Assembly (NCBI GenBank): GCA_965205095.1
Contig: OZ242040.1
Coordinates: 1,607,787 to 1,671,786 of the forward strand
Reading direction: 5' to 3'
Origin: Candidatus Multivorans sp.
GTDB lineage: Bacteria > Acidobacteriota > Thermoanaerobaculia > Multivoradales > Multivoraceae
DNA length: 64,000 bases
In this document: one piece after another, positions 1-64,000 of the stretch
Layout: every line of letters begins with the position of its first letter
How positions within the stretch are numbered: the first letter of the stretch is position 1
Made by a program: the position numbers and the translations under genes
The notes under the pieces: model-generated
Told to the model about the DNA's origin: nothing
Seen by the model: the letters and a program-made list of their open reading frames with translations, nothing else
Database searches by the model: none

Positions 1-977
1 GCGGACCGCTCACGCTGCGCCGCGTAGGCCTCCTGCCAGGGCGCGAGACGTCGCAGTTCCGCGAGGACCTCGCCTGCCAGCCACGCATCGGCGGCAGCGG
101 CCCCGTCGGCCCCGGCAGCACCGGCAGCACCGGCAGCACCGGCAGCACCGGCAGCACCGAACGAGACTGGACACGACCAGCCGCCGTCGTCGTCATCGTC
201 AACAGCAGGCGCGTCGTCTGGAAAGTCCTCCAGGACGACCGGACCGTCCCGGCGCTCCAGCAACCCGAGCGCCGCCCGCAGGACGCGGCGCTGGAAGTCC
301 GGCTCGTGAGGCGCGCCGAACGGCCGTCCCAGCTCGAACGGCACCCACAGGAACCTGGGCAGCTCCATCCGCTCCGTGTTGACCCGCACCAGGCTGATGC
401 CCGTCGTCGCGATGCCTTCATCTTCCAGGAAGTGACTTACCGCGCCCACGGCGCGGGTGCAGTTCGGTCACACGGGGCAGAGGCAGACCGCCTCCACCTC
501 GTCCTCCCTGAGCCGCGCGGCGAGCTCACGCACCGTCGGTTCGATCGCCTCGGGCGGCCAACCCGCGCCCATCAGCGAGTAGTGGAAGTCGGCCACCGAG
601 CCGATGGCCCCTTCGCTCTCCAGCTCGCGCAGGCGATCCAGCGGGAACACGACGTTCACGTCCTCGCGAAAGCCGGTCCGGTCGAAGTGAACGGACGAGT
701 GCGTCATCGTCAGGTCGCTGGTCGAGATGGAGCCCGGGATCACCCGGTAGCTCAGATCGACCGTCGAGAAGGCCCGGTCGCCCACCCGGTGCAGGCCGGC
801 CGAAGTCACCAGCGCCACGCGCCGCTCCGCCAGCGGCGGACCATCGACCCACGGCCGCGTCGCGAACGGCACGCACTCCTTCGCCACCACGTGGGCGGCT
901 TCGACTTCGGGCATGTCGGACAAACGGACCATCGCGTCTCGGACTGCCCCGCCGCCGGACGCCCGCGGGGCTGACAC
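1..977 (-). CDS. Selenoprotein B of the glycine/betaine/sarcosine/D-proline reductase family (GrdB/PrdB-like). Partial: the frame reads through an in-frame TGA at 468-470 and runs off the window start.
   Basis: The ORF-track piece 468-977 ends ...EVEAVCLCPV at a TGA. The same frame continues without stops to position 1 (PNCTRAVGAVSHFLEDEGIATTGISLV...). The segment VEAVCLCPV-U-PNCTRAV aligns with my recollection of the PrdB Sec region (VDAVVMTAG-U-GTCHRSAV, a UxxC motif). Upstream motifs (VALVTSAG..., FPLDRLRELESEGAIG) also fit the family. Confidence 0.75.
113..157 (-). repeat. 9-bp tandem repeat (GGCAGCACC, about 5 copies) encoding a (GAA)n linker inside the selenoprotein B gene
   Basis: Direct reading of positions 113-157. 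Confidence 0.8.
438..460 (-). promoter_or_regulatory. Putative bacterial SECIS hairpin about 11 nt 3' of the UGA (mRNA CCGCGCC-GUG-GGCGCGG, GC-rich stem with GU in the apical region)
   Basis: Perfect 7-nt inverted repeat seen directly in the sequence downstream of the in-frame TGA on the coding strand. Confidence 0.45.
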
Positions 978-1039
978 AATCTAGCGGCTCGGGGCTGCCG
1001 GCCGCGAGGGAACTGGATGCGCCGGCGTCCCCGCTGCTC

Positions 1040-1125
1040 TATAGGATCAAACTGGGTGCGCCGGCGCCCCCGCCGGCTGTGGCCGCGGGTCTTCTGACCC
1101 GCGGAAGACAACGCGCCGCGAAGCG
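1040..1125. repeat. GC-rich REP/MITE-like element (type B core CTGGGTGCGCCGGCGCCCCCGCCGGC) in the intergenic region between the selenoprotein gene and gabD
   Basis: The same core recurs at about 8400-8480, 10140-10235, 10680-10765, 12725-12800 and 60525-60560. Confidence 0.6.
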
Positions 1126-1159
1126 GCGACCATTTCGGCCAACCGACAGGAAGTGACCC

Positions 1160-2662
1160 ATGAGCATCGCCGCCTCCGAACCCACCAGCGTCCCCACGTC
1201 CCTTCCCGACCTGGACGACCCCGGTCTGCTTCAAGCCCAGGCCTACATCGACGGCCAGTGGGTCGATGCGGACTCCGGCGAGACCTTCGCCGTCGAGAAC
1301 CCGGCCAACGGCGAACTCCTTGCCGAGGTCGCCTGCTGCGGCGGCGCCGAAACGAAGCGCGCCATCGAGGCTGCCGCAAAGGCCTACGAGCAGTGGCGGC
1401 ACACCACGGCCAAGGAGCGCGCCGCGCTGCTGCGGCGCTGGTTCGACCTGATCATGGAGAGCCAGGAAGACCTGGCCCGGATGATGACGGCGGAACAGGG
1501 CAAGCCCCTCTTCGAGGCCCGCGGGGAGATCGCCTACGGCGCCAGCTACGTCGAGTGGTTCGCCGAAGAGGCCAAGCGGATCTACGGCGACACGATCCCC
1601 CAGCCTTCCAACGACAAGCGCGTCGTCTGCATCAAGCAGCCCGTGGGAGTGGTGGCCTGCATCACGCCCTGGAACTTCCCCAACGCGATGCTCGCACGCA
1701 AGATCGCACCGGCCCTCGCCGCCGGCTGCACGGTGGTCTGCAAGCCGGCCAACGAGACGCCGCTGTCAGCCAATGCGCTGGCCGAGCTGGCGGAGCGGGC
1801 GGGGATCCCGGCCGGCGTGATCAACATCCTCTGCGGCCAGACCGAGGAGATCGGCAAGGAGCTGACGTCCAGCCCGACGGTCCGCAAGCTCACCTTCACC
1901 GGCTCGACCGCGGTGGGCAAGCTGCTCATGACCCAATGCGCGGGCACGATGAAGCGGATGTCGATGGAACTGGGCGGCAACGCGCCCTTCATCGTGTTCG
2001 ACGACGCCGACCTGGACGCGGCGGTCGCCGGCGCCATGATCTGCAAGTTCCGCAACGCGGGCCAGACCTGCGTCTGCGCCAACCGCATCCTGGTCCAGGA
2101 AGGCGTCTACGACGAGTTCGCAGAGAGACTCGCCGCGGCGGTGTCCGGGATCAAGATGGGCGACGGCACCGAGGACGGCGTCACGGTGGGCCCGCTGATC
2201 AGCACGGAGGCCGTCGCGAACGTGACGAGTCGCGTCACCGACGCGGTGGACCGCGGCGCCACGGTCGAGATCGGCGGCGGCCCGTCCGATCTCGGCGACT
2301 GCTTCGTCCAGCCCACGATCCTCACCGGCGTGACGGACGACATGCGCGTCTTCCGCGAAGAGATCTTCGGACCCATCGCGCCGCTCCTGAAGTTCAGCAC
2401 CGAAGAGGAAGCGATCGCCATGGCCAACGACACCGAGTTCGGCCTGGCCAGCTACTTCTACGCCCGCGACGTCGGCCGCATCTGGCGCGTCAGCGAGGCC
2501 CTCGAGTACGGCATCGTCGGCATCAACGAAGGCATCATCTCCAACGAAATGGCCCCCTTCGGCGGCATGAAGGAGTCCGGCCACGGCCGCGAAGGGTCGA
2601 AGTACGGGCTCGACGACTACCTCGAGATCAAGTACATGTGTATCGGGGGGATTGAGGGGTAG
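1160..2662 (+). CDS. gabD: Succinate-semialdehyde dehydrogenase [NAD(P)+]
   Basis: 500 aa. Aldehyde dehydrogenase motifs (VVCKPANETP, ELGGNAPFIVFDDADLD, FRNAGQTCVCANR) with close similarity to E. coli GabD across the catalytic region. Confidence 0.9.
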   Translation: MSIAASEPTSVPTSLPDLDDPGLLQAQAYIDGQWVDADSGETFAVENPANGELLAEVACCGGAETKRAIEAAAKAYEQWRHTTAKERAALLRRWFDLIMESQEDLARMMTAEQGKPLFEARGEIAYGASYVEWFAEEAKRIYGDTIPQPSNDKRVVCIKQPVGVVACITPWNFPNAMLARKIAPALAAGCTVVCKPANETPLSANALAELAERAGIPAGVINILCGQTEEIGKELTSSPTVRKLTFTGSTAVGKLLMTQCAGTMKRMSMELGGNAPFIVFDDADLDAAVAGAMICKFRNAGQTCVCANRILVQEGVYDEFAERLAAAVSGIKMGDGTEDGVTVGPLISTEAVANVTSRVTDAVDRGATVEIGGGPSDLGDCFVQPTILTGVTDDMRVFREEIFGPIAPLLKFSTEEEAIAMANDTEFGLASYFYARDVGRIWRVSEALEYGIVGINEGIISNEMAPFGGMKESGHGREGSKYGLDDYLEIKYMCIGGIEG

Positions 2663-2669
2663 GGGCAAG

Positions 2670-2955
2670 GTCGCCGGCCTGCGGCCGGCGGCTGTTTATT
2701 GGCGGGCTTCGCCGCTCCGCGGCTGCGCCCGAAGCGGACCAGAAGGTCCGCGCACCCAGAGATACAGCCCGGTGTGGCTCGTTTCTCTACATGCGGATGA
2801 CATGGCGCCGCTCCGGGCGCAACCCAACTGCAGCAGAGCACTTCGCAGAACCCGACGCACGTTCTCTGGGTGCGCGGACCTTCTGGTCCGCTCGCCGCCG
2901 AAGGCGGCCAGAAACACGCGCCGGCCAAAGGCCGGCTCCGCCTTTCCACCTACCC
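2670..2955. repeat. Pair of inverted type-A REP-like units (GGACCAGAAGGTCCGCGCACCCAGAGA ... GTTCTCTGGGTGCGCGGACCTTCTGGTCCGC) with an internal GC-rich spacer
   Basis: Seen in the sequence. The same unit pairs occur at 11860-12080 and 61500-61690. Confidence 0.7.
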
Positions 2956-2963
2956 GCCGACCC

Positions 2964-4322
2964 TCAAGCCGCCTCCCGCGAACCGCTCACGAGCCCTGCC
3001 AAATCGCGGACGTCCTCCACCACGTCCAACCGCAGCGACACCTCCCGCAACCGCTCACTCGCCTCCGCGCCAAGCAACGGCGCCGTCAGCCCGGTCATCT
3101 TCGCGGCCAGCTTCGCCCCCTGCGCTTCGAGATCCGTCGCCGGAATCCCCGTGTCGTGGAACTCCTCGAGCGAATGCCCGTTCGCCCGCAACTCGACCCG
3201 CGCCTGCGTGTGGCCAAGCCCGCGATCGGTCCGCACCTCGACCCTGTCGATCATCCGCCCAACGTCCGGGTTCTCAAGCGTCTCGTCGACAAAGGTGCCG
3301 GTATCCGTCGTGTCGATCCCCAGCATCGCCAGCGACGTCGTCGCGACCAGACTGAACTTCGCCTCCAGCCCCGTCTTCGGTTCCGGGATGCCGCAAACGT
3401 CGAGCAAGCCCGGATGCACTGTGACGACCGCCTTCTCGACGTCCCCCGCCGCGACCCCCTCGGCCGCCAATCGCGGCCGCAGCCGACCCACCGACTCGAT
3501 CGCCGCATGCGTCAGGTAGCAGGCAGCGTGGTACTTGAACAGCGTGTCCTCGATTAGGAAGCGCCCGTCCTGCTCCTCGAGCCGCTGCCAGTTGACCTGT
3601 TCGTGGCCTGAAGCCGCCGCATCGGCATAGCCCTGCCGCCCGTCGACGGCCTCGGGGTTCGAGGTGAAGCCCCGCATCGCCAGCCGTGCCGACAGCAAGC
3701 CGCGCTCGGCGGCGTGCCCGGCATGAAACGGCTTCGTCATCGTGCCGAAGTTCGCCTTGAGACCGCTGGCCTGGGACGCCGCCAGGCCAAGCGCGTGCGC
3801 GAACTGCTCGTTGCTCGCGCCCATCAGGTGGCACGCCGCGGCCGCGGCGCCGTGGACGCCAATCGTCGACGTCGAGTGCCAGCCCTTCTTGTAGGGAGCG
3901 CCTCCGATGAGCGCACCGACCCGCGACTCCACCTCGATGCCGACCACGAACGCGACCAGCAGTCGCTCGCCGCTCGCACCCATCTCCTGGGCCTGCGCCA
4001 GCGCAGCCGGGAACACCGGCACCGTCGGATGCCCGCCCATCATGCTGTGCGTGTCGTCGAAATCGAGCGCGTGGCCGGCCGCGCCGTTGACGAGCGCCGC
4101 GACGCCGGGCGCGCAGTGCAACTCCGTGCCCACGATGGAGCACGGCCCGCTCTGGCCACCCAGCTCGTCGCGCAGGATCCCGGACAACGGCTCGCGGCTA
4201 CCGACCAGCGCGCAGCCGAACCAGTCGAGCACGCACTGGCCCGCCACGGTACGGGCCGACTCGGGAATGTCGTCCAGGGTCAAGCGACCGAAACGGTCCC
4301 AGAGATGGTTGGCAAGTCTCAT
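2964..4322 (-). CDS. MmgE/PrdD family protein (2-methylcitrate dehydratase-like)
   Basis: 452 aa with the overall composition and motifs of the MmgE/PrdD family. Confidence 0.8.
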   Translation of the reverse strand: MRLANHLWDRFGRLTLDDIPESARTVAGQCVLDWFGCALVGSREPLSGILRDELGGQSGPCSIVGTELHCAPGVAALVNGAAGHALDFDDTHSMMGGHPTVPVFPAALAQAQEMGASGERLLVAFVVGIEVESRVGALIGGAPYKKGWHSTSTIGVHGAAAAACHLMGASNEQFAHALGLAASQASGLKANFGTMTKPFHAGHAAERGLLSARLAMRGFTSNPEAVDGRQGYADAAASGHEQVNWQRLEEQDGRFLIEDTLFKYHAACYLTHAAIESVGRLRPRLAAEGVAAGDVEKAVVTVHPGLLDVCGIPEPKTGLEAKFSLVATTSLAMLGIDTTDTGTFVDETLENPDVGRMIDRVEVRTDRGLGHTQARVELRANGHSLEEFHDTGIPATDLEAQGAKLAAKMTGLTAPLLGAEASERLREVSLRLDVVEDVRDLAGLVSGSREAA

Positions 4323-4430
4323 CGTGTTTTCTCCACTTTCCGGCCTCCCCGCAGCCTCCGGATGCCGGCGAGAACCGGCGCTGCGCCTCCGAAGTGTAGG
4401 TCACCGGCAATTCACGGTGGGATCGGCCGA

Positions 4431-5642
4431 TCACAAGAGTTGCGACAGCAACGTTCGCACCGGGACGATCAAGGGCCTTCCCGGCTCCTCGAAGCAGCTC
4501 CGGTCGACGTAGTCAGCCGAGACGGAAACCTGGAAGGCGAAGGGCGCCCGCAGACGGTCCTGGTAGTAGCGGAGGTGAGGGCTCAGCGAGTCGCCGCCGT
4601 GCTTGACTTCGACAAGGATCCAGGGCTCGCCATCCCGCACGACGATCAGGTCGACTTCGCGCTTCTCCTTGTCTCGCAAGTAGGCGAGTTCGAAGTCGCC
4701 CAAGCCGAGATCGTTCCAGCCGTCGACGGCCTTGGCGAGGTGGCAGGCAACGAAGGTCTCGGCGCGCTGGCCAGGGTCCTCGACGCCCGACCAGTCCCGC
4801 AGGTACCACTTGGGCTCCTTGCGCAGCGACCGAGAGAGGTTGCGAAACCAGGGGCGCACCAGGAAACCCAGGTGAAGGTCAGCGAGCGTGGCGACCCAGC
4901 GGCGCACGGTGTCGGCCGCCACCCGGACCTGCCTGGCGAGATTGTCGTAGACGATCTGCTGTCCAGAGCGGTCGGAGAGCAGACGCACCAGGACCTCCAA
5001 CTGGTCCAGTTGCTGGATTCGGGTCAGGTCTCGCACCTCCTCGCGGACCAGTTGCGCGAACCGGAGAGTCCGCCAGCGACGGGTGAAGCGGATGTCGCGC
5101 CTCAGGTACGGCTCGGGAAAACCGCCGTGCTGCCAGAGCGCCTCGAAGTCGCCGTCGTCAATCTCCCGGGGCGAACCGGGGAGGCCAGGCGGCTCGGCCA
5201 GATCACGCGGCGCAACCTCAGCCACCGAAAAGGGGTGCATCCGGTAGAGGAAGTAGCGCCCCATCAGGCTGTCGCCACCGCGCCGGTAGACATCCAGCCG
5301 ACTGCTGCCAGTGACCAGAATCTTCATCCGGTCCCCGTAGCTGTCGAAGAGCCCCTTGAGGAAGGACTTCCAGCGCGCGAACTTGTGCAGCTCGTCGAAC
5401 AGCACGACGGGCGGAGTCTCGGACAAGCGGTCCAGCTCCAACGCCTCGACAACTCGCCGGGGACCGGCGAGCACGAGTTCCCGATGGTCGAGATCGTCCC
5501 AGTTGAGGGTTGCATCGGCCCTGGCGCGACAGGTGGTCGTCTTGCCGACTTGCCGCGGGCCGCTGACGAAGGCCATCTGCCGATTCCGGCCGAGATGCTC
5601 CCTCAGGATCGGGTCATAGATGCGCGGTGATTCCGAGTCCAC
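4431..5642 (-). CDS. AAA+ ATPase with a C-terminal DUF4143-type domain
   Basis: Walker A GPRQVGKTT, Walker B VVLFDELH, then a conserved DUF4143-like C-terminal region. Confidence 0.75.
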   Translation of the reverse strand: MDSESPRIYDPILREHLGRNRQMAFVSGPRQVGKTTTCRARADATLNWDDLDHRELVLAGPRRVVEALELDRLSETPPVVLFDELHKFARWKSFLKGLFDSYGDRMKILVTGSSRLDVYRRGGDSLMGRYFLYRMHPFSVAEVAPRDLAEPPGLPGSPREIDDGDFEALWQHGGFPEPYLRRDIRFTRRWRTLRFAQLVREEVRDLTRIQQLDQLEVLVRLLSDRSGQQIVYDNLARQVRVAADTVRRWVATLADLHLGFLVRPWFRNLSRSLRKEPKWYLRDWSGVEDPGQRAETFVACHLAKAVDGWNDLGLGDFELAYLRDKEKREVDLIVVRDGEPWILVEVKHGGDSLSPHLRYYQDRLRAPFAFQVSVSADYVDRSCFEEPGRPLIVPVRTLLSQLL

Positions 5643-5713
5643 GCGACCATTCTTCCCACTATCGTGGAATAGTCAAGACCATTCCACGACAACCCTCTGA
5701 ATGGTCGCGCCCC

Positions 5714-6907
5714 TCAGCTCCTCCTCGACGGCTTCCCCAGCAACGCGTCCGACACGATCTTCAGCATGATCTCCGACGTCCCCTCGAAGATCTTCGTCAA
5801 GCGCGCGTCGCGCCAGTAACGCTCCACCGGGTAGTCCGTCGTGTAGCCCGCGCCGGCCAGCACCTGCAGCGCGTCGGAGCACACCCGCTCCGACATCTCG
5901 GCGGCGAAGTACTTCACCATCGCCGCTTCCTTTGCGCACGACACGCCGGTGTCGATCTTCGCGCACACCGAGTAGTTCAACTGGCGCGCCGCCTCGACCT
6001 CGGCCGCCATGTTCGCGATCTTGAAGCGAATCGCCTGGAAGTCCGCGATCGGCCGCCGGAACTGGATGCGCTCCTTCGAGTAGGCGATTGCCTGTTCCAG
6101 CGCGCCCTGGGCAAGGCCGATCGACCGGGCCGCGGTGTGCGCCCGCGCCGACTGCAGGCCGCGCGTCATGCCGTAGAACGCCTGACCCTTGGCCTCCTTC
6201 TGGCGCTTCGTGATCGGCACGCGGACGTTGTCGAAGTGGAGCTCCCACGTCTTCCAGCCGTGGTAGCCGATCTTCGGGATCGGCGAGCCCGTGACGCCCT
6301 CCGGCAGCTCGCCGGGCGGCTTCTCGATCCCGATGCCGGTGAGCGCCGCGTGGCGCTTCGACGGATCGCCCTCCGTCCGCGCGATGACCTGGATGAAGTT
6401 CGCGCCGTCGGCGAAGGTGCACCAGTACTTGTTGCCGGTGATCACCCAGTGGTCGTCCTCCATCCGCGCCCGGCAGGTGATCGACGAGATGTCCGACCCG
6501 ACCTCCGGCTCCGACATCGCCAGCGCGCCGAGGTACTTGCCCTCGGCCATCAGCCTGATCCGCTTCAGGCGCTCCTCGCCCTCGAACGGGATCGAGCGGT
6601 AGAACCCGTTGCCGCGAGCGATGATGCTCGCGACGCTCATCCAGCCCCGCGCCAGTTCCTCGGCGACCAGGCAGTACTCGAACGCCCCCAGCCCGGCGCC
6701 GCCGTACTCCTCCGGGATCACGATGCCGAAGAAGCCCAGTTCGCCCATCTTGTCGATCAACGACTGCGGGATCGTCTCCTTCTTCGGGTCCAGCTCGTTC
6801 GCGACCGGGAGGACCTCCTTGTCCGTGAAGTCCCGGGCGATCCGGCGGAGCATCTCGCGCTCTGGCGTCATGTAGCCGACGGTCCGGGTTGATGTGATGT
6901 CGTTCAT
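5714..6907 (-). CDS. Acyl-CoA dehydrogenase
   Basis: 397 aa. ACAD motifs (GSDISS, YWCTFADGA) and a C-terminal catalytic-base region (IFEGTSEI). Confidence 0.9.
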   Translation of the reverse strand: MNDITSTRTVGYMTPEREMLRRIARDFTDKEVLPVANELDPKKETIPQSLIDKMGELGFFGIVIPEEYGGAGLGAFEYCLVAEELARGWMSVASIIARGNGFYRSIPFEGEERLKRIRLMAEGKYLGALAMSEPEVGSDISSITCRARMEDDHWVITGNKYWCTFADGANFIQVIARTEGDPSKRHAALTGIGIEKPPGELPEGVTGSPIPKIGYHGWKTWELHFDNVRVPITKRQKEAKGQAFYGMTRGLQSARAHTAARSIGLAQGALEQAIAYSKERIQFRRPIADFQAIRFKIANMAAEVEAARQLNYSVCAKIDTGVSCAKEAAMVKYFAAEMSERVCSDALQVLAGAGYTTDYPVERYWRDARLTKIFEGTSEIMLKIVSDALLGKPSRRS

Positions 6908-7007
6908 GGCGTGGTCAATCGGGATTCGTTGGCGCTAGACCTGAGAGCCGGGGAGCCTAGCTGACAGCGATTCCGGCTGGCGGTTCGCGACATCGCCGCG
7001 ATGCCCG

Positions 7008-7412
7008 TCAGAACAACCGCGCTAGCGCCTCTCCCGGAGTCACTGCAGGAATCGGCGACCGCCGGAAGTCTCTGACATTTCTCGTAACGATGTGCTGTGC
7101 CCCGCACGCTTGCGCGGCGGCAACCTGCATCGCATCTTCGAAGTCTCTCATCGGCAACGAAATCGCGTAGCGGAGAGCCGCCGTATCCACGGGCGCTACC
7201 GCCACGAAGCGCACCAACTCGTCGATGAAGTCTCGAGCATCCGCGTCCCCACGTTCGGAAGTCACGAGGTAGTAGAAGTTCGAGAGCGTGTGCCATGCGA
7301 CGTGCGCTCGAAGCGGACCACGCTCGACCCGCTCAAGGAACTCGGCGGACGGTCCCGAGTGCGGGTGCCGGTCAAGAGCGATGTCAACCAGGACATCCGT
7401 GTCCAGCAGCAT
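7008..7412 (-). CDS. vapC: PIN-domain toxin VapC
   Basis: 134 aa. Begins MLLDTDVLVD (PIN acidic residues). The stop/start overlaps the upstream antitoxin. Confidence 0.8.
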   Translation of the reverse strand: MLLDTDVLVDIALDRHPHSGPSAEFLERVERGPLRAHVAWHTLSNFYYLVTSERGDADARDFIDELVRFVAVAPVDTAALRYAISLPMRDFEDAMQVAAAQACGAQHIVTRNVRDFRRSPIPAVTPGEALARLF

Positions 7413-7633
7413 CAGAGGTACTTGCGCGCAAGCGCCTTGTACCGGCCGTCGGCCCGTCGGGCCGGCTTGAACCGGCCCCGCCAGCGAGACGCGAACGAGG
7501 GGACGTTGTCGCCCGCCATCTCTCTCAGCGACGCCTCGATCAGCGACGACAACGAGACGCCGCGAGCTTGGGCGTACTGCTTGGCTCTAGGCACCAACTC
7601 ACTATCCACGGTGATTGTCAGTTTGCTCTTCAT
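7412..7633 (-). CDS. Ribbon-helix-helix type antitoxin (VapB-like). Start taken at the internal Met (MKSKLTITVD...).
   Basis: KLTITVDSEL...RGVSLSSLIEASLRE is a typical RHH antitoxin. It overlaps vapC. Confidence 0.7.
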   Translation of the reverse strand: MKSKLTITVDSELVPRAKQYAQARGVSLSSLIEASLREMAGDNVPSFASRWRGRFKPARRADGRYKALARKYL

Positions 7634-7945
7634 GGTCTCCCGTCCGATGGGCGAACACGTATGCTGCGTATCGTATACGTGTAAACGCCGAGCGGCAACC
7701 GAGCGGAGTTGTGACAAGCTGCGAAGTGCAGTGTCACCGCCGAAACCGCCCAAGCCAACAAAGCGCGAGAAGCGCTTGGAAGCGCTGGCGCTGCTCAAGA
7801 TCCTCGAGCTAGGCGACCGCCAGATCGAAGCCGGTAAGGTCCAGCCAGCGGCCGATGTGTTCGCGCGGCTCCGAAAGCGCTACCAAGCAGACTGAGTGCG
7901 TGAGACTCTGCCCAACGGCACGAAGCGCCTGTCATCGGCGCCGTT

Positions 7946-8380
7946 TCAAACGCCGTAGCTCCTGATCTCCTCGGGAACAATCGTCAGCACACGCAGTTCC
8001 GCAGCCGCTCGGCGCCACACGTCGACCACCTCCGCGTGCGCCTTCGCGACCGCCGGGTCCTCATCGACCCAGTAGCGTGCGGCCAGCCGTTCCATGAGCG
8101 GCACGACCCCTTCCTGGGTGATCGACACAACACCGTCAACCGCGACCCACGCCTCCGGTTCGCCGACTTCCCTGGCCACCAGAAGCGACGCCCTGGGATC
8201 GTTCTCGAGCCGGGCGATCTTCTTGTGCGAGGCGAGGCTGAACATCCGGATCCGCTCGCCGTCCCACTCGAACCAGACGGGCACGCCGTTCGGTGCCCCG
8301 TCAAGGTCGTTCGTGCATAGGACGCCGATCCGGGTTTCCCTCAGGAACTCGTCGATCTCGGATCGGGACATGTCCGGCAT
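7946..8380 (-). CDS. Pyridoxamine 5'-phosphate oxidase family / PPOX class F420-dependent protein
   Basis: 144 aa with split-barrel PNPOx-like motifs (TRIGVLCT, VWFEWDGERI). Confidence 0.75.
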   Translation of the reverse strand: MPDMSRSEIDEFLRETRIGVLCTNDLDGAPNGVPVWFEWDGERIRMFSLASHKKIARLENDPRASLLVAREVGEPEAWVAVDGVVSITQEGVVPLMERLAARYWVDEDPAVAKAHAEVVDVWRRAAAELRVLTIVPEEIRSYGV

Positions 8381-8399
8381 TGTGCTCCTCCTCGTCGTC

Positions 8400-8480
8400 G
8401 TAGCGGAAGCCGGCCTTCAGGCCGGCGCGTCTCTCTGGCCGCCTTCGGCGGCAGCCGGCGGGGACGCCGGCGCACCCAGT
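8400..8480. repeat. REP-like element, type B
   Basis: ...GGCAGCCGGCGGGGACGCCGGCGCACCCAG. Confidence 0.6.
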
Positions 8481-8490
8481 CCGGAGCGCC

Positions 8491-9393
8491 TCACCAACGG
8501 CCGGCGGCAGCCGGCGAAAAGGCCGGCGACCCCAGCCGCGTCTGATCGCCGACAATCTCCGCCAGCACCGGCTCGACGTACCCGTAGAACCGCTCCGGGT
8601 CCTCCGACATCGGGAAGTGGCCCAACCCCTTCATCGTCCGGTACGTCGCGCCCTTGATCTGGCCGGCAACTTCCTTGGACGCCTCCGGCGGCGTCGCGGC
8701 GTCGTACTCGCCGGTCAGCAGGAAGACCCGCGTCTGCGAGGTGTCGATCTCCGAAGCCCGGTCGCCCAGGTCGTGGTCGGTGCCCCAGTAGAAGAGGTCG
8801 CCCCGGAACACCCGCGGCGCGCCCTGGCTGTAGCACCAGCCGACTTCGCGGCGGTAGGCCTCGGGCGCCTTCGGTGAGGTGATCCCGATCATCAGGTCGC
8901 TCTTGTAGCCGTTGTTGATCTCGGGGTGGTCGAGCAGGTCGATGTTGCCGGGGTCCGACTTGATCGCCGCCTCCAGCCCGATGACGGCCTGGAACAGGCC
9001 CGGGCGGTGCAGCGCCAGGTCGAGGGCCAGGTGGCCGCCGATCGAGCTGCCCATGTAGACCGGGTCTTCGAGCTGGAGTTCGCCGACGAAGCCGGCGACG
9101 AAGTCGAGCAGGAAGCTCTTGGTCAGCCGGTACTCCTGCTTCCACCACTCGACGCCCGTGGGCGGCACGGACTTGGCGTGGTAGGGCAGGTCGTAGGCCA
9201 GCACGTGGAAGTGCCGGCCGATCCGTTCGTCCTCCAACTGGTGGCGCCACTGGCGGCCGTCGGAGCCGGCGGTGTGCTGCAGGACCAGCGGAATGCCGTC
9301 CGGGTTGCCCGCCGACTCGAAGTAGACCTCGTAGCCGACGCCCTGGACTTCGAGGTCCAGGTAGCGGCCGACGCGTTTCGCGAACGTGGGCAT
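8491..9393 (-). CDS. Alpha/beta hydrolase (start at internal Met MPTFAKRV...)
   Basis: GSSIGG nucleophile elbow and C-terminal GHFP. Overlaps the upstream gene by ATGA. Confidence 0.75.
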   Translation of the reverse strand: MPTFAKRVGRYLDLEVQGVGYEVYFESAGNPDGIPLVLQHTAGSDGRQWRHQLEDERIGRHFHVLAYDLPYHAKSVPPTGVEWWKQEYRLTKSFLLDFVAGFVGELQLEDPVYMGSSIGGHLALDLALHRPGLFQAVIGLEAAIKSDPGNIDLLDHPEINNGYKSDLMIGITSPKAPEAYRREVGWCYSQGAPRVFRGDLFYWGTDHDLGDRASEIDTSQTRVFLLTGEYDAATPPEASKEVAGQIKGATYRTMKGLGHFPMSEDPERFYGYVEPVLAEIVGDQTRLGSPAFSPAAAGRW

Positions 9394-9737
9394 CAGGCCG
9401 CCGCCCGCTGGTCGCCGAGGAGCATCCGCTTCACGTCGCCGTCCGTCTGCTGGCTCAGGATGAAGAGGTAGAGCGTCAGGAACGGCACGCCGAAGAAGAG
9501 AGCGACGACGGCGAGCAGGAGACCGCCCGGGGAGAAACCGTTGCGCCACGCGACCCACAGCCCCGACAGCGTGAGGAACCCCATGAAGTCGAGGTTGAAC
9601 TGGCCGTTCCAGGTCATCGCGGCGATGTCGCCGAAGAAGATCTGGAGCAGACCCAGGCCGTGCTCCATGGCGACGAACACCGTGTAGACGACGATCACGC
9701 CGAAGACGGCGCCGAGAAACAGGCGAAACGCGTTCAT
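9393..9737 (-). CDS. Small integral membrane protein (start at MNAFRLF...)
   Basis: Three or four hydrophobic segments. Translationally coupled (ATGA) on both sides. Confidence 0.5.
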   Translation of the reverse strand: MNAFRLFLGAVFGVIVVYTVFVAMEHGLGLLQIFFGDIAAMTWNGQFNLDFMGFLTLSGLWVAWRNGFSPGGLLLAVVALFFGVPFLTLYLFILSQQTDGDVKRMLLGDQRAAA

Positions 9738-10120
9738 GCGGAAGCTCTCTCGGTTTCGTTGGACACCTCGCGCATCACCTGGACCAGGCGGCGCAGCGCC
9801 GGGTAGTACGCGGCGTATTCGAGTTGATCGTGGTTCATCTCGATGCCGTGATGCACGCTGGCGAAGAACGGGTCCTGGTAGAAGGGCCGCGGCACCTCGC
9901 GCAGCAGCTCCCGCCACTCCTCCTCAGGGCCCGCGAGAAAGACGTCGGACGGCGTGTCCGCCTCGCACGGCTCGAGCGCGGCGACGGCGCCGTCCTCGAA
10001 GCGGATCGCGTGGTGCGCGTCGCCTACGCTGAGCCGCAGGCTCGCCGTCCAGTGCCGGATCGTGTACCGGAACTCGGGATCCTGCTCCAGGTTCGATTTC
10101 AGGTTGTTCCAGGGAATCAT
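9734..10120 (-). CDS. Hypothetical protein (start at MIPWNNL...). First gene of a three-gene coupled operon.
   Basis: ORF with ATGA coupling. The N-terminal extension given in the ORF track runs through a REP element and is probably spurious. Confidence 0.45.
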   Translation of the reverse strand: MIPWNNLKSNLEQDPEFRYTIRHWTASLRLSVGDAHHAIRFEDGAVAALEPCEADTPSDVFLAGPEEEWRELLREVPRPFYQDPFFASVHHGIEMNHDQLEYAAYYPALRRLVQVMREVSNETERASA

Positions 10121-10139
10121 CCCGGAATCGTAGCGCGCA

Positions 10140-10235
10140 GGACGACCGGATGCGCCCCACACTGGGTGCGCCGGCGTCCCCGCCGGCTGCCGCCGCTGGC
10201 GGCCAGGGAACCGCGCCGCGTAGCGGCGACCGCTC
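10140..10235. repeat. REP-like element, type B
   Basis: CACACTGGGTGCGCCGGCGTCCCCGCCGGCTGCCGCC... Confidence 0.6.
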
Positions 10236-10268
10236 TCCGCCGGGCCCCTCTCGTGACTCTGGTCCTTC

Positions 10269-10622
10269 TCAGCCGGCGCGGGCGCCATTCGGGACCGGGC
10301 GCTCGGGAGTCAGCAACGCCGGAAGAAGACCGTCCTCATAGCCGACATCGAACAGCATGCCCTGCGAGGTGATCCCCATCATCTTCCTCGGCTCCAGGTT
10401 GACGATGAACAACGCCTGCCGACCTTCGATCTCGGTCGGATCCTCGCGCTCCTGTTGCATCCCCGCGAGGATCGTCCGCTTGTGGTCGCCGAAATCGACC
10501 TCGAGTCGGACGAGCCGGGTCGATCCTTCGACGTCGCTGACGCTCTCGATCGTGCCGACGCGGGCGTCCACCTGATTGACGACACCGATGTCGATGGCGG
10601 GCTTCACCGGTGCGGGTTTCAT
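10269..10622 (-). CDS. csaA: tRNA-binding protein (CsaA / EMAP-domain family), start at MKPAPVK...
   Basis: IDIGVVNQVDARVGTI...MLFDVGYEDG is a Myf/EMAP-II-like OB fold. Confidence 0.75.
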   Translation of the reverse strand: MKPAPVKPAIDIGVVNQVDARVGTIESVSDVEGSTRLVRLEVDFGDHKRTILAGMQQEREDPTEIEGRQALFIVNLEPRKMMGITSQGMLFDVGYEDGLLPALLTPERPVPNGARAG

Positions 10623-10679
10623 CTCTTCCAAGACCGATCCTCCACTGTGTCCGTTCGAAGGGGCGAAGCGTACCGGGAG

Positions 10680-10765
10680 AGCGGTCGCCGCTACGCGGCG
10701 CGGTTCCCTGGCCGCCTGCGGCGGCAGCCGGCGGGGACGCCGGTGCACCCAGTGTGGAAACAAAA
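10680..10765. repeat. REP-like element, type B, inverted relative to the 10140 copy
   Basis: ...GGCAGCCGGCGGGGACGCCGGTGCACCCAGTGTG. Confidence 0.6.
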
Positions 10766-10815
10766 GGCGCCGAGCGAGCGTTTAGCCTGCACACAGACCG
10801 AACGGAGTCCCTCGA

Positions 10816-11828
10816 TGAACTGGAGAGCCTTGCTACTCGCGGCCTCAGCGGCAGTGCCGGCAGCGATCGCTCAGGAGAACGGCGCACCTCACCAGCCTGC
10901 CCCTGTGGACATCGTCGAGGAGGAGATCCAGGTCGTGGGAGATCTCCCCGGGCCGCCCCTCTGGAAGGTCACGAAGGACGACCACGTCCTGTGGATCCTC
11001 GGCACTCCCGGACTCGTGCCGAACGATCTCCGCTGGCATCCGGACTCCGTCGAACACGCGCTGGCCCACTCCAGCGAGTACCTGCCGTTTCCATCCCTGA
11101 GCGTCTCGTTGACAAACCCGGTGAAGGCATGGCGGCTGATCAAGCGCATACGACGGATCCCGGACCGGGGAACCCTGGAGGACGTCCTGCCGGAGGACCT
11201 GTACCGTCTCTTCTCGGAGACCAGACTCAGATACGCACCGAGGCGGGACAGCCTCGAAGAACTGCGGCCTAGCGTCGCCGCCGAGGAACTCTTCGACTCG
11301 GCGGTGCAGTCGGCTGGCCTGGAGTCGGGCCGAACGATTGGTCGGGCAATCGAGAAGCGGGCGAAGAAGCACAACGTCAGCAAGGTGCCAGCGCACCTGT
11401 CCGAGCGCTACAAGGACTCGCCTCTCTTCGATTCGATCCGGGAAATGTCGGCCGATGCGGAGCGAACCTGTCTGCAGACACTTCTTCAGGAGCTCGACTC
11501 CCAGCTCAAGGCGCACACGCGTCTTGCGGCTGCCTGGGCGGTAGGCGATTTGGCCACGCTTAGGGCCCATCCAGGCGATTCGGCCACCTGGGCCTGCGAT
11601 TCCTTTGCACTCGCCTTCGAACCGGAGGTGCTGAGCCAGATCGAGTCGCGCAGCTGGGCGCTCTGGCTCGAGAACGTCGACCGTGCCTTGCGCGACAACG
11701 ACTCCACCTTCGCCACCCTGCGTCTCGGCGACCTGCTTCGACCCGACGGGCCCCTGTCCTGGCTCCGGCAGAGGGGCTACGAGGTCGTTGAACCCGACGA
11801 GACTCCTGCGGCGGGGCAGCAAGGCTAG
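10816..11828 (+). CDS. TraB/GumN family protein with an N-terminal signal peptide
   Basis: Start at MNWRALLLAASAAVPAAIA. Size and composition fit TraB/GumN. Confidence 0.6.
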
Positions 11829-11859
11829 GGCCAGTTCGGTTGCAGTAGAGAACCCGCTC

Positions 11860-12080
11860 CCCGTCGACCGTTCTCTGGGTGCGCGGACCTTCTGGTCCGC
11901 ATCGAGCGCGATGCTGCGAAGCAGCGAGCACGAGCGCGCCTGGGCCGCGAACTGGTGCCTGGCCACAGATTTGTCGCCGGCCTCCGGCCAGGCGCAGTGT
12001 TGCTCCGGACTCCGCCGCTTCGCGGCTTCGTCCGGAAGCGGACCAGAAGGTCCGCGCACCCAGAGAACGGGCGTCGGTTC
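11860..12080. repeat. Inverted pair of type-A REP-like units
   Basis: GTTCTCTGGGTGCGCGGACCTTCTGGTCCGC ... GGACCAGAAGGTCCGCGCACCCAGAGAAC. Confidence 0.7.
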
Positions 12081-12219
12081 TGCGAAGTGCTGTGCTGCAG
12101 TTGACATCGCCGTGGGCGGCTCTGGCGGCCAGTGTCAGACAAGCTTGCACCTCCGACTTGCTCCCGCTACGTTCAGCGGCACTACGTTCCGCGACGCAAG
12201 CCCCTAGAATCCTCCCCGC

Positions 12220-12714
12220 ATGCCCGACCCCGACTTCTCCACCTTCCCCCTCAAGAAGAAGGGCAACCGCTACCAGGACTTCGAGGAAGGCCGCACCTTC
12301 CAGCATCACTGGGGCCGCACCCTCACCGAGGCGGACAACGCGCTGTTCGCCACGTCGACGATGCGGTTCACGCCGCTCTACTTCAACGCGGAGTACGCGC
12401 GCGCCCACGGCCACGACTCCGTCGTCATCGACCCGCTGCTCGTGCTCTGCACCGTCGTCGGCATGTCGGTCGAGGACCTCTCCGAGGGCGGCGGGCCGTT
12501 CCTCGGCGTCAACCAGGTGAAGTTCCACCGGCCGGTCTACCCCGGCGACACGATCACCGCCACGAGCCGCGTCGTGGGCCGACGCGAGTCCGGCTCGCGC
12601 CCCGCCTTCGGCATCGTCACCTGGGAGACCGAGGCCCTCAACCAGAACGGCGACGTCGTCGTCAGCTACCAGCGCACCAACCTGGTCGCCAAGCGACGGG
12701 AGCCCGCGCCATGA
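12220..12714 (+). CDS. MaoC-like (R)-hydratase / dehydratase
   Basis: 164 aa hot-dog-fold MaoC signature. Confidence 0.75.
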   Translation: MPDPDFSTFPLKKKGNRYQDFEEGRTFQHHWGRTLTEADNALFATSTMRFTPLYFNAEYARAHGHDSVVIDPLLVLCTVVGMSVEDLSEGGGPFLGVNQVKFHRPVYPGDTITATSRVVGRRESGSRPAFGIVTWETEALNQNGDVVVSYQRTNLVAKRREPAP

Positions 12715-12724
12715 CCACCGCCCT

Positions 12725-12800
12725 CACCGACATCCCCACACTGGGTGCGCCGGCGCCCCCGCCGGCCTTCCGGAAGAACGCGCCGCGCAGCGGCGACCAT
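12725..12800. repeat. REP-like element, type B, between the two MaoC genes
   Basis: CACACTGGGTGCGCCGGCGCCCCCGCCGGCC. Confidence 0.6.
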
Positions 12801-12841
12801 CTTGTCCGGGCCGCCGCCCCGCAGCGCAGCGAGGCCACGCC

Positions 12842-13315
12842 ATGACCTCCGCCCTCACCTCCCCCACCACCTACTTCGAAGACTTCACCGCCGGCCAGAA
12901 GATGCGCCACGCCCGCAGCACGACCATCGAAGAAGTCGAAAGCCAGCTCCTCACCAAGCTCGTCATGAACACCGCCGACGGCCACTTCGACGAGCACAAG
13001 ATGAAGGCGTCCCCCTTCGGCCAGCGCCTCGTCTTCGGCCTCGTCACCGGCTCCACCGTCATCGGCCTGGCGACCCAGGACACGGCCGAGAACGCGCTCG
13101 CCGAGCTCGGCCTCGACAGGATGCGCTTCCGCGCGCCGGTCTTCCTCGGCGATTCGCTGACCGCCTACACCGAGGTGCTCGAAGTCCGCGACGCCGACCG
13201 CGACGACGCCGGCGTCGTCCGCTTCAAGCACTGGGGCACGAAGCAGGACGGCACGATCGTCTTCGAAGGCGAGCGCGAGGTCCTGATCAAGCGCCGCTCG
13301 CACTGGGGGTCGTAG
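12842..13315 (+). CDS. MaoC-like hydratase / dehydratase (second copy)
   Basis: 157 aa hot-dog fold. The stop overlaps the GTG start of the next gene (TAGTG). Confidence 0.75.
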   Translation: MTSALTSPTTYFEDFTAGQKMRHARSTTIEEVESQLLTKLVMNTADGHFDEHKMKASPFGQRLVFGLVTGSTVIGLATQDTAENALAELGLDRMRFRAPVFLGDSLTAYTEVLEVRDADRDDAGVVRFKHWGTKQDGTIVFEGEREVLIKRRSHWGS

Positions 13316-14559
13316 TGGGCGGAGGCACAGGCCCCCTCTCCGACCTCGTCATCATCGACTGCACGATGGCGCTCGCCGGGCCCTTCGGCTCGGCCATCCT
13401 CGCCGACCTCGGGGCCGACGTGATCAAGGTCGAGCCGCCGACCGGCGACATGTCGCGGCCGTCCCCGCCCATCCCCGAGGACTTCATCCACCCCGCCCAG
13501 GGCAAGGCTGGGGTCGACGGGGGCTGCGACTTCGGCGGCTACTTCGGCAGCATCAACCGCAACAAGCGCAGCATCGCCCTCAACCTGAAGGACGAAGCCG
13601 ACCGCGAGACCTTCCTCCGCCTGTGCGAGCAGGCCGACGCCGTGCTCGAGAACATGCGCGCCGGCGTGATGGACCGGCTCGGGCTGAGCTACGAGGTCAT
13701 CCGCGAGCGCAACGCGCGAATCGTCTACGCGGCGCTCCGCGGCTTCGGCGACCCGCGGACCGGCGAGAGCCCCTACGCCGACTGGCCCGCCTTCGACATC
13801 GTGGCCCAGGCGATGGGCGGCTTCGCCCACGTCAACGGCCCCCGGGGCGACGGCGACCGTCCCGGCGGCGGCTACCCCGGCGGCGCCTCCGTCGGCGACC
13901 TGTTCCCCGGGGCGCTGATGGCGCTCGGCGTCGTCGCCGGGGTGCACCACGCGCGGCGCACCGGCAAGGGCCAGTTCATGGACGTCGCCATGATCGACGG
14001 CGTCAACCTCCTGTGCGAGTCCGTCTTCGCGAACTACGGCTCCGCCAGGCGCCACCAGCTCCCGCCGCGCGGCAAGCACCACCACAGCCTGAGCCCGTTC
14101 GGCATCTACGACGCGAAGGACGGCGGCGTGGCCATCGCCGCGCCCCTGCCGGCGCAGTGGGAGATCCTGTGCCGGGAGATGGGACGGCCCGACCTGGTCG
14201 ACGACGAACGCACCAGCGACTTCGCCGCCCGCCGCGCCAACCGGGACTTCGTCGAGGGCGTCGTCTCCGGGTGGACCGGCTCGCTCACCCGCGACGAGGT
14301 CGTCGAAGCGCTGGCCGGCCGCGTCCCCTGCGGCCCCGTACAGACCGCGGCCGACATCTTCGAGAGCCCCCACACCGCGGTCCGCGAGATGGTCGCCGAG
14401 GTCGAGCTCCCGGGCGACAACGCGCCGGTCAAGATCGTCGGCAGCCCGATCAAGTACACCGAAACGAAGACCGGCGTGCGCCGGCGGGCGCCCCTGCTCG
14501 ACGAGCACCGCGACGAGATCCTCGCCCAGTTCGGGATCAACGCCGGGATCAAGGAGTAA
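13315..14559 (+). CDS. Family III CoA-transferase (CaiB/BaiF-like)
   Basis: GPLSDLVIIDCTMALAGPFGSAILADLGADVIKVEPP is the canonical family III N-terminus. GTG start. Confidence 0.85.
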   Translation: MGGGTGPLSDLVIIDCTMALAGPFGSAILADLGADVIKVEPPTGDMSRPSPPIPEDFIHPAQGKAGVDGGCDFGGYFGSINRNKRSIALNLKDEADRETFLRLCEQADAVLENMRAGVMDRLGLSYEVIRERNARIVYAALRGFGDPRTGESPYADWPAFDIVAQAMGGFAHVNGPRGDGDRPGGGYPGGASVGDLFPGALMALGVVAGVHHARRTGKGQFMDVAMIDGVNLLCESVFANYGSARRHQLPPRGKHHHSLSPFGIYDAKDGGVAIAAPLPAQWEILCREMGRPDLVDDERTSDFAARRANRDFVEGVVSGWTGSLTRDEVVEALAGRVPCGPVQTAADIFESPHTAVREMVAEVELPGDNAPVKIVGSPIKYTETKTGVRRRAPLLDEHRDEILAQFGINAGIKE

Positions 14560-14563
14560 GGAC

Positions 14564-15466
14564 ATGCGACTGAGACGTTCCGAACTGGCCGTGCCCGCCA
14601 GCAACCCGCGGATGGTCGAGAAGTCGGCGCAGAGCGACGCCGACCTCGTCTTCCTCGACCTGGAAGACGCCGTCGCCCCCGACAGGAAGGAAGGCGCGCG
14701 CCAGATCGCCATCGACGGCCTGAACGAGCTCGACTGGGGCAGCAAGGTGCGCTCCGTGCGCGTCAACGACCACACCACCCGCTGGGCCGTCGACGACATG
14801 ATCAGCATGGTCGAAGGCGCGGGCGAGAACATCGACGTCATCATCCTGCCCAAGGTCAAGCAGCCCCGCGACGTCTGGTTCTTCGAGACCATGCTCGACG
14901 GCCTCGAACAGAAGCTAGGGCTTACGCGCCCAATCGGCCTCGAAGCGCTGATCGAGGAAGCCGAAGGCCTCGCCAACGTGGAGGCCATCGCCACCTGCTC
15001 ACCCCGCCTCGAAGCCCTGATCCTCGGCTTCGGCGACCTCTCCGCCAGCATGGGCATGCGCTTCGGCCACGAACTCGACAAGGACTTCCGCTACCCAGGC
15101 GACATGTGGTCCGCCCACCGCGTCCGCATGATCGCCGCCTGCCGCGCCGCCGGCATCGACGCCATCGACGGCCCCTTCGGCGACTTCAGGAACGACAAGG
15201 CCTACCTCAAGCAGGCCACCTGGTCCGCCAGCCTCGGCGCCGTCGGCAAGTGGTGCATCCATCCCAACCAGATTCCCCTGGCCAATGACGTCTTCGCGCC
15301 CTCGCCCAGGGAGATCGAGCAGGCGCAGAAGATGGTCGATCTCTACAACGAGTCCGTGGCGAAGGGGGCCGGGGCTGGAGGCAAGGGCGGGCAGTTGGTG
15401 GATGCGGCTACGTTGCGGATCTATGAGCCGGTGTTGGAGAGGGCTAGGGCTACGGGGAGGTTGTAG
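14564..15466 (+). CDS. HpcH/HpaI-CitE family acyl-CoA lyase (malyl-/citramalyl-CoA lyase-like)
   Basis: 300 aa. CitE-like motifs (LEALILGFGDLSASMG, DGPFGDFRND). Confidence 0.8.
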   Translation: MRLRRSELAVPASNPRMVEKSAQSDADLVFLDLEDAVAPDRKEGARQIAIDGLNELDWGSKVRSVRVNDHTTRWAVDDMISMVEGAGENIDVIILPKVKQPRDVWFFETMLDGLEQKLGLTRPIGLEALIEEAEGLANVEAIATCSPRLEALILGFGDLSASMGMRFGHELDKDFRYPGDMWSAHRVRMIAACRAAGIDAIDGPFGDFRNDKAYLKQATWSASLGAVGKWCIHPNQIPLANDVFAPSPREIEQAQKMVDLYNESVAKGAGAGGKGGQLVDAATLRIYEPVLERARATGRL

Positions 15467-15645
15467 GGCGAAGCCGCGAAGTCTCGCTGAAGGCGCTCCA
15501 GTTCGTACTGCAACGATCACCCGTCGACCCTGACCGATTAAGTCCGTGCAGCGCTGGAAGTTCAGTTACACTGGATCCCTCCCCGCCTATTCGACGGGCA
15601 CGGGACACAACCGTACACCTGACCGAGAGCCCACAGAAACACGAT

Positions 15646-16500
15646 ATGACAATCCCTGAACGACAACTTGAACAATGGACCGGCGTCGGCTCTCAAGCCG
15701 GCTCCGCCACTACGTACGCCTCGATCAGAACCGCCCTCGAGGCACACAACTGGCCGTCCGGAATGAACCACTACGTCTATCTGCAAGGTTCCTATCCGAA
15801 CCACACCAACATCCGCGCCGACAGCGATGTCGACGTAGTCGTAGAAAGTTCGAACGTCTTCTATCACAACGTACCGGGGCCAGCCGAGCGCTTACAGTAC
15901 GGCCTGACAAACCCTGGACACTACGGATGGGAAGAGTTCCGCCATGAAGTCCTGCTAGCGTTGCGCAGTTACTATGGTCCTTCCGTCTCAGAAGGAGACA
16001 AGAGCATCAAGGTGCCGAGGTCCGGCAACCGACTGAACGCCGACGTAGTCCCGGCCCTGCTTTACCGCCAGTACCGTCCTCCAGCACATCTCCGCGCTTA
16101 CGCCGAGGGAATGACCTTCTGGACCCGCAAGACCTCCACCCAGATAGTCAACTTCCCCAAGCTCCATAGGAAGAACGGAGAGACGAAGAACAGCCAGTGT
16201 CTCTCCCGCTACAAACGGTCGATTCGCATGTTCAAGAACGCGCGCAACCGCGCGGGAAGCGACTTCCCGTCCTACTTTGTAGAGTGTCTTCTCTACAACG
16301 TGCCCAACCTGTGCTTCGCGGTCAGCCTCGCCGCGACGTACGACCGTGCGCTGAGATACCTCGAGGGCGCGGACCTCCGCTCCTTCGTCTGCCAGAACGA
16401 ACAGCAGAACATGATCGGTGACGCGCCCTGGCAGATCGACTGGCTCACCGCGGAAGAAGTCGTCCGTGACCTACGGCACCTCTGGCGCACATGGAGCTAG
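15646..16500 (+). CDS. cGAS/DncV-like nucleotidyltransferase (CD-NTase / SMODS-type), CBASS cyclase candidate
   Basis: Pol-beta NTase motif GSYPNHTNIRADSDVDVVVE (GS...DxD) and a third acidic residue in RLNADVVPAL (hDhVP-type). Overlaps the patatin gene by 10 nt. Confidence 0.65.
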   Translation: MTIPERQLEQWTGVGSQAGSATTYASIRTALEAHNWPSGMNHYVYLQGSYPNHTNIRADSDVDVVVESSNVFYHNVPGPAERLQYGLTNPGHYGWEEFRHEVLLALRSYYGPSVSEGDKSIKVPRSGNRLNADVVPALLYRQYRPPAHLRAYAEGMTFWTRKTSTQIVNFPKLHRKNGETKNSQCLSRYKRSIRMFKNARNRAGSDFPSYFVECLLYNVPNLCFAVSLAATYDRALRYLEGADLRSFVCQNEQQNMIGDAPWQIDWLTAEEVVRDLRHLWRTWS

Positions 16501-17411
16501 GAAGACCGTACAGAATCCTGTCCCTCGACGGGGGCGGTGCGCTCGGTGTCTTCACACTCGGCGTACTGAGTGAACTAGAGAAGATGATCGGTTCTCCGCT
16601 GTGGAAACGAGTCGATCTCATCTACGGCACAAGCACGGGTTCGATCATCGCTGCTCTACTCGCCCTAGGCCACCCGGTCGACCACGTGTACGAACTCTAC
16701 CTGGAACGTGTTTCGGACATCATGCGCCGCTCTACGTTGTGGACGAGATCGGCTGCTCTTCACAGGCACGCCGAGGACGTATTCGAGAAGAAGAAGGTCG
16801 ACAGCTTCCTTGTAGACGTTGGCATCGTCGCAACGAACTTGGATTCTAAGCGACCCTTGGTGTTCAAGAGCACCGCCGAAGGGGCACATGGCAGGAAGGC
16901 GAGTTTCTGTCCGGGATTTGGCTGCACCATAGCAGACGCCGTGATCGCTTCCAGCGCCGCTTACCCTATGTTCCGGGTCAAGCGGATCTCGACTTCCGTG
17001 CATGGGGAGCTGCGTGCAGCCGATGGCGGATTCGTCGCGAGCAACCCAACCCTTCTTGCGTTGGCGGATGCCCTCGGTCCACGAGAGAAAGCGCGGGGGG
17101 ACCTCGGCGTACTAAGCGTGGGAACAGGCTCGTATCCGCCAAAGCCCTCCGTGTATCGACTCGTGAAGACACTTACAACGTTGATGCAGAGTGGATCCGG
17201 GGCAGTTGATATGCTTCGCAAACTTCTGTTTAGAGACGTGTGGACAGTCAGAGTAAACACAAAGGAGTCGAGCTCCCGTCTCAAGACGAACATGCTGGAG
17301 CACCGGACGCGCGTACTGCGACGCGTCTATCAGAGGGGACAGGATGCGTTCGGAGAGAACGAAGAAGCTCTGGCTGAGCTGTTCGTTGGAACGGAGAGGG
17401 ATGGCCGATGA
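16491..17411 (+). CDS. Patatin-like phospholipase (CapV-like CBASS effector)
   Basis: DGGGALG oxyanion motif, GTSTGS nucleophile and DGG catalytic Asp motifs. Confidence 0.8.
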   Translation: MELGRPYRILSLDGGGALGVFTLGVLSELEKMIGSPLWKRVDLIYGTSTGSIIAALLALGHPVDHVYELYLERVSDIMRRSTLWTRSAALHRHAEDVFEKKKVDSFLVDVGIVATNLDSKRPLVFKSTAEGAHGRKASFCPGFGCTIADAVIASSAAYPMFRVKRISTSVHGELRAADGGFVASNPTLLALADALGPREKARGDLGVLSVGTGSYPPKPSVYRLVKTLTTLMQSGSGAVDMLRKLLFRDVWTVRVNTKESSSRLKTNMLEHRTRVLRRVYQRGQDAFGENEEALAELFVGTERDGR

Positions 17412-17788
17412 CTACTGGCACGGCGGCAGAGAAGCGCGAACTACGGCTAGAGTGGAACAAGCCAGACGGTCGGTGGCACTCGCTGCGCGACGTGAGCCTC
17501 GATGATCCGAGCGTAGGGGATCAGGATGGCGTCTACATCATCTGGCACGGTGGCCGCAATCGAAGAGTCGTCTACGTAGGAAGCGGAAGGATCGCTACTC
17601 GGCTGAGCGCCCATCTCTACGATGGTCGTTTCCTACCGTATGCACACCTCGGCCTAGGGGTGACCTGGGCCGAGGTTCCAATGAAGCACCAGCGAGGCGT
17701 GGAACGCTTCTTGGCCGAAGAGATGGAGCCGGTAGCTGGTGGGCGCTATCCGAATGCCGCGCCGATTGCCGTGAATCTACCTTGGTAG
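17408..17788 (+). CDS. Small GIY-YIG domain protein
   Basis: GVYIIWHGG...VVYVGSG followed by conserved Arg (TRLSAH), Glu (AEEME) and Asn. The start overlaps the patatin stop (ATGA). Confidence 0.55.
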   Translation: MTTGTAAEKRELRLEWNKPDGRWHSLRDVSLDDPSVGDQDGVYIIWHGGRNRRVVYVGSGRIATRLSAHLYDGRFLPYAHLGLGVTWAEVPMKHQRGVERFLAEEMEPVAGGRYPNAAPIAVNLPW

Positions 17789-17792
17789 CAAG

Positions 17793-18185
17793 GTGATGCC
17801 GCAGTTTCGCCGCTCCGAGCCGCCGGACGTCACGCTGCATGAGGTCCAGAACCAGGATCTGGACCTGATCAGGAGCGCTGGCAATAGGGCCACTCAAGGT
17901 GCGTCAGGAGCCTCTGCCACCGCGTCAAGCACGGTCGCCATCCTACTCACGTTGGCGACGTGCGATGTCCCCGTACCATGGCGCACAATTCTCGGAATGA
18001 CGGCGTTCGCTTGTGTCGTCGGCGCCTTTGTCTTTGGGCGCATGTGGTGGCGGGGCCATCGGGAAGGCCAACGCCGCGTCGACACGATCAAGGAACGACC
18101 GATCGCTGAACGGCCCGGCCCGGCGGTCGACGAGAGGCTCGAACGCCTCCTGGAGCAGCTCACGCGGGAGGAGGAAAGTCCATGA
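17793..18185 (+). CDS. Small membrane protein (two predicted transmembrane helices)
   Basis: Hydrophobic stretches VAILLTLATC and AFACVVGAFVFG. Co-directional and tightly spaced. Confidence 0.45.
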   Translation: MMPQFRRSEPPDVTLHEVQNQDLDLIRSAGNRATQGASGASATASSTVAILLTLATCDVPVPWRTILGMTAFACVVGAFVFGRMWWRGHREGQRRVDTIKERPIAERPGPAVDERLERLLEQLTREEESP

Positions 18186-19024
18186 GTCTCCCCGAACCAG
18201 CGCGTATCGACAGTCTGGCACTGCACGAAGGGCGATTCATGGTGTCGGCTGCACTCTCTCACCAAGGCGATCGCTTCAAGATCACCTCCGCTGTCCTGCT
18301 CGCTCCTGACGCTCTGGTCCTGTGCAGCTTTCATCCCGCCAATCCGGAGATACTGATCAAGCTCTTGGATGGGCGGCACATCAATGGGCACTGGTGGGTT
18401 CAGATCGCAAGCGTGTCCCAAGTCGCAGTCGAAATCACCGTGCAAGACGTCGTAACCGGAGAAGCGAACACCTACCGTTCCATCGAGGGTCCGTTTAGTC
18501 CGATCGCCGACTTCACAGCTTTCAAAGACGCGTATCGCTCCTTCACTGACAGCCCCAGCCCTGAGGGCAACGCCGCTGCGCCGAAGCTTGCTGACATATA
18601 TGACTCTTCAATGCCGTCACAGGAGAAACACATGACAGACTCACAACTCGAGCTCAAGAGGCTCCGCCTCTTCCAGACGATTCATGAGTGGGCCTTCAAC
18701 GACCATAGTCGGCCGTCTTCCTATGATCCGCGAATCACGACTCTCGAAGTCCAAGCAAGGCTACTCGGCCTCAGCCCGAGGAACATCCAGATCCTCACCG
18801 AGAGCATCAGCGGTATCCGCGACCTGGCCATTGACTGGTGGAAAACAGGCCAGGAGGAGATTGGCGGCGAGGAGCGGGTCGAGCTCAACAGGAGGATCGA
18901 CGAGGCCCTCACTCCGCTGTATCAGATGCTTCTAGGTGAGCCCCCGAGCGGGCCGCTAGCTCCAACGTGGCCCAGACCTCGAGCAGGAGCCGACCTCCCG
19001 AAGTCAGAGACGCATATTGGCTGA
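18182..19024 (+). CDS. Hypothetical protein with a domain shared with the IS-disrupted gene at 26372-28513
   Basis: LIKLLDGRHINGHWWVQIASVSQVAVEITVQDVVTG resembles LVKVLDGCPINGYRWVFVAPVTDLGLSLRVTGPTG. Confidence 0.5.
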   Translation: MSLPEPARIDSLALHEGRFMVSAALSHQGDRFKITSAVLLAPDALVLCSFHPANPEILIKLLDGRHINGHWWVQIASVSQVAVEITVQDVVTGEANTYRSIEGPFSPIADFTAFKDAYRSFTDSPSPEGNAAAPKLADIYDSSMPSQEKHMTDSQLELKRLRLFQTIHEWAFNDHSRPSSYDPRITTLEVQARLLGLSPRNIQILTESISGIRDLAIDWWKTGQEEIGGEERVELNRRIDEALTPLYQMLLGEPPSGPLAPTWPRPRAGADLPKSETHIG

Positions 19025-19180
19025 GTTGGACTCGCTCGTGCACACCAGACTCTTGACTGATTTGGAGGCTGCACGAAGCGCGCTCCCTCAAGGCGAACGG
19101 AACAACAACCACGACAACGCCAAGAACGTGCTCGGCCTACGCGAGCGAGCCAGTGTACTCAAAGCACAACCGGAGAGAAG

Positions 19181-19444
19181 TTGATCATGTATGGGGAGTC
19201 GATCTACTACTGTGCGCGTTGTGGCGACAGGGCAGAGGTTCAGATCAACCAAGCGACTCGTGAAGGCCATCCCCAAGGACTCGTCAAGTGCCTCAGGCCC
19301 GGTTGCGATGGCGGTACCGAGGACTACGAGATACTTCTTGAACAGTTGGGAAACCCGGGGAGGAATCCTCGTCCGAAGTTCGTTCTTGTCCCCCCTTCGA
19401 AGTCGAAGACGGACTGCGCAGAGCCAAGAACTCGGTGTAGTTGA
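19181..19444 (+). CDS. Small zinc-ribbon protein (CxxC...CxxxC), hypothetical
   Basis: CARCG ... CLRPGCDG. ORF only. Confidence 0.3.
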   Translation: MIMYGESIYYCARCGDRAEVQINQATREGHPQGLVKCLRPGCDGGTEDYEILLEQLGNPGRNPRPKFVLVPPSKSKTDCAEPRTRCS

Positions 19445-19879
19445 GCCGGCAGCTCGTACTGCCCAGAACCGAGGCAGAGGCGCAGCTCGGTCTTGGGGCG
19501 TGGAGGCGTCCCGTGACCGAAGGCCTGCCGGATCATTCAGCCGCCGGCACGGACTTGCGGTCGGCTCCGGCTGTCGCGTCAAGTTCGGCCGACGAGCCTC
19601 GCGTTGGCGCCAGCGCGGCCGACATCTCCATCAGCCGGTCCAGCGTGAAGCGCCCGAGATCGGCATTGCGGACGCGGAAGAAATCCGCCGCAGCGAACCC
19701 GGTGAGACTCGCCGCCTCGTGAGCAGCGAGACGACGGTCGTCCAACACCGCGATGATTCGCGCAGCAAGGACAGCCTTGGCCTGCTTCAGGTCCGCCTAG
19801 GGGTCGCCGAAGTCCCGGAAGACGTTCCCGCTGCCGTGAACGAGTTCGGATTCTCTGTAGGTGACCATCGGCACGGGCA

Positions 19880-20296
19880 TCACGCCGCCGTCAGACGCAC
19901 CCGTTCCCCGTCCAGTTCGAGCGTGGTCTTGGAGTAGGTCAGCTTCTGAACGATCTTGCCGTCCCTGAAGTGCAGAATATCGAGGCCGCGCCTCGCTTCA
20001 TGCTTGTCTCCCTGGCCCTTCTCGAACGAGGGCGAGTCGAGCTGCCAGCGGAAGAGCATCTTCTGCTCGACTTCGTCGATGAAGGTCTCTTCGGTCGTGA
20101 ACTTGAAGTCTCCATGATTGGCGAACCACGGCGCCCATGCCTCACGGAGACTCTCCTTTCCACGGACCGAGCCCCCGTTCCAGTTCTCGAAGTAGATCTC
20201 GTCGTGAAACAGGTCCATCACGCCGTCGAGGTCGTGCTCGTTCCAGGCAGCGCCCCATCTGGCGAACGCGCTGGCCATCTCGTCTCGTGTCAGCAT
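19880..20296 (-). CDS. SnoaL-like / NTF2-fold protein
   Basis: AWNEHDLDGVMDLFHDEIYFENW is a typical SnoaL_2/DUF4440 N-terminus. Confidence 0.65.
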   Translation of the reverse strand: MLTRDEMASAFARWGAAWNEHDLDGVMDLFHDEIYFENWNGGSVRGKESLREAWAPWFANHGDFKFTTEETFIDEVEQKMLFRWQLDSPSFEKGQGDKHEARRGLDILHFRDGKIVQKLTYSKTTLELDGERVRLTAA

Positions 20297-20299
20297 GGT

Positions 20300-20395
20300 C
20301 TTCCTCCTTGGTGACGGCACAGAGAAGCAAGGGCTGCCCAGAAGGGCAGCCCTTGAGCCGACAGCACGCTGCCGGCGGGTATCTGTCGGAGACTA
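20300..20395. repeat. Approximately 95-bp duplicated segment with a hairpin (GGGCTGCCC-AGAA-GGGCAGCCC). The second copy is at 28985-29075.
   Basis: Near-identical strings seen at both places, each at the 5' side of a minus-strand gene. Confidence 0.7.
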
Positions 20396-20438
20396 TACGC
20401 GCAGAGCCCCAAGAGCCCTAGGTACGCCGCGATGGAAG

Positions 20439-20708
20439 TCAGCCTCTAACAAGAACGGGGGCCACCAGGGTGTCTTCTCGAGTTCCGCTCTTCCGCACCA
20501 ATGCTCCGCCCTTGATGCCCTTGGCGTAGACGGCGCGTATGGCCTCGTCGCAGCTTGGGTAGGCACCGATGACCTGCCGACCGCGAATCACCAGGTGCTG
20601 GCCCGGATACCGGCTCCTGAGCTGGTCGAAGTGCTCGTCGTAGTAGTCCCGTTCCTCCTTGAGCACAGTCCTCACGACGTAGTACCCCGTCGCACACTTT
20701 GGCTCCAT
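20439..20708 (-). CDS. Hypothetical small protein
   Basis: ORF with a plausible internal start. Confidence 0.35.
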   Translation of the reverse strand: MEPKCATGYYVVRTVLKEERDYYDEHFDQLRSRYPGQHLVIRGRQVIGAYPSCDEAIRAVYAKGIKGGALVRKSGTREDTLVAPVLVRG

Positions 20709-20889
20709 TGCCAACAGCGGTTGCTCTCGCACCGGATGCTACCAGCGCACTCCGGAGGCCCGGAAGCGGACGGCTACTCGCGCAACCAAGTCCTCCCCGT
20801 TGCGGTGGCGACGCCTCCGCGGTCGGCTGCCGCCGCGTTAGAATCGCCTCCGACGCGAACGGCGGGCCCATGCCCGAAGGAGGGTCACT

Positions 20890-21102
20890 ATGGAGAAGGC
20901 GGCCACGGGCTTGGCCTGGACATTGAAGGTGCAGGTGGAGGCATTCCAGGAAGACGGCGACTGGGTCGCCATCTGCCCGGCCCTGGACGTGGCCAGCCAG
21001 GGTGAAACCAGAGAGCATGCCTTCAAGATGCTCGAAGAAGCCCTGATCGGCTACTTCGAGTGCCTCTCGGAACTCCGTCAGCGGGCTCACATCTCTACAT
21101 GA
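20890..21102 (+). CDS. hicB: HicB-family antitoxin (UPF0150)
   Basis: 70 aa, YWVAICPALDVASQGETREHAFKMLEEALIGYFE. Confidence 0.7.
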   Translation: MEKAATGLAWTLKVQVEAFQEDGDWVAICPALDVASQGETREHAFKMLEEALIGYFECLSELRQRAHIST

Positions 21103-21230
21103 CCCGACCAGGGCTGAGCGGCCTCGTTGTCATCCCCATGCACAGAAGAGACCTGAAGCGGGGAACACTGGCGTCGATTCTCCGGCAGGCCGGACTGAGC
21201 CGCAGCGAGTTCATCGACCTTCTCGGCTAA
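21099..21230 (+). pseudogene. hicA: HicA-like toxin, N-terminally truncated (43 codons)
   Basis: GLVVIPMHRRDLKRGTLASILRQAGL matches the HicA C-terminal half. The start overlaps the hicB stop. No HicA-like N-terminus in any frame upstream. Confidence 0.4.
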
Positions 21231-21285
21231 GGGCGTCACTCGCAACATCCGGGCGATACCCCGGCGGGTTTATCGGCGACGGCGT

Positions 21286-21732
21286 TCAGGTAGCTCGGGT
21301 CGCCGCTCGCAACCTCCGCGTTCCGAACCAGACGCCCACGGCCCCGATCAGCGGGTTGAGCCAGAGGTACCACGCCGGCTGGCGAGCCCCTGCAGTCGCC
21401 TCCATCATCGACACGTCGTCGGGGCGCGGTCCTGCCGCCATCTCCGGCGCGACAAGGGCATTCACCACTCCGAGCACGATCACCAGGCCGATCAGGATCG
21501 TCGCGCCCTTGGCGTCGTGCGCCACCCAGGCACAGACTTGCCCGCCGATGGACGCGCCCACTAGCCCCAGTACCACCTGGACGAGTACCCAGCCGCCGGA
21601 CACCTCCCACGAACCCGGCTCGAAAGCGCGCGAGGGCCCCACCGTCAGCCACAGAAGCGAGAAGAGTGCGAATTGCACGGCGGCCATGGCGACGTAGCCG
21701 ACGATCGCGGCGAGGATGTTCCTGAGCATCAT
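21286..21732 (-). CDS. Integral membrane protein (four predicted transmembrane helices). A paralog lies at 28528-28959.
   Basis: 148 aa, about 90% identical to the ORF at 28528-28959. Confidence 0.6.
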   Translation of the reverse strand: MMLRNILAAIVGYVAMAAVQFALFSLLWLTVGPSRAFEPGSWEVSGGWVLVQVVLGLVGASIGGQVCAWVAHDAKGATILIGLVIVLGVVNALVAPEMAAGPRPDDVSMMEATAGARQPAWYLWLNPLIGAVGVWFGTRRLRAATRAT

Positions 21733-21814
21733 GTTCCTCCGAGCTCATCCAGGATAGCTCGCCTGGTCAGGTCAGCGAATCGATGCGCCGACTACTGGCA
21801 GCCAGGCGACGACG

Positions 21815-22270
21815 CTAGCGAGGGCGAACGAGCGGCCTAGGCTCACAGACGTACCCCAGCCAGAAGAGGCACAGACCGGTCGTGAGAGCCGGTCCACGGA
21901 ACTCTTCCATCCCGATTCGGGGAATGACGAAGGCGATGCCGAGCAGCCCGAGCGCCGCTCCAAGAAACACGAACGAGTACGCCAGCCAGTCCGGCACACG
22001 GTCGAGCCGGTCGAGGAAGGTCCGTGGATGCCCGGAGCCAGAACCAGGAGAGCTCCACGCCGCGACACCAAGACTGCCCAAAGCGAGAGTCAGGAGAGCG
22101 AAGCCCAGAACCAGAGCCGATTGCTCGAGAGCGGGCCGCTCTTTGGGGATCAGAAACGCGCCGACGCCATAGAACGCGTAGAACGTGACGACGCACGAAA
22201 CGACGAACCACCTGAAACGGGGGCTGTGTCCCCGGACCGGCGAAATCTCGGCTTCCTGCGACGCGCTCAT
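21815..22270 (-). CDS. Hypothetical membrane protein
   Basis: Four hydrophobic segments. Confidence 0.45.
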   Translation of the reverse strand: MSASQEAEISPVRGHSPRFRWFVVSCVVTFYAFYGVGAFLIPKERPALEQSALVLGFALLTLALGSLGVAAWSSPGSGSGHPRTFLDRLDRVPDWLAYSFVFLGAALGLLGIAFVIPRIGMEEFRGPALTTGLCLFWLGYVCEPRPLVRPR

Positions 22271-22410
22271 GGAACTCTCGGTCCATTGAGCCTACCGGAC
22301 GGCTCAACAACGTTACTCCCGTCGTCGGGACACGGTCATGCCGCCATCTCCATGCCGCCGGAGCCAGTAGTCTCGCCCATCCGCTTCGGGCGCTCCAGCG
22401 ACAAGACCCC

Positions 22411-23040
22411 ATGACCCTCGACCTCACCTTCGGAGGCCGCCTCCGCATCCCGCTCATCGCGGCGCCGATGTTCCTCGTGTCGTCGCCCGAGATGGCGCTC
22501 GCCGCCTGCTCGCGGGGCGTCATGGGCAGCTTCCCCGCCCACTCCACCCGGACCCGCGCGGTCTTCGCCGGCTCGCTCAGCACCGGCCGCGACATCGTTG
22601 CCGCCCTCGCCATGGGCGCCGACCTCGCCTACATGGGCACCCGCTTCATCCCCGTCCGCGAGTCGCTGGCCAGCGAGGACTACCGCAAGCGCCCTGTTCG
22701 GGGCGACCGCGAAGGACGTCCTCTTCACGACCGCCCTCGACGGGTTCCCGGCCAACTTCCTGGCGCCCAGCATCGAGGACGCCGGCCTGGACCTCGACGA
22801 GGTCAAGGCGACTCCACCTGGGCAGATCGTCGACCCCGGCAAGGCGCGGGGGCGCTACAAGAGGATCTTCTCCGCCGGCCAGGGTGTGGGGATGGTCAAT
22901 GAGGTGAAGCCGACGGCCGAGCTCTGCGATGAGTTGATTGCGCAGTATCGGGAGGCGCAGGTGGCGGTACGGGAGCGGCTCGGTGGCTCGGCGGTGGCGG
23001 GGGCGGCGGCGTGCCGGAGGCGGTTGGAGAGGCGGAGAGG
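22411..23040 (+). pseudogene. Nitronate monooxygenase (NMO / 2-nitropropane dioxygenase) gene remnant with an internal deletion and a frameshift
   Basis: N-terminus RIPLIAAPMFLVSSPEMALAACSRGVMGSFPA is followed directly by C-terminal NMO motifs. The rest of the C-terminal domain sits in another frame (ORF 22598-23044). Confidence 0.6.
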
Positions 23041-23173
23041 CTAGAGAGAGTCACCAAACGGGAGGGAGATTCGAGTGGCCAGGCACCACAAGCTGATCCA
23101 GAGCTACGGGCTGTTCTGGTGAGCTTGCCCCGGTTTCGTGGACACGACATCCTTTGAGTAGGAGGTATCCACG

Positions 23174-23482
23174 ATGCCAAGATCAAGACCCCGGTACCCG
23201 GCAGAGTACCGGCAGCAGATGGTGGATCTGGTCCGGTCCGGGCGCAGCCCGGACCATCTAGCCCGGGAGTTCGAGCCTTCAGCGCAGTCGATCCGCAACT
23301 GGGTGAGGCAGGCAGACCGGGACGAAGGCCGGCGCGTTGACGGCCTGACGACTGCGGAGCGGTCCGAGCTGCGGCGCCTGCGCCGCGAGGTTTGCCGGCT
23401 TCGGGAAGAGCGGGAGATACTGGCAAAAGCAACGGCCTGGTTCGCTCGGGAGACGGGACCGAAGGGGTCTTCCGGTTCATGA
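23174..23482 (+). CDS. IS3-family transposase OrfA (HTH / leucine zipper)
   Basis: 102 aa, typical IS3 OrfA. Confidence 0.85.
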   Translation: MPRSRPRYPAEYRQQMVDLVRSGRSPDHLAREFEPSAQSIRNWVRQADRDEGRRVDGLTTAERSELRRLRREVCRLREEREILAKATAWFARETGPKGSSGS

Positions 23483-24339
23483 GAGCGCACCGGGCCGAGT
23501 TCCGCGTCACGACGATGGCTCGCGTGCTCGGCGTCTCCACGAGCGGGTACTACGCCTGGTTGAAACGCCCTCGGTCCGCCAGGGACAAGGCGGACGGCGT
23601 TCTCGCCGAGCGCATTCGGGCGATTCACGGACGGAGCCGGGGTACGTATGGCGCGCCGCGGATTCAGGCCGAGTTGGCCGACGAAGGAGTCTTCGCGAGC
23701 CGCAAGCGGGTCGCCAGACTGATGCGAGAGTCCGGCTTGACAGGCGCAAGCCGCCGCAAGAAGCCGGGCACGACCCGACGTGACAGGAACGCTCGTCCGG
23801 CGCCGGACCTGGTCGACCGGAAGTTCTCGGCGGACGCCCCCGACCGGCTGTGGGTGGCGGACATCACCTACGTACCGACGCTCTCCGGCTTCTTGTATCT
23901 GGCCGTCGTCCTGGATGTGTTCAGCCGTCGTATCGTCGGCTGGGCCATGGACTCCTCCCTCGCGACGGACCTCGTCGTCGGCGCGCTTGAGATGGCGATC
24001 GCCCAGCGCCGGCCCGAGGGTGTGATCCATCACTCCGATCAAGGCAGCCAGTACACTTCACTGGCCTTCGGGAAGCGCTGCCGCGGCGCCGGCATCGCAG
24101 TCTCGATGGGTTCCGTCGGAGACTGCTACGACAACGCGATGGCCGAGAGCTTCTTCGCCAGCCTCGAATGCGAACTGCTGGATCGGAGCACGTTCCGGAA
24201 TCGCGCCGAAGCGAGGACCGAACTCTTCCGCTGGATCGAGGGCTGGTACAACCCCCATCGGCGCCACTCCGCACTCCGATACCTCTCGCCCGTCAACTTC
24301 GAGAAAGCCTGCAACGAACACTACGAAGCCGCCGCCTGA
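23392..24339 (+). CDS. IS3-family transposase OrfB (DDE integrase core), expressed by -1 frameshift fusion to OrfA
   Basis: DDE motifs (DRLWVADITYV, HSDQGSQYTS, NAMAESF). Confidence 0.85.
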   Translation: MPASGRAGDTGKSNGLVRSGDGTEGVFRFMRAHRAEFRVTTMARVLGVSTSGYYAWLKRPRSARDKADGVLAERIRAIHGRSRGTYGAPRIQAELADEGVFASRKRVARLMRESGLTGASRRKKPGTTRRDRNARPAPDLVDRKFSADAPDRLWVADITYVPTLSGFLYLAVVLDVFSRRIVGWAMDSSLATDLVVGALEMAIAQRRPEGVIHHSDQGSQYTSLAFGKRCRGAGIAVSMGSVGDCYDNAMAESFFASLECELLDRSTFRNRAEARTELFRWIEGWYNPHRRHSALRYLSPVNFEKACNEHYEAAA

Positions 24340-24915
24340 ACCCTAAACACAAACTGTCCACGAAAGCGGGGCAACTCCATGGGACCGGGACAAGGTCGAC
24401 TGGAGCAAGAACAAGGCAAAACTGCTTGGCCGGCTCAAGGCCAAGGACGAGCCCGTGGACTTTCGCGACCAGGCGGGAATCTACGCCCTCTACGACCGTG
24501 AGTTTCGCCTCCTCTACGTCGGCCAAGCTGGGAGCAGCAACAGCACCTTGTTCAGCCGCCTCAGGTACCACAACACTCTTCACGCCGGAACTCGCGGATT
24601 GGCCTCCCGCTGGCAGTACTTCTCCTGGTTCGGCCTCCTCCGCGTCCTGAAGGGAAGCCAGAAGCTGGCTGATCCGCCCAAGACTCACCAGACGAAGCGG
24701 CCAGAGATCCTCGATGCCCTGGAAGCTGTCGCTATCGAGATTGCCGACCCTGACCTCAACCGGCAGGGCGGCAGGCTGCGCGCCATTGAGGAGTACCTGC
24801 AGTGTGGAGATGACGTCGAAGAGCAGCGGGCCGAGGACGGTGGCTCTGCTGCGGGAGGAAACGAGAACGCATAGTGCCGCGCCTCTAGGGCGCGCGGGCT
24901 CCGACCCCGGCAGCG

Positions 24916-26022
24916 GTGGCGGCCATGCGAGAAGGGACGAGGAGGTCGACCGACGTGGAAGGAATCAAGATCTGGCAGCTCGATGGTTCGCGGGCCATTC
25001 CTCTGGCCTCGGCCAACCGGCTGAGGTCCGAACAGATGCTCGAAGAGGCCCTGGTCGAGAACCCGCACCTCTTGCTGGACGGGTTGACCCTGGTCGGTCG
25101 GCAGACGCCTACAGACGGCGGGCCGCTTGATCTTCTGGGACTAGACCAAGACGGCAGGTTGGCCGTCTTCGAGCTGAAGCGCGGCACACTGTCACGTGAT
25201 GCGGTCGCTCAGGTGATCGACTATGCCTCCCACCTCGACGACCTGGATCTCGAAGAGCTCGCTGGTCACATAGGCGCAGCGTCAGGTGCTCACGGCATCG
25301 ACAAGATCGAGAGCTTCGAGGACTGGTACGGCCCGCAGTTCGGTGAGCTGGAGTCCCTCAAGCCGCTGCGCCTGTTTCTGGTTGGCCTCGGTGTCGACGA
25401 TAGGACGGAGCGGATGGTGAGGTTCCTCGCCAACAACAGCGCCATGGACATCTCCCTGCTGACCTTCCACGGATTCGACCAAAGTGGAAAGAGCCTGCTG
25501 GCCAAGCAAGTGGAAGTGGAGCCAACGGACAACGCGCAACGGACTGTCAGACGCAGGCGCAGGAGCCGGCAGGAACTCCAGCAGTTGTTCGATGAGAAGC
25601 TCAGTCGATGCGGAGTCCCCGAGCTGTTCCACGAGGTCAAGGGCGTGTTCGAGACAGACTGGCCGCGAGCAAGGAAGTGGGCGAACACCTACGGACTCGC
25701 CTTCAAGCTCCAGAGACCGACGCCGTCGGGGCGGTACTCGGTTCAGTATGCGCGGGTCAGTCCCAACGAAGACGAAATAGTCATGGTCTTCTTCCCTCGT
25801 GCCATTCGCCTGTGCAGGGAGGAGTTCAGGCCCCGAGTCGAGGAAGTTCCGTACCAGACGTGGCCACCGGAGCGTGAAGCCCTGCCAGCGAACGAGGACG
25901 AACAGCCGGAGATCCAGTTCCGGCTGACGCCGGAAGTCTGGGACGACCACAAGGCGAGCCTGACCGAACTTGCCCAAACCGTCTACGAGGCTTGGGAGGA
26001 AGAGCGTGCGAATGAGCCGTAG
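24916..26022 (+). CDS. PD-(D/E)xK nuclease-fold protein (NucS/DUF91-like core) with a C-terminal domain of unknown function, paralog 1
   Basis: LDLLGLDQDGRLAVFELKRG...AVAQVIDYASHL carries the D...ExK restriction-endonuclease-like motif. Paralogs at 34868-36025 and 36131-37129. Confidence 0.6.
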   Translation: MAAMREGTRRSTDVEGIKIWQLDGSRAIPLASANRLRSEQMLEEALVENPHLLLDGLTLVGRQTPTDGGPLDLLGLDQDGRLAVFELKRGTLSRDAVAQVIDYASHLDDLDLEELAGHIGAASGAHGIDKIESFEDWYGPQFGELESLKPLRLFLVGLGVDDRTERMVRFLANNSAMDISLLTFHGFDQSGKSLLAKQVEVEPTDNAQRTVRRRRRSRQELQQLFDEKLSRCGVPELFHEVKGVFETDWPRARKWANTYGLAFKLQRPTPSGRYSVQYARVSPNEDEIVMVFFPRAIRLCREEFRPRVEEVPYQTWPPEREALPANEDEQPEIQFRLTPEVWDDHKASLTELAQTVYEAWEEERANEP

Positions 26023-26708
26023 ATGGTGATGTCCCTACAACCGGCTCCTGTCGAGGCCGGCCATGGTCATCGTCGAACACGGCGCTAGCCGCTTACAAGC
26101 CGCCTGACCGGGCACTCATCCAGCGCCGGTACCGTCCAATGCGCCGCCGGGGCTACCTTCAATGGCGTAGCCCCCCTTGTGCTACCGTCCAGCCCGTCAC
26201 CGTAGGTGCAGGCCCCGTGTCGGGTCGCCTGCCGAATACAACAGTCCCGATACATGGCTTGGGGTAGCTCCCCGGACCTGGGGCGAATAGGCCGGAATCT
26301 CTCGTGCCTGCACCAGACGGTGACAACGGCCCGACGCCAATCCCGGTGTCGCGCCTCTGGTCGGAGGAGCCGTGCGCCTGTTCGTCAACCTTGTCACCGT
26401 CACTACTCTAGCCACCTTTAGCCTTCCTCTCTCCGCGCAGTCATTCTCCGTTCATGGCGATGGAACCACGGATGTCTTTCTGCCTCGGCCACTCACAGAA
26501 GGAACTTGGGATATCGAGTTGACTAGGAACAGTCGAAACGACACCGCCTTTCTCTTCTGGCTACGGGGAACCACGCCAAGACTTGGAGCTATCTTCAGCG
26601 GCAGCCGCCGCATCACGAGAACGACTATCGCCGCGTGTTGGTGGTCTTGGTGCCACATCGTGCCCGAGTGGAGTTGCCCCGCTTTCGTGGACAGTTTGTG
26701 TTTAGGGT

Positions 26709-27656
26709 TCAGGCGGCGGCTTCGTAGTGTTCGTTGCAGGCTTTCTCGAAGTTGACGGGCGAGAGGTATCGGAGTGCGGAGTGGCGCCGATGGGGGTTGT
26801 ACCAGCCCTCGATCCAGCGGAAGAGTTCGGTCTTCGCTTCGGCGCGATTCCGGAACGTGCTCCGATCCAGCAGTTCGCATTCGAGGCTGGCGAAGAAGCT
26901 CTCGGCCATCGCGTTGTCGTAGCAGTCTCCGACGGAACCCATCGAGACTGCGATGCCGGCGCCGCGGCAGCGCTTCCCGAAGGCCAGTGAAGTGTATTGG
27001 CTGCCTTGATCGGAGTGATGGATTACACCCTCGGGCCGGCGCTGGGCGATCGCCATCTCAAGCGCGCCGACGACGAGGTCCGTCGCGAGGGAGGAGTCCA
27101 TGGCCCAGCCGACGATACGACGGCTGAACACATCCAGGACGACGGCCAGATACAAGAAGCCGGAGAGCGTCGGTACGTAGGTGATGTCCGCCACCCACAG
27201 CCGGTCGGGGGCGTCCGCCGAGAACTTCCGGTCGACCAGGTCCGGCGCCGGACGAGCGTTCCTGTCACGTCGGGTCGTGCCCGGCTTCTTGCGGCGGCTT
27301 GCGCCTGTCAAGCCGGACTCTCGCATCAGTCTGGCGACCCGCTTGCGGCTCGCGAAGACTCCTTCGTCGGCCAACTCGGCCTGAATCCGCGGCGCGCCAT
27401 ACGTACCCCGGCTCCGTCCGTGAATCGCCCGAATGCGCTCGGCGAGAACGCCGTCCGCCTTGTCCCTGGCGGACCGAGGGCGTTTCAACCAGGCGTAGTA
27501 CCCGCTCGTGGAGACGCCGAGCACGCGAGCCATCGTCGTGACGCGGAACTCGGCCCGGTGCGCTCTCATGAACCGGAAGACCCCTTCGGTCCCGTCTCCC
27601 GAGCGAACCAGGCCGTTGCTTTTGCCAGTATCTCCCGCTCTTCCCGAAGCCGGCAA
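26709..27656 (-). CDS. IS3-family transposase OrfB (copy 2)
   Basis: One amino-acid difference from copy 1 (K instead of R in AKTELF). Confidence 0.85.
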   Translation of the reverse strand: MPASGRAGDTGKSNGLVRSGDGTEGVFRFMRAHRAEFRVTTMARVLGVSTSGYYAWLKRPRSARDKADGVLAERIRAIHGRSRGTYGAPRIQAELADEGVFASRKRVARLMRESGLTGASRRKKPGTTRRDRNARPAPDLVDRKFSADAPDRLWVADITYVPTLSGFLYLAVVLDVFSRRIVGWAMDSSLATDLVVGALEMAIAQRRPEGVIHHSDQGSQYTSLAFGKRCRGAGIAVSMGSVGDCYDNAMAESFFASLECELLDRSTFRNRAEAKTELFRWIEGWYNPHRRHSALRYLSPVNFEKACNEHYEAAA

Positions 27657-27874
27657 ACCTCGCGGCGCAGGCGCCGCAGCTCGGACCGCTCCGCAGTCGT
27701 CAGGCCGTCAACGCGCCGGCCTTCGTCCCGGTCTGCCTGCCTCACCCAGTTGCGGATCGACTGCGCTGAAGGCTCGAACTCCCGGGCTAGATGGTCCGGG
27801 CTGCGCCCGGACCGGACCAGATCCACCATCTGCTGCCGGTACTCTGCCGGGTACCGGGGTCTTGATCTTGGCAT
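27566..27874 (-). CDS. IS3-family transposase OrfA (copy 2)
   Basis: Identical to the copy 1 OrfA. Confidence 0.85.
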   Translation of the reverse strand: MPRSRPRYPAEYRQQMVDLVRSGRSPDHLAREFEPSAQSIRNWVRQADRDEGRRVDGLTTAERSELRRLRREVCRLREEREILAKATAWFARETGPKGSSGS

Positions 27875-28527
27875 CGTGGATACCTCCTACTCAAAGGATG
27901 TCGTGTCCACGAAACCGGGGCAAGCTCAGAGAACCCCGGATTAGTGAGAAGCAAGCTATGGATAGAGCCGTTTCTGTTTGATGGTCGGTGGACCATAACG
28001 TTCACGAAACAGGGGAGCGACCCCGACCCTGAACCACCGCCTCCCATCTACGGCCCATGTACGCCCACCACAGACGTACTCCAGTTCACTGGAGGCTACA
28101 GCGTCCGCATGTGCTGGCAAGCGTCAGACGGGCGCACAGGACAGGCGAAAGCTGGCCTGTGGGCCTCCGGCGAGTCCGGTCTGCTCTGGTTCTTCGAGCG
28201 AGACAACGCCGAAGCACTCGTCAAAGTGCTGGACGGCTGCCCGATCAACGGATACCGATGGGTATTCGTGGCTCCAGTAACCGACCTTGGCCTATCGCTC
28301 CGCGTTACCGGACCAACCGGACAGACGTGGGACTACACCAACTCAGTGGGAGTAACCGCGCCGTCACGAAGCGATACTAACGCATTTAGATGCGCCAATG
28401 AACAACATGAGAAACGAGGTACTCTGCGGACGCAAAGACCCGGTAGCCACGTTCAAGCTGATACACCGAGACAGAAAAGAGGCGCTGGAATCCGATCAGC
28501 AACGAGACCTTAGTGAATTTCGCTCTG

Positions 28528-28959
28528 CTACTCGCGCAGTTTCCGCGTTCCAAACCACACACCCACGGCCCCAATCACCGGGATGAGCCAGACGTACCAC
28601 CCCGGCTGCCGGGCCCCTGCGGTCGCCTCCATCATCGTCACGTCGTCGGGGCGCGGCCCTGCCGCCATCTCCGGCGCGATCAGGGCATTCACCACTCCGA
28701 GCACGAGCACCAGGCCGATCAGAATCGTGGCGCCCTTGGCGTCGTGCGCCACCCAGGCACAGACCTGCCCGCCGATGTACGCGCCCACAAGGCCGAGGAC
28801 GACCTGGACGAGTACCCAGCCGCCGGATACCTCCCACGAACCCGGCTCGAAGGCGCGCGAGGGCCCCACCGTCAGCCACAGAAGCGAGAAAAGTGCGAAT
28901 TGCACGGCGGCCATGGCGACGTAGCCGACGATGGCGGCGAGGATGTTCCTGAGCATCAT
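28528..28959 (-). CDS. Integral membrane protein, paralog of 21286-21732
   Basis: Start at MMLRNIL. Confidence 0.6.
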   Translation of the reverse strand: MMLRNILAAIVGYVAMAAVQFALFSLLWLTVGPSRAFEPGSWEVSGGWVLVQVVLGLVGAYIGGQVCAWVAHDAKGATILIGLVLVLGVVNALIAPEMAAGPRPDDVTMMEATAGARQPGWYVWLIPVIGAVGVWFGTRKLRE

Positions 28960-29149
28960 GTTTCTCTCTGGGCGGGCGCTTGAGGCTGCCCCAGAGAAGC
29001 AAGGGCTGCCCAAGAAGGGCAGCCCTTGAGCCGACAGCACGCTGCCGGCGGGTATCTGTCGGAGATTCTACCTACTTGCATGCCACGCATGCTGAACGGT
29101 GCGGACAACGCATGGGCCACTCGCCGCAGCTCCGACCGGGGAGGGTCGA

Positions 29150-29225
29150 GGCGCCATCGGGCTCCGTTGCCCGCCTCGAAGCCCTCATCCTCGGCTTCGG
29201 CGACCTCACCGCTCCCGGCGGTCCG
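29150..29225 (+). other. Short fragment homologous to an internal part of the CitE-like lyase gene (matches 15005-15050)
   Basis: CGCCTCGAAGCCCTcATCCTCGGCTTCGGCGACCTC. Confidence 0.6.
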
Positions 29226-29535
29226 AAGCCACTGAGATCGTCTCCAGGTCCCGCCGCAAGTCTTGGAGTTCGTACTGCGCCGGCACCTTCCGGGCGCGGG
29301 CGTAGTCCATCATCTCCCACAGTGAGACGCCGGCGTCGCGCGCCGCTCGTGCGAGCGTGACCTTCCCGTCGCCGTACTGCCGGGCGTAGTGCTTGAGTTT
29401 CCAGTCGTGGACCGCGCTCGCAAGCAACCGGCGCACCGTCGTCGAGCGGTCGGCCTGCTCGACCTCCTCGATGAGTTCGAGTTCGCGGACCAGGCCCATG
29501 GGCAGCCTGGCGCCCACTGTCTGTTCTTTCTTCAT
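29206..29535 (-). CDS. UPF0175-family (HTH) putative antitoxin with no recognisable toxin partner
   Basis: 109 aa, C-terminal HTH AARDAGVSLWEMMDYARARKV. Confidence 0.5.
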   Translation of the reverse strand: MKKEQTVGARLPMGLVRELELIEEVEQADRSTTVRRLLASAVHDWKLKHYARQYGDGKVTLARAARDAGVSLWEMMDYARARKVPAQYELQDLRRDLETISVASDRRER

Positions 29536-29561
29536 GAGTCTGTCCAGGGAAGGACTCGTAG

Positions 29562-29855
29562 ATGCCTATCCAGCACTTTACTCTGATCGTCGAGGGTACC
29601 GACCTGCAAGCCGAACCGTTCATCGGCGCTCTCTTTGAAGCTGGCTGCGACGACGCGACCGTCGGCCAAGTGGACGGCGTCCAGTACGTCGACTTCGATC
29701 GGGAAGCGGAGAGCCTCGGCGAGGCGATCATCTCCGCAGTGCGGGACGTCGAGAGGGTCGACGGCCTTCAGGTAGTTCGGGTCGCCGATGCGGGGCTCGT
29801 CTCGATGACGGACATCGCCTCCCGCCACCCGCTCAGGCGTTCAGAAACCCCTTAG
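29562..29855 (+). CDS. Hypothetical protein
   Basis: ORF only. Confidence 0.3.
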   Translation: MPIQHFTLIVEGTDLQAEPFIGALFEAGCDDATVGQVDGVQYVDFDREAESLGEAIISAVRDVERVDGLQVVRVADAGLVSMTDIASRHPLRRSETP

Positions 29856-30169
29856 TCACCATTCGCTTCATGAACGGAGATGCAGGCCTTCGTCGAGACG
29901 AACAGGGCGACCATTCCCGGGTTGCTGGCAACGCTCGGAAAGTGAGCCAAACGCCGATCGGAAAGTGATCCACCCTCGGCGGTGTTTGAGTGTACGGGAT
30001 CCGTTCTCCCGGGTGTCCTTCGGAGGTCAGTAGCAGCAGCGGCTGCGGTAGCAGTGGGAAACCGGCTTGGCGGTTTTCCAAGGCGCTGCGGGAAACGGTC
30101 TGCCGTTTTCCGCAGGGCCGGCAGCTTCCGCAGCCGGCGTCGCCGCCTGGTTGGAGCACGCAAGGCGCC

Positions 30170-30919
30170 TCATGCCGTGGTCCTCAAGCGGGTCCGATAC
30201 GAGGCGCCCTTGGTGGTGAGGATGTGGGCGTGGTGGGAGAGGCGGTCGAGCAGGGCGGTGGTCAACTTCTCGTCGCCGAAGACCCGGACCCATTCGGAGA
30301 AGGCGAGATTGGAGGTGAGGATGGTGGAGCGGCGCTCGTAGCGGTCGGCGAGGACGTTGAACAGGAGTTCGCCGCCGGCGCGGTCGAAGGGCACGAAGCC
30401 GAGCTCGTCGAGGATCAACAGGTCGACTCGCTGCAGACGTTGCTGCAGGCGGCCCAGCTCCCGCTGGTCGCGGGCTTCGAAGAGGTCGCGGACGAGGTCG
30501 GAGGCCTTCCTGAAGAGGACCCGGCGCCTTCGCTTCGCGGCCTCGATGCCGAGCGCGGTCGCGATGTGGGTCTTGCCGGTGCCGATGGGTCCGACCAGGA
30601 CGACGTCGTCGCCGCGATCGATGTATTCGCAGGAGGCCAGCTCGGCCAGCTTGGGTTTGGAGATGCCCTTGAGCGCTTTGAAGTCGATCTGCTCCATGGT
30701 CTTCTGGTCGGGGAAACGGGCGGCGCGCATCAGGCGCGCGACGGCTCTGGCGCCGCGATCCCTGATCTCCGCTTCAAGCAGTTGCCACAGGTAGTCCTCG
30801 TAGTCCCACTGTCCGTCCCGGGCCTGCCGCGCCCGCTGCTCGTAGTCACGCAGCACGGAAGGCAGCCTGAGCGTCCTGAGGCCCTCCGCAATGACGGCTC
30901 TGCGCGCGACGCGGCTCAC
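30170..30919 (-). CDS. istB: IS21-family helper ATPase IstB (GTG start)
   Basis: Walker A GPIGTGKTH, Walker B LLILDELG. Confidence 0.85.
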   Translation of the reverse strand: MSRVARRAVIAEGLRTLRLPSVLRDYEQRARQARDGQWDYEDYLWQLLEAEIRDRGARAVARLMRAARFPDQKTMEQIDFKALKGISKPKLAELASCEYIDRGDDVVLVGPIGTGKTHIATALGIEAAKRRRRVLFRKASDLVRDLFEARDQRELGRLQQRLQRVDLLILDELGFVPFDRAGGELLFNVLADRYERRSTILTSNLAFSEWVRVFGDEKLTTALLDRLSHHAHILTTKGASYRTRLRTTA

Positions 30920-32359
30920 GACGCCGCCTCGTGAAGCAGGGCGTCGAAGTCGGCGGCCGCGGCGCTCTCGACCGTGTGGTCTCGAAGGGCTTCCGGCACC
31001 TCGATCGCGAGGGCCTGCCTGTGCTCGACCAGCCCCAGCAGATCGAAGCGGCCGGCGGCCAGGGCCTCCTCGACTGCGGCGGCGACCTCCTCGCTGCCCT
31101 CGTCCGTGATCACGCTCAGCAGCTTGGCGAAGAGCCGCGCCGTCTCCAGCGCACCGTGCCGAGACTCGAGCATCCGCCACAGCTTGCGGTAGGCCGGGCC
31201 GAGCTCAAGAAGCAACTCCGGAGCGACCTGTCGCACCGCCTGGGGTTTGCGCGACAGCTCCTCGAAATAGTGCGAGTAGCGCACCAGGCGTTGGCCGGGA
31301 CGCATCCGATCGCAGCGGTACTCCTCCTCCCGGCAGCGGAAGACGATGTCGCTCGCCCCGATCCGGGCATGGACGTCGAGGCTCTTCCACCGTGAAGGAA
31401 CGGAGTAGGTCGCGCCGCCCAACTGCACCGTCGCCTGGCGAGAGACCCGCACGATCCTGAGCTTCCTCGGCTCGAAGTCCGATCCAGGCAACTCCCGCAT
31501 CGCTTCCCGCTCCTCGTCCCAAAGCGCGGCGTCCTTGTGCGCCGCATCGACCGAGGCCAGCACCGCGGCCGCGATCTCCGCAAGCGTCCCGCCGCGAGGC
31601 GCCGGACTCATGTGCGCCAGACGGATGCCCTTGCCCCGAGCCTCCACGCTGCCCTTGTCGTGACCCTCGCCCGGACGGGCGAAGCACGGCTCGAACAGGT
31701 AGTGGCTCGCCAGGGCCGCGAATCGCTCCGTCAACTCCCGCTCGGACCCGACGCGACGGCGAACCGCCGAACTCAGATTGTCGTAGACCAGACGATGGGG
31801 CACGCCGCCGAAGTGCAGGAATGCCCGCACGTGACCGTCCAGGAACGACACCTGGTCGCAGCGGTCGTACAGCCACACGAACGAGCGCTTCGAGTACGGC
31901 AGATGCATCAGGAACTTCCACACCCGGTGCGCCACGCCGCCCTCCTCGACCGTCACCTCGAAGAAATCCACCTGGCCCGACTCCCCGGCACGGTGCACCA
32001 GCGGAATGAACGTCTCCCGCCGCACACGCTTCCACTCCCGAACGTAGCTGCGAACCGTCGTGATCCCGGACCTCGTAGCCCTCCTCCGCCAACTGGCGGT
32101 GCAGACGAACAGCCGTCAGGCGCTGCTTGGCCGTCGTCCGCCGCGACCACCTGCTCAGCAGCTCCTCCAGTCGCGGCCCCACTCGCTCCGTCACCCACCG
32201 ACGCCGGGGCTTGCTCTCAACCCGGCGCGCCTCGCTCTGGTCCAGGTACCTCCGCACCGTGTTGCGGCTTACGCCGTGCTCGCGAACCACCGAACGCTGG
32301 CTGCGCCCCTCCACCAGAACCTGGTGCCGAATAACATGAACCTGATCCATCCTCAGCAA
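30916..32359 (-). pseudogene. istA: IS21-family transposase IstA, frameshifted between the N-terminal HTH part (32359 to about 32060) and the DDE part (32025-30916)
   Basis: The N-terminal frame reads ...LAEEGYEV. The +1 frame then continues as ...SGITTVRSYVREWKRVRRETFIPLVH. A single-base indel near 32050-32065 separates them. Confidence 0.75.
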
Positions 32360-32425
32360 GTCCTTCCTCCGATCGCGTTGGTCTCATCGTCAAGACCAAG
32401 CTACCGGCCAAGGGCCGAGGGTGGA

Positions 32426-32752
32426 TCACTTTCCGATCGTTGGGTGGCTCAGTTTCCGAGCGATGCCTCCAGCCACGAGACGCTCGTGCTCGGCTTCGAC
32501 ATCGTCGACGGCGAAGGAAGCAAGGGGGATCCCGTCCTCCACGAGCGCCCTCCTGTACGGACCGACCGCGGGGTGTTCAGCAGGCTCGAGCAGCAACTCC
32601 GTCCCCTCCGGAGCTTCCTCGGATACGACGGTGATCCAGGCGTGCTCTCCCACCGGGATGTCGTGCTTTACCCGAAAGCCGAGCGTCTCGGTGTAGAAGC
32701 GAAGCGCCTTCCGCTGGTCGTCCACGAAAACGCCGGTCAGGTGGATTCTCAT
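32426..32752 (-). CDS. VOC (glyoxalase/bleomycin-resistance) family protein. Its 3' end runs into the IS21 terminal repeat.
   Basis: 108 aa VOC fold. The last roughly 10 codons are encoded by IS terminal-repeat sequence. Confidence 0.65.
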   Translation of the reverse strand: MRIHLTGVFVDDQRKALRFYTETLGFRVKHDIPVGEHAWITVVSEEAPEGTELLLEPAEHPAVGPYRRALVEDGIPLASFAVDDVEAEHERLVAGGIARKLSHPTIGK

Positions 32753-33036
32753 TTCTCAATGTCCTCGTCTGTTGAGACCGGCCACCGCTCCCCGATTGCC
32801 GTGAGCGGGGCGCCCTCGAACCAGTGGAGCTTGGACCTTCCCTCCCGCTTCGTGCGGATCAGCCCGGCGGCTTCCAGGACCTGCAGGTGTTGCGAGATCG
32901 CCTGCCGCGAGGAGTTGATGTCGTGCTTCATGATCAGGCGCCCGCAGATCTCGAAGAGCGATTGACCTGGCCGATCGACGAGCTCATCCAGGATGGCTCG
33001 CCTGGTCGGGTCTGCGATCGCGCGGAAGATGTCCAC
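32749..33036 (-). CDS. ArsR/SmtB family transcriptional regulator
   Basis: ADPTRRAILDEL...ISQHLQVLEAAGLI wHTH. Confidence 0.8.
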   Translation of the reverse strand: MDIFRAIADPTRRAILDELVDRPGQSLFEICGRLIMKHDINSSRQAISQHLQVLEAAGLIRTKREGRSKLHWFEGAPLTAIGERWPVSTDEDIEK

Positions 33037-34291
33037 ATGTCTACGGCAGGTCTGCGTGTCGAGGCTTCATGTATATGCAAGCACCGGCTTGCATGTCAAC
33101 CGTGAGCTTCCCACGGCGCTGCACGGCTCGTTGTGTCGTCCCTCAGCGCCCGAGGTCAGCGGCACGCCGGCTTGCTCGGCGGTCAGTCCGGGGTCACCCG
33201 GAAGTTGGGTCCCACACCCAAAGCGCGGTCACGGGATCTCGTCGTCGGTCGCTTGGCCCGTCCCAAAGCACCCCGTCTTCATCCAGAGCCGCGACGTGCC
33301 GGTCGAAGCCGACCAGGCAGGGGACGAAGGGGAGACAGTCCGCGACACGAGCGGGCGGATCATCAACCCGTGTCAACAGGTGCGGTAGAGAATCGAGCCA
33401 GCTGGCAGCAGCTCCCTCGCCAGGGCGATACGGTTCACCGAATGGTCGCCCCGTGGCGTTCTGGAACAGGGCAAGCGCGTCTCTCCCGAACGGTGGCAAC
33501 GACCGGTCAGCATCACCTCGATAGCGTCCAAGGCCGCGGCAGGCTCGGCCCCGCAATCGGCTAGACACTGCAACCGCAACTCATAGTCCGAGAGCCAGCG
33601 CGCTCGTCTGACCCACTTGAGGACAGTCCACGGCGTGCAGCCTGACACCCGCGTCAGGGCAATCACGGCGCAGGCGTTCGGGTGTAGCGCCTCTTCACCG
33701 GACGGCAATCCATCCAGGGCATTGCCGAGACGGACGCGGGGACGGAACCAACGGGTCACACTGTCTTTCTCGTCGCCTTCCTCAGGAGGCCGCGACGATT
33801 GTAGTCAACCCTCACCGCCGATGCTGCGACGTCGGGGGTTCAACTTAGAGTTCGGGCTCGACGAAGGCCCGAGTAGTCCGGGCGCAGCGGGATCGGTTAC
33901 ATTGACCAGGTCGGGAGCGCGTTTTAGACCTCGGTCCGCCTGCGGCGGAATGGCTGGCGGGCTCGAGGCGGCCGCAGGCCTCCCGCCTCAGTACCGGCAA
34001 CCTAGCCCCGTCCCCGGGGATAGATCCTCGCGGTCTCGACGACGCGAGTACGTTCCCGAGACTGCCGACGACCCCCAAGCCGTTGCGGCACTTGGCTCTT
34101 GATCGCGCATTCGTTGCTCGATAGCTCGTTAGGTTCGCCCTGAACTTGCTCCTGATCGCTGTATAGTCGCGCCTTCCATTCATCGGGGTGGAGTCATCCC
34201 CTAAGGGCGACGGACCGTTCGCCGCCACGCGCGCACAACCTCGTCGGCCGCGACTCAGCCACGTGAAGCTGCCCGGTTTCCTGGTGGGAGA

Positions 34292-34855
34292 GTGACCAGA
34301 CGGAAAGGGAGATTCCGAGTGGCCAGACACCACAAGCTGATCCAGAGCTACGGGCTTTTCTGGGACCGGGACAAGGTCGATTGGAGCAAGAACAAGGCGA
34401 GACTGCTCGGCAGGCTCAAGGTCAGGGACAAGGCTGTGGACTTTCGCAACCAGGCGGGCATCTACGCCCTCTACGACCGTGAGTTTCGCCTGCTCTACGT
34501 CGGCCAAGCTGGGAGCAGCAACAGCACGTTGCTGAGCCGTCTCAGGTACCACAACACTCTTCACACTGGAACTCGCGGATTGGCCTCCCGGTGGCAGTAC
34601 TTTTCCTGGTTCGGCCTCCTCCGCGTCCTGAAGGGAAGCCAGAAGCTGGCTGGACCGCCCAAGACTCACCAGACGAAGCGGCCAGAAATCCTCGACGCCC
34701 TAGAAGCTGTCGCTATCGAGATTGCAGATCCCGATCTCAACCGGCAGGGCGGCAGGCTGCGCGCCATTGAGGAGTACCTGCAGTGTGGAGATGACGTCGA
34801 AGAGCAGCGAGCCGAGGACGGTGGCTCTGATGCGGAAGGAAACGGGAACGCATAG
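34292..34855 (+). CDS. Small GIY-YIG domain protein (intact paralog of the IS-disrupted gene)
   Basis: AGIYALYDREFRLLYVGQAG plus downstream conserved Arg/Glu/Asn. Confidence 0.6.
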   Translation: MTRRKGRFRVARHHKLIQSYGLFWDRDKVDWSKNKARLLGRLKVRDKAVDFRNQAGIYALYDREFRLLYVGQAGSSNSTLLSRLRYHNTLHTGTRGLASRWQYFSWFGLLRVLKGSQKLAGPPKTHQTKRPEILDALEAVAIEIADPDLNRQGGRLRAIEEYLQCGDDVEEQRAEDGGSDAEGNGNA

Positions 34856-34867
34856 TCCGCTCGCCTA

Positions 34868-36025
34868 GTGGCGCGCGTGCTCCGGCCCCAGCAGCGGCGG
34901 CGGCCGGCGCCGCCACCGCACGGGTCGTTGCGAGAAGGGACGAGGAGGTCGACGGACGTGGAAGGAATCAAGATCTGGCAGCTCGATGGATCGCGGGCCA
35001 TTCCTCTGGCCTCGGCCAACCGGCTGAAGTCCGAACAGATGCTCGAAGAGGCCCTGGTCGAGAACCCGCACCTGCTGATCGAAGGGTTGACCCTGGTCGG
35101 TCGGCAGACGCCTACAGAGGGCGGGCCGCTTGATCTCCTAGGAGTAGACCAGGACGGCAGGTTGGCAGTCTTCGAACTGAAGCGCGGCACACTGTCACGA
35201 GATGCGGTCGCTCAGGTGATCGACTATGCCTCTCACCTCGACGACATGGATCTCGAAGAGCTCGCCGGTCACATAGGCGCAGCGTCAGGTGCTCACGGCA
35301 TCGACAGAATCGAGAACTTCGAGGATTGGTACGGCCCGCGGTTCGGTGAGCTTGAGTCCCTCAAGCCGTTGCGCCTGTTTCTGGTTGGCCTCGGCGTGGA
35401 CGATAGGACGGAGCGGATGGTGAGGTTCCTCGCCAACAACAGCGCCATGGACATCTCCCTCCTGACCTTCCACGGGTTCGACCAAGGTGGAAAGAGCCTG
35501 CTGGCCAAGCAGGTGGAAGTGGAGCCAACGGACAATGCCCAACGGACAGTACGACGCAGGCGCAGGAGCCGGCAGGAACTCCAGCAGAGGTTCAACGAGA
35601 AGCTCAGTCGATCCGGTGTCCCGGAGTTGTTCCACGAGGTCAAGGGCGTGTTCGAGAAAGACTGGCCGCGAGCCCTGAAGAGGTCGAACTCCTACGGACT
35701 CGCCTTCAAGCTCCAGAGACCGACGCCGTCGGGGCGGTACTCCGTGCAGTACGCGCGGGTCGATCCCAACGAAGACGAAGTAGCCATGGTCTTCTTCCCG
35801 CGCGCCATCCGCCTGTCCAGGGAGGAGTTCAGGCCGCGAGTCGACGAAGTCCCGTACAAGACGTGGCCACCGGGTCGTGAAGCCCTGCCAGCGAACGAGG
35901 ACGAACAGCCGGAGATCCAGTTCCAACTGACGCCGGAAGCCTGGAACGACCACAAGGCGAGCCTGGCCGAACTTGCCCAAGCCGTCTACGAGGCTTGGGA
36001 GGAAGAGCGTGCTAGTGAGCCGTAG
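34868..36025 (+). CDS. PD-(D/E)xK nuclease-fold protein, paralog 2
   Basis: 385 aa, about 90% identical to 24916-26022. Confidence 0.6.
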   Translation: MARVLRPQQRRRPAPPPHGSLREGTRRSTDVEGIKIWQLDGSRAIPLASANRLKSEQMLEEALVENPHLLIEGLTLVGRQTPTEGGPLDLLGVDQDGRLAVFELKRGTLSRDAVAQVIDYASHLDDMDLEELAGHIGAASGAHGIDRIENFEDWYGPRFGELESLKPLRLFLVGLGVDDRTERMVRFLANNSAMDISLLTFHGFDQGGKSLLAKQVEVEPTDNAQRTVRRRRRSRQELQQRFNEKLSRSGVPELFHEVKGVFEKDWPRALKRSNSYGLAFKLQRPTPSGRYSVQYARVDPNEDEVAMVFFPRAIRLSREEFRPRVDEVPYKTWPPGREALPANEDEQPEIQFQLTPEAWNDHKASLAELAQAVYEAWEEERASEP

Positions 36026-36130
36026 GCGACGCCCCTACGCTCCGCGGCGACACGGGCAACACCGGGGACGATTCCAGCAGACCCGCAGCTACGACCCGCC
36101 AGACCCGACTAGCGCAGAGGGGAGCCGAGA

Positions 36131-37129
36131 ATGGTGAAGCTGGCCGCATGGACGATCGAGGAACAGCCCGAGAAGAAAGGCCCGCAGAAATGGGAGCCAC
36201 GGAGAATCGAGCCCTCCCAGATCGACCTGGAGAAACACCTCGAGGACTGGATCGTCAAGGATGCATCCCTCATCGGGCAAGGGCTGACACTGGTCGGCCG
36301 CCAAGTGACGATCGACGACGGTCGTCTCGATCTGCTGGCCATCGACTCGCACGACCGGTGGGTGGTGATCGAGGTCAAGCCCGGAGTTCTCCACTCCGGC
36401 GCACTGAACCAGGCGCTCTACTACGCCTCGTCACTCGCCCTTCTCGACACGGATGACGTCAGCAGGCTCCTGAAAGACGGACTTCGCCAGCTTGGGGACG
36501 AGGAGGCACTTTCAGCGAGAGTCAAGCAGCTTCTGGACGAGGAAGAGGAGCGAGAGATCGCCCTGTTGCTCGTCGGTGCCGGCGTCCACCCGGGCTTGGA
36601 GCGAATGAACGGCTTCCTCGGGCGCTTCGGTATTCCGGTCAGCGTTGTCAGCTTCGAGGTGTTCGAGTTGGATGAGGGCCCGAAGCTCCTGGTCCGCGAG
36701 GTGATCGACGAAGCCGTCGCGGTGCCGCGTCCGAAACGCCGCTACACCGTTGGGGCTATCCGGAACCTGGCCGTCAAGGCGGGCGTTGGAGAGCAGTTCG
36801 ATCGCTTCGTCCGCATCTCGGAAGAGGCCGGTCTGCCGGTGCAGGCGCAACAGGCATCTGTGAGAATCGCTCCGCCGGCAGACAAGAGGCGTTTTCTGAT
36901 GTACGCGACGCCGCGACCCGACCCGAACGGCGGAGCACTGGGTATCTGGGTGGGTCCCGAGAACTTCGCCGACTGGTTTCCTCCCATATGCGCCGAAGCG
37001 GCCACGGACGCGCTCGGCACCTACGACGACGGCGACTTCCTGGCCGGTGAGGAGCTCGCCAACCGGCTCGACGAGATAGAGAGCTTCCTGACGACGTACT
37101 TTCCGGAGCCAACTGCGGACAGCGACTAA
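36131..37129 (+). CDS. PD-(D/E)xK nuclease-fold protein, paralog 3 (divergent)
   Basis: GRLDLLAIDSHDRWVVIEVKPG ... ALNQALYYASSL. Confidence 0.55.
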   Translation: MVKLAAWTIEEQPEKKGPQKWEPRRIEPSQIDLEKHLEDWIVKDASLIGQGLTLVGRQVTIDDGRLDLLAIDSHDRWVVIEVKPGVLHSGALNQALYYASSLALLDTDDVSRLLKDGLRQLGDEEALSARVKQLLDEEEEREIALLLVGAGVHPGLERMNGFLGRFGIPVSVVSFEVFELDEGPKLLVREVIDEAVAVPRPKRRYTVGAIRNLAVKAGVGEQFDRFVRISEEAGLPVQAQQASVRIAPPADKRRFLMYATPRPDPNGGALGIWVGPENFADWFPPICAEAATDALGTYDDGDFLAGEELANRLDEIESFLTTYFPEPTADSD

Positions 37130-37424
37130 CCCCTCGGGGGGTGGAAGCAACCCGTCGACTCCAGTCGCAACGCTTGCTCCGCGGAGGTTTAGCTGGCCGC
37201 CGCGCGCGTTCGGCATCGAAGAGCACCTGTTCTTGGAGGCCTGCGGTCAGCCGGCCGGAACGATCTTAAGAGGCAGTTACAGCACGGCTGACAACTGCTT
37301 TCGTCTCGACCGCGACCATCTCGAGAGCCTCATCTCGCTCATTGTCGACCGACCAACGTCCGGAGGCAGCCTTCCGGAGGACTGAGCATCCGCTACGGCA
37401 CTGGGGCCGGTAGCAACGGCGGGC

Positions 37425-37500
37425 AGTTGTGGATGCGGCAACGTTGCAGATCTGTCAGCCGGTGTCGGATCGGACTAGGGCCACTGGGAGGTCGTAGGCG
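37425..37500 (+). other. Fragment homologous to the last roughly 75 bp of the CitE-like lyase gene (15395-15475), in a 500-bp non-coding stretch
   Basis: GGCGGGCAGTTGTGGATGCGGCAACGTTGCAGATCTGTCAGCCGGTGTCGGA... compared with GGCGGGCAGTTGGTGGATGCGGCTACGTTGCGGATCTATGAGCCGGTGTTGGA. Confidence 0.65.
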
Positions 37501-37633
37501 TGGCCCGTCCGACCCGTCGCCAGAACATCAGCGAGTCCTTGATACTCTCCACCTGGCCGCAGTCAGGCCCGGCTGGCTTCTTGACGGCTCAAGCAGCAAG
37601 ATCTGAGTGCCATGAACGGCCTAGTCGTCCGCG

Positions 37634-38188
37634 GTGCTCTCGGCTTGGTTCAGTAGCTCTTCACTCCAAAGCCCAATGTCCTCTGCATCTGACCTCAGAG
37701 CTCGCGTCGGCTACTTGCTGGCTGGCGGTCTAGTGTTCCTCGCTATTGAGCACATTCTAGTGGACGCCACTGTCAGCTTCATCAAGGGCACGACAGCTTC
37801 GATCATCGAGTATGTTCCTGAAATAATGCCGTCTACAGTCGTCCAACGAGAACGACGAGAGCGCATAAGGGAACTGAGAGAAGAATCTCAGCACGAGCTA
37901 TGGCTGTCGAGAAACTTGACGTTCGAGGGAGACTTCTCCGACTCGCTCAGGGAGGTGTTTCGTCGCCACCATAGGGAACAGGCCGTGCTCCTGGACCTGC
38001 AAGCGCGACGGTTGGAAGAGGGCCGGCTCGTCAGAAAGTACCCACCCGCGAAGTGGTATGACAACGTCTTCGTCTACCCTATGGACTTGAACCCTAGCGA
38101 TCTTCCCGGTCTCTCCGTCAGAGATGCCAACCGGAAGCCGATAATCCTGCGCAACAGAGTCACAGTTAGGCTAGATGGGTCGAGCTAG
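37634..38188 (+). CDS. Hypothetical protein
   Basis: ORF, lower-GC codon usage. Confidence 0.35.
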   Translation: MLSAWFSSSSLQSPMSSASDLRARVGYLLAGGLVFLAIEHILVDATVSFIKGTTASIIEYVPEIMPSTVVQRERRERIRELREESQHELWLSRNLTFEGDFSDSLREVFRRHHREQAVLLDLQARRLEEGRLVRKYPPAKWYDNVFVYPMDLNPSDLPGLSVRDANRKPIILRNRVTVRLDGSS

Positions 38189-38279
38189 CGTGGCGCGGGC
38201 CAGGCGCATGCCGTGAACTCCTTGGGCCAGTGGCTCTTCCCTTCAGGGGACTATGTCGAGTAGTGCCTACGCCAAAGGG

Positions 38280-39113
38280 CTACACGGCATCGCCGATCTG
38301 GGACGCCAACTCGCCTTCGTAGACGTACACGGCGCCCAGCATCAAGTACTTCGTCCACAGCCGCCAGACCGCTTGCCATCTCGAACTCTTCGGATCAGCC
38401 TGTTCCACGGGGAGTCCGTAGCTCCTTGCATCCGTCGCCGACACGATCGCGCCGTGGTTCTTGGATTCGCCGATCAGATGCTGGTGCAGGGCTTTGGCGA
38501 GCGCCTCCACATCCTGGGGCTTGCGTGACGAAACGCTCGCCAGAGCCTCCCGAGTCAGGTCTGCGATTCGGTCCATCGCGTCGCGGCTCTGCTGGACCAT
38601 GAGCGCTGTGATGTCGGTCAAGAGCGATGCGTGAAGTGGATAGGTCGTGGGGTTCTCTTGAATCCTGCGCTCGGCCTCTTCCACCGCGGCGATGATGGCG
38701 CGTGCGGGGGCCAGGGAGCCGTCCGGAAGCTGGAACTGTGGGTCGACAGGGCCGAGGTCACTCGTCGGCCCCATGTAGATGCTGTCCGCCCCCAAGACCA
38801 GGAGCGTTCCGGCGCTCTTGGCCTGGTCCGGCACGATCACGGTCAGCTCCCGGCACCGCGACTGGGCTTGGCGAATCATCCGCAACGCGGTTTCGCCATC
38901 CCCTCCCAAGGTCCCGAGCATGAGGTGAAGATCCTGCTCCGGGTCCGCATTGAACAGTGTCTCCTCAAGAAGCGGGACGCTGCGAAGCGGGAAGATCACA
39001 TCCCGCACGACCACGAGACGGCAGTCGTGAGCTTCCTGGTAGCTCCGGATGATCTGCTGGCGTTCGTACCGCCCAGCGTTGGCGGCTTCGTAGAGAGGAC
39101 TGCGGTTCGTCAC
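38280..39113 (-). CDS. ClpP/S49-fold serine peptidase (SDH family)
   Basis: GGDGETALRMI...AKSAGTLLVLGADSIYMGPTSDLGPVDPQ. Confidence 0.55.
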   Translation of the reverse strand: MTNRSPLYEAANAGRYERQQIIRSYQEAHDCRLVVVRDVIFPLRSVPLLEETLFNADPEQDLHLMLGTLGGDGETALRMIRQAQSRCRELTVIVPDQAKSAGTLLVLGADSIYMGPTSDLGPVDPQFQLPDGSLAPARAIIAAVEEAERRIQENPTTYPLHASLLTDITALMVQQSRDAMDRIADLTREALASVSSRKPQDVEALAKALHQHLIGESKNHGAIVSATDARSYGLPVEQADPKSSRWQAVWRLWTKYLMLGAVYVYEGELASQIGDAV

Positions 39114-39451
39114 TGGCGGATGCGGATCGGTAGCCCCTGCAGATCGAACGTGGACGGCTTGTCACCCCGAGCCTTCCGCGTCTCCTCCCGTACCCGCTTG
39201 GCGAACTCGATCCGTTCCCGCCAATCGGGATCGATGCTCGTCGGGGGGTGCCCAAGCGCGGGTGACTGTCCGGCGACATCCCGGCTGCGATCCGACGGTG
39301 TGGCTTTAGGCTCGGTCACGACTGGTCCCTGCTGTTCCGTATGGGGCGTTCCGAGTACACGCTCGCCCTCTCGGCCGAAGTGTACGAGGTGGATTCTAGC
39401 GGAGACCCACCCTGGCGGCTCGATTCGCCCGAAGCCCGAGACCTGATTCAA
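39110..39451 (-). CDS. Hypothetical protein upstream of, and coupled to, the peptidase gene
   Basis: ORF with a 4-bp overlap. Confidence 0.35.
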   Translation of the reverse strand: MNQVSGFGRIEPPGWVSARIHLVHFGREGERVLGTPHTEQQGPVVTEPKATPSDRSRDVAGQSPALGHPPTSIDPDWRERIEFAKRVREETRKARGDKPSTFDLQGLPIRIRQ

Positions 39452-39495
39452 CTCTCGGGTTGAATGACAGCCCAGATCCCGCTACCCTCAACCAC

Positions 39496-39855
39496 ATGGT
39501 TGAACAAGACCTGAACCACATCTTCCACGCCCTCTCCAACCCCACCCGCCGCGCCATCCTCGCTCGCCTCGCCTCAGGCGAAACAACCGTCGGCGACCTC
39601 TCCAAGCCCCTCCCCCTCTCCTTCGCCGGCGTGTCGAAACACCTCGGCGTACTCGAACGCGCCGGCCTCGTGACACGCGAAGCGCGGGGCCGAGAACGAG
39701 TGTGCCGGCTCAACCCGGCCGCGCTCCGGGACGCCCAGGAGTGGCTCAAGTTCCACACCCGCTTCTGGACCGAGCGCTTGGACGCGCTCGGCGCACTGGT
39801 CGAGACCGGCGCCGGCGCCGACGACGCGGACGAGGACGAGGGCGAAAAGCAATGA
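39496..39855 (+). CDS. ArsR family transcriptional regulator
   Basis: FHALSNPTRRAILARL...VSKHLGVLERAGLV. Confidence 0.8.
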   Translation: MVEQDLNHIFHALSNPTRRAILARLASGETTVGDLSKPLPLSFAGVSKHLGVLERAGLVTREARGRERVCRLNPAALRDAQEWLKFHTRFWTERLDALGALVETGAGADDADEDEGEKQ

Positions 39856-40358
39856 CGAGCCCCACCCAGCCGACACCAGCCACCCGCACGAACAGCCCGG
39901 AGGACCCCGTCATGGCGGACCACCAGAACGAACCGAACATCCACCTGACGCTCGAACGCGTGATCGACGCGCCGGTCCAGCGGGTCTACGCGGCATGGAC
40001 CGACCCGGAGTTGCTGAAGCAGTGGCTGGCGCCGGGGGATGCCGTCGCCTCGCGCGCGGTCGCCGACACAGTGGTCGGCGGGACGTTCCTCATCGAGATG
40101 CGCGGGACCGACGGGCAGCGCTGGCTCGCCCGCGGCGTGTACCGGGAAGTCGCGCCGCTACGCCGCCTGGTGCACACCTGGCGCTGGGAAGGCAGCGACA
40201 TCGAGACACTGGTCACCGCCGAGTTCGAACCTGAATCGGCCGATACGACGCGCCTCACGGTCACTCATGCCCGATTCGCCCAGGACGAGGCCCGCGACCA
40301 GCACGGGAGTAGCTGGGCGTCCTGTCTCGAGAAGCTCGGGGAGCTGTGCGCCGCATGA
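39852..40358 (+). CDS. SRPBCC / AHSA1-family protein
   Basis: Starts by ATGA overlap with arsR. Typical ArsR-AHSA1 pair. Confidence 0.7.
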   Translation: MTSPTQPTPATRTNSPEDPVMADHQNEPNIHLTLERVIDAPVQRVYAAWTDPELLKQWLAPGDAVASRAVADTVVGGTFLIEMRGTDGQRWLARGVYREVAPLRRLVHTWRWEGSDIETLVTAEFEPESADTTRLTVTHARFAQDEARDQHGSSWASCLEKLGELCAA

Positions 40359-41248
40359 ACAGGGTCGCGTCGACCGCCCGTCCCGATTGGGTTTCCGACG
40401 ACCTGTTCCCGTTCGAGAGCCGGTTTCTCGACCTCCCGCCCGATCACCGGATGCACTACATCGACGAAGGCGAGGGCGAACCGATCGTGTTCGTCCACGG
40501 CAACCCCGCATGGTCGTTCGAGTTCCGGCATCCGGTCCGGGAACTGCGGTCGGAGTTCCGCTGCGTCGCGCTCGACCACATCGGCTTCGGCCTCTCGTCA
40601 CGGAGCGCACGGCGCGAGGACCATCGTCCCCGGAGTCACGCGCAGCGCCTGGCCGCTCTGCTCGACCATCTCGACCTTCGCGACATCACCCTGTTCATGA
40701 ACGACTGGGGCGGGCCGATCGGCCTCGACTTCGCACGCAGGCACCCGGAGCGCGTCAAGCGTCTCGTCATCGCGAACACCTGGTGCTGGCCGGTCGGCGA
40801 CGACTTCCACTTCAGGTCGTTCAGCTTCCTGATGTCGAGCTGGATCGGCCAGTACCTGCTGCGGCACCACAACCTCTTCGTGAACGGAGTGATGCCGAGA
40901 GCGGTCGGCGACCGGAGCGTCCTGACGCCGGAGATCATGGCTCACTACCGCAGCGCACAGCCGTCGCCCGCGGCACGGGCCGCGAGCGCCGCGCTGCCGG
41001 GCTACATCGTGGGCGCGAGCGACTGGCTGCGCTCGATCTGGGAGGACCGCGCCGCCTTCGCGGACAAGCCGGCGCTTGTTCTCTGGGGGCTGAAGGACAT
41101 TGCGTTCCGGAGGAAGGAACTGGAGCGGTGGAAGTCGGCGCTTCGGGATGTCGAGGTTCGCGAGTTTGAGGATTGCGGGCACTTTGTGGCGGAGGAGGCG
41201 CCGGGGAGGGTGGTGGAGGGCCTTCGGAGGTTCATGAGGCGCTCGTAG
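40355..41248 (+). CDS. Alpha/beta hydrolase (haloalkane dehalogenase-like)
   Basis: HGNPAWSFEF, nucleophile DWGG, C-terminal CGHF. Confidence 0.75.
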   Translation: MNRVASTARPDWVSDDLFPFESRFLDLPPDHRMHYIDEGEGEPIVFVHGNPAWSFEFRHPVRELRSEFRCVALDHIGFGLSSRSARREDHRPRSHAQRLAALLDHLDLRDITLFMNDWGGPIGLDFARRHPERVKRLVIANTWCWPVGDDFHFRSFSFLMSSWIGQYLLRHHNLFVNGVMPRAVGDRSVLTPEIMAHYRSAQPSPAARAASAALPGYIVGASDWLRSIWEDRAAFADKPALVLWGLKDIAFRRKELERWKSALRDVEVREFEDCGHFVAEEAPGRVVEGLRRFMRRS

Positions 41249-41264
41249 CGGCCTGCCCGCATGA

Positions 41265-41580
41265 TCGCTGCCCGCTGCGGGGCCAGCATCGACGCCATCG
41301 ATCGCCCCTTCGACGACTTCAGGAACGACAAGGCTTACCTCAAGGCAGGCCACTTGCGCCGCCAGCCTCGGCGCCGTCGGCAAGTGGCTCATCCATCCCA
41401 ACCAGATTCCGATGGCCAACGACGGCCTCGCGCCGTCGCCCAGGGACGTCGAATAGGCGCAGAAGATGGTCGATCTCCACAACGAGTCCGTTGCGAAGGG
41501 GACTGGGGCGGGCGCGAAGGGGGACAGTTGGTGGGCGCGACGACGTTGCGGGTCATGAGCCAGTGTGAGGAGGGCGCGGG
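41265..41580 (+). pseudogene. Degenerate copy of the 3' third of the CitE-like lyase gene (matches 15125-15466) with frame-disrupting changes and an in-frame TAG
   Basis: Aligned DNA: RMIAA...AIDGPFGDFRNDKAYLK ... QKMVDL(Y/H)NESVAKG ... up to the stop. Confidence 0.8.
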
Positions 41581-42080
41581 CTGCTGGGAGGTTGTAGGCC
41601 CGACGCGCAGCCCCGACCACGGCGAGGCGACCACCGATGTCGCGCCCTTCGCGCGTCACCCAGCGCTGCGCCGCACGCGACCACAGCGGCGGCCGGTCCT
41701 ATGGCAGCGAGTGGATCTGGCCCCTCGATCAACTGGTGCTCCTCCTCGCGACATCACGGGTATCTCCACCAGCCGCCGCCGTTCAACAGGCCGGTTCCGA
41801 GCGGAGACCTCACAGCGACTCAGCCTCGGGTATCGGGTGTCTACCGTAGTTCCGGCTCGATCAGTGGAGGTACGGGGCCAGGACCGCCTGTCGGTGCTTG
41901 AGGAGGACTGCCTGCACCTTTCTGGGTACGCTCCGCCGGCCTCGCACTACTGTCGCGATGCCGCGAACGGTACTAGTCTTGGCGACGGAGGCGCGACCAT
42001 GAACGAACTCTACGAAGAACGACAGCCTGGGTGGATCGCAGGTGGCGCACCCGGGAACGGCAGGTCGAGAGGCTAGGACG

Positions 42081-42983
42081 ATGAAGGTGAGGCGCGACGA
42101 GAACGGCATTCAGCTCTTCGACCGAGTAAGCGGACTCAACATTCTCGTCGATGAAGTCTCGGTGCCGGTACGGGCGCGCCACTTCGCGCCACGGTTCGTC
42201 TCGATTGCGCTGACGAATGCATGCGATCTGAACTGCCATTTCTGCTACGCGCCGAAAGATCCCGCGCGACTCGACCTCAAGTCCGTAGTCGCCTGGGCCG
42301 TGGAGTTGGACGGCGGCGGCTGCCTCGGGCTCGGTTTCGGAGGTGGTGAGCCTACGTTGCACCCGGACTTCCCGGCAATCTGCCGTCGCGTCGCCGAGGA
42401 GACCAGCCTAGCGGTGTCGTTCACGACGCACGGCCACCGCATAACCGAGCGGCTCGCCAAAGAGCTAAGGGGGGCCGTCCATTTCGTACGAATCTCACTC
42501 GATGGAGTCGGCGCCACCTACGAGAGAATCCGAGGCCGGTCCTTTGAAGCTTTCCTCCACAAACTAGACGTCGTCCGCACGATCGCTCCGTTCGGTGTCA
42601 ACTACGTCGTCAACGCTGACACCATCGAAGGTCTGGGCGCCGCGGCACGATTAGCCTTCGACCGAGGGGCCCTCGAACTGCTGTTACTGCCCGAAAAGCC
42701 GGTCAACGGCAAGGGCGGCATTGACCCCACCACTTCTCAAGCGCTCTCGTGCTGGATTGAGCGCAACCACCACTACCGGCTCGCAATATCCGATACTGCG
42801 GCACCAGACGGCCTTCCGTTAGCTGATCCCTTCCGCGGAGGAAGTCCTCTCTCCGCCTTCGCCCACATTGACGCGACAGGGCGGCTCCGTGCCTCTTCCT
42901 CTTCCAGGCTCGGCTCACCCATTCAGTCTTCCCTCAGACTTGCACTGTCCGCCGTCCGCGCCAAGCTAGGAGAGCCAACATGA
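42081..42983 (+). CDS. Radical SAM protein of about 300 aa (CxxxCxxC, no SPASM cluster)
   Basis: ALTNACDLNCHFCYAP and GGGEPTLHP motifs. Start taken at MKVRRDENG. Confidence 0.75.
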   Translation: MKVRRDENGIQLFDRVSGLNILVDEVSVPVRARHFAPRFVSIALTNACDLNCHFCYAPKDPARLDLKSVVAWAVELDGGGCLGLGFGGGEPTLHPDFPAICRRVAEETSLAVSFTTHGHRITERLAKELRGAVHFVRISLDGVGATYERIRGRSFEAFLHKLDVVRTIAPFGVNYVVNADTIEGLGAAARLAFDRGALELLLLPEKPVNGKGGIDPTTSQALSCWIERNHHYRLAISDTAAPDGLPLADPFRGGSPLSAFAHIDATGRLRASSSSRLGSPIQSSLRLALSAVRAKLGEPT

Positions 42984-43384
42984 AAGTATGGGTAGGTTAC
43001 GGTTCTGAGCACTCTTCCAGGCTCAATCTGATCGGCCGTTTCAAGACACCCGAGGCCGCGGAGGAGGTTCGACGACAACTGGAGCAGCTCTGCGAACTCG
43101 TCGCGAACAGCTACGACCACGATAGGTTTGACGAGAACCCGATGGCCCTCTACCTCGACAGGGAACTATGCGAGACGTTAGCCGGCCTCGGTTGCCGCCA
43201 CTTTTCCCCAGAAGACATCGCGAGTCTCATCGGCGAGCACCAGATAGACCGCCGCGGCAACGAACTCCGAATCTGGTCCAACGAATTCAGCGTTAGTGGT
43301 TTCGTCAAGTTCCTGATAGAGAGACCGGTCCGTGTCGAAGTCTTCTCGGAGCACCACTTTCCCGAGGCACAATCCTCACAGTAG
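42980..43384 (+). CDS. Hypothetical 134-aa protein, translationally coupled to the radical SAM gene
   Basis: ATGA overlap. No recognisable domain. Confidence 0.5.
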   Translation: MKVWVGYGSEHSSRLNLIGRFKTPEAAEEVRRQLEQLCELVANSYDHDRFDENPMALYLDRELCETLAGLGCRHFSPEDIASLIGEHQIDRRGNELRIWSNEFSVSGFVKFLIERPVRVEVFSEHHFPEAQSSQ

Positions 43385-43407
43385 CTACGCAGTCTGAGAG
43401 AGTTCAG

Positions 43408-46400
43408 TTGGATTGGGAACAATTCACACGGCTACCCGGGTCAGAGTCCTGGAACTGGGAGCGCCTCTGCGGAGCAGTGGTGCGGCGGAGCTTCGGGGCC
43501 CTAGGGAGACTCCGCTACGTTTCCCAGCAACCGGGAGTAGAGTTTCACTTGGAGTTGGAGCGCCCTTCAAACATCTTGGGCCAGCCGGGCCGTTGGTGGG
43601 GCTGGCAGTGCCGATGGCACAAGATCTCCCCCGGTCGACCACTCGGAAAGACACGCCAGAAGAAGATCGAATCGTCGATTCGCACAGCCGAGAAGTACGT
43701 TCCTAACATGACCGATTGGGTCCTCTGGACGAGAAGGCCCCTCACTCCGACGGATCAAAAGTGGTTCTTCGCCATCCCATCTAGACTGCGGTTGCACCTG
43801 TGGACCGAGGCTGATCTGGACGCTCACCTCGTTGGCGAAGCTGAGATGCTCCGGCGCACTTACTTCGGAGATCTCGTCCTTACACCGGGAGATCTTTGCA
43901 ACCTACGGGATCAGTCCATTGCTCCAATCCGTGACCGGTGGCTGACCCACGTCCACACGGAAGTCGATGCCGAGAGCGAACTTCGGAAACTTCTTGCGGA
44001 AGCAGACTACTGGAACGAGATGGCAGGACTTGTCGCCGAGCTTGACTCTTCAACCCAGGAGTTGGCGAAGATTCTCCCTGAAGTTGAGGAAGAGTTCCAG
44101 GGCCAAGTTCGATTACTCGCGGACGACCTCCGTGGCTTGAGTGACGCCACCGGAGAGACATCCCGCGCATTACAGAGCGCGGCCTTGGCCACTGCAACCG
44201 AGAGGACCGCCACGGAGCCCTCCTTTAGGCTCAGCCGTGCCCAGGGGACTCGGCTCGCTCGGTCCCTCAGGAAGCGACGCTCTCAGTTCTGCTTCCCCGT
44301 ACAAGCCGCTCTTGCCCGCCGCCGCGACGCGGAGATCCTCCTGGCGCAGTTCCGAGGGTACTTGTCCACCTCGGCCGTCGCCGTGGTCGGTCCGGCAGGA
44401 TGTGGCAAAACGCACCTAGCCGCCGAGCTGACGACCTCCCGCGGTAGTCGACCGTGCGGCATCTACCTCCAAGCTTGGCCTCTGACAAAACGGGGCACGG
44501 CCAAAGAACTGATGGACCAGGTCGACGGCGTTGGCGCAGAGTCCTTCGTCGAGCTACTTGAAGCCGTGGACGCGGCCGGGTCACGGGCGGGCACGCGAGT
44601 ACCGGTGGTCATTGACGGACTGAACGAATCGGAGGATCCGGTCAGCTGGAAGAGCGAACTGGCAAGCCTGGTTCCCGTGTTGAACCGACTACCACACGTT
44701 CTCCTCATTGTGACCGTGCGGCCGTCTGTGGCGAGTATGGCGGTTCCAGAGGGTCTCCGCAGGCTGGAACTCCCCGGCTTTGATCACGCAACGCCCGCAG
44801 CCGTCGATCGGTACTTCCAAGCGTACCGGATCGACCCCGGCTCGGTGCCTCTTTCATACGGACCATTCCAAGAGCCACTTTTCCTCCGAATCTTCTGCGA
44901 AGCGACAAATCCCGGCAAGGAGGTCACGGTGAGGCTAGATGAGGTCCCCGCCTCCCTCATAGGTGCGTTTGGCCGTTTCCGAAGGACCGTCGCGGAGAGA
45001 ATCGCGGATCGGCCAGGTGGTGTGCGCCGCTACGTTCAGGATGTTCTAAGAGCTCTGGACGCCATCTCGCTGTCCCTCTGGACTGCGAAGCGCCGAGCCA
45101 TGTCCTTCGACGAGCTCCGCAAGCTCATCGGCGACGACGCCCAGGATTGGACCAAGAGCCTTGCCAGAGAACTACTGGACGAAGGCATCCTTGGCGCAGA
45201 GCCATATGACGGCCGCCACGGCCGAGTCGTCATCCTGTTTGATCCCTTCGCTGGTTTTCTTGTCGCGGACGCGCTGATCCGCGAAAGAGGGCGGGAGGAC
45301 TTCACTAAGTGGATCGGCGACGACCACACGAAGACTCTCCTCGGCACTCACCCGGAAGAGGCACACCCTCTCGCATCGGACATCCGAAGAGCCTTCGTGG
45401 GCCTAGTTCCCAGGAGATTCCGGACACAGTTCTGGCAGCTCGTAGACGGCGAGGTCCGGAGGGAGGCGACCCTCGCCGCTGCTGAGCTTGAGGCTACTCT
45501 TCTAGACCACGCAACCGTTCAGGAGATCGGTCGGCTTGCTTTGCGGCCGGACCCTGACCTCGTCCCGAGTCGGTTGGGCCGAGGCGATCTCTTTGACCGA
45601 TTCCGAGAGCTACGAGAGGCTGTTGGGCATCCCCTCAACGCCGAGTTCTTGGATCACCTACTTGGTCCCCAATCGGTCGCGGATCGCGACTTGCGGTGGT
45701 CCGAGTGGGTCCGAAGACGTGAGCACGACATCCTCGCCGACATCGACCTCTTGACCAAGCGTTGGCGATGCACGGAGGACCGCACACGCCGAGATGACCT
45801 CCGTGCCCTTTGGCTAAAGTGGCTGCTTACGAGTACTCATCGCGACCTTAGAGACCTCGCCACACGCGCCCTCTACTGGTATGGCCGAGGAGAACCGGAA
45901 GCGTTGTTTCGCCTCGCGATCTCCAGTATGGGCACGAGCGATCCGTACATCAAAGAACGCCTTCTTGCAGCCTCGTTCGGTGTCGTCATGGCTGGACCCG
46001 GAGGGAGGCACGAGTTCGGGCGGGAACTACACGACTTCTTGGATCAGCTATGGAATGCGCTCTCTGCAGAGGACGCTGCGCACGCTACCGACCACTGGCT
46101 GATTCGTCACTGCGTAGAGGGAATTGTCGCGGTGGCCCGCCTCTACTACACCTCGGCACTCGGCAAGTGGTCGACCGAAGGGGAGTTTCGGCGCCCTGGC
46201 AGGCCGGAACCGATCGCACGCAAAGACCCTCGGAACGCGGAGCGAGAACTAGTCTATGGCATGGACTTCAGAAACTACACGGTCGGCAGGTTACTCCGAA
46301 ACCGGGACAACTATGACTTCAAGGACGAAGAGTACGAGGAAGTGTCGTCATGGATTCGAGCGAGGGTCTGGGAACTGGGTTGGCGAGCCGAACGCTTCAA

Positions 46401-47433
46401 GGCAGCGGAAGAGAGCATCGCTCAGTACCGTCGATATCGTTTCCATCATCGCGGGAAGGTGGAATCGTACCAGAAGAAGTACGGCTGGATCGGGTTCTTC
46501 GAGGCCGCGGGTAGGCTCGTGGAAGAGGGACGGTCGCCGTTCATGGACGGTGAAACCCAGCTATCCGACGTCGACATCGACCCGTCCTTCCCGTCAGTAC
46601 CCAGAGCTGCTCCTGCATGTATCCCGGACCTACTCTCTGAGGACTTCGAGGATTCCGAGAGCTGGGTCCTGTCTGGCACTGTGGATGTACCGGATCGCAT
46701 GCTGCGGCATCGGGTGCTTGAGGACTCCCACGGGCCGTGGGTCGCACTCTCCGCATCCTTACGTCAACGGGATCTCGAAACGAGACGGGAGGTGTTTGCC
46801 GTCCTATGGAGCATGCTTGTTCGCCGGGGGGACGAGCAGAGACTCAGGCGAGTTCTCCGGTCACGGCGTCGGCCAGGCAACATCTGGCAGCTACATCCTC
46901 CTGAGAGCTACTACGTTTTCGCCGGAGAGATGCCATGGAGTTTATGCGCCCGGTTCGGTGAAGGCGCGGACAATCTGCGGCAGCTGTACGCCCGAACCGC
47001 CAGGGGAGAGGACGGGCAGGAGGTTCCGGTCGAGTTGGCGGCCAACTACTATGCATGGGAGTCGTACCACTCCGTGACCAATGACGCTGGAGGATTCCCT
47101 GTCCCAGCGGTCACCTTCGCCGAGGCTTTTGATCTTCGGGTCGTGCCAGCCAGCCTGGACTGGTGCGACGCACAAGGCCGGAGAGCTTCGATGACGTTCG
47201 GGCCACCGGCTAGGTTCGACGAAAGCGGACACCTCCTGTATCTCCGGGAGGATCTCATTCGGAAGTACTGCAACCAGCACGACTACGAGCTGATCTGGAT
47301 GGTTTGGGGCGAACGGACACCGTGGTTCGCCGACCGACCAAGAGACCTGCCAGCTTGGCTCCTTCAGGCGTACGAGGACTACACGTACGGCTGGCGCCGC
47401 ATTGCATCGCTGGACGAGGTCACTGCCGTCTAG
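43408..47433 (+). CDS. Large NACHT-type STAND NTPase (1341 aa) with an N-terminal domain of about 300 aa of unknown function
   Basis: Walker A VVGPAGCGKTHLAAE, Walker B VVIDGLNESED, then the hhhTxR motif (LLIVTVRPS). Long helical C-terminal region. Confidence 0.7.
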   Translation: MDWEQFTRLPGSESWNWERLCGAVVRRSFGALGRLRYVSQQPGVEFHLELERPSNILGQPGRWWGWQCRWHKISPGRPLGKTRQKKIESSIRTAEKYVPNMTDWVLWTRRPLTPTDQKWFFAIPSRLRLHLWTEADLDAHLVGEAEMLRRTYFGDLVLTPGDLCNLRDQSIAPIRDRWLTHVHTEVDAESELRKLLAEADYWNEMAGLVAELDSSTQELAKILPEVEEEFQGQVRLLADDLRGLSDATGETSRALQSAALATATERTATEPSFRLSRAQGTRLARSLRKRRSQFCFPVQAALARRRDAEILLAQFRGYLSTSAVAVVGPAGCGKTHLAAELTTSRGSRPCGIYLQAWPLTKRGTAKELMDQVDGVGAESFVELLEAVDAAGSRAGTRVPVVIDGLNESEDPVSWKSELASLVPVLNRLPHVLLIVTVRPSVASMAVPEGLRRLELPGFDHATPAAVDRYFQAYRIDPGSVPLSYGPFQEPLFLRIFCEATNPGKEVTVRLDEVPASLIGAFGRFRRTVAERIADRPGGVRRYVQDVLRALDAISLSLWTAKRRAMSFDELRKLIGDDAQDWTKSLARELLDEGILGAEPYDGRHGRVVILFDPFAGFLVADALIRERGREDFTKWIGDDHTKTLLGTHPEEAHPLASDIRRAFVGLVPRRFRTQFWQLVDGEVRREATLAAAELEATLLDHATVQEIGRLALRPDPDLVPSRLGRGDLFDRFRELREAVGHPLNAEFLDHLLGPQSVADRDLRWSEWVRRREHDILADIDLLTKRWRCTEDRTRRDDLRALWLKWLLTSTHRDLRDLATRALYWYGRGEPEALFRLAISSMGTSDPYIKERLLAASFGVVMAGPGGRHEFGRELHDFLDQLWNALSAEDAAHATDHWLIRHCVEGIVAVARLYYTSALGKWSTEGEFRRPGRPEPIARKDPRNAERELVYGMDFRNYTVGRLLRNRDNYDFKDEEYEEVSSWIRARVWELGWRAERFKAAEESIAQYRRYRFHHRGKVESYQKKYGWIGFFEAAGRLVEEGRSPFMDGETQLSDVDIDPSFPSVPRAAPACIPDLLSEDFEDSESWVLSGTVDVPDRMLRHRVLEDSHGPWVALSASLRQRDLETRREVFAVLWSMLVRRGDEQRLRRVLRSRRRPGNIWQLHPPESYYVFAGEMPWSLCARFGEGADNLRQLYARTARGEDGQEVPVELAANYYAWESYHSVTNDAGGFPVPAVTFAEAFDLRVVPASLDWCDAQGRRASMTFGPPARFDESGHLLYLREDLIRKYCNQHDYELIWMVWGERTPWFADRPRDLPAWLLQAYEDYTYGWRRIASLDEVTAV

Positions 47434-47983
47434 CTCGGCTACCAGGGCATCGTCGGCCCGCTTTTCCCCTCCCTAGGTCCTCTGAACCCGGCCGCCGGCC
47501 CGCGCGGATTGTCACGCGATGCTCGATCTGCGCCACCAGATTCTCTGACAGCGCATGCTCCAGGAAAGGAACATCCCCGACTCCTTCGTAACGCCCCAGG
47601 CCGATTCTCAGGGACGGCGGCGACTTCGTGCGACAGCTCCAGGTCGGCCGAAATGCGACAAGTCGATGCCACCCACTGGTGGTCCAGTAGGTCCGTAAGG
47701 TGTGGGGGTGCCGTGGTGCTCAACCCCGGAACGGGTCGGGGATCACATCGGACTCGTTGCTACTCCCCTCGATGCGTCCAATCGAACAAGCGGACTCTGA
47801 GTCGGTAGTCAACCCGCTCTCTCGGCCTCCGTCTGAAGCGACCGGATGCCATCGATCACGCCTGCAACACGGTTGACTTGAGCCTGTCGCCACCGCTACA
47901 GTGCACGACCTCCAACTTGGGGCCGGACTCGCCAAGGCCGCCGATAGGCCGCCTCCACACGTGAGCCCCACGACAAGAGAGAC

Positions 47984-48880
47984 TTGATCTCCGTGTCGCA
48001 GTCACAAGGCACCGCGCCCGCACCTAAACCGCAAGCTCCCCCGGTACGCGGCAACGCTAGTCCTCAAGATGCCGCGGTCAAGCTCCACTTCGCGCACGAG
48101 CTGGTCAACCGGCTTTGGCAAAACGCTCCCGACATTCAGCCGGATTGCGTCGCGGACTACGTGGCGATTCAGGCTTGGGCGTGGATTCCCTCTGGCTGTC
48201 AGCTCGTCGAACAGTCCTTCAAGGCGCTGATCGCCGCCCGCCACGGCACGCCACTCACGGAACGGAAGAAAGGCCACCATCTGGACGAACTGTTCGCCAA
48301 GTTGGAGAACAGCGACAAGCAGGCGATCTCGCACGCCTTCGAGTCCTTCGTCAGTCTTCACAACCACATACCAATCCCAACCGTAGGCGACTTCTTCGAC
48401 TCCGTAGGTCGCGGCTACACCCGATGGAGATACATGCTCCTCGACGGAGCGGAGGGTATCCCGCCCAACCACTTTGGTGCGCTCCTAGAAATCGCCAATG
48501 CCACGATTTCTCTGCTCAAGTCCTGTCTCGCTGACAAACCACCGAGTTTCCCGACGGTAATGCAGCGGATCCAGTTCAACATCGATGGTGACATCGGGCA
48601 TGCGTGCAACCGCCTCAACCGAGGCGACGAGGAGCTGGATGAACTCGAACATCGCTACCAGCGTCTACGACGAGAGATCCTCGGCAACATGAGGACCCGT
48701 CTCGCCATTGCCGCCCACTTGGAGAACACCGACAACTCAAGGTTGGGACCACAGCCACCCCCGAACCCTTGGAGCCGGAACTTGCCCGAACTCACCCCTC
48801 CGATCGAGGTGTTGATCGACCTCTGGAAGCGGTCGAGCGATCGCAAGAACCTCGTAGCCTACTTCCGCAAGCCACTGTGA
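47984..48880 (+). CDS. Hypothetical protein
   Basis: ORF of 298 aa. Confidence 0.4.
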   Translation: MISVSQSQGTAPAPKPQAPPVRGNASPQDAAVKLHFAHELVNRLWQNAPDIQPDCVADYVAIQAWAWIPSGCQLVEQSFKALIAARHGTPLTERKKGHHLDELFAKLENSDKQAISHAFESFVSLHNHIPIPTVGDFFDSVGRGYTRWRYMLLDGAEGIPPNHFGALLEIANATISLLKSCLADKPPSFPTVMQRIQFNIDGDIGHACNRLNRGDEELDELEHRYQRLRREILGNMRTRLAIAAHLENTDNSRLGPQPPPNPWSRNLPELTPPIEVLIDLWKRSSDRKNLVAYFRKPL

Positions 48881-49019
48881 TCCTCACCGGATGGGTCGCG
48901 CAGACGCCGACCACAGGTGACGGTCGCGTGGTCACCTTCCTCTATTCCGGCACGGGCGCCGAACTCCGCACCTGGGCCGGGAGCCACGAAAACACATGCT
49001 CCGGCGGGGGCCAAAGGCC

Positions 49020-50456
49020 CTATGCGGAGGCTCCTTTGGCCCGGTTGTGCTTTCGGCATAGTACTTGTGCATTGCCAATCACGGTTGGGCCTCCCTTCGA
49101 GTGCGGCACTACATGATCCGCTTCGTACTCGGACCAAGGAACTCTCGCCTCGTCAATCGGTAATCCGAGCCGCGAACACTCCTGGCACACCCCGTCAACC
49201 GCTCGGTAGATCGCAATGCGATCGCTCTCGCTGAAGCTCCTCCTCTCATCCTTCGTCAGGATCTCGACGTCTTCGGCGCTCGCGAACTCAAAGAAGATCT
49301 GCCGAATGACTCGATCTCGTATCTTGATTTCGCGCCCGCTTTGCTGTCGGTGAGAAGTGAACACCTGTATATCTGAGTCATCTTCCCGGTGATCACGCCG
49401 TCGCTGGTCGAACGAGATCGTGAATGCCCGGAATAGCCGCTGCTCCCGCTCGGCGAACACGTAGTGCTTTCGCAGGTGCCGGAGTAGGAGGTAAAGCGAG
49501 ACAATCACGTACTCCGCTTCTAGCTCCCGCATCCCATGCCCGTCCGTCACATCCTCCCGAAACACTCCATAGAACGCCCTCATATTGGCAAGCACCGATC
49601 TTGCGGGCGACGTCCCTTCGTAGGAGTAGTTGCCGATGCCTTCGGGATGCTGGCCCTTCTCGATGAACTCACTGACGTTCTTGTTACTGATGTCCGCAGG
49701 GCCGTCCTCCTCCTCTAGGATCAGCAGTCGAGTCAGTATTGCCAAGTGCTGCATCCGCGTGTTGGCCCGCGTGATCGTACGGAAGAAGTCGTGCGTGTGG
49801 GGATTGTCTTCGATGGGTTCGTAGGAGTCGTAGTCAAAGCTGATGTCGTCCGCGTACTTCACGACGAAGTTCCGGGGAAGGCTCGATAGTCGGGCGTGGG
49901 CGACCTCCATATAGTTGAGGGTCTCGCCTTGCTGAAGACGCCAGAAGATCTCCGCGGCTGTCTGCTGGTGCTGAGGGTTTCGGGGGTCGTCAATCCCCTT
50001 TACCGTGTCCACCTCGTAGCGGAGGCTCTTGTCGACGAACTGTCGCACCTTGACCGGGAGGTCCCTGTACTTTAGCCCGGGAAGCGAGCTGTCCAGGTCC
50101 GCAAGGGACTGCGGCAACGCCAGTTCATTCTTGTAGAATGCTTGGGCAACGCGTATGCGCTGCTGACCATCGATGACCTCGTTCTTGTTGTCCTTCTCGG
50201 CCAGCTTGATTTCGCGAAGCACGATTTTCGGCACATAATACCGACGGAACAGACTGTCGAGTAATGCCTGTTGTTTCTGCCGTGACCATACGTTCTTGCG
50301 TTGGTATGGTGGTCGAACGACATAGTCTTCTGGGTACTTGTAGAAGTCCTCCAGCTTGCTGTGGCCCGGGATCACGTCATAGGTTGTCGGCGGACTGAAC
50401 AATGCTCTCTCCTGCTGTCGGTTCTTGAGTCGGGCCAGATTGGACTGGGACCCCAC
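49020..50456 (-). CDS. DUF262 (ParB/GmrSD-like, DGQQR motif) protein with a C-terminal HNH endonuclease. Likely Type IV / modification-dependent restriction (GmrSD- or SspE-like).
   Basis: VIDGQQRIRV near the N-terminus. C-terminal EADHVVPHSKGG...NAQVLCRKHNRAKG is HNH. Confidence 0.7.
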   Translation of the reverse strand: MGSQSNLARLKNRQQERALFSPPTTYDVIPGHSKLEDFYKYPEDYVVRPPYQRKNVWSRQKQQALLDSLFRRYYVPKIVLREIKLAEKDNKNEVIDGQQRIRVAQAFYKNELALPQSLADLDSSLPGLKYRDLPVKVRQFVDKSLRYEVDTVKGIDDPRNPQHQQTAAEIFWRLQQGETLNYMEVAHARLSSLPRNFVVKYADDISFDYDSYEPIEDNPHTHDFFRTITRANTRMQHLAILTRLLILEEEDGPADISNKNVSEFIEKGQHPEGIGNYSYEGTSPARSVLANMRAFYGVFREDVTDGHGMRELEAEYVIVSLYLLLRHLRKHYVFAEREQRLFRAFTISFDQRRRDHREDDSDIQVFTSHRQQSGREIKIRDRVIRQIFFEFASAEDVEILTKDERRSFSESDRIAIYRAVDGVCQECSRLGLPIDEARVPWSEYEADHVVPHSKGGPTVIGNAQVLCRKHNRAKGASA

Positions 50457-50510
50457 GGAGTCGGCACTACGCCGCCCCTCGATTCGGCGACCTGCGCTCT
50501 TCGGCTCGAA

Positions 50511-53180
50511 TCACCGTAGAGTGTGTCGCTTCCATTTCGAGACGATCTCCTCGACGCCTTTGTTCAGTTCCCTCAGCTCGTCCGCCAAGGCCGTGTTGCT
50601 CTCGGTCGCTCGCCTTTCGGCGCCGGCCACTCGCGTCACGGTCTCCTTCTGCGCCTCCAGCGACGGAAGGAACACGCTCAGGCTCTCGAAGTCACCCTCT
50701 TGCGTACGTCTACGATTGGAATGTCCCGTGGTGATTGCTCGCACTGCTCGTTGAAAGTACGCTGTCCGTAGGAGCAGTTGCAAATAGCGGGCGTCCACCT
50801 GCTCGCGGCTCTCCTCGCGCAGATAGTAGACTGGGAACTCGCTCGTGACTATCGCGCCATCAAACTCCTGCGGAACAACTCCAACACAACCCTTCCAAAG
50901 GTCGATGCGTGACAGCAGAATCCCGCCCGCGTGGATCCGGTTCCACACTTGGCTCTCCTTGAAGTAGGCCCCCAACCAACTTGGTGGATTCCGTCCCTTT
51001 CCCGCTTCACGAGGCGTGAACTGTCCTTCCTGGCTCAACGTGACCGTCAGGAACTCGGTATCCGGCTCGCTGTTAGGAACTACGGGGTCGGCCCTTTGCT
51101 CAAGAAGCTCCCCGACCTTGTACGTCCTTGTGCCGCCGGGAGTGTCCTCCACCTCTTCGGCGATCTTGAAGATGTGGTACTTCGGGTCGATCCTCGAACT
51201 AGGATGTGCGCCATACAGGTCACTGGCGGGAACCGCCAAGCACGTGGGATAGGCACTACCAGAGTAGCCCTCTCGGTCTCTCTCGAACAGTCGGAATTGA
51301 CCAAGGATCGTCGACGCCGGTGCGGCCACCGCTCCGCCGTCCTGGGCATAGAGGTCATTGTCGATGTCCGGCGAACCCGCTGGGGTGAATCCAATAGCGT
51401 CGGCTTCCGCGAGAAACACGTGGTAGTCGTTCTCCGCGAGCGCTCGGCCGACCGCCCCTCGCTTCGTGCTGCCGGCTTCCTCCAAAGAAGTCGTCATCCG
51501 ACGTTCTTCCTCCTCCGAGAACCGCTTCAGGAACAGCAGACTCGTCTTGTTCTGCGCCCCACTCTTGCGAAACGCGAAGTCAGGAAGGGACACGATAGCG
51601 AGAACCCGGCATTTCTTGAAGATGAATCTCCGAGCCGCTGGACAGAGACTTCGTTCCCCCGGATTGTTGAGAAGACCATCTGGGACGACCATTCCAAGAC
51701 GACCGCCGGGGGCGAGCCACTTGATGGAACGCTCCAAGACAGCGATCTCGGACGCCACTTGGCTTCCGGTAGGGATCTCGAAATTGTCCAGGCTGTTACC
51801 ACCCAAATGGTCTCGATCACCTTCCTTCACGCTGTCGCCGAAGGGTGGGTTTCCGACGATCAAACTGAAGGGACTCGTCGAGGGATCGAGAAGCGGATTC
51901 ATGAAGTTGCTATCCAAGCAGCTCCGGTCAACTTCAATGTTCGTATGACCATCCCTGTGCAGAATGAGGTTTGTCTGACAGATTCGTCCCAGTTTCTCGA
52001 AGATCTCGATTCCGTAGAGTCCCTTATTGGCGAAGTCGAACTTCCGGCGCTCCTGCCCCTCCTGACCAGCGTATGCGACGTCAATATGCCGCCATACCTG
52101 AATCAGTGTTTCGAGAAGGAACCCCCCGCTCCCAGCTGTGGGGTCGAGCACTCGGTCCGTGTCGGTTGGCCTAAGCAACGCACACACGAAGCGGACAATC
52201 TCGCGACGCGTAAAGTACTGACCGAGTTCTCCTCGGAAGACCGAACCGAAGAAGCCTTCGAAGGCACTGCCCAGCGCATCGACGTCCATCCGAGTAAACG
52301 CCACCGCTTCGATAGTTCGCACTACCTGGGCGATCTTGTCGTCCGACACATCGAGAGGTTCAGAGAACACCGTGGGATCTTCGCCCTGCGCTTCCGCGTA
52401 GAGAGTGCGAATCCGGTTGCCCGTGCTGACGTCCTCTTCGCGCCGGCCTACTTGGAACCGACGGGGCTGGCCCGTGGCAGTGTGCCTCTCATCGTGAATC
52501 TTAGCGAAGAGCAACTTAGACCACTCGTCGAAGGCGGTTAGAGGATCGCGTTTGCCACCGGCCCAGATGAGGGCATGGGCGTTCCGCACACGGTTCTCGA
52601 CATCCCGGCTTGGAAGAGGCCGGATGTCCCGTTCTTCACCAGCCACGAACGGAAACTGTGACACTTGGCCGTAACACTTCGGAAGGTCCTCGCGAGTACC
52701 AAGATGGTTCTCGTCACGCTCTTCCGGTGGATAGTCCGCAACCGCATAGAGTGCTGAATCAGAACCGCTGTCGATCAACGCTAGTGACGTCGTACGTAGG
52801 GAGTTAGCGTTGCCGAACGCCTGTTCGACCGCTTGGAGAAACGCGCGCTCGCTGACGCCAGGCCTCTTCGTCTCCGCCACGAGGTAAGGCGTGTCACAAC
52901 TGCTGTCGGTGTAGATGACGATGTCTGCGTAGTCGGAGGGCGTTCGACGGGGGACTTGCACCTCGACCTTTATCGCAGTGGCCGGATACTCACGCTCGAG
53001 AATCAGCCAAGCGTACAGGCCAGCGCGGACCTTTTCCTCCGGGTCCGTGAAGTCCTGGTCTGTGCCGTTTGCGCACTTGTAGAGAACGCGATCACCGTGA
53101 AACTCTAGGTAGCCGCGCTTCTCAGCCTCCGCGATGAGGCCGCTCCAACTAGCCGGAACGGCGGCTTTCGATCTAGTCAT
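50511..53180 (-). CDS. MmeI-like Type IIL (IIG) single-chain restriction-modification enzyme: N-terminal PD-(D/E)xK endonuclease, gamma-class N6-adenine methyltransferase, C-terminal target-recognition domain
   Basis: 889 aa. DIVIY...YLVAETKRPG (D...ExK), MTase motif I LDPTAGSGGFL, motif IV IVGNPPFG, HsdS-like C-terminus. Confidence 0.7.
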   Translation of the reverse strand: MTRSKAAVPASWSGLIAEAEKRGYLEFHGDRVLYKCANGTDQDFTDPEEKVRAGLYAWLILEREYPATAIKVEVQVPRRTPSDYADIVIYTDSSCDTPYLVAETKRPGVSERAFLQAVEQAFGNANSLRTTSLALIDSGSDSALYAVADYPPEERDENHLGTREDLPKCYGQVSQFPFVAGEERDIRPLPSRDVENRVRNAHALIWAGGKRDPLTAFDEWSKLLFAKIHDERHTATGQPRRFQVGRREEDVSTGNRIRTLYAEAQGEDPTVFSEPLDVSDDKIAQVVRTIEAVAFTRMDVDALGSAFEGFFGSVFRGELGQYFTRREIVRFVCALLRPTDTDRVLDPTAGSGGFLLETLIQVWRHIDVAYAGQEGQERRKFDFANKGLYGIEIFEKLGRICQTNLILHRDGHTNIEVDRSCLDSNFMNPLLDPSTSPFSLIVGNPPFGDSVKEGDRDHLGGNSLDNFEIPTGSQVASEIAVLERSIKWLAPGGRLGMVVPDGLLNNPGERSLCPAARRFIFKKCRVLAIVSLPDFAFRKSGAQNKTSLLFLKRFSEEEERRMTTSLEEAGSTKRGAVGRALAENDYHVFLAEADAIGFTPAGSPDIDNDLYAQDGGAVAAPASTILGQFRLFERDREGYSGSAYPTCLAVPASDLYGAHPSSRIDPKYHIFKIAEEVEDTPGGTRTYKVGELLEQRADPVVPNSEPDTEFLTVTLSQEGQFTPREAGKGRNPPSWLGAYFKESQVWNRIHAGGILLSRIDLWKGCVGVVPQEFDGAIVTSEFPVYYLREESREQVDARYLQLLLRTAYFQRAVRAITTGHSNRRRTQEGDFESLSVFLPSLEAQKETVTRVAGAERRATESNTALADELRELNKGVEEIVSKWKRHTLR

Positions 53181-53638
53181 GTAACGGCCCGCCTCTCCGA
53201 ACGGAGTCGGCGAGACTCAATGTCGAGCCACCTCCCGCCCCTCCTTGGAGCGTGATCGAGTCGTCGATGTTCCTCAAGCGCTCGGGCTGTCGAACGTTGC
53301 GATTCTGGGTTGCTCGTAGCGTACGTGGGCAAAGGTGCCGACGACGTTGGGTTGACGTTGCTCCACAAGGACTTCGATGTACGGACGTGAGCTCGGAGGT
53401 CTCCGCAGCGTCAGTGACGGACACAGGTGCGGTCCACCTTGCCCCGGTACTTTGGTCATCCCTGCCTACCTTTACCTCGGTTCGAGACGGCATTACTATC
53501 TGGCGGAAAAGCGGTCTGTCAAGACCTCGCCCCCACTGGCACGGAGTGGGCCTAGCGTGCGTTCCGGGCTTCCTACCCGACACCGCCGACTTGTCGGGAC
53601 GTTCTAGCCGCCGACTTCACCCTGGTGCCAGCTAAGGA

Positions 53639-54370
53639 CTACCAAGGCATAGTCCGCCCGCTGTACTCCCTCCCCACCTCCGCCGAATCCTCCCGCCGCC
53701 CCGCACCAATCATCACGCCACGATCAATCTGCCCCGCCACATTCCCCTGCAACACATTGTCCAGGAAGTACATCCCCCGCTCTTTCGTCAGCTCCAGCAC
53801 CATGTCCCCCGCAGCAACCACCTCCGGCGGCAACGGCGGATCGGCCCGCCCTTCCAGATAGCCGTACGACAGCCCCAGGTCCCGCGGCCCGTGTTCGGCG
53901 AAGGCCAGGCCCGGCACCGACAGCGTCTCCGCCGCCCTGTCCAGCGCCTCCTGGTCCTCCAGCTTGACGCCGAGCATGATCTCGCCCTCGGGGTTGAGCG
54001 GCCAGACGTCGGCCTTCTGCAGGTACTCCGGGACGCTCAGCCCCCAGACCCAGGCTGCGTAGGTGTGGCTGCCCCAGCCGCGGAGGCCGACGCCCAGGGT
54101 GTCGGTGGCCTGCTTGTGGATCGGGTAGCGGGCGGCCTGGACGAAGCGCTTGACTCCCTCCGGGTCGCGGGCGCGGGCGAGGTGAACGCCGTGGACGCCC
54201 TGGGCGAGGGCCTGCTGGACCATCCAGCCGCCGGCCGTGACGGTCGCTTCGTCGAGGCCGAGCAGGGGCAGGGAAACGATGACGGTCGGCGTGCGGTGGC
54301 CGCTCGGGGTGGGGCCGGCGTCGACGAGGCCGCGCATGAACTCGTGGAGCGCCGCGAAGTCGAGCGCCAC
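53639..54370 (-). pseudogene. Truncated duplicate of the C-terminal 243 codons of the HpcH/HpaI aldolase domain of gene 56048-58708
   Basis: More than 95% identical at protein level to the C-terminus of the fusion protein. Lacks the first roughly 45 aldolase residues (including the DYIIYNVEH region). Confidence 0.7.
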
Positions 54371-54378
54371 GTGCTCAG

Positions 54379-55149
54379 CTAGCGCAACGGAGGGAAGTTG
54401 ATGGTCACGATCCGGTACACGGCTACAGGCTCCCCGTGGAGCGTCGCGGGCTTGAACTTGTACCGCCTCACGGCCCTCGCAGCCTCCAAACCGAGTCCGT
54501 AGCCGGGGTCCTGGAGAATGACCGGGTGCTCCACGCTTCCGCGTTCATCGATGACGTATCCGATCACCGCAGCGCCGTAGACGCCAGCCTCAAGCGCCCA
54601 CGCCGTACGCCTTGGCCCAAGGGAATCGGGGTTCTTCCGCACGGGCGGTTTCATGCCTTCCACCGGCTTGCCGCCAACGTTGAGGGTGTGGATCTCCCGG
54701 TCAGGATTCGCCAGGCGTACTGCCAGAAGATCGACATCGACGACGAGTCCGAGCGCGAACGCATAGTGCTCGGCGGCGTTGCTGCTTCTCTGGTCGACAT
54801 GGCGACGCGCGGACGAAACGGCCACGTCGTGCAGTCCCTTCTCCTTTGCCGCCATGGCGTGGATAGCCCAGAAGAGCCGCGGCAGTTCCAGATCGGGATG
54901 GAGCGCCTCGAGCTCGACGATGTCGTCCAGGAAGCTGAGCGCCTCGGGCAACTGTTCCAGTTCGGCGAGGCGCGCCGCTTCCGCCCACAGGCGCTCAACG
55001 TCAGCCTCCGGGGTCGGCTCTTCCTGCGCCAGGAGGGGCGCCACGGTGATCAGGAGAAGAACGGGGATGTACGAACGGCGGAGGGTCGCGGACAGGTCGC
55101 GCTGTCCTTGCCTGGCGCCGGTAGCCATCACTGCCACTACCAAGGGCAT
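54379..55149 (-). CDS. TonB C-terminal-domain protein (energy transducer TonB family)
   Basis: C-terminus AAVIGYVIDERGSVEHPVILQDPGYGLGLEAARAVRRYKFKP. Start at MPLVVAV. Confidence 0.6.
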   Translation of the reverse strand: MPLVVAVMATGARQGQRDLSATLRRSYIPVLLLITVAPLLAQEEPTPEADVERLWAEAARLAELEQLPEALSFLDDIVELEALHPDLELPRLFWAIHAMAAKEKGLHDVAVSSARRHVDQRSSNAAEHYAFALGLVVDVDLLAVRLANPDREIHTLNVGGKPVEGMKPPVRKNPDSLGPRRTAWALEAGVYGAAVIGYVIDERGSVEHPVILQDPGYGLGLEAARAVRRYKFKPATLHGEPVAVYRIVTINFPPLR

Positions 55150-55297
55150 CGCCCGCCCACTGTACTCCCTCCCCACCTCCGCCGAATCCTCCCGCGGCGC
55201 CGCCGACCTGCAGGCCGGCGTCGGGGACCAAACCGCTTCCGCGTCGGCGACGGCGGCGCGTCGTAATGACGACTTGACATCTTGATCTGCGAGCATC

Positions 55298-55603
55298 ATG
55301 ATGCCTTCCATGCGAACAACCGTCACGCTGGATGCCGATACCGAGTCCCTGCTGCGCGAGGCGATGCGGCAGCGGGGCCAGACCTTCAAACAGACGTTGA
55401 ACGACGCCGTGCGCCGCGGACTCACCGGAATCGTGAGCGATCCGGAGCGCCCGCCGTTCGTCCAGCGGACGTTTCCCATGGGCGTCAGGGCCGGGTACGA
55501 CCTCGGGAAGCTGTCCGCCCTGGAGGCGGAGATGGACACGGAGGCGTTCCTGGACGTGACCCGTCGACTGATCGACGACGACGCCGGGCCCGGACCGGGA
55601 TGA
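55298..55603 (+). CDS. Type II antitoxin (VapB-like)
   Basis: 101 aa. ATGA overlap with the PIN gene. Confidence 0.6.
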   Translation: MMPSMRTTVTLDADTESLLREAMRQRGQTFKQTLNDAVRRGLTGIVSDPERPPFVQRTFPMGVRAGYDLGKLSALEAEMDTEAFLDVTRRLIDDDAGPGPG

Positions 55604-56040
55604 TCGTCCCCGACGCGAATCTCCTCCTGTACGCGGTCGATTCGGCAAGCCCGTTCCACGGCCGGGCCGCGAAATGGTGGACCGACTGCCTGAGCGGCAC
55701 CATCCCGGTCGGACTCTGCCAGCCGATCCTTCTTGCATTCCTGCGAGTGAGCACCAACCGGCGCGTCTTCCGGGAGCCCCTCTCCCTCGAGGCCGCGGGC
55801 GAACTCGTGACCGAATGGACGGCCCATCCCGTGACACGGCTTCTGCTGCCCGGTGAAGACCATGTGCGGCAAGTCGTCGAGTTGCTCGCCGACGCCGGAT
55901 CCGCAGGAGGCGACCTGGTCACGGACGCGCAGATCGCGGCCCTGGCCCGAGCGCACCGAGGCGAAGTGCACACCGCGGACCATGACTTCAGGCGCTTCGA
56001 GGGCGTGATCTGCCGGTATCCGCTGGCGGATGGCAACTGA
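55600..56040 (+). CDS. vapC: PIN-domain toxin VapC (second copy in the window)
   Basis: MIVPDANLLLYAVD ... TDAQIAALA ... VHTADHDF. Confidence 0.75.
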   Translation: MIVPDANLLLYAVDSASPFHGRAAKWWTDCLSGTIPVGLCQPILLAFLRVSTNRRVFREPLSLEAAGELVTEWTAHPVTRLLLPGEDHVRQVVELLADAGSAGGDLVTDAQIAALARAHRGEVHTADHDFRRFEGVICRYPLADGN

Positions 56041-56047
56041 TCCCGCG

Positions 56048-58708
56048 CTACCAGGGCATCGTCCGCCCGCTGTACTCCCTCCCCACCTCCGCCGAATCCT
56101 CGCGCCTCCCCGCGCCGATCATCACGCCCCGGTCAATCTGCCCCGCCACGTTCTCCGGCAACACATTGTCCAGGAAGAACATCCCCCGCTCCTTCGTCAG
56201 CTCCAGCACCATGTCCCCCGCCGCGACGACCTCCTGCGGCAGCGGCGGGTCGGCCCGGCCTTCCAGGTAGCCGTACGACAGCCCAAGGTCCCGCGGCCCG
56301 TGCTCGGCGAAGGCCAGGCCCGGCACCGACAACGTCTCCGCCGCCCTGTCCAGCGCCTCCTGGTCCTCCAGCTTCACGCCGAGCATGATCTCGCCCTCGG
56401 GATTGAGCGGCCAGACGTCGGCCTTCTGCAGGTACTCCGGGACGCTCAGGCCCCAGACCCAGGCGGCGTAGGTGTGGCTGCCCCAGCCGCGGAGGCCGAC
56501 GCCCAGGGTGTCGGTGGCCTGCTTGTGGATCGGGTAGCGGGCGGCCTGGACGAAGCGCTTGACTCCCTCCGGGTCGCGGGCGCGGGCGAGGTGGACGCCG
56601 TGGACGCCCTGGGCGAGGGCCTGCTGGACCATCCAGCCGCCGGCGGTGACGGTCGCTTCGTCGAGGCCGAGCAGGGGCAGGGAGGCGATGACGGTCGGCG
56701 TGCGGTGGCCGCTCGGGGTGGGGCCGGCGTCGACCAGGCCGCGCATGAACTCGCGGAGCGCCGCGAAGTCGAGCGCCACGTGCTCGACGTTGTAGATGAT
56801 GTAGTCGCCCCAGGTGCCGGCCATCTGCACGCCTTCCTCGTAGCCGCCGGTGGAGGCGTCGTAGTAGATGGGCTGACCGCGCTCGAGGAGCTCGATGGAC
56901 TTGTTGACGCGCCGGGGCTGGTAGTCGGACACGGCGCGGGCCGCGTCGGCGCCCTTGCCGAAGCCGGGGGAATCGGCGAGCTGGCGGTAGGTCGGGAGCA
57001 GGCGGAGTTTGGTGGCGGGCCGGAAGTCGCGCCAGAGCGTCAGGTGGCGGCCGGAGGCGGAGTGGACGACCCCCCAGCCGTGCTGGCTTGCGACCACGCG
57101 GTTCGTGAGGTCGCCCGGGGGAAGGGGCGCCGCGACGGTGATGCGGGTCTGGTGGGTGGACGGCGACCAGGAGGTGGCGAGGACCTGGAGTTCCCGGCCG
57201 TCGTCGAGGAACTCGGGTAGTCCGGCCTCGTTGCCATCGCCCTGGGAACTGTCGCGGCTCAAGGACGCGGTGACGATCGCCGTGCCGTCGCTCTCCAGCG
57301 ACCCGGTGACGATGTTGTTGCTGAAGCGCGTGGGCTCGAGCCCTTCCTTGGTCTCGATGAGCAGGGTGTCCTCGAGGATCGTGTTGTCGGTGACCTCCAG
57401 CTCGCTCCGCTGCAGGTAGAAGCCGCCGTTGAGCGCGGCGACGTTGCCGGCGACGCGGCCGCGGCTCTCCATCGTGATGCGGGTGGCGCCGGAGTTGCGG
57501 GACGGGTTCGAGTTGCCGAAGAAGCGGTTGCCGGTCACTTCGACGAAGAAGTCCTCGGGCGCGGGCATCGGGTCGAACGGCCGGTCGTAGCGGTGCTCCT
57601 GGCCGCCGACGAACAGGCCGCCGCCGTCGTCACTGCCAAGGTTGGCGACGATGACGTTGTCGCGAACCTTGGCCGAGGACCAGTAGGCGACGAAGATGCC
57701 GCCGCCGTCGTTGTTGTGGAGCGCCCAGTTGGCGAGGACGACGTTGCCGGTGATCTCGGGCGACGACCGGTTGAAGATGGAGATGCCGCCGCCGTCGCTG
57801 CTGCGCATGGGGTCGGCGGCGGCACCGGCGACGTTGCCGATGATGGCGTTGTCGGCGATGACGCCGTCGCACTCGCCGTCGAAGGCGATGCCGCCGCCCC
57901 GGCCGATTTCGGTGCCGTTCTCGGTGATCAGGTTGTTGCGGATCACCGGGGCGCCACCGTTGCGGCAGTAGATGGCGCCGCCGTCGTGGGCGGTTTCGTG
58001 GAGGTACTTGGGGGCCCAGTTGGCGGGAGTGAGGGTGCTGTTGTCGGTGAAGACGTTGTTGGAGAGGACGGGTGAGGCGCCATCGATGAGGATGCCGCCG
58101 CCGGGGGCGCGGACCAGGCCGCCCTGGATGCGAAGGCCGTCGATGCGGGGGTTGGTGTTGGCGTCGCCGGAGACGGTGAGGACGCGGTCTTCGCCCTGGG
58201 CGTCGAGGATGGTCGGGTGGGCCTGGATGTCGCGGTCGCGGGTCCAGTCGGTGGAGGCGGGGTCGAAGCCGGCGTAGAGGTCGGTGTTGGGGGGGAGGTT
58301 GAGGTTGTGGGTTGGGTAGGTGCCGGCGGCTATGAGGATGGCGGCGCGCGTCGTGGTGGCGTCGGCGGTTGTGTCGGCGGTAGCCGCGGCGAGGGCGGCG
58401 GTGATCGTGGCGTAGGGGGAGGAGGACGTGCCGGTCGCGGTGGCGTCGTTGCCGGTGGTGGCGGAGACGTGAAGGACTTGCGTGTAGGCCGTCGTGTCGA
58501 CGGGGGTTGTCTGGGGGCCGGGGGTGGCGGCAGTGGAGGTGGTCGCCAGGAGGAGGGTTGCGGCGACGCTGAGGAGGATGCAGCGAGTCGTCGCGACTGT
58601 CGGTGCGTTTGTCGGTGCGCCGGCCTTCTGGCCGGCTGCCGCCGAAGGCGGCCAGATGATCGGCCGGCCGGAGGCCGGCACCTTCCTGAAGAGGCGGCCC
58701 AATGTCAT
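56048..58708 (-). CDS. Secreted fusion protein: signal peptide, right-handed beta-helix (pectate-lyase fold) repeats, and a C-terminal full-length HpcH/HpaI-type aldolase domain
   Basis: Repeated DGGGI/NNxI beta-helix motifs. C-terminal 270 aa align with HpaI (DYIIYNVEH matching DWLLIDGEH, ARYPIHK, EYLQKAD, GEIMLGVKLED). The 5' extension in the ORF track (58709-60928) is a spurious antisense frame. Confidence 0.6.
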   Translation of the reverse strand: MTLGRLFRKVPASGRPIIWPPSAAAGQKAGAPTNAPTVATTRCILLSVAATLLLATTSTAATPGPQTTPVDTTAYTQVLHVSATTGNDATATGTSSSPYATITAALAAATADTTADATTTRAAILIAAGTYPTHNLNLPPNTDLYAGFDPASTDWTRDRDIQAHPTILDAQGEDRVLTVSGDANTNPRIDGLRIQGGLVRAPGGGILIDGASPVLSNNVFTDNSTLTPANWAPKYLHETAHDGGAIYCRNGGAPVIRNNLITENGTEIGRGGGIAFDGECDGVIADNAIIGNVAGAAADPMRSSDGGGISIFNRSSPEITGNVVLANWALHNNDGGGIFVAYWSSAKVRDNVIVANLGSDDGGGLFVGGQEHRYDRPFDPMPAPEDFFVEVTGNRFFGNSNPSRNSGATRITMESRGRVAGNVAALNGGFYLQRSELEVTDNTILEDTLLIETKEGLEPTRFSNNIVTGSLESDGTAIVTASLSRDSSQGDGNEAGLPEFLDDGRELQVLATSWSPSTHQTRITVAAPLPPGDLTNRVVASQHGWGVVHSASGRHLTLWRDFRPATKLRLLPTYRQLADSPGFGKGADAARAVSDYQPRRVNKSIELLERGQPIYYDASTGGYEEGVQMAGTWGDYIIYNVEHVALDFAALREFMRGLVDAGPTPSGHRTPTVIASLPLLGLDEATVTAGGWMVQQALAQGVHGVHLARARDPEGVKRFVQAARYPIHKQATDTLGVGLRGWGSHTYAAWVWGLSVPEYLQKADVWPLNPEGEIMLGVKLEDQEALDRAAETLSVPGLAFAEHGPRDLGLSYGYLEGRADPPLPQEVVAAGDMVLELTKERGMFFLDNVLPENVAGQIDRGVMIGAGRREDSAEVGREYSGRTMPW

Positions 58709-58790
58709 TGCACTCGCGCAAGCCACTTCGCGGCATCGCGCTTGATGCCGGCCAGAAGGCCGGCGCACCGGCACGGGCGCCCAGTGTGTT
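58610..58790. repeat. REP/MITE-like element with terminal inverted repeats GGCCTTCTGGCCGGC / GCCGGCCAGAAGGCCGGCGCACC
   Basis: Same family as 63650-63800. Confidence 0.65.
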
Positions 58791-58806
58791 CTGCTGTGCA
58801 TTCTCC

Positions 58807-61518
58807 TTACCCTCCTTCCACGAACTGCATCGCGTAGAGCTTGGCGCCGCGCATGCGAAAGACGACTTGCACCGTTCGGCCCACCAGCGGGCTTAGATCG
58901 GCGCCGGTCCCCAGCCAGTCGACTTCCTTCGCGATGAAGTCGCCGTTGACGTAGACGCAGTCGTCCACGGTGTAGCCCTCGATTGGCCGCCCCCGCTCGT
59001 CCAGGAAGCCGACCTGCAGGTAGCCGACGGCGTCGGTGTCGACGTTGAGTTGCAGGCGGTTGCCGGTGAAGGTGAGGGGCCTGGTGATCGCGGTCGTCTC
59101 GTGGCCGTAGGGACTGTCGAGGGAGATGAAGCCGTCGAGGCGCTGGACGAGGCGGTAGACGCCGCGGCCGTCCGGGTCTTCGGTGTGGGGCGAGTGGTAG
59201 TGGGTCTCGCCGAAGTAGTACTGCCAGAGCTCCTCGCCGCGGCGGACCATGCCCTGGGCGATGTAGGCGGTGACCACGTCGCGGCCCTCGTGCCGGCCGA
59301 TTCCCACGTAGGCCGGCTCGGGATGGCGCTTCCAGTCGAGCCCGTTGCGGCTGACGGCGACCTGCGATTCGAGCGGGCCGGAGCCGAGGCCGCGCTCTTC
59401 CAGGCCCAGCACGGTGCGGGCCTCCGGTCCGTCGCCGTAGTAGTGGAAGTAGCCCACCGGGAAGGCGAGGTAGGTGTCGGGCGCGTAGGGGTACTTGATC
59501 GCCTTGGTCAGGTAGAAGTCCACGCCTGCCGGGTCGTCGGGGGTCGGGTCGAACAGGTGGGGATACTCCATGCCGAAGCCGCCCGGCGTCAGCGGGCCGT
59601 TGTCCACCCACCAGGGCAGCGGGTCGCGGAGCGGATACTCGCCGCGCAGGTCGAGGTACTCCTGCTGCGTCAGCGGCGTGAACGGCTGGGTCGTCCGCAG
59701 GTCCTCGTGCTCCGTGACCACGGAACTGCGCTGCGTCGCGCCGCCGGGCGTGTGGAAGATGCCGGAACGGTGGAAGGCCACGTAGACCTGCCGCTGGTCG
59801 TCGTAGAAGGTGCTGCTCTGGGTGCCGGACCGGAACGGCAGGATGATGTTGCGGCGCCGCGTCCAGTTGTAGCCGTCGGGCGAGGTGTAGAGGTAGAGGC
59901 CGCGCCGCTGGTAGTCCGTGAGGTACTTCCAGTGTTCCTCGGGCGGGCCGTGCGGGTCCCGGAACGGGCTGCCGAGGCCGCCGACCATGTCGGGGATGAC
60001 GATGTTGCGGTGGCCGTTGATCTCGCCGCGCCCCTGGTCGGGCCGCTCGAAGTGGACGCCGTCGGTCGACGTGTAGACGGCAAGGTGGTCCTCCTCCACC
60101 GAGTTGTAGATGCGGATGACGCCGTCGTCGCCCTCGATGACCGTCAGGTGCTTGCGGAACGTGCCCCTGATGTTGTCGATGACGCGCTCGGCGCGCTTCG
60201 GCGGGTTGACGACGAACTCGGTGTCGCCGGAGGAGGCGAGGATGGCGCTGTCGATGAAGAGGTGCTTGCGGGTGCCGAGGTTGAGGGGTTCGGGCGAGGG
60301 GGCGGCGTCGGCGGTCGAGTCGTCGGTGGAGCTGTTGGTGGAATCGCCAGTGGAGGCGTTGGTGGAGGCGTTGGTGGAGGCGTTGGTGGAGGCGTTGGTG
60401 GAGGCGTTGGTGGAGGCGTTGGTGGAGGCGCCGGTGGAGTCGTTGGTGAAGTCGTTGGCGAAGAGGAGCGGCGGGCCCTGGGTGAGTTCCAGGGGTTCGG
60501 GTGCGGTGGCGAAGGTCGCCGCCGGGTCGAAACTGGGTGCGCCGGCGCCCCCGCCGGCATCCGGCGCGAAGTCGGCGGTGTAGACGAGGCCGCGGCTGAC
60601 GCGGAACTCGTCGAGCAGGCCAGTGAGGGGGCGGTCGAACAGGCCGTCGCTGCCGAGGACGAAGTAGGCCTCGTCGCCGGCGGGGAGGGCTTGGAGGGCG
60701 GCGGTGGGTGGTTCGGGTTGAGCGGTGCCGTCGACGTAGTGGGTTAGCTGGTTGGTGGCGGCGTCGTAGGTGAAGGCGTAGTGATGCCAGTCGGCGGCGG
60801 GCGCGGCATCGGCGGATGCGGCGTCGGCCGGTGAAGCGCCCGCTGGCGCCGGGCCGGCGGTGGGGATCTCGATGGCCGCGCCGGAAGGCTGGTTGCCGAG
60901 CACGAAACGGGAGCGGTCCGCCGACCACTTGAGTTGCGTGACGATGTCGTTCTCACCGCGGGGACCGGTGCCGATCTCGAAGACGACGGCTTCGGCATCC
61001 GCGGGGGCGTCGCCCGGCGCGTCGCCAGGGGAGTGCCAGAACTCGACCGTCCAGTCGAAGTCGCCGAGGTTCAGGGCGTTCGTCGTGGGATTCTTGAAGC
61101 CGACCTGCTTGCGGAGGTGGTTCTCGCCGGAGGTCATGAGGGCCGCGTAGTGGGCGGTGAACCAACTCAGCGGTTCCACGGTGCGGCCTTCGGGGATCGG
61201 CAGGCGAGCGAGGCCGAACTCGCCGGGCTTCTCTTCGGCCGGCGGCACGTCGAGCGGCGGGTCGAGCGGAGCGAGCAGCAGGGCGTTGCCGTAACGGCCC
61301 GGGACGACCCGGGCGCCGAGGCCAAGGGTCAGGACCAGGTCGTTGTCCGACATGTCGTCGAGGGTGTGGCTCGGGTAGAGGCCGGCCGGTTCGTCGAAGA
61401 GCCAGAGGGCGGTTGTGGTTGTGGTGTCGTCGGTGGCTGGGGCGTCGGGGGCCGGAGTGCAGGCCGTGAGTGCGATGAGGAGGGCCGTGGGGACAGCAGT
61501 AGAGAACCCCGCCCGCAC
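58807..61518 (-). CDS. Lipoprotein with an N-terminal LamG (concanavalin-like) domain, a (TNAS)n linker and a C-terminal glycoside-hydrolase-like domain
   Basis: GTG start giving MRAGFSTAVPTALLIALTAC (lipobox LTAC). LamG-like N-terminal half. The C-terminal function is a guess. Confidence 0.55.
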   Translation of the reverse strand: MRAGFSTAVPTALLIALTACTPAPDAPATDDTTTTTALWLFDEPAGLYPSHTLDDMSDNDLVLTLGLGARVVPGRYGNALLLAPLDPPLDVPPAEEKPGEFGLARLPIPEGRTVEPLSWFTAHYAALMTSGENHLRKQVGFKNPTTNALNLGDFDWTVEFWHSPGDAPGDAPADAEAVVFEIGTGPRGENDIVTQLKWSADRSRFVLGNQPSGAAIEIPTAGPAPAGASPADAASADAAPAADWHHYAFTYDAATNQLTHYVDGTAQPEPPTAALQALPAGDEAYFVLGSDGLFDRPLTGLLDEFRVSRGLVYTADFAPDAGGGAGAPSFDPAATFATAPEPLELTQGPPLLFANDFTNDSTGASTNASTNASTNASTNASTNASTNASTGDSTNSSTDDSTADAAPSPEPLNLGTRKHLFIDSAILASSGDTEFVVNPPKRAERVIDNIRGTFRKHLTVIEGDDGVIRIYNSVEEDHLAVYTSTDGVHFERPDQGRGEINGHRNIVIPDMVGGLGSPFRDPHGPPEEHWKYLTDYQRRGLYLYTSPDGYNWTRRRNIILPFRSGTQSSTFYDDQRQVYVAFHRSGIFHTPGGATQRSSVVTEHEDLRTTQPFTPLTQQEYLDLRGEYPLRDPLPWWVDNGPLTPGGFGMEYPHLFDPTPDDPAGVDFYLTKAIKYPYAPDTYLAFPVGYFHYYGDGPEARTVLGLEERGLGSGPLESQVAVSRNGLDWKRHPEPAYVGIGRHEGRDVVTAYIAQGMVRRGEELWQYYFGETHYHSPHTEDPDGRGVYRLVQRLDGFISLDSPYGHETTAITRPLTFTGNRLQLNVDTDAVGYLQVGFLDERGRPIEGYTVDDCVYVNGDFIAKEVDWLGTGADLSPLVGRTVQVVFRMRGAKLYAMQFVEGG
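60335..60470 (-). repeat. Perfect 12-bp tandem repeat (GGTGGAGGCGTT, 6 copies plus degenerate flanks) encoding the (TNAS)n linker
   Basis: Direct reading. Confidence 0.85.
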
Positions 61519-61690
61519 CGGGGCCGTTCTCTGGGTGCGCGGACCTTCTGGTCCGCTCTCGGGCGAAGCCGCGGAGCGGCGTAGCCCGAAGAAAGCGGCC
61601 GCCGGCCGAAGGCCGGCGACGTTGTCTCCGCCGCCTTCGGCGGCAGCGCACCAGAAGGTCCGCGCACCCAGAGAACGACCGTTGCCGGGA
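61500..61690. repeat. Inverted pair of type-A REP-like units with an internal spacer closely related to element 63650-63800
   Basis: GTTCTCTGGGTGCGCGGACCTTCTGGTCCGC ... CACCAGAAGGTCCGCGCACCCAGAGAAC. Confidence 0.7.
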
Positions 61691-61722
61691 GCCCCCTTCT
61701 CTACTGGTATCGGCGCGTCCAT

Positions 61723-63650
61723 CTAGCTCCCCACAGAGTCGGTCACCGCGAGGTCGGCATGCGGAATCACCAACGTCTCCACCAACTCATCATCAATCGA
61801 GTAGATCTCATACGTCACCCGCGGCTCCTCCCCCGCCGTCTCAAACGTCAGCAACCCGAACGAGTCCTTCAGGTTGTAACTGAACAACGCCCCCGGCTCC
61901 ACCGGGTGCGTATGGATGTTCGTCAACTGCCCGCTCAGAAGATCGTGGAACGCATAGCCGCTGTCCCGCTCGATCGCCCAGGCTTCGGAGCGATGCCGGT
62001 CTGACGAGAGCAGAACCACCCCGGTGACGTCGTTCTCCTCGATGAAGCGGAAGATCTCCTCGCGCTCCTCCGGGTAGCCCGACCAGGTGTCGCGGCTGCC
62101 GGGCTTGGCGCCGTCGGCCCAGGCGACGGGGCTGGCGATCACCTTGAAGGTGGCTTCGGAGGCCGCCCAGCGAGTCGAGCAGCCACGCCTTCTGCTCCGG
62201 ACCGAGCATGGTTGGGTCGTCGGGCCCGTCGTCGAAGGGGTTCGTCCGGTAGGTGCGGCCGTCGAGCATAAGTACGTCGACATCCCCGAGCGAGAACCCG
62301 AACCAGACGCCCGGGTGGGAGTCCGAGCCGTGGCCCGGGTTGTTCCAGTTGCGCCGGAACAGGTCCACCATCGGCTGCTTCCAGGCCGGGCGGTCGACGT
62401 AGGGGCCGAGCCAGATGTCGTCGACCGCGGCGTCGTGGTCGTCCCAGATGGCGTAGACGGGCATCGCGCTCACCAGGCGCCGGAACTCGGGGCGCGACTG
62501 GCGCTGGTAGTAGGTGTAGTCGTGGAAGGGGCCGGGTTGCTCGGGCAGGTCGATGTAGACGTTGTCGCCGAGGATGAGGAAGGCGTGCGGGGTGTGGCCG
62601 GCGATCGTGTCCCACATGCGCTCGTTGGCGGGGGTGTAGCCGGCGCAGCCGCCGAAGGCGATGGTGAAGGTGCCGGGTGTGCCGGGGCTGGGGGCGGTGC
62701 GGAGGGCGTAGGTCGGGGACGCGGGCGCCTGGAGCGGCTGCGACGACTGTGACGACTGTGACGACCCGGAGGATTGGGACGACCCGGAGGACTGCGACGG
62801 CTGGGACGACGCGGACGACTGCCCAAGCGGCGACCGCTGGGACGACCCGGAAGGCTCCGACGACTGCTCCGGCTGCGGCTTTGCCCGCGGCTCGGACGGC
62901 GCCGTCAGACGGACCTGGTAGCTGTAGGTCGTGTCGGGCGAGAGACCTTCAAGGGTCGCGGTGCCGGTGAAGTCACGGTCGGCGTTGGTGGCGCCGGAGG
63001 CGACGTGATGCTCGTCGGCGGTTGTCGCGATGACTTCGAGGGGAGTTGCTTCGGCGGTGCGGATCCAGACGCGGGCGGTCGTGTCGGTGACGGCGCCCAG
63101 CATGGGCCCGTGGACGATCGCGTGCTGCGGGCTCGCCGCGTGTAGGGCGAAGGTCGCGGTTGCGGCAAGCGGCGCGAGTAGCTCGCGCGGGCCAGCGAGG
63201 AAGCGGCCGAAGGGCATGCCGGCGTCGAGGGCTGCCTGCATGGCTCCCTCGGCTTCGTCGATCCGGTCGAGTTGGGTGAGCGCTACAGCGCGGATGAAGT
63301 GCGATTCGGCGTCGTCCGCGTCGTCGGCGAGCCGGGCGTCGGCGAGTTCGATGGCTCTGGCCGGGTTGCCGTCGAGGATCTCCAGGAGTTGCCGCTGGCC
63401 GCGGCGCTTGTAGTAGAGGTCGGCGGAGCGCTCGTCGAACATGCGCCGGCTCCACTCGTTCTCGGCGCCGTAGAAGGGGTGCGGGTTGTCGCCCTCGTAG
63501 GCGTCGGGCGGGCCGAACTCGCCGAAGTTCTCGCCGCCGGGGTTGCCGGCTTCGCGGGCTGTGAGTTCGGCGGTGCGGTCGTCGACAGGGGCGGAGCAAG
63601 CAACGACTGCCGCCGTGATGAGCAGTAGGAGGCCCAGGTGAGCGGTCCTC
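61723..63650 (-). pseudogene. phoD: PhoD-like alkaline phosphatase / metallophosphoesterase lipoprotein, frameshifted near 62150. Contains a degenerate (SSQ)n linker.
   Basis: FLILGDNVY, WDDHD and GDVDVLMLDGRTYR lie in one frame. The continuation (VIASPVAWADG...VVLLSSDRH) lies in another frame (ORF 61723-62283). The start codon is unclear. Confidence 0.6.
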
Positions 63651-63800
63651 CCACTGTCGGTGCGCCGGCCTTCTGGCCGGCTCTCGGGCGAAGCCGCGGA
63701 GCGGCGCAGCCCGGACAATGAGGCCGCCGGCCGGAGGCCGGCGACGTTGTTTCCGCCGCCTGCGGCGGCAGCCGGCCAGAAGGCCGGCGCACCGGCAGTC
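63650..63800. repeat. Approximately 140-bp MITE-like element with terminal inverted repeats CCGGCCTTCTGGCCGGC ... GCCGGCCAGAAGGCCGGCGCACC
   Basis: The internal sequence is near-identical to 61560-61680. Confidence 0.7.
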
Positions 63801-63815
63801 GGACTGCGGGCAGAA

Positions 63816-64000
63816 CTACCGGTCGACGAAGGCGCCATCTTCTGTCGTCAAGGTGCTCCAGCTCTTCGGCTCGTACGGGAACTTCGCGGCTACCTCCTCG
63901 TCCAGGTCGATGCCGAGGCCGGGGCGGCTGGGAAGCTTCGCGAAGCCGCGTTCGTAGGAGAAGTGGCCGCCGTGGAAGAGGTCCTGCCAGAACGGGTCCT
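63816..64000 (-). CDS. Enolase-superfamily (mandelate racemase / muconate-lactonising enzyme) protein, C-terminal end only
   Basis: Reverse translation ends ...LPSRPGLGIDLDEEVAAKFPYEPKSWSTLTTEDGAFVDR*. Confidence 0.5.
   Translation of the reverse strand, partial: DPFWQDLFHGGHFSYERGFAKLPSRPGLGIDLDEEVAAKFPYEPKSWSTLTTEDGAFVDR

What the first reader, a model, noticed from the sequence alone, without database searches (positions are those of the whole stretch)
1..977. Selenocysteine-containing PrdB/GrdB-family reductase subunit that ORF callers truncate at the UGA
The minus-strand ORF stops at a TGA (468-470) immediately after ...AVCLCPV. The same frame is open for another 155 or so codons to the window edge. 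The residues around the TGA (CPV-U-PNC) reproduce the UxxC selenocysteine motif of D-proline/glycine reductase selenoprotein B. A GC-rich hairpin sits 11 nt downstream, where a bacterial SECIS is expected. The protein also carries a 9-bp-repeat-encoded (GAA)n linker and a long C-terminal extension, which is atypical for clostridial PrdB. A Sec-dependent reductase of this family in a high-GC, apparently non-clostridial genome is unusual, and its partner subunits lie outside the window.
Basis: partly seen in the sequence, partly recalled or inferred. Interest (0 to 1): 0.6.

Follow-up and report, generated by a model that had tools for sequence, protein, structure and literature searches.

The report
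PrdB-like selenoprotein gene, partner-less
This is a real selenocysteine-encoding gene that gene callers cut in two at its UGA codon, but it belongs to a family of "PrdB-like" selenoproteins already reported as abundant in marine bacteria, so it is a correct but fairly ordinary find whose actual enzymatic job is still unknown.

Summary
A minus-strand gene (ATG 932-930, running past window position 1) has an in-frame TGA at 470-468 (codon 155). It is followed by 155 open codons, a U-P-N-C motif, and a 17-nt hairpin that starts 11 nt after the TGA.

The TGA aligns exactly with the annotated Sec codon of a clostridial PrdB, and with Cys in full-length homologs. It is kept in every Sec-form homolog collected from about 80 species. 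Substitutions downstream are mostly synonymous, and the hairpin shows compensatory base-pair changes. More distant Cys-encoding forms lack the hairpin. So this is a genuine selenoprotein gene with a SECIS element.

- The family is widespread in non-clostridial bacteria. "PrdB" was among the most abundant selenoprotein families in the Sargasso Sea and GOS surveys.
- The C-terminal extension is a conserved helical domain found across the subfamily.
- No PrdA, GrdA or GrdE partner lies near the gene, here or in any of 102 homologous loci.

The protein scores below the PrdB and GrdB model cut-offs. It is therefore a stand-alone PrdB-like reductase of unknown substrate, often followed by a TauD-family dioxygenase gene. 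The source is a sponge-associated Acidobacteriota lineage (Ca. Multivorans clade). Sec machinery in this genome could not be checked.

The parts
1..932 (-). 5' 310 codons of the PrdB-like selenoprotein gene. The 3' ~120 codons lie beyond window position 1. Full length is 412 aa in L002 and 437 aa in L004.
   Evidence: Pfam GRDB 1.8e-12; TIGR04483 8e-31, with the alignment spanning the TGA. All homologs start MVRLSD.
468..470 (-). UGA codon 155, read as selenocysteine.
   Evidence: Aligns with Cys in full-length homologs (PVCPNCTR) and with the annotated Sec of P. acidaminophilum PrdB. TGA is kept at this site in 85/85 distinct Sec-form sequences.
459..461 (-). Cys158 codon (TGC), the resolving Cys of the U-P-N-C motif.
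   Evidence: Invariant in protein alignments A1 and A3. Varies only TGC/TGT in DNA alignment A4.
440..456 (-). SECIS-like hairpin: 6-bp stem (456-451 with 445-440) and loop C-G-U-G-G (450-446). An 11-nt spacer separates it from the UGA.
   Evidence: Covariation at three stem pairs. G invariant and U nearly invariant in the loop. Mean dG -11.8 kcal/mol in Sec forms against -3.2 to -8.8 in distant Cys forms.
432..471 (-). Clade-specific outer helix (GUGAC 471-467 pairing with GUCAC 436-432) that encloses the UGA and the SECIS stem.
   Evidence: MFE folds (dG -21.4). By inspection of alignment A4, the complementary 5-mers GUGAC...GUCAC occur only in the Acidobacteriota-clade rows, so this helix is not a family feature.
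112..159 (-). 9-bp tandem repeat x5.3 encoding (Gly-Ala-Ala)5, an insertion in the inter-domain linker.
   Evidence: TRF. Absent from L001-L003 and present, longer, in strain L004. It falls in the coil linker (residues 241-266) of the AF2 model.
933..1159 (.). Divergent intergenic region shared with the aldehyde dehydrogenase gene (1160-2662, +). Contains a 24-nt direct repeat x2 (1011-1034, 1050-1073).
   Evidence: No sigma-70 consensus match was found. A regulatory role is inferred only.

Best explanation
The locus is one intact gene for a roughly 430-aa selenoprotein of the PrdB/GrdB (Pfam GRDB) superfamily. UGA codon 155 is recoded to selenocysteine by a SECIS hairpin inside the ORF: an 11-nt spacer followed by a 17-nt stem-loop with G and U in the loop. 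Presumably this works through SelB and tRNA-Sec. Sec155 and Cys158 (U-P-N-C) sit between a beta-strand and the N-terminus of a helix, and most likely cycle between selenol/thiol and selenenylsulfide, as in PrdB.

Unlike D-proline or glycine reductase, the protein has no pyruvoyl (PrdA/GrdE) or GrdA partner. It carries instead a conserved C-terminal all-helical domain. I infer, but have not shown, that it is a self-contained selenol-dependent reductase. It would cleave or reduce a carbon-heteroatom bond in a small catabolic substrate, often in an operon with a TauD-family 2-oxoglutarate dioxygenase. The substrate is unknown.

Shown here: the recoding-site anatomy, its conservation, and the family placement. 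Inferred: the chemistry and the pathway.
For: **Read-through**
- Pfam and NCBIfam alignments span the TGA.
- The TGA aligns with Cys in 420-433-aa homologs and with the Sec of an annotated PrdB.
- None of 85 sequences has a stop in the 80 codons after the TGA. Substitutions there concentrate at codon position 3, for example 12/5/47 against L018 and 6/6/32 against L019.
- The five codons right after the TGA (P-N-C-T-R) precede any possible restart codon. Nearly all of their variation across the 85 sequences is at the third codon position.
- TGA is an ordinary stop for 11 of 23 long ORFs in the window, so the genetic code is standard.

**SECIS**
- Pair types in the helix: cols 21-37, GC 44 / CG 24; cols 22-36, CG 65 / UA 9 / AU 2 / GC 2; cols 23-35, GC 66 / CG 2.
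- Covariation score 0.235 against 0.097 in shuffles (0/500 reach it), and at most 0.064 for slid partners.
- 17 nt lie between the UGA and the apical loop, inside the 16-37 nt range quoted for bacterial SECIS (PMC10778597).
- Distant Cys forms have lost the hairpin. The closest Cys form (L087, TGT) keeps it.
- selA and selB sit next to the gene in one relative, L052.

**Stand-alone architecture**
- No PrdA-like hit in the window or the 102 homologous loci. No conserved partner cluster.
- AF2 model of a Cys homolog: pLDDT 82, pTM 0.84, with an N-terminal alpha/beta domain and a C-terminal helical domain.
- A TauD-family gene starts within 600 nt downstream, on the same strand, in 25 of 84 loci. 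This holds across phyla and for both Sec and Cys forms.
Against: - Sec-insertion genes (selA, selB, selC, selD) were not found in the 64-kb window, and the rest of the genome could not be searched.
- There is no experimental evidence for Se incorporation.
- The window hairpin alone is not more stable than shuffled sequence (z -0.62).
- The TauD linkage holds in only about 30% of loci. In one strain close to the window's (L004), the next called gene after it is a convergent DUF3604 gene, not TauD.
- Several close genomes have a terminator-like hairpin right after the gene, so operon coupling is not general.
- The proposed chemistry is by analogy only. No solved structure or fold match exists to constrain it.
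Confidence: 0.85

Rival explanations
1. It is the PrdB (or GrdB-type) subunit of a canonical D-proline or glycine/betaine reductase complex, and its PrdA/GrdE/GrdA partners are encoded elsewhere in the genome.
For: The best NCBIfam match is TIGR04483 PrdB at 8e-31. It shares 37% identity with an annotated PrdB, with an identical Sec position and UxxC motif.
Against: - Scores fall far below the curated cut-offs: 107 against 300, and TIGR01918 at 50.8 against 65.45.
- An extra conserved C-terminal domain of about 170 aa is absent from PrdB.
- No PrdA-like sequence in the window or the 102 homologous loci, whereas the control PrdB has PrdA fused directly upstream.
- The UxxCxxC motif of GrdB is absent, and the N-terminal ~220 aa of GrdB are missing.
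- The hosts' taxonomy (marine Alphaproteobacteria, sponge-associated Acidobacteriota) and the flanking catabolic genes give no sign of the clostridial Stickland-fermentation setting in which these reductases are known.
Confidence: 0.07
2. The TGA is a true stop. The locus encodes two separate proteins, a 154-aa N-terminal fragment and an independently initiated downstream ORF, or it is a pseudogene or assembly error.
For: Gene callers annotate it this way (154 aa plus 251 aa). Sec machinery is unverified for this genome.
Against: - The TGA is always in frame and is kept in 85/85 sequences from several phyla.
- Codons between the TGA and the first possible restart are under purifying selection.
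- Cys homologs are single polypeptides.
- The hairpin covaries, and is lost when the codon becomes Cys.
Confidence: 0.04
3. The UGA is read through without selenium, for example by near-cognate Cys or Trp insertion, in a lineage that has lost Sec decoding. The hairpin would then be a relic.
For: A relic hairpin does persist in a Cys-encoding relative (L087). One relative has CGA at the site (L041).
Against: Within the source clade (17 strains or species) the TGA and stem are retained while flanking synonymous sites vary. A lineage without Sec decoding would be expected to fix TGC/TGT, as L087 did.
Confidence: 0.04

Closest known systems
'Proline reductase PrdB' selenoprotein family of marine metagenomes (Zhang, Fomenko & Gladyshev 2005, PMC1088965; Zhang & Gladyshev 2008, PMC2398784). 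NCBI annotates it as 'glycine/sarcosine/betaine reductase selenoprotein B family protein'.
   Same: Same Pfam domain (PF07355) and UxxC Sec motif, with a mix of Sec and Cys forms. Abundant in aerobic marine bacteria. The homologs found here carry exactly that NCBI name.
   Different: Nothing essential. This is a member from a sponge-associated Acidobacteriota lineage, with a strain-specific Gly/Ala linker insert. The passages of those surveys read here only list the family under the name PrdB; they do not mention the missing PrdA partner or the extra C-terminal domain.
D-proline reductase subunit PrdB (TIGR04483), e.g. Peptoclostridium acidaminophilum or Clostridium sticklandii
   Same: Homologous over essentially the whole 237-aa PrdB (37% identity). 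The Sec position and UxxC motif are identical.
   Different: Scores below the equivalog cut-off. Has an additional conserved helical C-terminal domain of about 170 aa. No PrdA pyruvoyl proprotein nearby.
Glycine/sarcosine/betaine reductase selenoprotein B (GrdB/GrdF/GrdH; TIGR01917, NF040794, NF040795)
   Same: Homologous to their C-terminal half (profile positions ~222-413), with Sec at the equivalent position.
   Different: Lacks the N-terminal ~220 aa. Has U-P-N-C-T-R rather than UxxCxxC. No grdA, grdE, grdC or grdD neighbours. Far below the cut-offs.
Bacterial SECIS element, with E. coli fdhF as the paradigm (own knowledge: an 11-nt spacer plus a 17-nt upper stem-loop suffices, with G and U in the loop contacting SelB)
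   Same: Lies inside the ORF directly after the UGA. Has an 11-nt spacer and a 17-nt stem-loop, with conserved G-U in the apical loop. The 17-nt UGA-to-loop distance is within the 16-37 nt range (PMC10778597).
   Different: The sequence is unrelated. No bulged U is evident. Binding to SelB is untested. No Rfam family matches.

Membership tests
Bacterial selenoprotein gene (UGA recoded to Sec) | In-frame UGA aligned with Cys (or Sec) in homologs | tested here: met
   Aligns with Cys in PVCPNCTR homologs and with the Sec of an annotated PrdB.
Bacterial selenoprotein gene (UGA recoded to Sec) | Coding conservation continues in the same frame downstream of the UGA | tested here: met
   No stops in the 80 downstream codons in 85/85 sequences. 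Substitutions are biased to codon position 3.
Bacterial selenoprotein gene (UGA recoded to Sec) | SECIS stem-loop directly downstream, 16-37 nt from UGA to the apical loop, with G in the loop | tested here: met
   Helix at 456-451 / 445-440 with loop CGUGG and a 17-nt distance. Covariation at 3 pairs; 0/500 shuffles reach the observed score.
Bacterial selenoprotein gene (UGA recoded to Sec) | selA, selB, selC and selD present in the same genome | not testable with these tools
   None in the 64-kb window. selA and selB are adjacent to the homolog in L052. The Sec trait has been reported in Acidobacteria (PMC1794560).
Bacterial selenoprotein gene (UGA recoded to Sec) | Selenium demonstrated in the protein | not testable with these tools
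   Needs 75Se labelling or mass spectrometry.
Pfam GRDB (PF07355) superfamily | HMM score above the gathering threshold | tested here: met
   47.7 bits against a cut-off of 22.
D-proline reductase PrdB (TIGR04483 equivalog) | HMM score above the trusted cut-off | tested here: not met
   107.3 bits against a cut-off of 300.
D-proline reductase PrdB (TIGR04483 equivalog) | UxxC with Sec at the conserved position | tested here: met
D-proline reductase PrdB (TIGR04483 equivalog) | Adjacent prdA encoding the pyruvoyl proprotein | tested here: not met
   tblastn with a PrdA-like query found nothing at E<1 in the window or the 102 homologous loci. The control locus L103 has it fused upstream. No PrdA-, GrdE- or GrdA-type Pfam family (own knowledge: PF09338, PF04723) appears among the families listed for the called neighbour genes.
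D-proline reductase PrdB (TIGR04483 equivalog) | Single-domain protein of about 240 aa | tested here: not met
   412-437 aa with a conserved extra helical domain.
Glycine/betaine/sarcosine/D-proline reductase selenoprotein B subfamily (TIGR01918) and GrdB/F/H | HMM score above the cut-off; full-length ~435-aa architecture | tested here: not met
   TIGR01918 scores 50.8 against 65.45. The GrdF, GrdH and GrdB models score 46-60 against 600-800. Only the C-terminal half of each profile is matched.
Glycine/betaine/sarcosine/D-proline reductase selenoprotein B subfamily (TIGR01918) and GrdB/F/H | UxxCxxC motif | tested here: not met
   The sequence is U-P-N-C-T-R-A, with no second Cys at +6.

The most novel reading that the evidence does not exclude
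The PrdA-less, C-terminally extended clade is not a proline reductase at all. It would be a distinct, self-sufficient Sec (or Cys) dependent reductase of aerobic marine and sponge-symbiont bacteria. Its conserved helical C-terminal domain would replace the pyruvoyl subunit. It would work with TauD-family dioxygenases, and in Cys-form loci with GSTs and an FMO-like enzyme, in the catabolism of an abundant marine small molecule such as a betaine, sulfonium or sulfonate osmolyte. Since this is one of the most abundant marine selenoprotein families, that would define a new Se-dependent reaction in the ocean.
Probability: 0.35. Interest if true: 0.6.

Novelty: new member of a known kind. Interest (0 to 1): 0.3.

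Why it matters
As an annotation matter, the gene should be called as one ~430-aa selenoprotein rather than a 154-aa fragment plus a hypothetical ORF. The same error affects many homologs in public databases.

Biologically the selenoprotein call is not new, because the family has been catalogued since 2005. What remains open, and is sharpened here, is that the family labelled 'PrdB' in marine surveys:
- lacks the PrdA partner;
- carries an extra conserved domain;
- is recurrently linked to TauD-family dioxygenases.

Its name therefore probably misstates its function. The clean Sec/Cys contrast may also be useful as a teaching or benchmark case for SECIS prediction: the hairpin covaries in Sec forms, survives as a relic in a recent TGT convert, and is gone in older Cys forms.

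Tried and rejected
- **tRNA search.** ARAGORN on the window and on 60 loci found no tRNA-Sec.
- **Rfam.** Gathering thresholds on the whole window, and a permissive scan of 380-520, gave only noise.
- **Sel-gene motif scans.** SelD (GxGCGCK) and SelB (GHVDHGKT) motifs gave nothing in the window and one SelB in L052.
- **Single-sequence folding.** The hairpin is not significant against shuffles, so comparative analysis was used instead.
- **Neighbour clustering.** Naive longest-ORF clustering was noisy in high-G+C DNA: antisense ORFs won, and single linkage merged TauD with the target. It was replaced by targeted tblastn.
- **Literature.** A search for 'Candidatus Multivorans' and for 'PrdB-like/GrdB-like' found nothing specific.
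- **TGA reassignment.** Considered and rejected, because 11 of 23 long ORFs in the window end in TGA.
- **Sec machinery by protein search.** I ran no further search on SelA or SelB. The top-120 listing would almost certainly not reach this lineage.

Full report
**1. What is in the sequence**

On the minus strand an ORF runs from 977 (GTG), or more plausibly from ATG 932-930, to a TGA at 470-468. The same frame then stays open for 155 more codons to the window edge. All homologs begin MVRLSD, which fixes the start at 932 and makes the TGA codon 155.

The residues around it are ...AVCLCPV-U-PNCTRAVGA.... A perfect 9-bp tandem repeat (5.3 copies, 112-159) encodes (Gly-Ala-Ala)5. A scan of the whole 64-kb window for in-frame TGAs flanked by coding-like codon composition returned only this strong case. 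TGA ends 11 of 23 long ORFs in the window, so the genetic code is standard.

**2. Family placement**

I translated the frame through the TGA with Cys at the site. The protein matches Pfam GRDB (PF07355, 47.7 bits, cut-off 22) and NCBIfam PrdB (TIGR04483, 8e-31). The latter alignment covers residues 33-226 and so spans the TGA.

It stays below the curated cut-offs of every specific model:
- PrdB: 107 against 300.
- TIGR01918: 50.8 against 65.45.
- GrdB, GrdF and GrdH: 46-60 against 600-800.

An annotated PrdB from Peptoclostridium acidaminophilum was fetched as a control. It aligns at 37% identity over 227 residues (E 3e-36), and its own TGA sits exactly opposite window codon 155...TAG-U-GTC-HR against ...CPV-U-PNC-TR.

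**3. Homologs**

A database-wide search gave 3043 hits. They fall into two length classes:
- Many 154-aa 'proteins', which are gene calls truncated at the TGA.
- Proteins of 404-436 aa with Cys at the site (PVCPNCTR), which NCBI names 'glycine/sarcosine/betaine reductase selenoprotein B family protein'.

The alignment shows that the C-terminal part is conserved across the family. A near-identical locus on a 4.5-Mb circular metagenomic contig (L002) gives the complete gene at 412 aa. There the caller had split it into 154 aa plus 251 aa.

The (GAA)5 repeat is a 51-nt insertion absent from L001-L003. It is present, and longer, in strain L004 (93.5% identical).

A scan of one genome per species returned 80 loci. 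The closest are Acidobacteriota MAGs, several with sponge-metagenome-style isolate names: Thermoanaerobaculia, 'Candidatus Multivorans' and Holophagales. The rest are Alpha-, Beta- and Gammaproteobacteria, Acidimicrobiia and Hydrogenedentota. All but two of the 80 carry TGA at the site. The exceptions are L041, which has CGA, and L042, which is masked. Several Alphaproteobacteria carry tandem paralogs, each with its own TGA.

**4. Evidence for translation through the TGA**

- None of 85 distinct sequences has a stop in the 80 codons after the TGA.
- Differences from the window's sequence concentrate at codon position 3 (12/5/47 against L018; 6/6/32 against L019). Synonymous changes far outnumber non-synonymous ones, as they do upstream of the TGA.
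- The five codons directly after the TGA (CCN AAY TGY ACN CGN) precede any possible restart codon. Nearly all of their variation is at third positions.

**5. The SECIS element**

In an 85-sequence, gap-free alignment (A4) a helix pairs columns 21-26 with 32-37. In the window this is 456-451 with 445-440. The loop is C-G-U-N-R, with G invariant and U nearly invariant.

Three pairs show compensatory changes:
- Cols 21-37: GC 44 / CG 24.
- Cols 22-36: CG 65 / UA 9 / AU 2 / GC 2.
- Cols 23-35: GC 66 / CG 2.

The covariation score is 0.235 against 0.097 in shuffles (0/500 reach it), and at most 0.064 when partners are slid.

The spacer from the UGA is 11 nt and the stem-loop is 17 nt. The 17 nt between the UGA and the apical loop fall inside the 16-37 nt range quoted for bacterial SECIS (PMC10778597). 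From my own knowledge, this geometry matches the minimal E. coli fdhF SECIS.

Sec forms fold this segment at a mean of -11.8 kcal/mol (range -7 to -17.7). Distant Cys forms (TRATCAIA...) fold at -3.2 to -8.8. The closest Cys form (L087, TGT) keeps a perfect hairpin at -11.7, which looks like a recent Sec-to-Cys conversion. The window's hairpin alone is not significant against shuffles (z -0.62). The case rests on the comparative data.

**6. Sec machinery**

No tRNA-Sec and no selA, selB or selD were found in the window. The rest of the genome was out of reach. In one relative (L052, a Gammaproteobacteria MAG), Pfam-confirmed selA and selB lie 1.6-5 kb upstream of the homolog. Selenoproteins have been reported in Acidobacteria (PMC1794560).

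**7. Not a canonical PrdB or GrdB complex**

In the control clostridial locus a PrdA-like sequence is fused directly upstream of PrdB. Used as a tblastn query, that sequence finds nothing at E<1 in the window or in the 102 homologous loci fetched (about 1.1 Mb searched together with the two reference loci).

Beyond window position 1, the near-identical genomes encode a TauD-family dioxygenase, a branched-chain-type ABC transporter, an acyl-CoA ligase and a binding protein. Upstream lie a divergent aldehyde dehydrogenase, MmgE/PrpD and an acyl-CoA dehydrogenase. L002 has a terminator-like hairpin 16 nt after the stop codon.

No neighbour is conserved across most loci. The most recurrent is a TauD-family gene starting within 600 nt downstream on the same strand. 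It occurs in 25 of 84 loci with enough sequence, across phyla and for both Sec and Cys forms. Cys-form loci add GSTs and an FMO-like enzyme.

**8. Structure**

An AlphaFold2 model of the Cys homolog P0104 (pLDDT 82, pTM 0.84) shows three parts:
- An N-terminal alpha/beta domain. The C/U-x-x-C motif lies between strand 151-155 and helix 159-174, a typical redox-motif position.
- A coil linker at 241-266, where the window's GAA insert falls.
- An all-helical C-terminal domain at 267-394.

No solved structure matches by sequence or by Foldseek.

**9. Comparison with what is known**

'Proline reductase PrdB' (UxxC, pfam07355) was the third most abundant selenoprotein family in the Sargasso Sea (42 genes; PMC1088965). 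It was among the top families in GOS (235 Sec and 110 Cys sequences; PMC2398784). 'Proline reductase' selenoproteins were also listed in Anaeromyxobacter and Geobacter (PMC1794560).

So a Sec-containing member in a high-G+C, non-clostridial genome is expected rather than unusual. The gene is a new member of a known selenoprotein family.

The name is what looks doubtful. By curated thresholds, architecture and gene context, this clade is not PrdB proper.

**10. Verdict**

The claims of rarity, of an atypical extension and of off-window partner subunits are not supported.

The most likely mechanism has two parts:
- SECIS-directed Sec insertion at codon 155. This is well supported.
- A U-x-x-C selenenylsulfide redox centre in a stand-alone reductase of unknown substrate, sometimes coupled to a TauD-type dioxygenase. 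This is inference.

Interest is modest.

Noticed in passing
window 1011-1034 and 1050-1073: A 24-nt direct repeat in two copies (92% identical, 39-nt spacing), each with a GCGCCGGCG palindromic core. It lies in the 227-nt divergent intergenic region between the selenoprotein gene and the aldehyde dehydrogenase gene, and may be a regulator binding site.
   Followed up: partly
window 1114-1128 (minus strand): A terminator-like G+C hairpin followed by a T-rich tail, upstream of the selenoprotein gene on its own strand. No upstream gene on that strand would need terminating, so it could be a leader or attenuator element, or chance.
   Followed up: no
L087 8001-9215 (protein P0104): The closest Cys-encoding relative has TGT at the Sec site but keeps a perfect SECIS-type hairpin (dG -11.7). 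This looks like a recent Sec-to-Cys conversion with a relic SECIS.
   Followed up: partly
L041 802-1932: One Alphaproteobacteria MAG has CGA (Arg) in place of the TGA at the Sec site (PVRPNCTR). It is either a sequencing or assembly error or an inactivating change.
   Followed up: no
L022, L024, L027, L050, L058 (two TGA sites ~1.23 kb apart in each): Tandem paralogs of the gene in marine Alphaproteobacteria. Both copies have the in-frame TGA and a hairpin. In several of these loci (L022, L024, L058) the flanking ORFs belong to clusters that look like glnD, murJ and trpS by eye; these were not Pfam-checked.
   Followed up: partly
L052 617-4379 (minus strand): selB and selA (Pfam-confirmed) lie immediately upstream of an M19 dipeptidase gene and the PrdB-like selenoprotein gene in a Gammaproteobacteria MAG. 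This is physical linkage of Sec machinery to this family.
   Followed up: yes
L030 and L038 (about 5.6-12.9 kb): In some marine Alphaproteobacteria the gene heads a cluster with four to five TauD-family dioxygenase paralogs and an FAD_binding_2 flavoprotein, next to ORFs that resemble hydantoinase/oxoprolinase A and B subunits and an acyl-CoA ligase. The TauD and flavoprotein calls are Pfam-confirmed; the others are by eye. It looks like a dedicated catabolic island of unknown substrate.
   Followed up: partly
L103 3684-5708 (Peptoclostridium acidaminophilum plasmid): In the control organism a PrdA-like proprotein sequence is fused in frame to PrdB in one ORF up to the Sec TGA. The plasmid gene table lists only the prdB part.
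   Followed up: no
L104 4887-7272 (Roseomonas haemaphysalidis plasmid): A shorter 302-aa 'selenoprotein B family protein' with no in-frame TGA sits convergent to a gene annotated as the protein adenylyltransferase SelO.
   Followed up: no
window 4431-5642 (minus strand), compared with L001-L003: An AAA_14/DUF4143 ATPase gene lies between the acyl-CoA dehydrogenase and MmgE/PrpD genes. The same gene is present in L002, L003 and L007, although in L002 and L003 it lies on the far side of the acyl-CoA dehydrogenase gene. In L001 that neighbourhood instead holds a PNPOx gene and a DUF6364/PIN toxin-antitoxin-like pair. This is a small variable island among strains.
   Followed up: no
window 20115-20117 (plus strand): The only other in-frame TGA passing the coding-composition filter. 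It is weak, with 55 codons upstream and 25 downstream and no redox motif, and is probably chance.
   Followed up: no

Follow-up and report, generated by a model that had tools for sequence, protein, structure and literature searches.

The analysed window, a stretch of 64,000 nt from Candidatus Multivorans sp. (GCA_965205095.1, contig OZ242040.1, positions 1,607,787-1,671,786), contains about 40 kb of anti-phage defence genes lying between two convergent conserved genes and subdivided by 3' remnants of both. The left anchor is an HpcH/CitE-family acyl-CoA lyase gene, whose NCBIfam matches to CitE and RipC/Ccl are below the curated cut-offs. The hydratase and CoA-transferase genes are kept upstream of it in the related loci from Ca. 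Multivorans and Thermoanaerobaculia (labelled L0xx, 10 kb of flank covered per relative). The right anchor gene codes for a secreted beta-helix-repeat protein whose C-terminal domain is HpaI-aldolase-like (weak NCBIfam HpaI match); the 1626-aa ORF given by the ORF finder is credible only as far as about 58.5 kb. The anchors and their displaced 3' fragments, here called tails, are the following:

12220-12714, + strand: MaoC-type (mesaconyl/itaconyl-CoA) hydratase, upstream operon gene (Pfam, NCBIfam)
12745-14559, + strand: family III CoA-transferase, upstream operon gene (Pfam, NCBIfam)
14564-15466, + strand: intact lyase, 300 aa, left anchor (Pfam HpcH_HpaI, 8.8e-37)
15468-15509, - strand: 42-bp 3'-end remnant of a UPF0175 gene (alignment; the L010/L011 blast match reaches window position 15511)
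29142-29222, + strand: lyase tail 1 (tblastn, aa 138-164)
37403-37498, + strand: lyase tail 2 (blastn, lyase 15371-15467, 83.5% over 97 bp, E 4e-23)
41257-41598, + strand: lyase tail 3 (blastn, lyase 15124-15467, 85.5% over 345 bp, E 2.5e-108)
47439-47649, - strand: right-gene tail c, 212 bp, 73% identical to 56047-56255, ending at TAG (self-blast)
53639-54376, - strand: right-gene tail b ('R'), 738 bp, 95% identical to 56048-56785 (self-blast)
54379-55135, - strand: TonB_C-domain gene between tails a and b (Pfam)
55137-55203, - strand: right-gene tail a, 68 bp, 91% identical (self-blast)
56048-58560 (start approximate), - strand: intact right anchor gene (frame-specific GC3 0.93-0.98 from 56048 to about 58528)

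The GC content drops from 0.69 (14-15 kb) to 0.59-0.62 (15-20 kb), beginning just past the lyase stop codon, and is 0.68 again at 54 kb, and GC3 is 0.90 in the lyase versus 0.65-0.75 in the next five genes. Together with the alignment, in which homology with the relatives breaks at 15509/15510, these values agree with the initial annotation, which had placed a shift in GC and codon usage about 30 bp past the lyase stop (15,500). As the right flank gene also has internal tail copies, we take the variable region to be 15468-56047. In the relatives the flanking gene pair is constant and the content between it variable, right-flank sequence being found 1.6 to >10 kb downstream of the lyase, and in L051 and L012 the island is bordered on the right by the right anchor gene. 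The expectation that relatives would share a conserved frame was thus correct for the gene pair, but the genes from 53.6 kb onward, which had been named as the right side of that frame, are not yet conserved flank because tails a and b lie there. In L017 and L029 the TonB_C-domain gene between these two tails precedes the operon (tblastn).

Using the lyase region as blastn query against the window we obtained three matches on the + strand (43, 97 and 345 bp), all further matches having E values of 0.005 or worse. Three downstream lyase fragments on the same strand had already been proposed at 29150-29225, 37425-37500 and 41265-41580; these positions are approximately right, the real fragments being somewhat longer. 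All three derive from orthologues of this lyase and not from a distant CitE paralogue. According to tblastn they contain frameshifts and an in-frame stop codon and are therefore pseudogene debris. Tail 1 has a high-identity core at 29170-29212 (lyase 15003-15045, 95.3% over 43 bp, E 7e-14) and had been regarded as an internal fragment. However, its arm, meaning the sequence on its left-hand side, bears a tail of 464 bp in L051 and of 370 bp in L002, and because of these longer tails we read the 43-bp piece from the sequence comparison as a 3' tail with its middle deleted. Similarly, the arm of tail 2 (37198-37394) meets the lyase at 15013 in the L029 alignment, and tail 2 is about 350 bp shorter than the L029-type tail. 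To the left of tail 3 lies the stop codon of the hydrolase gene, which is joined to a lyase tail in the window and in L009, L021, L023, L026 and L052, at a lyase position that differs between these loci. Tails 2 and 3 both terminate at +1 to +2 of the lyase stop. This right end is all they share, their left ends being at 15371 and 15124 with no common 5' core, so that aligning the fragments, which had been suggested to define a core att sequence, yielded only the stop codon end.

All tails of both genes are in native orientation and reach the stop-codon end. Tail b is a 243-aa ORF without the first part of the aldolase-like domain, and tail a has lost its stop codon through a 1-nt insertion. 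In the young tails most differences to the resident gene are synonymous (synonymous:non-synonymous 9:2, 10:4 and 16-20:5-9), which indicates that these tails come from functional, already diverged alleles. The old tails are decayed; in tail 3 we counted 17 synonymous against 24 non-synonymous codon changes, besides indels and a stop codon. The fragments mark successive insertion boundaries, and the segments delimited by them carry the following cargo:

15510-29141: segment A (PADLOC, Pfam, self-blast)
15646-16500: CBASS cyclase (PADLOC), segment A
16491-17411: CBASS patatin effector (PADLOC), segment A
up to 19024: three small ORFs of the CBASS, segment A
HicA and HigA-type toxin-antitoxin remnants, segment A
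19880-20320, - strand: SnoaL, segment A
21286-21732, - strand: 148-aa ORF, segment A
about 22371-23044: nitronate-monooxygenase fragment, segment A
23120-24379 and 26669-27928: two copies of IS3, each with its own 3-bp target duplication, segment A
24455-26022: PDC-S11 nuclease module, segment A
28528-29040, - strand: 170-aa paralogue, segment A
from 28986: hairpin-bearing arm, segment A
29206-37402: segment B, between lyase tails 1 and 2
29206-29535, - strand: complete UPF0175 gene, segment B
29562-29855: ORF, segment B
29920-32474: IS21 (NCBIfam), segment B
34292-36025: second PDC-S11 module, 91% identical to 24380-26022, segment B
36131-37129: PDC-S11 paralogue, segment B
37092-37385: remnant of a further PDC-S11 paralogue, segment B
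37499-41256: segment C, between lyase tails 2 and 3 (Pfam), also with a 184-aa, a 113-aa and a 92-aa ORF
38280-39113, - strand: SDH-type protease, segment C
39460-39855: ArsR, segment C
40346-41248: alpha/beta hydrolase, segment C
41599-47438: segment D (Pfam, PADLOC, NCBIfam)
42042-42983: radical-SAM (viperin-like) gene, segment D
42980-43384: DUF6375, segment D
43408-47433: Avs2-type NACHT gene (NCBIfam Avs2, 4.6e-73), segment D
47650-53638: segment E, between right-gene tails c and b (Pfam), also with a 298-aa ORF
49020-50456, - strand: GmrSD-HNH, segment E
50511-53180, - strand: fused N6-methyltransferase/restriction-type protein, segment E

PADLOC, Pfam and NCBIfam thus show the earlier division into segments with different cargo, and its labels, to be broadly right. 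The NucS_C-like nucleases match the PADLOC candidate PDC-S11, and several segments consist of single defence genes without mobility functions. Modules that occur twice in the window share 91-93% identity, which is close to the 88-91% seen for core genes between species. The ArsR-hydrolase module was found again in nine related loci. Some genes inside this 'accessory' region are common to 20-26 related loci, for example SnoaL and the 148-aa ORF. Segment D is bracketed by a lyase tail on its left and a right-gene tail on its right and is probably the oldest core.

Tails are present in about 12 related genomes, with up to five per genome (OZ253534.1, loci L031/L052). CoA-transferase fragments likewise occur among the relatives, and OZ251997.1 has a complete second operon 24 kb from the first, so that a duplication can comprise as little as 38 bp or as much as the whole operon (>3 kb). 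For one arm the join point in the lyase varies among the relatives, and a fixed arm with a varying tail start constitutes a deletion series, which indicates that the tails were eroded. The turnover is fast, as it is observed among genomes that are about 98% identical in the operon region. The tail starts also cluster: the junctions of six unrelated arms with the lyase all lie within 14975-15035, the break in three metagenome contigs is at lyase 15014-15048, and two different arms meet the right gene at the identical nucleotide 56785. At the other end, over 20 genomes and tails lose their similarity within 1-3 nt of the lyase TAG, and likewise for the right gene, which might be explained by deletion down to functional limits. 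The UPF0175 gene is complete and immediately 3' of the lyase in L010 and L011. In the window it follows tail 1, and the intact lyase retains 42 bp of the same gene as the right part of the left repeat copy. Segment A is therefore flanked by duplicated chromosome, covering at least lyase position 15003 to the stop plus 42 bp, and judged by its sequence this repeat looks like chromosomal DNA of a relative rather than a dedicated attP.

As stated before by the initial annotation, no integrase is left in the window: neither an intact nor a remnant tyrosine or serine recombinase was found among all called ORFs and 112 six-frame ORFs from the gaps between them. The same was true for about 40 related 20-kb loci and for the six-frame translation of 75 related loci, so that the proposed search of the flanks for recombinase pseudogenes gave none in the window or in related loci, while the profile detected an integrase in an unrelated contig as positive control. 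Furthermore, the window contained neither a tRNA nor an Rfam RNA family, and viral contigs carrying a relative of the lyase were not found.

In our opinion the best explanation, to which we assign about an even chance, is a sequential, homology-anchored displacement in which alleles arrived from related strains and the remnants were afterwards eroded by deletions. Between the lyase and the beta-helix/aldolase-like gene there would then be a recombination hotspot that has grown by repeated displacement. DNA of a related strain would enter with an intact copy of the flank gene and its own downstream cargo, pair homologously within or upstream of the flank gene, and be joined at its far end non-homologously inside the resident gene. 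The incoming copy would become the new working gene, and the resident 3' tail and the old cargo would be displaced inward. At least three such rounds per side would give an onion with the youngest segments beside the intact genes and the oldest (41.6-47.4 kb) in the centre, the tails being trimmed later by deletions that are bounded on each side by the functional neighbour genes, with the IS3 and IS21 insertions as a further disruption. That tails of both flank genes exist and segment D carries one of each argues for this model. The clustered tail starts count against it because plain illegitimate recombination predicts no preferred break zone. As for the molecular route, the DNA may have been linear and joined by homology-facilitated illegitimate recombination, or, just as well, circular with a lyase tail as homology arm and integrated by a RecA-dependent Campbell-type event. 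The same logic is proposed by Kirchberger et al. for the T6SS effector-immunity arrays of Vibrio cholerae (PMC5361080), who also mention displacement as an earlier hypothesis for Rhs C-termini (Jackson et al. 2009, cited there). These arrays resemble our locus in having an intact gene followed by 5'-truncated 3' remnants in the same orientation that kept their former downstream partners, and in lacking an integrase, with homology-facilitated illegitimate recombination proposed for their formation and ordinary homologous recombination for their spread. Homology-facilitated illegitimate recombination is reported there to be rare in the organisms tested, which counts against displacement. In contrast to the arrays as described there, the displaced ends in our case belong to housekeeping-type genes (CoA-ester lyase and beta-helix/aldolase-like), the tails are homologues of the current end rather than alternative toxin tips, the cargo consists of anti-phage defence instead of immunity genes, and the process acts from both sides.

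The initial annotation had instead suggested integrase-dependent elements stacked at one attB, meaning site-specific elements that bring a replacement lyase 3' end, integrate in tandem into the lyase and later lose their integrases, or, as a variant, are served by a recombinase encoded elsewhere in the genome. Tails ending exactly at the stop codon, like att identity blocks at gene ends, would fit such elements, and a common crossover zone would be expected to give starts at 14975-15035 with six unrelated arms. The order of the 97-bp and the 345-bp tail also fits two successive integrations, and the synonymous divergence of young tails their former selection as working gene end. We nevertheless find this origin unlikely, as no integrase or remnant of it occurs in the window or about 40 related 20-kb loci despite the rapid turnover, no common core exists, the junctions scatter over about 60 bp instead of falling on one nucleotide, and the duplicated lengths range from 38 bp to an operon. 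In addition, the repeat of segment A passes the stop codon into the neighbour gene, several segments are lone defence genes without mobility functions, and both flanks are scarred. With three tails of the opposite, unrelated gene, two separate integrase systems would be needed for both sides.

Tandem duplication in place, by unequal exchange between sister chromosomes over the region from the lyase to the right gene and subsequent divergence, decay and deletion without horizontal input, would account for the tandem order of the tails of both genes, the duplicated modules inside the window and the two complete operon copies of OZ251997.1. We consider it quite improbable, since the mostly synonymous differences of the young tails imply divergence under selection before union, and the cargo between the tails is unrelated, the segments not being copies of one another. 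Moreover, copy 1 of the 148-aa ORF in the window matches its L003 counterpart (94.5%) more closely than it matches copy 2 of the window (93%). A nuclease of the island or host could also make cuts, at about nt 15000 in the lyase and at about 56785 in the right gene; during repair the upstream end would be copied from a cargo-bearing allele and the other end re-joined by end joining, leaving a tail from the cut and an arbitrary arm. Such homing would explain the hot zone of tail starts, the unrelated arms and the scatter of tens of bp as from nibbled ends, and genes for PD-(D/E)XK nucleases (NucS_C-like, PDC-S11) adjoin the lyase stop or tail starts in L005, L008, L028, L029 and the window. This is purely circumstantial, PDC-S11 being a candidate defence family in a minority of loci, no cleavage site was found, and many tails begin elsewhere, which makes homing the least probable of these explanations.

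Several known systems share features with the locus. The elements e14 and phage 21 at E. coli icd insert at the 3' end of a protein-coding gene and supply a substitute end; they encode an integrase and use one defined crossover. As at icd, the target stays intact, the displaced 3' end is a pseudogene fragment on the far side and the block of homology reaches no further than the gene. The differences are that here no integrase was found, the duplication can be as short as 38 bp or exceed 3 kb, and one repeat extends beyond the stop codon. Prochlorococcus islands and tycheposons are littered with partial tRNA genes and have tyrosine recombinases. There, too, the 3' fragments of the target gene recur in a hypervariable island and mark insertions that are arranged in tandem and partly decayed, but our window is without tRNA and recombinase. 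The core defence hotspots of Pseudomonas aeruginosa and the integration hotspots of E. coli are flanked by core genes, and similarly a fixed conserved gene pair frames variable CBASS, Avs, restriction-type enzymes and candidate single-gene systems here. To our knowledge, nested scars of both flank genes inside the hotspot are not a described feature of those hotspots. Finally, chromosomal genes can be moved by circular intermediates mediated by direct repeats, for example cfr(C) in Campylobacter, as reported in PMC10770853. Similarly, a repeat-flanked segment could loop out by homologous recombination and re-integrate by homology in another cell, and the lyase tails would serve as such repeats, this being for our locus only a possible route.

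A blastn search of the window with the lyase region revealed three same-strand copies of the HpcH/CitE-family lyase downstream of the gene, all far over background, with every remaining match at E ≥ 0.005. The initial annotation had reported three such fragments, and while their locations were right, their lengths turned out slightly short against the blastn limits. We call such a 5'-truncated 3' remnant of a flanking gene a tail and the sequence joined to its left an arm.

14564-15466, + strand: intact lyase, HpcH/CitE family, 300 aa, ending the hydratase, CoA-transferase, lyase operon
29170-29212, + strand: lyase tail 1, corresponding to lyase 15003-15045, 95% over 43 bp, E 7e-14 (blastn)
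37403-37498, + strand: lyase tail 2, corresponding to lyase 15371-15467, 83.5% over 97 bp, E 4e-23 (blastn)
41257-41598, + strand: lyase tail 3, corresponding to lyase 15124-15467, 85.5% over 345 bp, E 2.5e-108 (blastn)

The copies carry frameshifts and a stop codon (tblastn), and the lyase itself is intact with its displaced tails downstream, so that the target gene is reconstituted, as it would be by a 3' end brought in on an integrative element. Tails 2 and 3 have their 3' limits ≤2 nt from the lyase stop codon. The shift in composition and codon usage noticed after the lyase stop was borne out, as GC drops from 0.69 to ~0.60 directly past the lyase and is back up at ~54 kb, and GC3 changes from 0.90 in the lyase to 0.65–0.75 beyond. 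A mosaic 3' end of the window lyase was rejected, its ~2% differences to the closest relatives being evenly distributed; patchy differences occur only in two of the related loci examined around lyase matches, L005 (15181-15376) and L001 (final codons).

The right flank mirrors the left, a pattern that had escaped the first reading. The opposing gene that forms the right anchor has copies of its own 3' end inside the region:

47439-47649, - strand: right-gene tail, 212 bp, 73%
53639-54376, - strand: right-gene tail 'R', a 243-aa ORF, 738 bp, 95%
55137-55203, - strand: right-gene tail, 68 bp, 91%
56048 to ~58560, - strand: intact right gene, encoding a beta-helix protein whose C-terminal domain is weakly HpaI-aldolase-like; extent set by frame-specific GC3

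All right-gene copies finish at the TAG stop codon with unrelated sequence beyond. As the 3' end of this gene was copied three times inside the region, the variable region comprises 15468-56047, and the segment at 41.6–47.4 kb has a lyase tail as its left and a right-gene tail as its right border. 'R' (about 53639-54370) was also considered as a CitE paralogue giving rise to the lyase fragments and rejected, because it represents the C-terminal domain of the right gene in a copy truncated at its 5' end, and similarity to the lyase is absent. The lyase and this domain (56051-56779; 53639-54370 in 'R') are both members of the HpcH/HpaI aldolase-lyase superfamily; no pairwise similarity between the intact lyase and the domain was detectable, and the common membership is probably a coincidence. 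Within the right gene, four diverged ~84-nt repeats at 57641-57992 code for the turns of a parallel beta-helix. TAG-specific targeting was dismissed, since TAG is a common stop in the clade (256 of 746 called genes) and its excess at module ends was noticed post hoc.

The lyase places the lineage in Ca. Multivorans / Thermoanaerobaculia (Acidobacteriota). Its matches are MAGs throughout, several of which seem sponge-derived, judged by isolate names; the closest genome is ~95% identical to the window at the nucleotide level, and an identical one is absent among the matches. Exact-protein look-ups with the lyase and the CBASS cyclase of the window likewise gave no match. Past the lyase the sequence is unique to each genome, even among five that are ~98% identical in the operon region. 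It combines a common stock of small modules (SnoaL in 20 loci, a 148-aa ORF in 26 loci, HigBA-type pairs, an ArsR-hydrolase module and others) with lineage-specific defence genes as a second component. As right-gene sequence is located 1.6 to >10 kb past the lyase in several genomes, the two-gene frame is conserved around a content that varies. About 12 related genomes have lyase tails, and CoA-transferase fragments also occur. OZ253534.1 (L031, L052) contains five lyase tails along with two CoA-transferase fragments within ~19 kb; its first unit holds a lone 464-aa gene of unassigned function, flanked by the intact lyase and a tail of 395 bp. In OZ251997.1 (L015, L017) the complete hydratase, CoA-transferase, lyase operon is present twice, at a distance of 24 kb. 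A same-strand TonB_C gene immediately precedes the operon in L017 and L029, and the window homologue of this gene lies on the opposite strand between two right-gene tails. A reverse-transcriptase gene (RVT_1, 11004-12554) directly follows the lyase stop in L044 and may be part of a defence system or of a group II intron.

Several arms of the window recur in relatives next to longer tails. The tail 1 arm (28986-29169) is followed by 464 bp of lyase tail in L051 and by 370 bp in L002. That of tail 2 (37198-37394), in which a gene similar to the PADLOC candidate defence family PDC-S11 ends, meets a ~500-bp tail in L029, the window tail 2 having lost ~350 bp, and in six genomes the stop codon of the hydrolase abuts a lyase tail, with junctions at lyase ~15086, 15098, 15100, 15124 and 15291. 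Such identical arms with varying tail starts form a deletion series anchored on a functional gene, and the 43-bp fragment previously regarded as internal is thus a 3' tail without its middle. Functional C-terminal fragment proteins were rejected as a role for the tails, only 3 of ~10 long ones having an open frame. Lyase tails start at many differing positions and additionally in a cluster at 14975-15035, where six unrelated arms meet the gene within ~60 bp, and short-read metagenome contigs break at lyase 15014-15048. This break zone falls in a patch of local variability that immediately precedes the best-conserved block of the lyase. In the right gene two different arms join at one nucleotide, 56785, and divergence begins 1–3 nt from both stop codons in >20 cases. 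Such clustered break zones could reflect a nuclease with a defined target or a recombinase that has escaped recognition.

The nature of the duplicated DNA can be read from segment A (15510-29141), which lies between the intact lyase and tail 1. The 42 bp past the lyase stop (15468-15509) are the start of a UPF0175 module that directly follows the lyase in L010 and L011, and the complete module is found after tail 1, where tail and module match the layout of these two loci. Segment A is therefore flanked by duplicated ordinary chromosome, namely the lyase from ~15000 to its stop and 42 bp of the neighbouring gene. The end of a neighbouring gene would be unexpected in a dedicated attP, and it would be expected in DNA from a related chromosome. 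The UPF0175 ORF (29206-29535, - strand) takes its TGA stop from inside the 43-bp lyase fragment (29206-29212) through a T-to-A change relative to the lyase; its orthologue in L010 stops within the final 17 nt of the intact lyase, the two convergent genes overlapping.

The usual explanation of defence islands is that mobile elements with an integrase insert at hotspots. The initial annotation had read the fragments as remains of tandem integrative elements at one attB that had lost their integrase. The missing integrase was confirmed, as Pfam detected no recombinase domain in the called window ORFs or in 112 six-frame gap ORFs, and the recombinase pseudogenes suggested as a check were not found in these gaps either. 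The Pfam scan of 119 ORFs from the islands of relatives, with 25 of 98 families listed, is insufficient by itself to exclude an integrase, and a separate recombinase profile search was therefore performed. A tyrosine-recombinase profile built from four sequences, and single recombinase probes including gamma-delta resolvase, were compared with 75 loci and the window in six-frame translation. The profile gave nothing in the Multivorans clade, and its sole match, L061 on an unrelated Competibacteraceae contig, serves as positive control. Among the genes adjoining lyase ends and tails, Pfam and PADLOC detected only defence candidates and transposases. Aligning the three fragments did not yield the common core att sequence that had been anticipated, as they begin at lyase 15003, 15371 and 15124 and have only the right end in common, and among relatives the same arm meets the lyase at differing positions and not at a fixed crossover point. 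With recombinase matches absent from the searched loci of the clade, duplicated lengths that vary and identical scars at a second, unrelated gene, decayed integrase elements are probably not the origin of this region. The initial interpretation is supported in part: the fragments mark boundaries of stacked acquisitions, but att sites of decayed integrase elements they probably are not.

The best fit is a sequential displacement array that is anchored by homology and works without an integrase. The incoming allele of a relative would pair with homologous sequence within the flank gene or upstream of it, the joining of incoming DNA inside the resident gene would be non-homologous, the resident tail and its attached cargo would shift inward, and deletions bounded by functional neighbours would then trim tails and spacers. 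A Campbell-type variant, with a circle bearing the tail as homology arm, would lead to an identical product and is inseparable here. On both sides an intact gene is followed by co-oriented 5'-truncated remnants, three lyase and three right-gene tails, which is the layout of such an array. A duplication in place would also place copies next to the gene, and it is argued against by young tails of relatives that differ from the resident gene mainly at synonymous sites (synonymous to non-synonymous 9:2 in L029, 10:4 in L052 and 16–20:5–9 in L051), so that the copies diverged as functional genes before coming side by side; in the old tails of the window this signal has been erased by decay. It is further argued against by the modules duplicated within the window, which are 91–93% identical, about the interspecies distance in core genes. 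These patterns indicate that displaced and resident copies stem from alleles that had diverged while functional, pointing to horizontal input. The clustered tail starts and the sharp divergence at the stop codons leave room for a targeted enzyme encoded elsewhere in the genome and also for nuclease-triggered homing, for which the PD-(D/E)XK nuclease genes adjoining lyase ends or tails in five genomes are only circumstantial evidence. We regard it as rather improbable that the tails are working parts of a recombinase-free cassette system, in which portable homology arms (~465 bp of lyase, ~740 bp of right gene) would allow small defence cassettes to excise as loops and be re-inserted clade-wide through the homologous recombination of the host, with new cassettes captured preferentially at break zones (lyase 14975-15035 and right gene 56785) that are possibly cut by island nucleases. 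If true, this would be a homing-like building of defence islands without integrases.

The logic of homology-anchored displacement was put forward before for the effector-immunity arrays of the V. cholerae T6SS, having earlier been hypothesised for Rhs C-terminal displacement (PMC5361080). Unlike these arrays, the one proposed here consists of housekeeping gene ends, would act from both sides and would have built a defence island. Across ~40 genomes of this uncultured acidobacterial lineage, which is largely sponge-associated, defence cargo turns over fast with no integrase seen at the locus, and the leftover ends of both flanking genes are a readable record of successive events, giving a relative timeline with the middle oldest and the edges youngest. 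If homology-anchored displacement is true, a mechanism hitherto discussed for toxin-immunity arrays would also account for how anti-phage defence islands are assembled.

As in a defence island or hotspot, unrelated anti-phage systems are clustered between conserved genes and their content varies among relatives, which carry ThsA, AbiEii, reverse transcriptase, PDC-S45 and PDC-S66. The window encodes a Type I-like CBASS with cyclase (PADLOC 1.8e-87) and patatin effector (1.2e-97), toxin-antitoxin remnants (HicA, HTH_37, UPF0175), an SDH protease, ArsR, an alpha/beta hydrolase, a viperin-like radical-SAM protein, DUF6375, Avs2, GmrSD-HNH and an N6-methyltransferase fusion protein. Three NucS_C-like nucleases were considered as recombinases and rejected; they match PDC-S11 and are thus most simply cargo. 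Two IS3 copies have their own 3-bp target duplication each (TGG, GAG) and are therefore independent insertions, excluding an IS3 composite transposon or inversion. Besides these there is one further insertion sequence, whose end accounts for a sharp module border at 32466:

29920-32474: IS21, 61-bp inverted repeats

A Tn7-like or Mu-like element was rejected, since it is the IS21 transposase that bears the rve and Mu-transposase C-terminal domains. The only rve-domain proteins in the window are the IS3 and IS21 transposases, and TnsA/B/C and TniQ were not found there. To our knowledge, Tn7-type insertion does not duplicate gene tails. An integron or attC array (CALIN) was likewise rejected, with IntI absent from six-frame gap ORFs and the 75 loci and no recurrent border palindromes in a repeat search, which gave a single hairpin repeat (20331-20356 / 29003-29030). 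We also discarded a tRNA or ncRNA att site (no tRNA or Rfam family in the window) and a phage or satellite origin (no viral contigs encoding a lyase relative).

The hairpin, AAGGGCTGCCC-AGAA-GGGCAGCCCTT with a perfect 11-bp stem, occurs upstream of SnoaL (20331-20356) and within the arm adjoining lyase tail 1 (29003-29030); around both copies 80 bp are 96% identical and the module order is permuted. A nitronate-monooxygenase-like gene fragment is located at 22371-23044. In L025 a full-length copy (338 aa) comes immediately after a second lyase operon that is partly deleted, and beyond this copy are homologues of the window genes 5714-6907 and 2964-4322. REP-like GC-rich palindromic units, e.g. 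GGTGCGCCGGCG...CCGCCGGC and GCGGACCAGAAGGTCCGC, often in inverted pairs, are confined to the high-GC flanks with none within 15.5–56 kb, and the right flank also contains a gene for a Laminin_G_3 protein:

1048-1131, 2657-2955, 8403-8492, 10149-10757, 11842-12103, 12734-12812: REP-like units, left flank
58601-58773, 60529-60577, 61496-61682, 63649-63806: REP-like units, right flank
58807-61722, - strand: Laminin_G_3 gene, 971 aa

Inside the latter, ~15 tandem copies of the 12-nt unit GGTGGAGGCGTT (60301-60480) look like a repetitive low-complexity linker.

Follow-up and report, generated by a model that had tools for sequence, protein, structure and literature searches.

A minimal type I CBASS and an adjoining candidate GIY-YIG and membrane-protein cassette in an acidobacterial defense island

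Five genes on the forward strand, at 15646-19024 of the window (the whole 64,000-nucleotide stretch of DNA analyzed here), probably make up two head-to-tail defense modules that share one operon in this genome: a two-gene CBASS, and behind it an independent candidate defense module that resembles a split form of the SNIPE nuclease. Our best reading is that genes 3-5 constitute a separate, undescribed three-gene cassette and are not CBASS accessories, and that the two adjacent systems are co-transcribed in this lineage.

Gene 1 (15646..16500, + strand, 284 aa) encodes a CdnE-like clade-E CD-NTase, the predicted CBASS signal synthase, and overlaps by 10 nt gene 2 (16491..17411, + strand, 306 aa), the product of which is a patatin-like phospholipase and putative CBASS effector of the CapV/CapE type. 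The stop codon of gene 2 and the start codon of gene 3 (17408..17788, + strand, 126 aa) overlap as ATGA, with GAGGGA upstream of the gene 3 start. Gene 3 encodes a minimal GIY-YIG-fold protein, a conserved component of the separate cassette, and is followed after a gap of 4 nt by gene 4 (17793..18185, + strand, 130 aa), which encodes its presumed partner, a small membrane protein with two transmembrane (TM) segments; an alternative start of gene 4, at the ATG at 17796, is possible. Gene 4 in turn overlaps, again as ATGA and with GAGGAA upstream, gene 5 (18182..19024, + strand, 280 aa), which encodes a beta-sandwich, a linker and a helical domain. Read from these junctions, genes 2-5 are translationally coupled in this genome. 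All the genes have homologues elsewhere; the ORFs of the locus are genuine and did not arise by chance. Upstream of gene 1 lies a gene for an HpcH-family CoA ester lyase, and the five-gene block recurs in a second sample (L056), 96% identical in nucleotide sequence. Since genes 2-5 appear coupled and the block is kept in that sample, genes 3-5 may be co-regulated with the CBASS and could possibly engage in cross-talk with it. A promoter and terminator scan of 15300-19400 gave results no better than shuffled sequence, and no tRNAs were found in the window.

A previous sequence-only reading of this DNA had described four ORFs together with the 10-nt overlap and the GS, DxD and hDhVP motifs of gene 1, all of which we found, coordinates included. 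It had also ended the operon at 18185. The operon extends further: gene 5 overlaps gene 4 and is syntenic with genes 3-4 elsewhere.

By its catalytic core and its full-length matches to models and structures, gene 1 is a clade-E CD-NTase. The PADLOC cyclase model PDLC00788 covers residues 1-283 of 284 (E = 1.8e-87), and the nearest solved structure is RmCdnE (6E0K, E = 1.3e-62 over residues 1-283). The catalytic residues G48-S49, D61xD63 and D133 (in ADVVP) are present. PF26305 (CD_NTase_C) is recorded for the corresponding L056 protein, which is 99% identical to gene 1; the match of gene 1 itself to Pfam SMODS (E = 8e-4) is weak and does not reach the gathering score. Among genomic relatives, the nearest are found in Vicinamibacterales MAGs, at 57% identity. 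We rejected the possibility, raised earlier, that gene 1 is an MNT-type antitoxin: its match to Pfam NTP_transf_2 (E = 0.071) is below threshold, as against roughly 1e-87 for the CD-NTase model, and it is partnered by a patatin instead of a HEPN protein. RmCdnE makes cUA through Asn166 of its uracil lid, with which Asn169 of gene 1 aligns. Because this asparagine is kept, the product of gene 1 is likely to contain uracil, as in 3',3'-cUMP-AMP.

Gene 2 matches Pfam Patatin (E = 4.8e-23), the PADLOC CBASS phospholipase effector PDLC00755 (E = 1.2e-97) and NCBIfam CBASS_lipase (E = 4.3e-34). It carries the motifs GGGALG (residues 14-19), GTSTG (with Ser48) and DGG (with Asp178), and the Ser-Asp dyad is intact. 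No Cap2/Cap3 or HORMA/TRIP13 genes accompany genes 1-2. On these matches, genes 1-2 (15646-17411) are a complete minimal type I CBASS, as had been read from their architecture, and an ordinary two-gene system. They resemble the type I systems of DncV-CapV type and that of RmCdnE in having overlapping cyclase and patatin genes with intact catalytic residues, although gene 1 shares only 44% global identity with RmCdnE. The only CdnE and patatin relatives in reference genomes (L001 and L002) have unrelated genes downstream. The CBASS found here is one more member of a well-known family.

The best NCBIfam matches of genes 1 and 2 are to components of another system, DS-2: DS2_2 for gene 1 (E = 2.4e-75, 253.6 bits, under the equivalog cut-off of 350) and DS2_1 for gene 2 (E = 1e-97, 327.1 bits, under the cut-off of 400). 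[quoted passage not shown] Besides the sub-threshold scores, the locus differs from DS-2 in its reversed gene order and in that genes 3-5 have no DAC or DisA_N match, gene 3 having a GIY-YIG fold and not that of a cyclase.

The gene 3 protein is composed of a core of ~90 aa and a 37-aa N-terminal extension with an invariant Trp16. The GIY...YIG pattern takes the form GVY (residues 41-43) and VYVG (residues 55-58), and the residues Y43, Y56, R65, H69, E99 and N123 are spaced like those of I-TevI and UvrC. Among 78 non-redundant homologues, E99 is conserved in all, Y43 and H69 in 77 each, R65 in 75 and N123 in 74. The AlphaFold model (pLDDT 90.4) has the GIY-YIG domains of UvrC as its best PDB fold matches (prob 1.0, TM 0.64 on target, rmsd 2.6 Å over ~80 columns, with a Foldseek E-value of only 5e-3), and PD-T4-3 structures are among the weaker ones. 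At E ≤ 1, gene 3 had no match in Pfam (PF01541, T5orf172 and similar), NCBIfam, PHROGs or the PADLOC models, and the family profile had none at E ≤ 10 among PDB sequences. The protein contains no TM segment, DUF4041 or other extra domain. By modeled fold and motif residues, we confidently place gene 3 in the GIY-YIG superfamily, as had been proposed, and outside the curated sequence models; we predict it to be a minimal nuclease of this type, its active site intact and strongly conserved. The family comprises ~229 metagenomic relatives, which reduce to 78 non-redundant lineages. Four homologues lie on IMG/VR contigs, whereas a search of 50,697 phage genomes and one of 72,556 plasmids gave no match. 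A broad alignment of the family (A1) was too divergent for scanning collections; a tighter one (A4) worked. We noted IS elements and duplications near gene 3.

Gene 4 has hydrophobic segments at residues ~41-57 and 64-84. Both are clear in the family alignment, as expected for the two-TM protein described earlier, and the alignment further shows a conserved cytosolic N-terminal motif and a basic tail. No family match was found in Pfam, PADLOC, NCBIfam or PHROGs. A role as a holin in a lysis cassette was considered and dropped, there being no endolysin and no phage context. A gene-4-type protein is encoded directly downstream of the gene 3 homologue at ~30 loci, corresponding to 23 of the 78 lineages. 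In 16 other lineages a K+-channel-like Ion_trans_2 protein with a TLGYGD filter is instead encoded directly upstream, and no lineage has both types of partner. Comparison by hhalign showed no homology between them, and we therefore dropped the idea that both carry a shared gene-3-binding domain. Further lineages have a Zn-ribbon/TM protein as partner, and in P0020 an N-terminal TM helix is fused to the gene-3 domain itself. Half of the lineages (39 of 78) have no recognized membrane partner, and many of their contigs are short. The K+ selectivity filter, which is intact in one class of partner, fits a role as effector as well as one as tether.

The AlphaFold model of gene 5 comprises a beta-sandwich (residues 11-115, pLDDT >90) and a set of helices (residues 153-250, pLDDT 70-80), and gave no meaningful match to PDB or viral folds. 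Its homologues came from exhaustive and profile searches; a word-indexed search returned only the query. In L047, L048, L053 and L061, genes 3-4 are followed in synteny by the N-terminal domain; only in the closest subfamily does gene 5 form part of the cassette, as its third gene. The N-terminal domain is a member of a very large family (5319 cluster representatives, with no Pfam model) and occurs mostly in large proteins with BNR/sortilin or reprolysin-like domains, the shorter homologues having PKD domains. Given that the family is found overwhelmingly in such large proteins, we regard a role for gene 5 as a cyclic-nucleotide receptor as unlikely.

The sequence-only reading had suggested an undescribed CBASS variant, with nuclease and membrane-protein genes added to the phospholipase operon. 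In its fullest form, this proposal makes genes 1-5 one extended CBASS, with genes 3-5 as extra effectors or regulators under cyclic nucleotide control. In its favor, all five genes lie on the same strand, ATGA overlaps and Shine-Dalgarno-like sites link genes 2 through 5, and the block is conserved in L056; moreover, two other lineages (L113 and L121) have gene 3 homologues beside CD-NTases that belong to the same PADLOC family, and the DS-2 matches of genes 1-2 provide a precedent in a system that requires a third gene. Nevertheless, genes 3, 4 and 5 (N-terminal domain) and the channel protein were found in none of 46 CdnE-family loci (6-kb flanks, searched by tblastn and HMMs). Seen from the other side, a CD-NTase is nearby in 3 of the 78 gene 3 lineages, and there is none in the DNA recovered for the other 75. 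The trio of gene 3, gene 4 and the gene 5 N-terminal domain stands without an adjoining CBASS in four metagenomic lineages (L047, L048-50, L053-54 and L061), where the same tight or overlapping junctions are kept behind a separate upstream intergenic region, and a fifth CBASS-free lineage (L055) shows genes 3-4 on a contig that ends inside gene 4. Even in L113 and L121, the nearby CBASS is convergent, lies ~320-430 bp from the cassette and has an effector of its own, the 2-TM protein Cap15. Genes 3-5 themselves matched neither a Cap family in PADLOC, Pfam or NCBIfam nor a known nucleotide-receptor domain, and the DS-2 analogy is weakened by scores under the curated cut-offs and the missing DAC. 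An extended CBASS is accordingly improbable in our view. All three co-localizations of the gene 3 family involve the same cyclase family, PDLC00788, and may be more than chance. For annotation, the locus advises caution: downstream genes should not be labeled Cap accessories merely through their translational coupling to a CBASS operon.

A different possibility is that genes 3-4, perhaps with gene 5, serve no defense function, being either a toxin-antitoxin or addiction pair, in which either gene could be the toxin, or a membrane-associated DNA-processing or K+-channel-regulating module that travels on mobile islands. The genes are small and tightly coupled and sit in variable regions beside IS elements, which would suit this reading, as would the canonical K+ channel fold in one partner class and the failure of the defense libraries used to recognize the genes. 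Against it, the neighbors of gene 3 homologues repeatedly match defense families (in PADLOC, mad2/mad8, RmrA, NERD+UvrD, ThsB, RT-TIR, MTases, AriA and PLD+SNF2 among them), and the cassette in the window sits within a dense, ~38-kb defense island that also holds three copies of PDC-S11, a pVip-like gene, Avs2, GmrSD/HNH and MTase genes. SNIPE, furthermore, has been reported to show the same pattern, in which the nuclease is conserved and the membrane-targeting parts are interchangeable. A non-defense module is rather unlikely on balance, and many toxin-antitoxin pairs are themselves defense systems, so part of this reading overlaps with the one we prefer. We assign far less probability to the view that gene 3 is a selfish insertion of the homing-endonuclease type, one of three copies in the window. 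The fold and intact active site, the nearby IS elements and duplications and the four homologues on IMG/VR contigs would all be in keeping with it, but the 126-aa protein has no DNA-binding or NUMOD-type domain and does not lie in an intron or intein, and the family is absent from the phage genomes and plasmids searched. In half of the lineages a membrane-protein gene is paired with gene 3, and where a gene-4-type partner directly follows, it often overlaps or nearly abuts. As for the supposed further copies, the GIY-YIG-like genes at 24455-24874 and 34292-34855 share only the motif with gene 3 (BLAST E ~0.9, family HMM 8 bits, hhalign probability 14%) and are not demonstrably in its family. 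They arose as a segmental duplication within a different family, and they pair with NucS_C/PDC-S11-like proteins, not with membrane proteins. Of the earlier suggestion of an independent selfish insertion, then, the independence survives, whereas the lone gene gives way to a conserved multi-gene cassette with a membrane partner.

Among known systems, the preferred reading of genes 3-5 as an independent defense cassette finds its closest counterpart in SNIPE/PD-lambda-1. In SNIPE, one protein chain unites a highly variable membrane-targeting region at the N terminus, DUF4041 and, at the C terminus, the GIY-YIG nuclease domain; the protein is anchored in the membrane, and autoimmunity is prevented by its TM region. 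The cassette is similar in its conserved GIY-YIG active site, its variable membrane part and its defense context, and in one gene 3 homologue (P0020) a TM helix is fused at the N terminus. By contrast, the 126-aa nuclease and the membrane protein are here encoded by separate genes, and the partners of the family include a K+-channel-like protein. Because gene 3 has neither a PADLOC PD-Lambda-1 match nor DUF4041, it is not a SNIPE family member by sequence, and the analogy is a functional one only.

Other systems share fewer features with the cassette. PD-T4-3, Uzume and FS_GIY_YIG, a DefenseFinder single-gene system, have the GIY-YIG fold in common with gene 3. PD-T4-3 and Uzume, however, consist of one gene each and encode larger proteins, and no PADLOC model for these systems matches gene 3. 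Zorya, Kiwa and RexAB rely on a membrane protein together with one directed at nucleic acids, and RexB and ZorAB are channel-like partners; the cassette may be compared with them in its pairing of a membrane protein with a putative nuclease and in the channel-like partner of 16 gene 3 lineages, but its partners are much smaller, and no sequence or domain relationship was found. GIY-YIG homing endonucleases differ from gene 3, which has no linked DNA-binding domain and is absent from phage records.

Taken together, these comparisons suggest how the two modules might work. In the first, phage infection would lead the clade-E CD-NTase to make a cyclic dinucleotide, which would activate the patatin phospholipase; degradation of membrane lipids would then abort the infection. 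Both product and phenotype are inferred here from RmCdnE and DncV-CapV. For the second module, the most likely mechanism by analogy is that of a split SNIPE/PD-lambda-1. The gene 3 nuclease would work together with a membrane protein, which here would be the 2-TM gene 4 protein and elsewhere the K+-channel-like protein, the Zn-ribbon/TM protein or the fused TM helix. This partner would tether or restrain the nuclease at the inner membrane, such that the chromosome is spared, and would thereby place it at sites of phage DNA entry or membrane perturbation. Gene 5 might act as an adaptor in the closest subfamily. The ATGA junction that couples gene 3 with the patatin gene would, on this model, be a lineage-specific juxtaposition inside the defense island.

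A broader proposal, which we put forward tentatively and hold to be somewhat doubtful, is that the gene 3 family and its interchangeable membrane partners represent new, environmentally widespread, split membrane-coupled GIY-YIG anti-phage systems. In the channel variants, nuclease activity might depend on ion flux or the state of the membrane; in the present lineage, where the cassette would share a transcript with a CBASS that destroys membranes, one could act after the other. None of the Pfam, PADLOC, NCBIfam or PHROGs models covers the gene 3 family. If validated, the cassette would extend the SNIPE principle, a membrane-localized nuclease that spares the chromosome, to a two-component form, and would offer a compact system for learning how a membrane protein, a K+ channel in some lineages, controls a nuclease.

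The five genes of the locus lie on the forward strand in one tightly packed run. Gene 1 (15646-16500, 284 aa) encodes a CD-NTase and overlaps gene 2 (16491-17411, 306 aa), which encodes a patatin, by 10 nt. The stop codon of gene 2 and the start codon of gene 3 (17408-17788, 126 aa, a GIY-YIG-fold protein) share an ATGA, with a Shine-Dalgarno-like GAGGGA upstream, and a 4-nt spacer separates gene 3 from gene 4 (17793-18185, 130 aa, a two-TM membrane protein). The sequence-only reading had called these four ORFs with correct coordinates, but ended the operon at 18185, one gene short, since gene 4 overlaps a fifth ORF beyond that interval (gene 5, 18182-19024, 280 aa, a beta-sandwich and helical protein) through another ATGA, with GAGGAA upstream. 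We refer to genes 1-2 as module 1 and to genes 3-5 as module 2, or the cassette.

Genes 1 and 2 make up a genuine type I CBASS in its minimal form, as had been proposed at first sight. Gene 1 aligns along its whole length with the PADLOC cyclase PDLC00788 (E = 1.8e-87); gene 2 is a patatin (E = 4.8e-23) and hits the PADLOC model for the CBASS phospholipase effector (E = 1.2e-97). Catalytic motifs are present in both (G48-S49, D61xD63 and D133 in gene 1; GGGALG, GTSTG with Ser48 and DGG with Asp178 in gene 2). An MNT nucleotidyltransferase identity, against which the CD-NTase call was to be weighed, was rejected for gene 1, as NTP_transf_2 reached E = 0.07 versus the PDLC00788 match. Among solved structures, gene 1 is closest to RmCdnE (6E0K; E = 1.3e-62, residues 1-283, 44% global identity), followed by EfCdnE, EmCdnE, ClCdnE and a Legionella di-pyrimidine synthase, which identifies it as a clade-E CD-NTase. 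RmCdnE produces 3',3'-cUMP-AMP and reads uracil via Asn166 (PMC10442399); this residue aligns with N169 of gene 1, and it is reasonable to infer that the product of gene 1 would contain uracil. The NCBIfam models nearest to both genes are those of DS-2, yet the scores fall under the curated cut-offs (253.6 against 350 bits for gene 1, 327.1 against 400 bits for gene 2). DS-2, which is CBASS-like, depends on a diadenylate cyclase as its third gene (PMC13092281); no such gene is present in this operon. Module 1 adds an ordinary new representative to a familiar class of systems, and would follow the usual CBASS abortive-infection logic.

By comparative analysis, genes 3-5 form a conserved cassette of their own. 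Searches of Pfam, PADLOC, NCBIfam and PHROGs gave no match for any of them. An initial homologue search with gene 3 returned 20 relatives, the closest of which (56-63% identity) have a gene 4 homologue next in line and, after it, a sequence homologous to the N-terminal ~115 residues of gene 5 (loci L047, L048-50, L053-54 and L061; the L055 contig stops within gene 4). The junctions in these loci are of the same tight or overlapping kind, with a separate upstream intergenic region, and no CBASS lies upstream of the cassette in any of them. Flanking these cassettes are an N6_N4 methyltransferase/XhoI restriction-modification pair, a different methyltransferase, IS3 and a group II intron, or genes of core metabolism. 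For the reverse comparison, we took 46 reference-genome loci carrying gene 1 homologues (29-57% identity) with 6-kb flanks. Genes 3, 4 and 5 were found by tblastn in 0 of the 46, and HMMs for gene 3, gene 4, the gene-5 N-domain and a K+-channel-like partner of some gene 3 homologues gave no match either; the patatin effector is common to L001 and L002 only, where the downstream genes are unrelated. The view that the operon is a CBASS variant is thus not supported, as the cyclase loci lack the trio and the trio is found elsewhere without CBASS. The juxtaposition itself is real but confined to the window lineage, since the whole five-gene block recurs nearly identically (96.4% nucleotide identity) in one other sample (L056).

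A JGI metagenome scan with a tight alignment yielded 229 gene-3 relatives, with 80 loci kept, and IMG/VR added 4; there was no match to the family in 50,697 phage genomes or 72,556 plasmids. Collapsing at 95% identity gave 78 lineages, whose neighbouring ORFs were clustered. A gene-4-type two-TM protein lies directly downstream of gene 3 in 23 of the 78 lineages (five of them also with the gene-5 N-domain), and a ~317-aa Ion_trans_2 protein (Pfam E = 9.5e-16) with a canonical TLGYGD filter lies directly upstream in 16; the remaining 39, many on short contigs, have neither. The two partners are mutually exclusive and share no homology. The channel partner (L063, L067, L078-L082, L084-85, L097, L102, L124, L134-35, L138 and L140, immediately upstream in each) keeps its filter intact, has a long cytoplasmic helical tail and has no PADLOC match; at L079-82, a PLD+SNF2 helicase follows the channel/GIY-YIG pair. 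Elsewhere, a Zn-ribbon/one-TM protein stands downstream of gene 3 (L113), or a TM helix is fused N-terminally to the gene-3 domain (protein P0020).

The AlphaFold model of gene 3 is confident (pLDDT 90.4, pTM 0.83), and its best PDB matches are UvrC GIY-YIG domains (probability 1.0, rmsd ~2.6 Å, TM 0.64 on the target, at a modest Foldseek E of 5e-3), with PD-T4-3 ranked lower. The canonical catalytic positions are nearly invariant across the 78 lineages (Y43 in 77, R65 in 75, H69 in 77, E99 in 78 and N123 in 74). A second tyrosine, Y56, occurs in all members with a gene-4-type partner and is Arg or Lys in many others, and Trp16 is invariant within an N-terminal extension of ~37 aa. Members of the gene 4 family share a conserved cytosolic motif at the N-terminus, two TM segments and a tail of basic character. 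The model of gene 5 comprises a beta-sandwich (residues 11-115, pLDDT >90) and a helical domain (153-250, pLDDT 70-80) joined by a disordered linker, with no meaningful fold match; its C-terminal domain has one stand-alone homologue (P0023). The N-domain (~105 aa, residues 10-115, window 18209-18526; homologues P0024-P0172; consensus ...GRFxVxVxW...FWFF...NxExxVKVLDGRxxNGHxWVF...TVTDTxTG...Y.NP.G...DT.AF) is part of a very large family, with 5319 representatives after clustering at 50% identity, for which there is no Pfam model. It occurs mostly in large proteins, often C-terminally, with BNR/sortilin or reprolysin-like domains, and in shorter homologues also with PKD or ricin-type domains; the Cys pair of the canonical domain is missing from the cassette versions. 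A paralogue at 27944-28513 (tblastn E = 5.6e-6), directly beside the right of the two IS3-family copies described below, is nearer to the canonical form found in the large proteins.

A CD-NTase is found near gene 3 in only three of the 78 lineages: the window, L113 and L121. At the latter two, type I CBASS operons (L113 3401-4896; L121 1465-3048) that pair a PDLC00788-type cyclase (37-39% identity to gene 1) with a Cap15 two-TM effector lie convergent, tail to tail, ~320-430 bp from the gene-3 homologue and its small TM protein. When 263 ORFs neighbouring gene 3 in 76 lineages were scanned with PADLOC, many other defence families were matched, among them mad2/mad8 (5 ORFs), RmrA (3) and NERD+UvrD (3), as well as ThsB, RT-TIR, methyltransferases, AriA, PDC-S66/S68 and PLD+SNF2. 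CBASS is therefore one neighbour of many for this family, the pattern that defence-island co-location predicts.

The window itself holds such an island. Core genes on its flanks cluster at 90% identity or above with proteins of Acidobacteriota/Holophagales MAGs, which makes an acidobacterium the probable source. G+C drops from ~0.70 to ~0.60 at ~15.5 kb and stays low to ~53.5 kb, and this stretch (15500-53500, flanks ~0.70) is dense in defence genes, among them three NucS_C/PDC-S11-like genes (24916-26022, 34868-36025 and 36131-37129), a pVip-like radical-SAM gene with DUF6375 (42042-43384), an Avs2-like NACHT gene (43408-47433) and, on the reverse strand, GmrSD_N+HNH (49020-50456) and an HSDR_N/N6_Mtase/specificity fusion (50511-53180). 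The flanking HpcH-family CoA-ester-lyase gene (14564-15466) has its 3' part repeated inside, as a frameshifted remnant (15124-15387 versus 41257-41521, 87-89% identical) and a 43-nt fragment (15003-15045 versus 29170-29212, 95%). The repeats resemble the outcome of site-specific integration, once or twice, at the lyase gene's 3' end, which would put CBASS and cassette at the left edge of a ~26-kb element. Further repeats (20337-20398 and 21308-21607 versus 29010-29071 and 28535-28834, 90-95% identity) carry paralogous small membrane proteins (21286-21732 and 28528-29040, both reverse strand), suggesting duplicated element ends or internal rearrangement of the island.

Two other GIY-YIG-like genes (24455-24874 and 34292-34855), taken in the sequence-only reading for relatives of gene 3, are copies of a different gene, each paired with a NucS_C/PDC-S11-like gene in a segmental duplication (24380-26022 versus 34361-36025, ~90-92% identity). 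The pair encodes a 187-aa GIY-YIG-motif protein (weakly similar to PADLOC UzuA, E = 9e-4) and then a 368/385-aa NucS_C (PDC-S11-like) protein, and could be a second uncharacterised GIY-YIG-like/nuclease pairing. One copy is split by the left of two inverted, 100% identical IS3-family elements (23120-24379 and 26669-27928; 1260 nt, HTH ORF and rve transposase), which enclose 2.3 kb, an arrangement like that of a composite transposon. The 5' end of the split gene (23072-23119) corresponds to 34316-34363 in the intact paralogue, and the part from 24380 onward to 34361-34660; the overlap between these two matches suggests a 3-bp target duplication. Another IS-like unit (29920-32474) has 61-nt inverted repeats at its ends (85% complementary) and contains an rve/Mu-transposase_C gene (30916-32025, reverse strand).

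The analysis shows directly which domains the proteins carry, that their active sites are conserved, how the operon is built, how far the synteny extends and that the neighbourhoods are rich in defence genes. Beyond this, we propose that gene 3 would be the catalytic effector of module 2 and that the membrane protein would tether, restrain or position it, given that the active site is invariant and the membrane part is the variable one. As gene 3 occurs in some lineages by itself or joined to no more than a simple TM anchor, it would have to be self-sufficient as an effector. SNIPE/PD-lambda-1, a single protein with TM, DUF4041 and GIY-YIG domains, cuts phage DNA during injection, becomes toxic without its TM region and has a highly variable membrane-targeting region among homologues (bioRxiv 10.1101/2025.11.03.685801). 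The membrane-positioned GIY-YIG logic, experimental in SNIPE, would be shared by module 2; gene 3, however, is not a sequence member, with no match to the PADLOC PD-Lambda-1 model and no DUF4041. By this analogy, the cassette is possibly a split analogue of SNIPE.

Somewhat less likely is a RexAB-like direction, in which gene 3 would sense DNA and gate an ion-conducting partner, as the intact K+ filter of one partner class might suggest. Inclusion of genes 3-5 in an extended CBASS retains some weight owing to the translational coupling, the block kept in L056, the example of DS-2, and L113 and L121, where a cyclase of the gene 1 family also lies near a gene-3 homologue; set against the cassettes that lack CBASS, we regard it as improbable. 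A non-defence or toxin-antitoxin role for genes 3-5 seems rather unlikely, and gene 3 as a selfish homing endonuclease fits poorly and is very improbable. We favor reading the cassette as a module, so far undescribed and fairly widespread, that couples a GIY-YIG nuclease with a membrane partner and resides in defence islands, and it is in this cassette, adjacent to the CBASS, that the value for follow-up lies.
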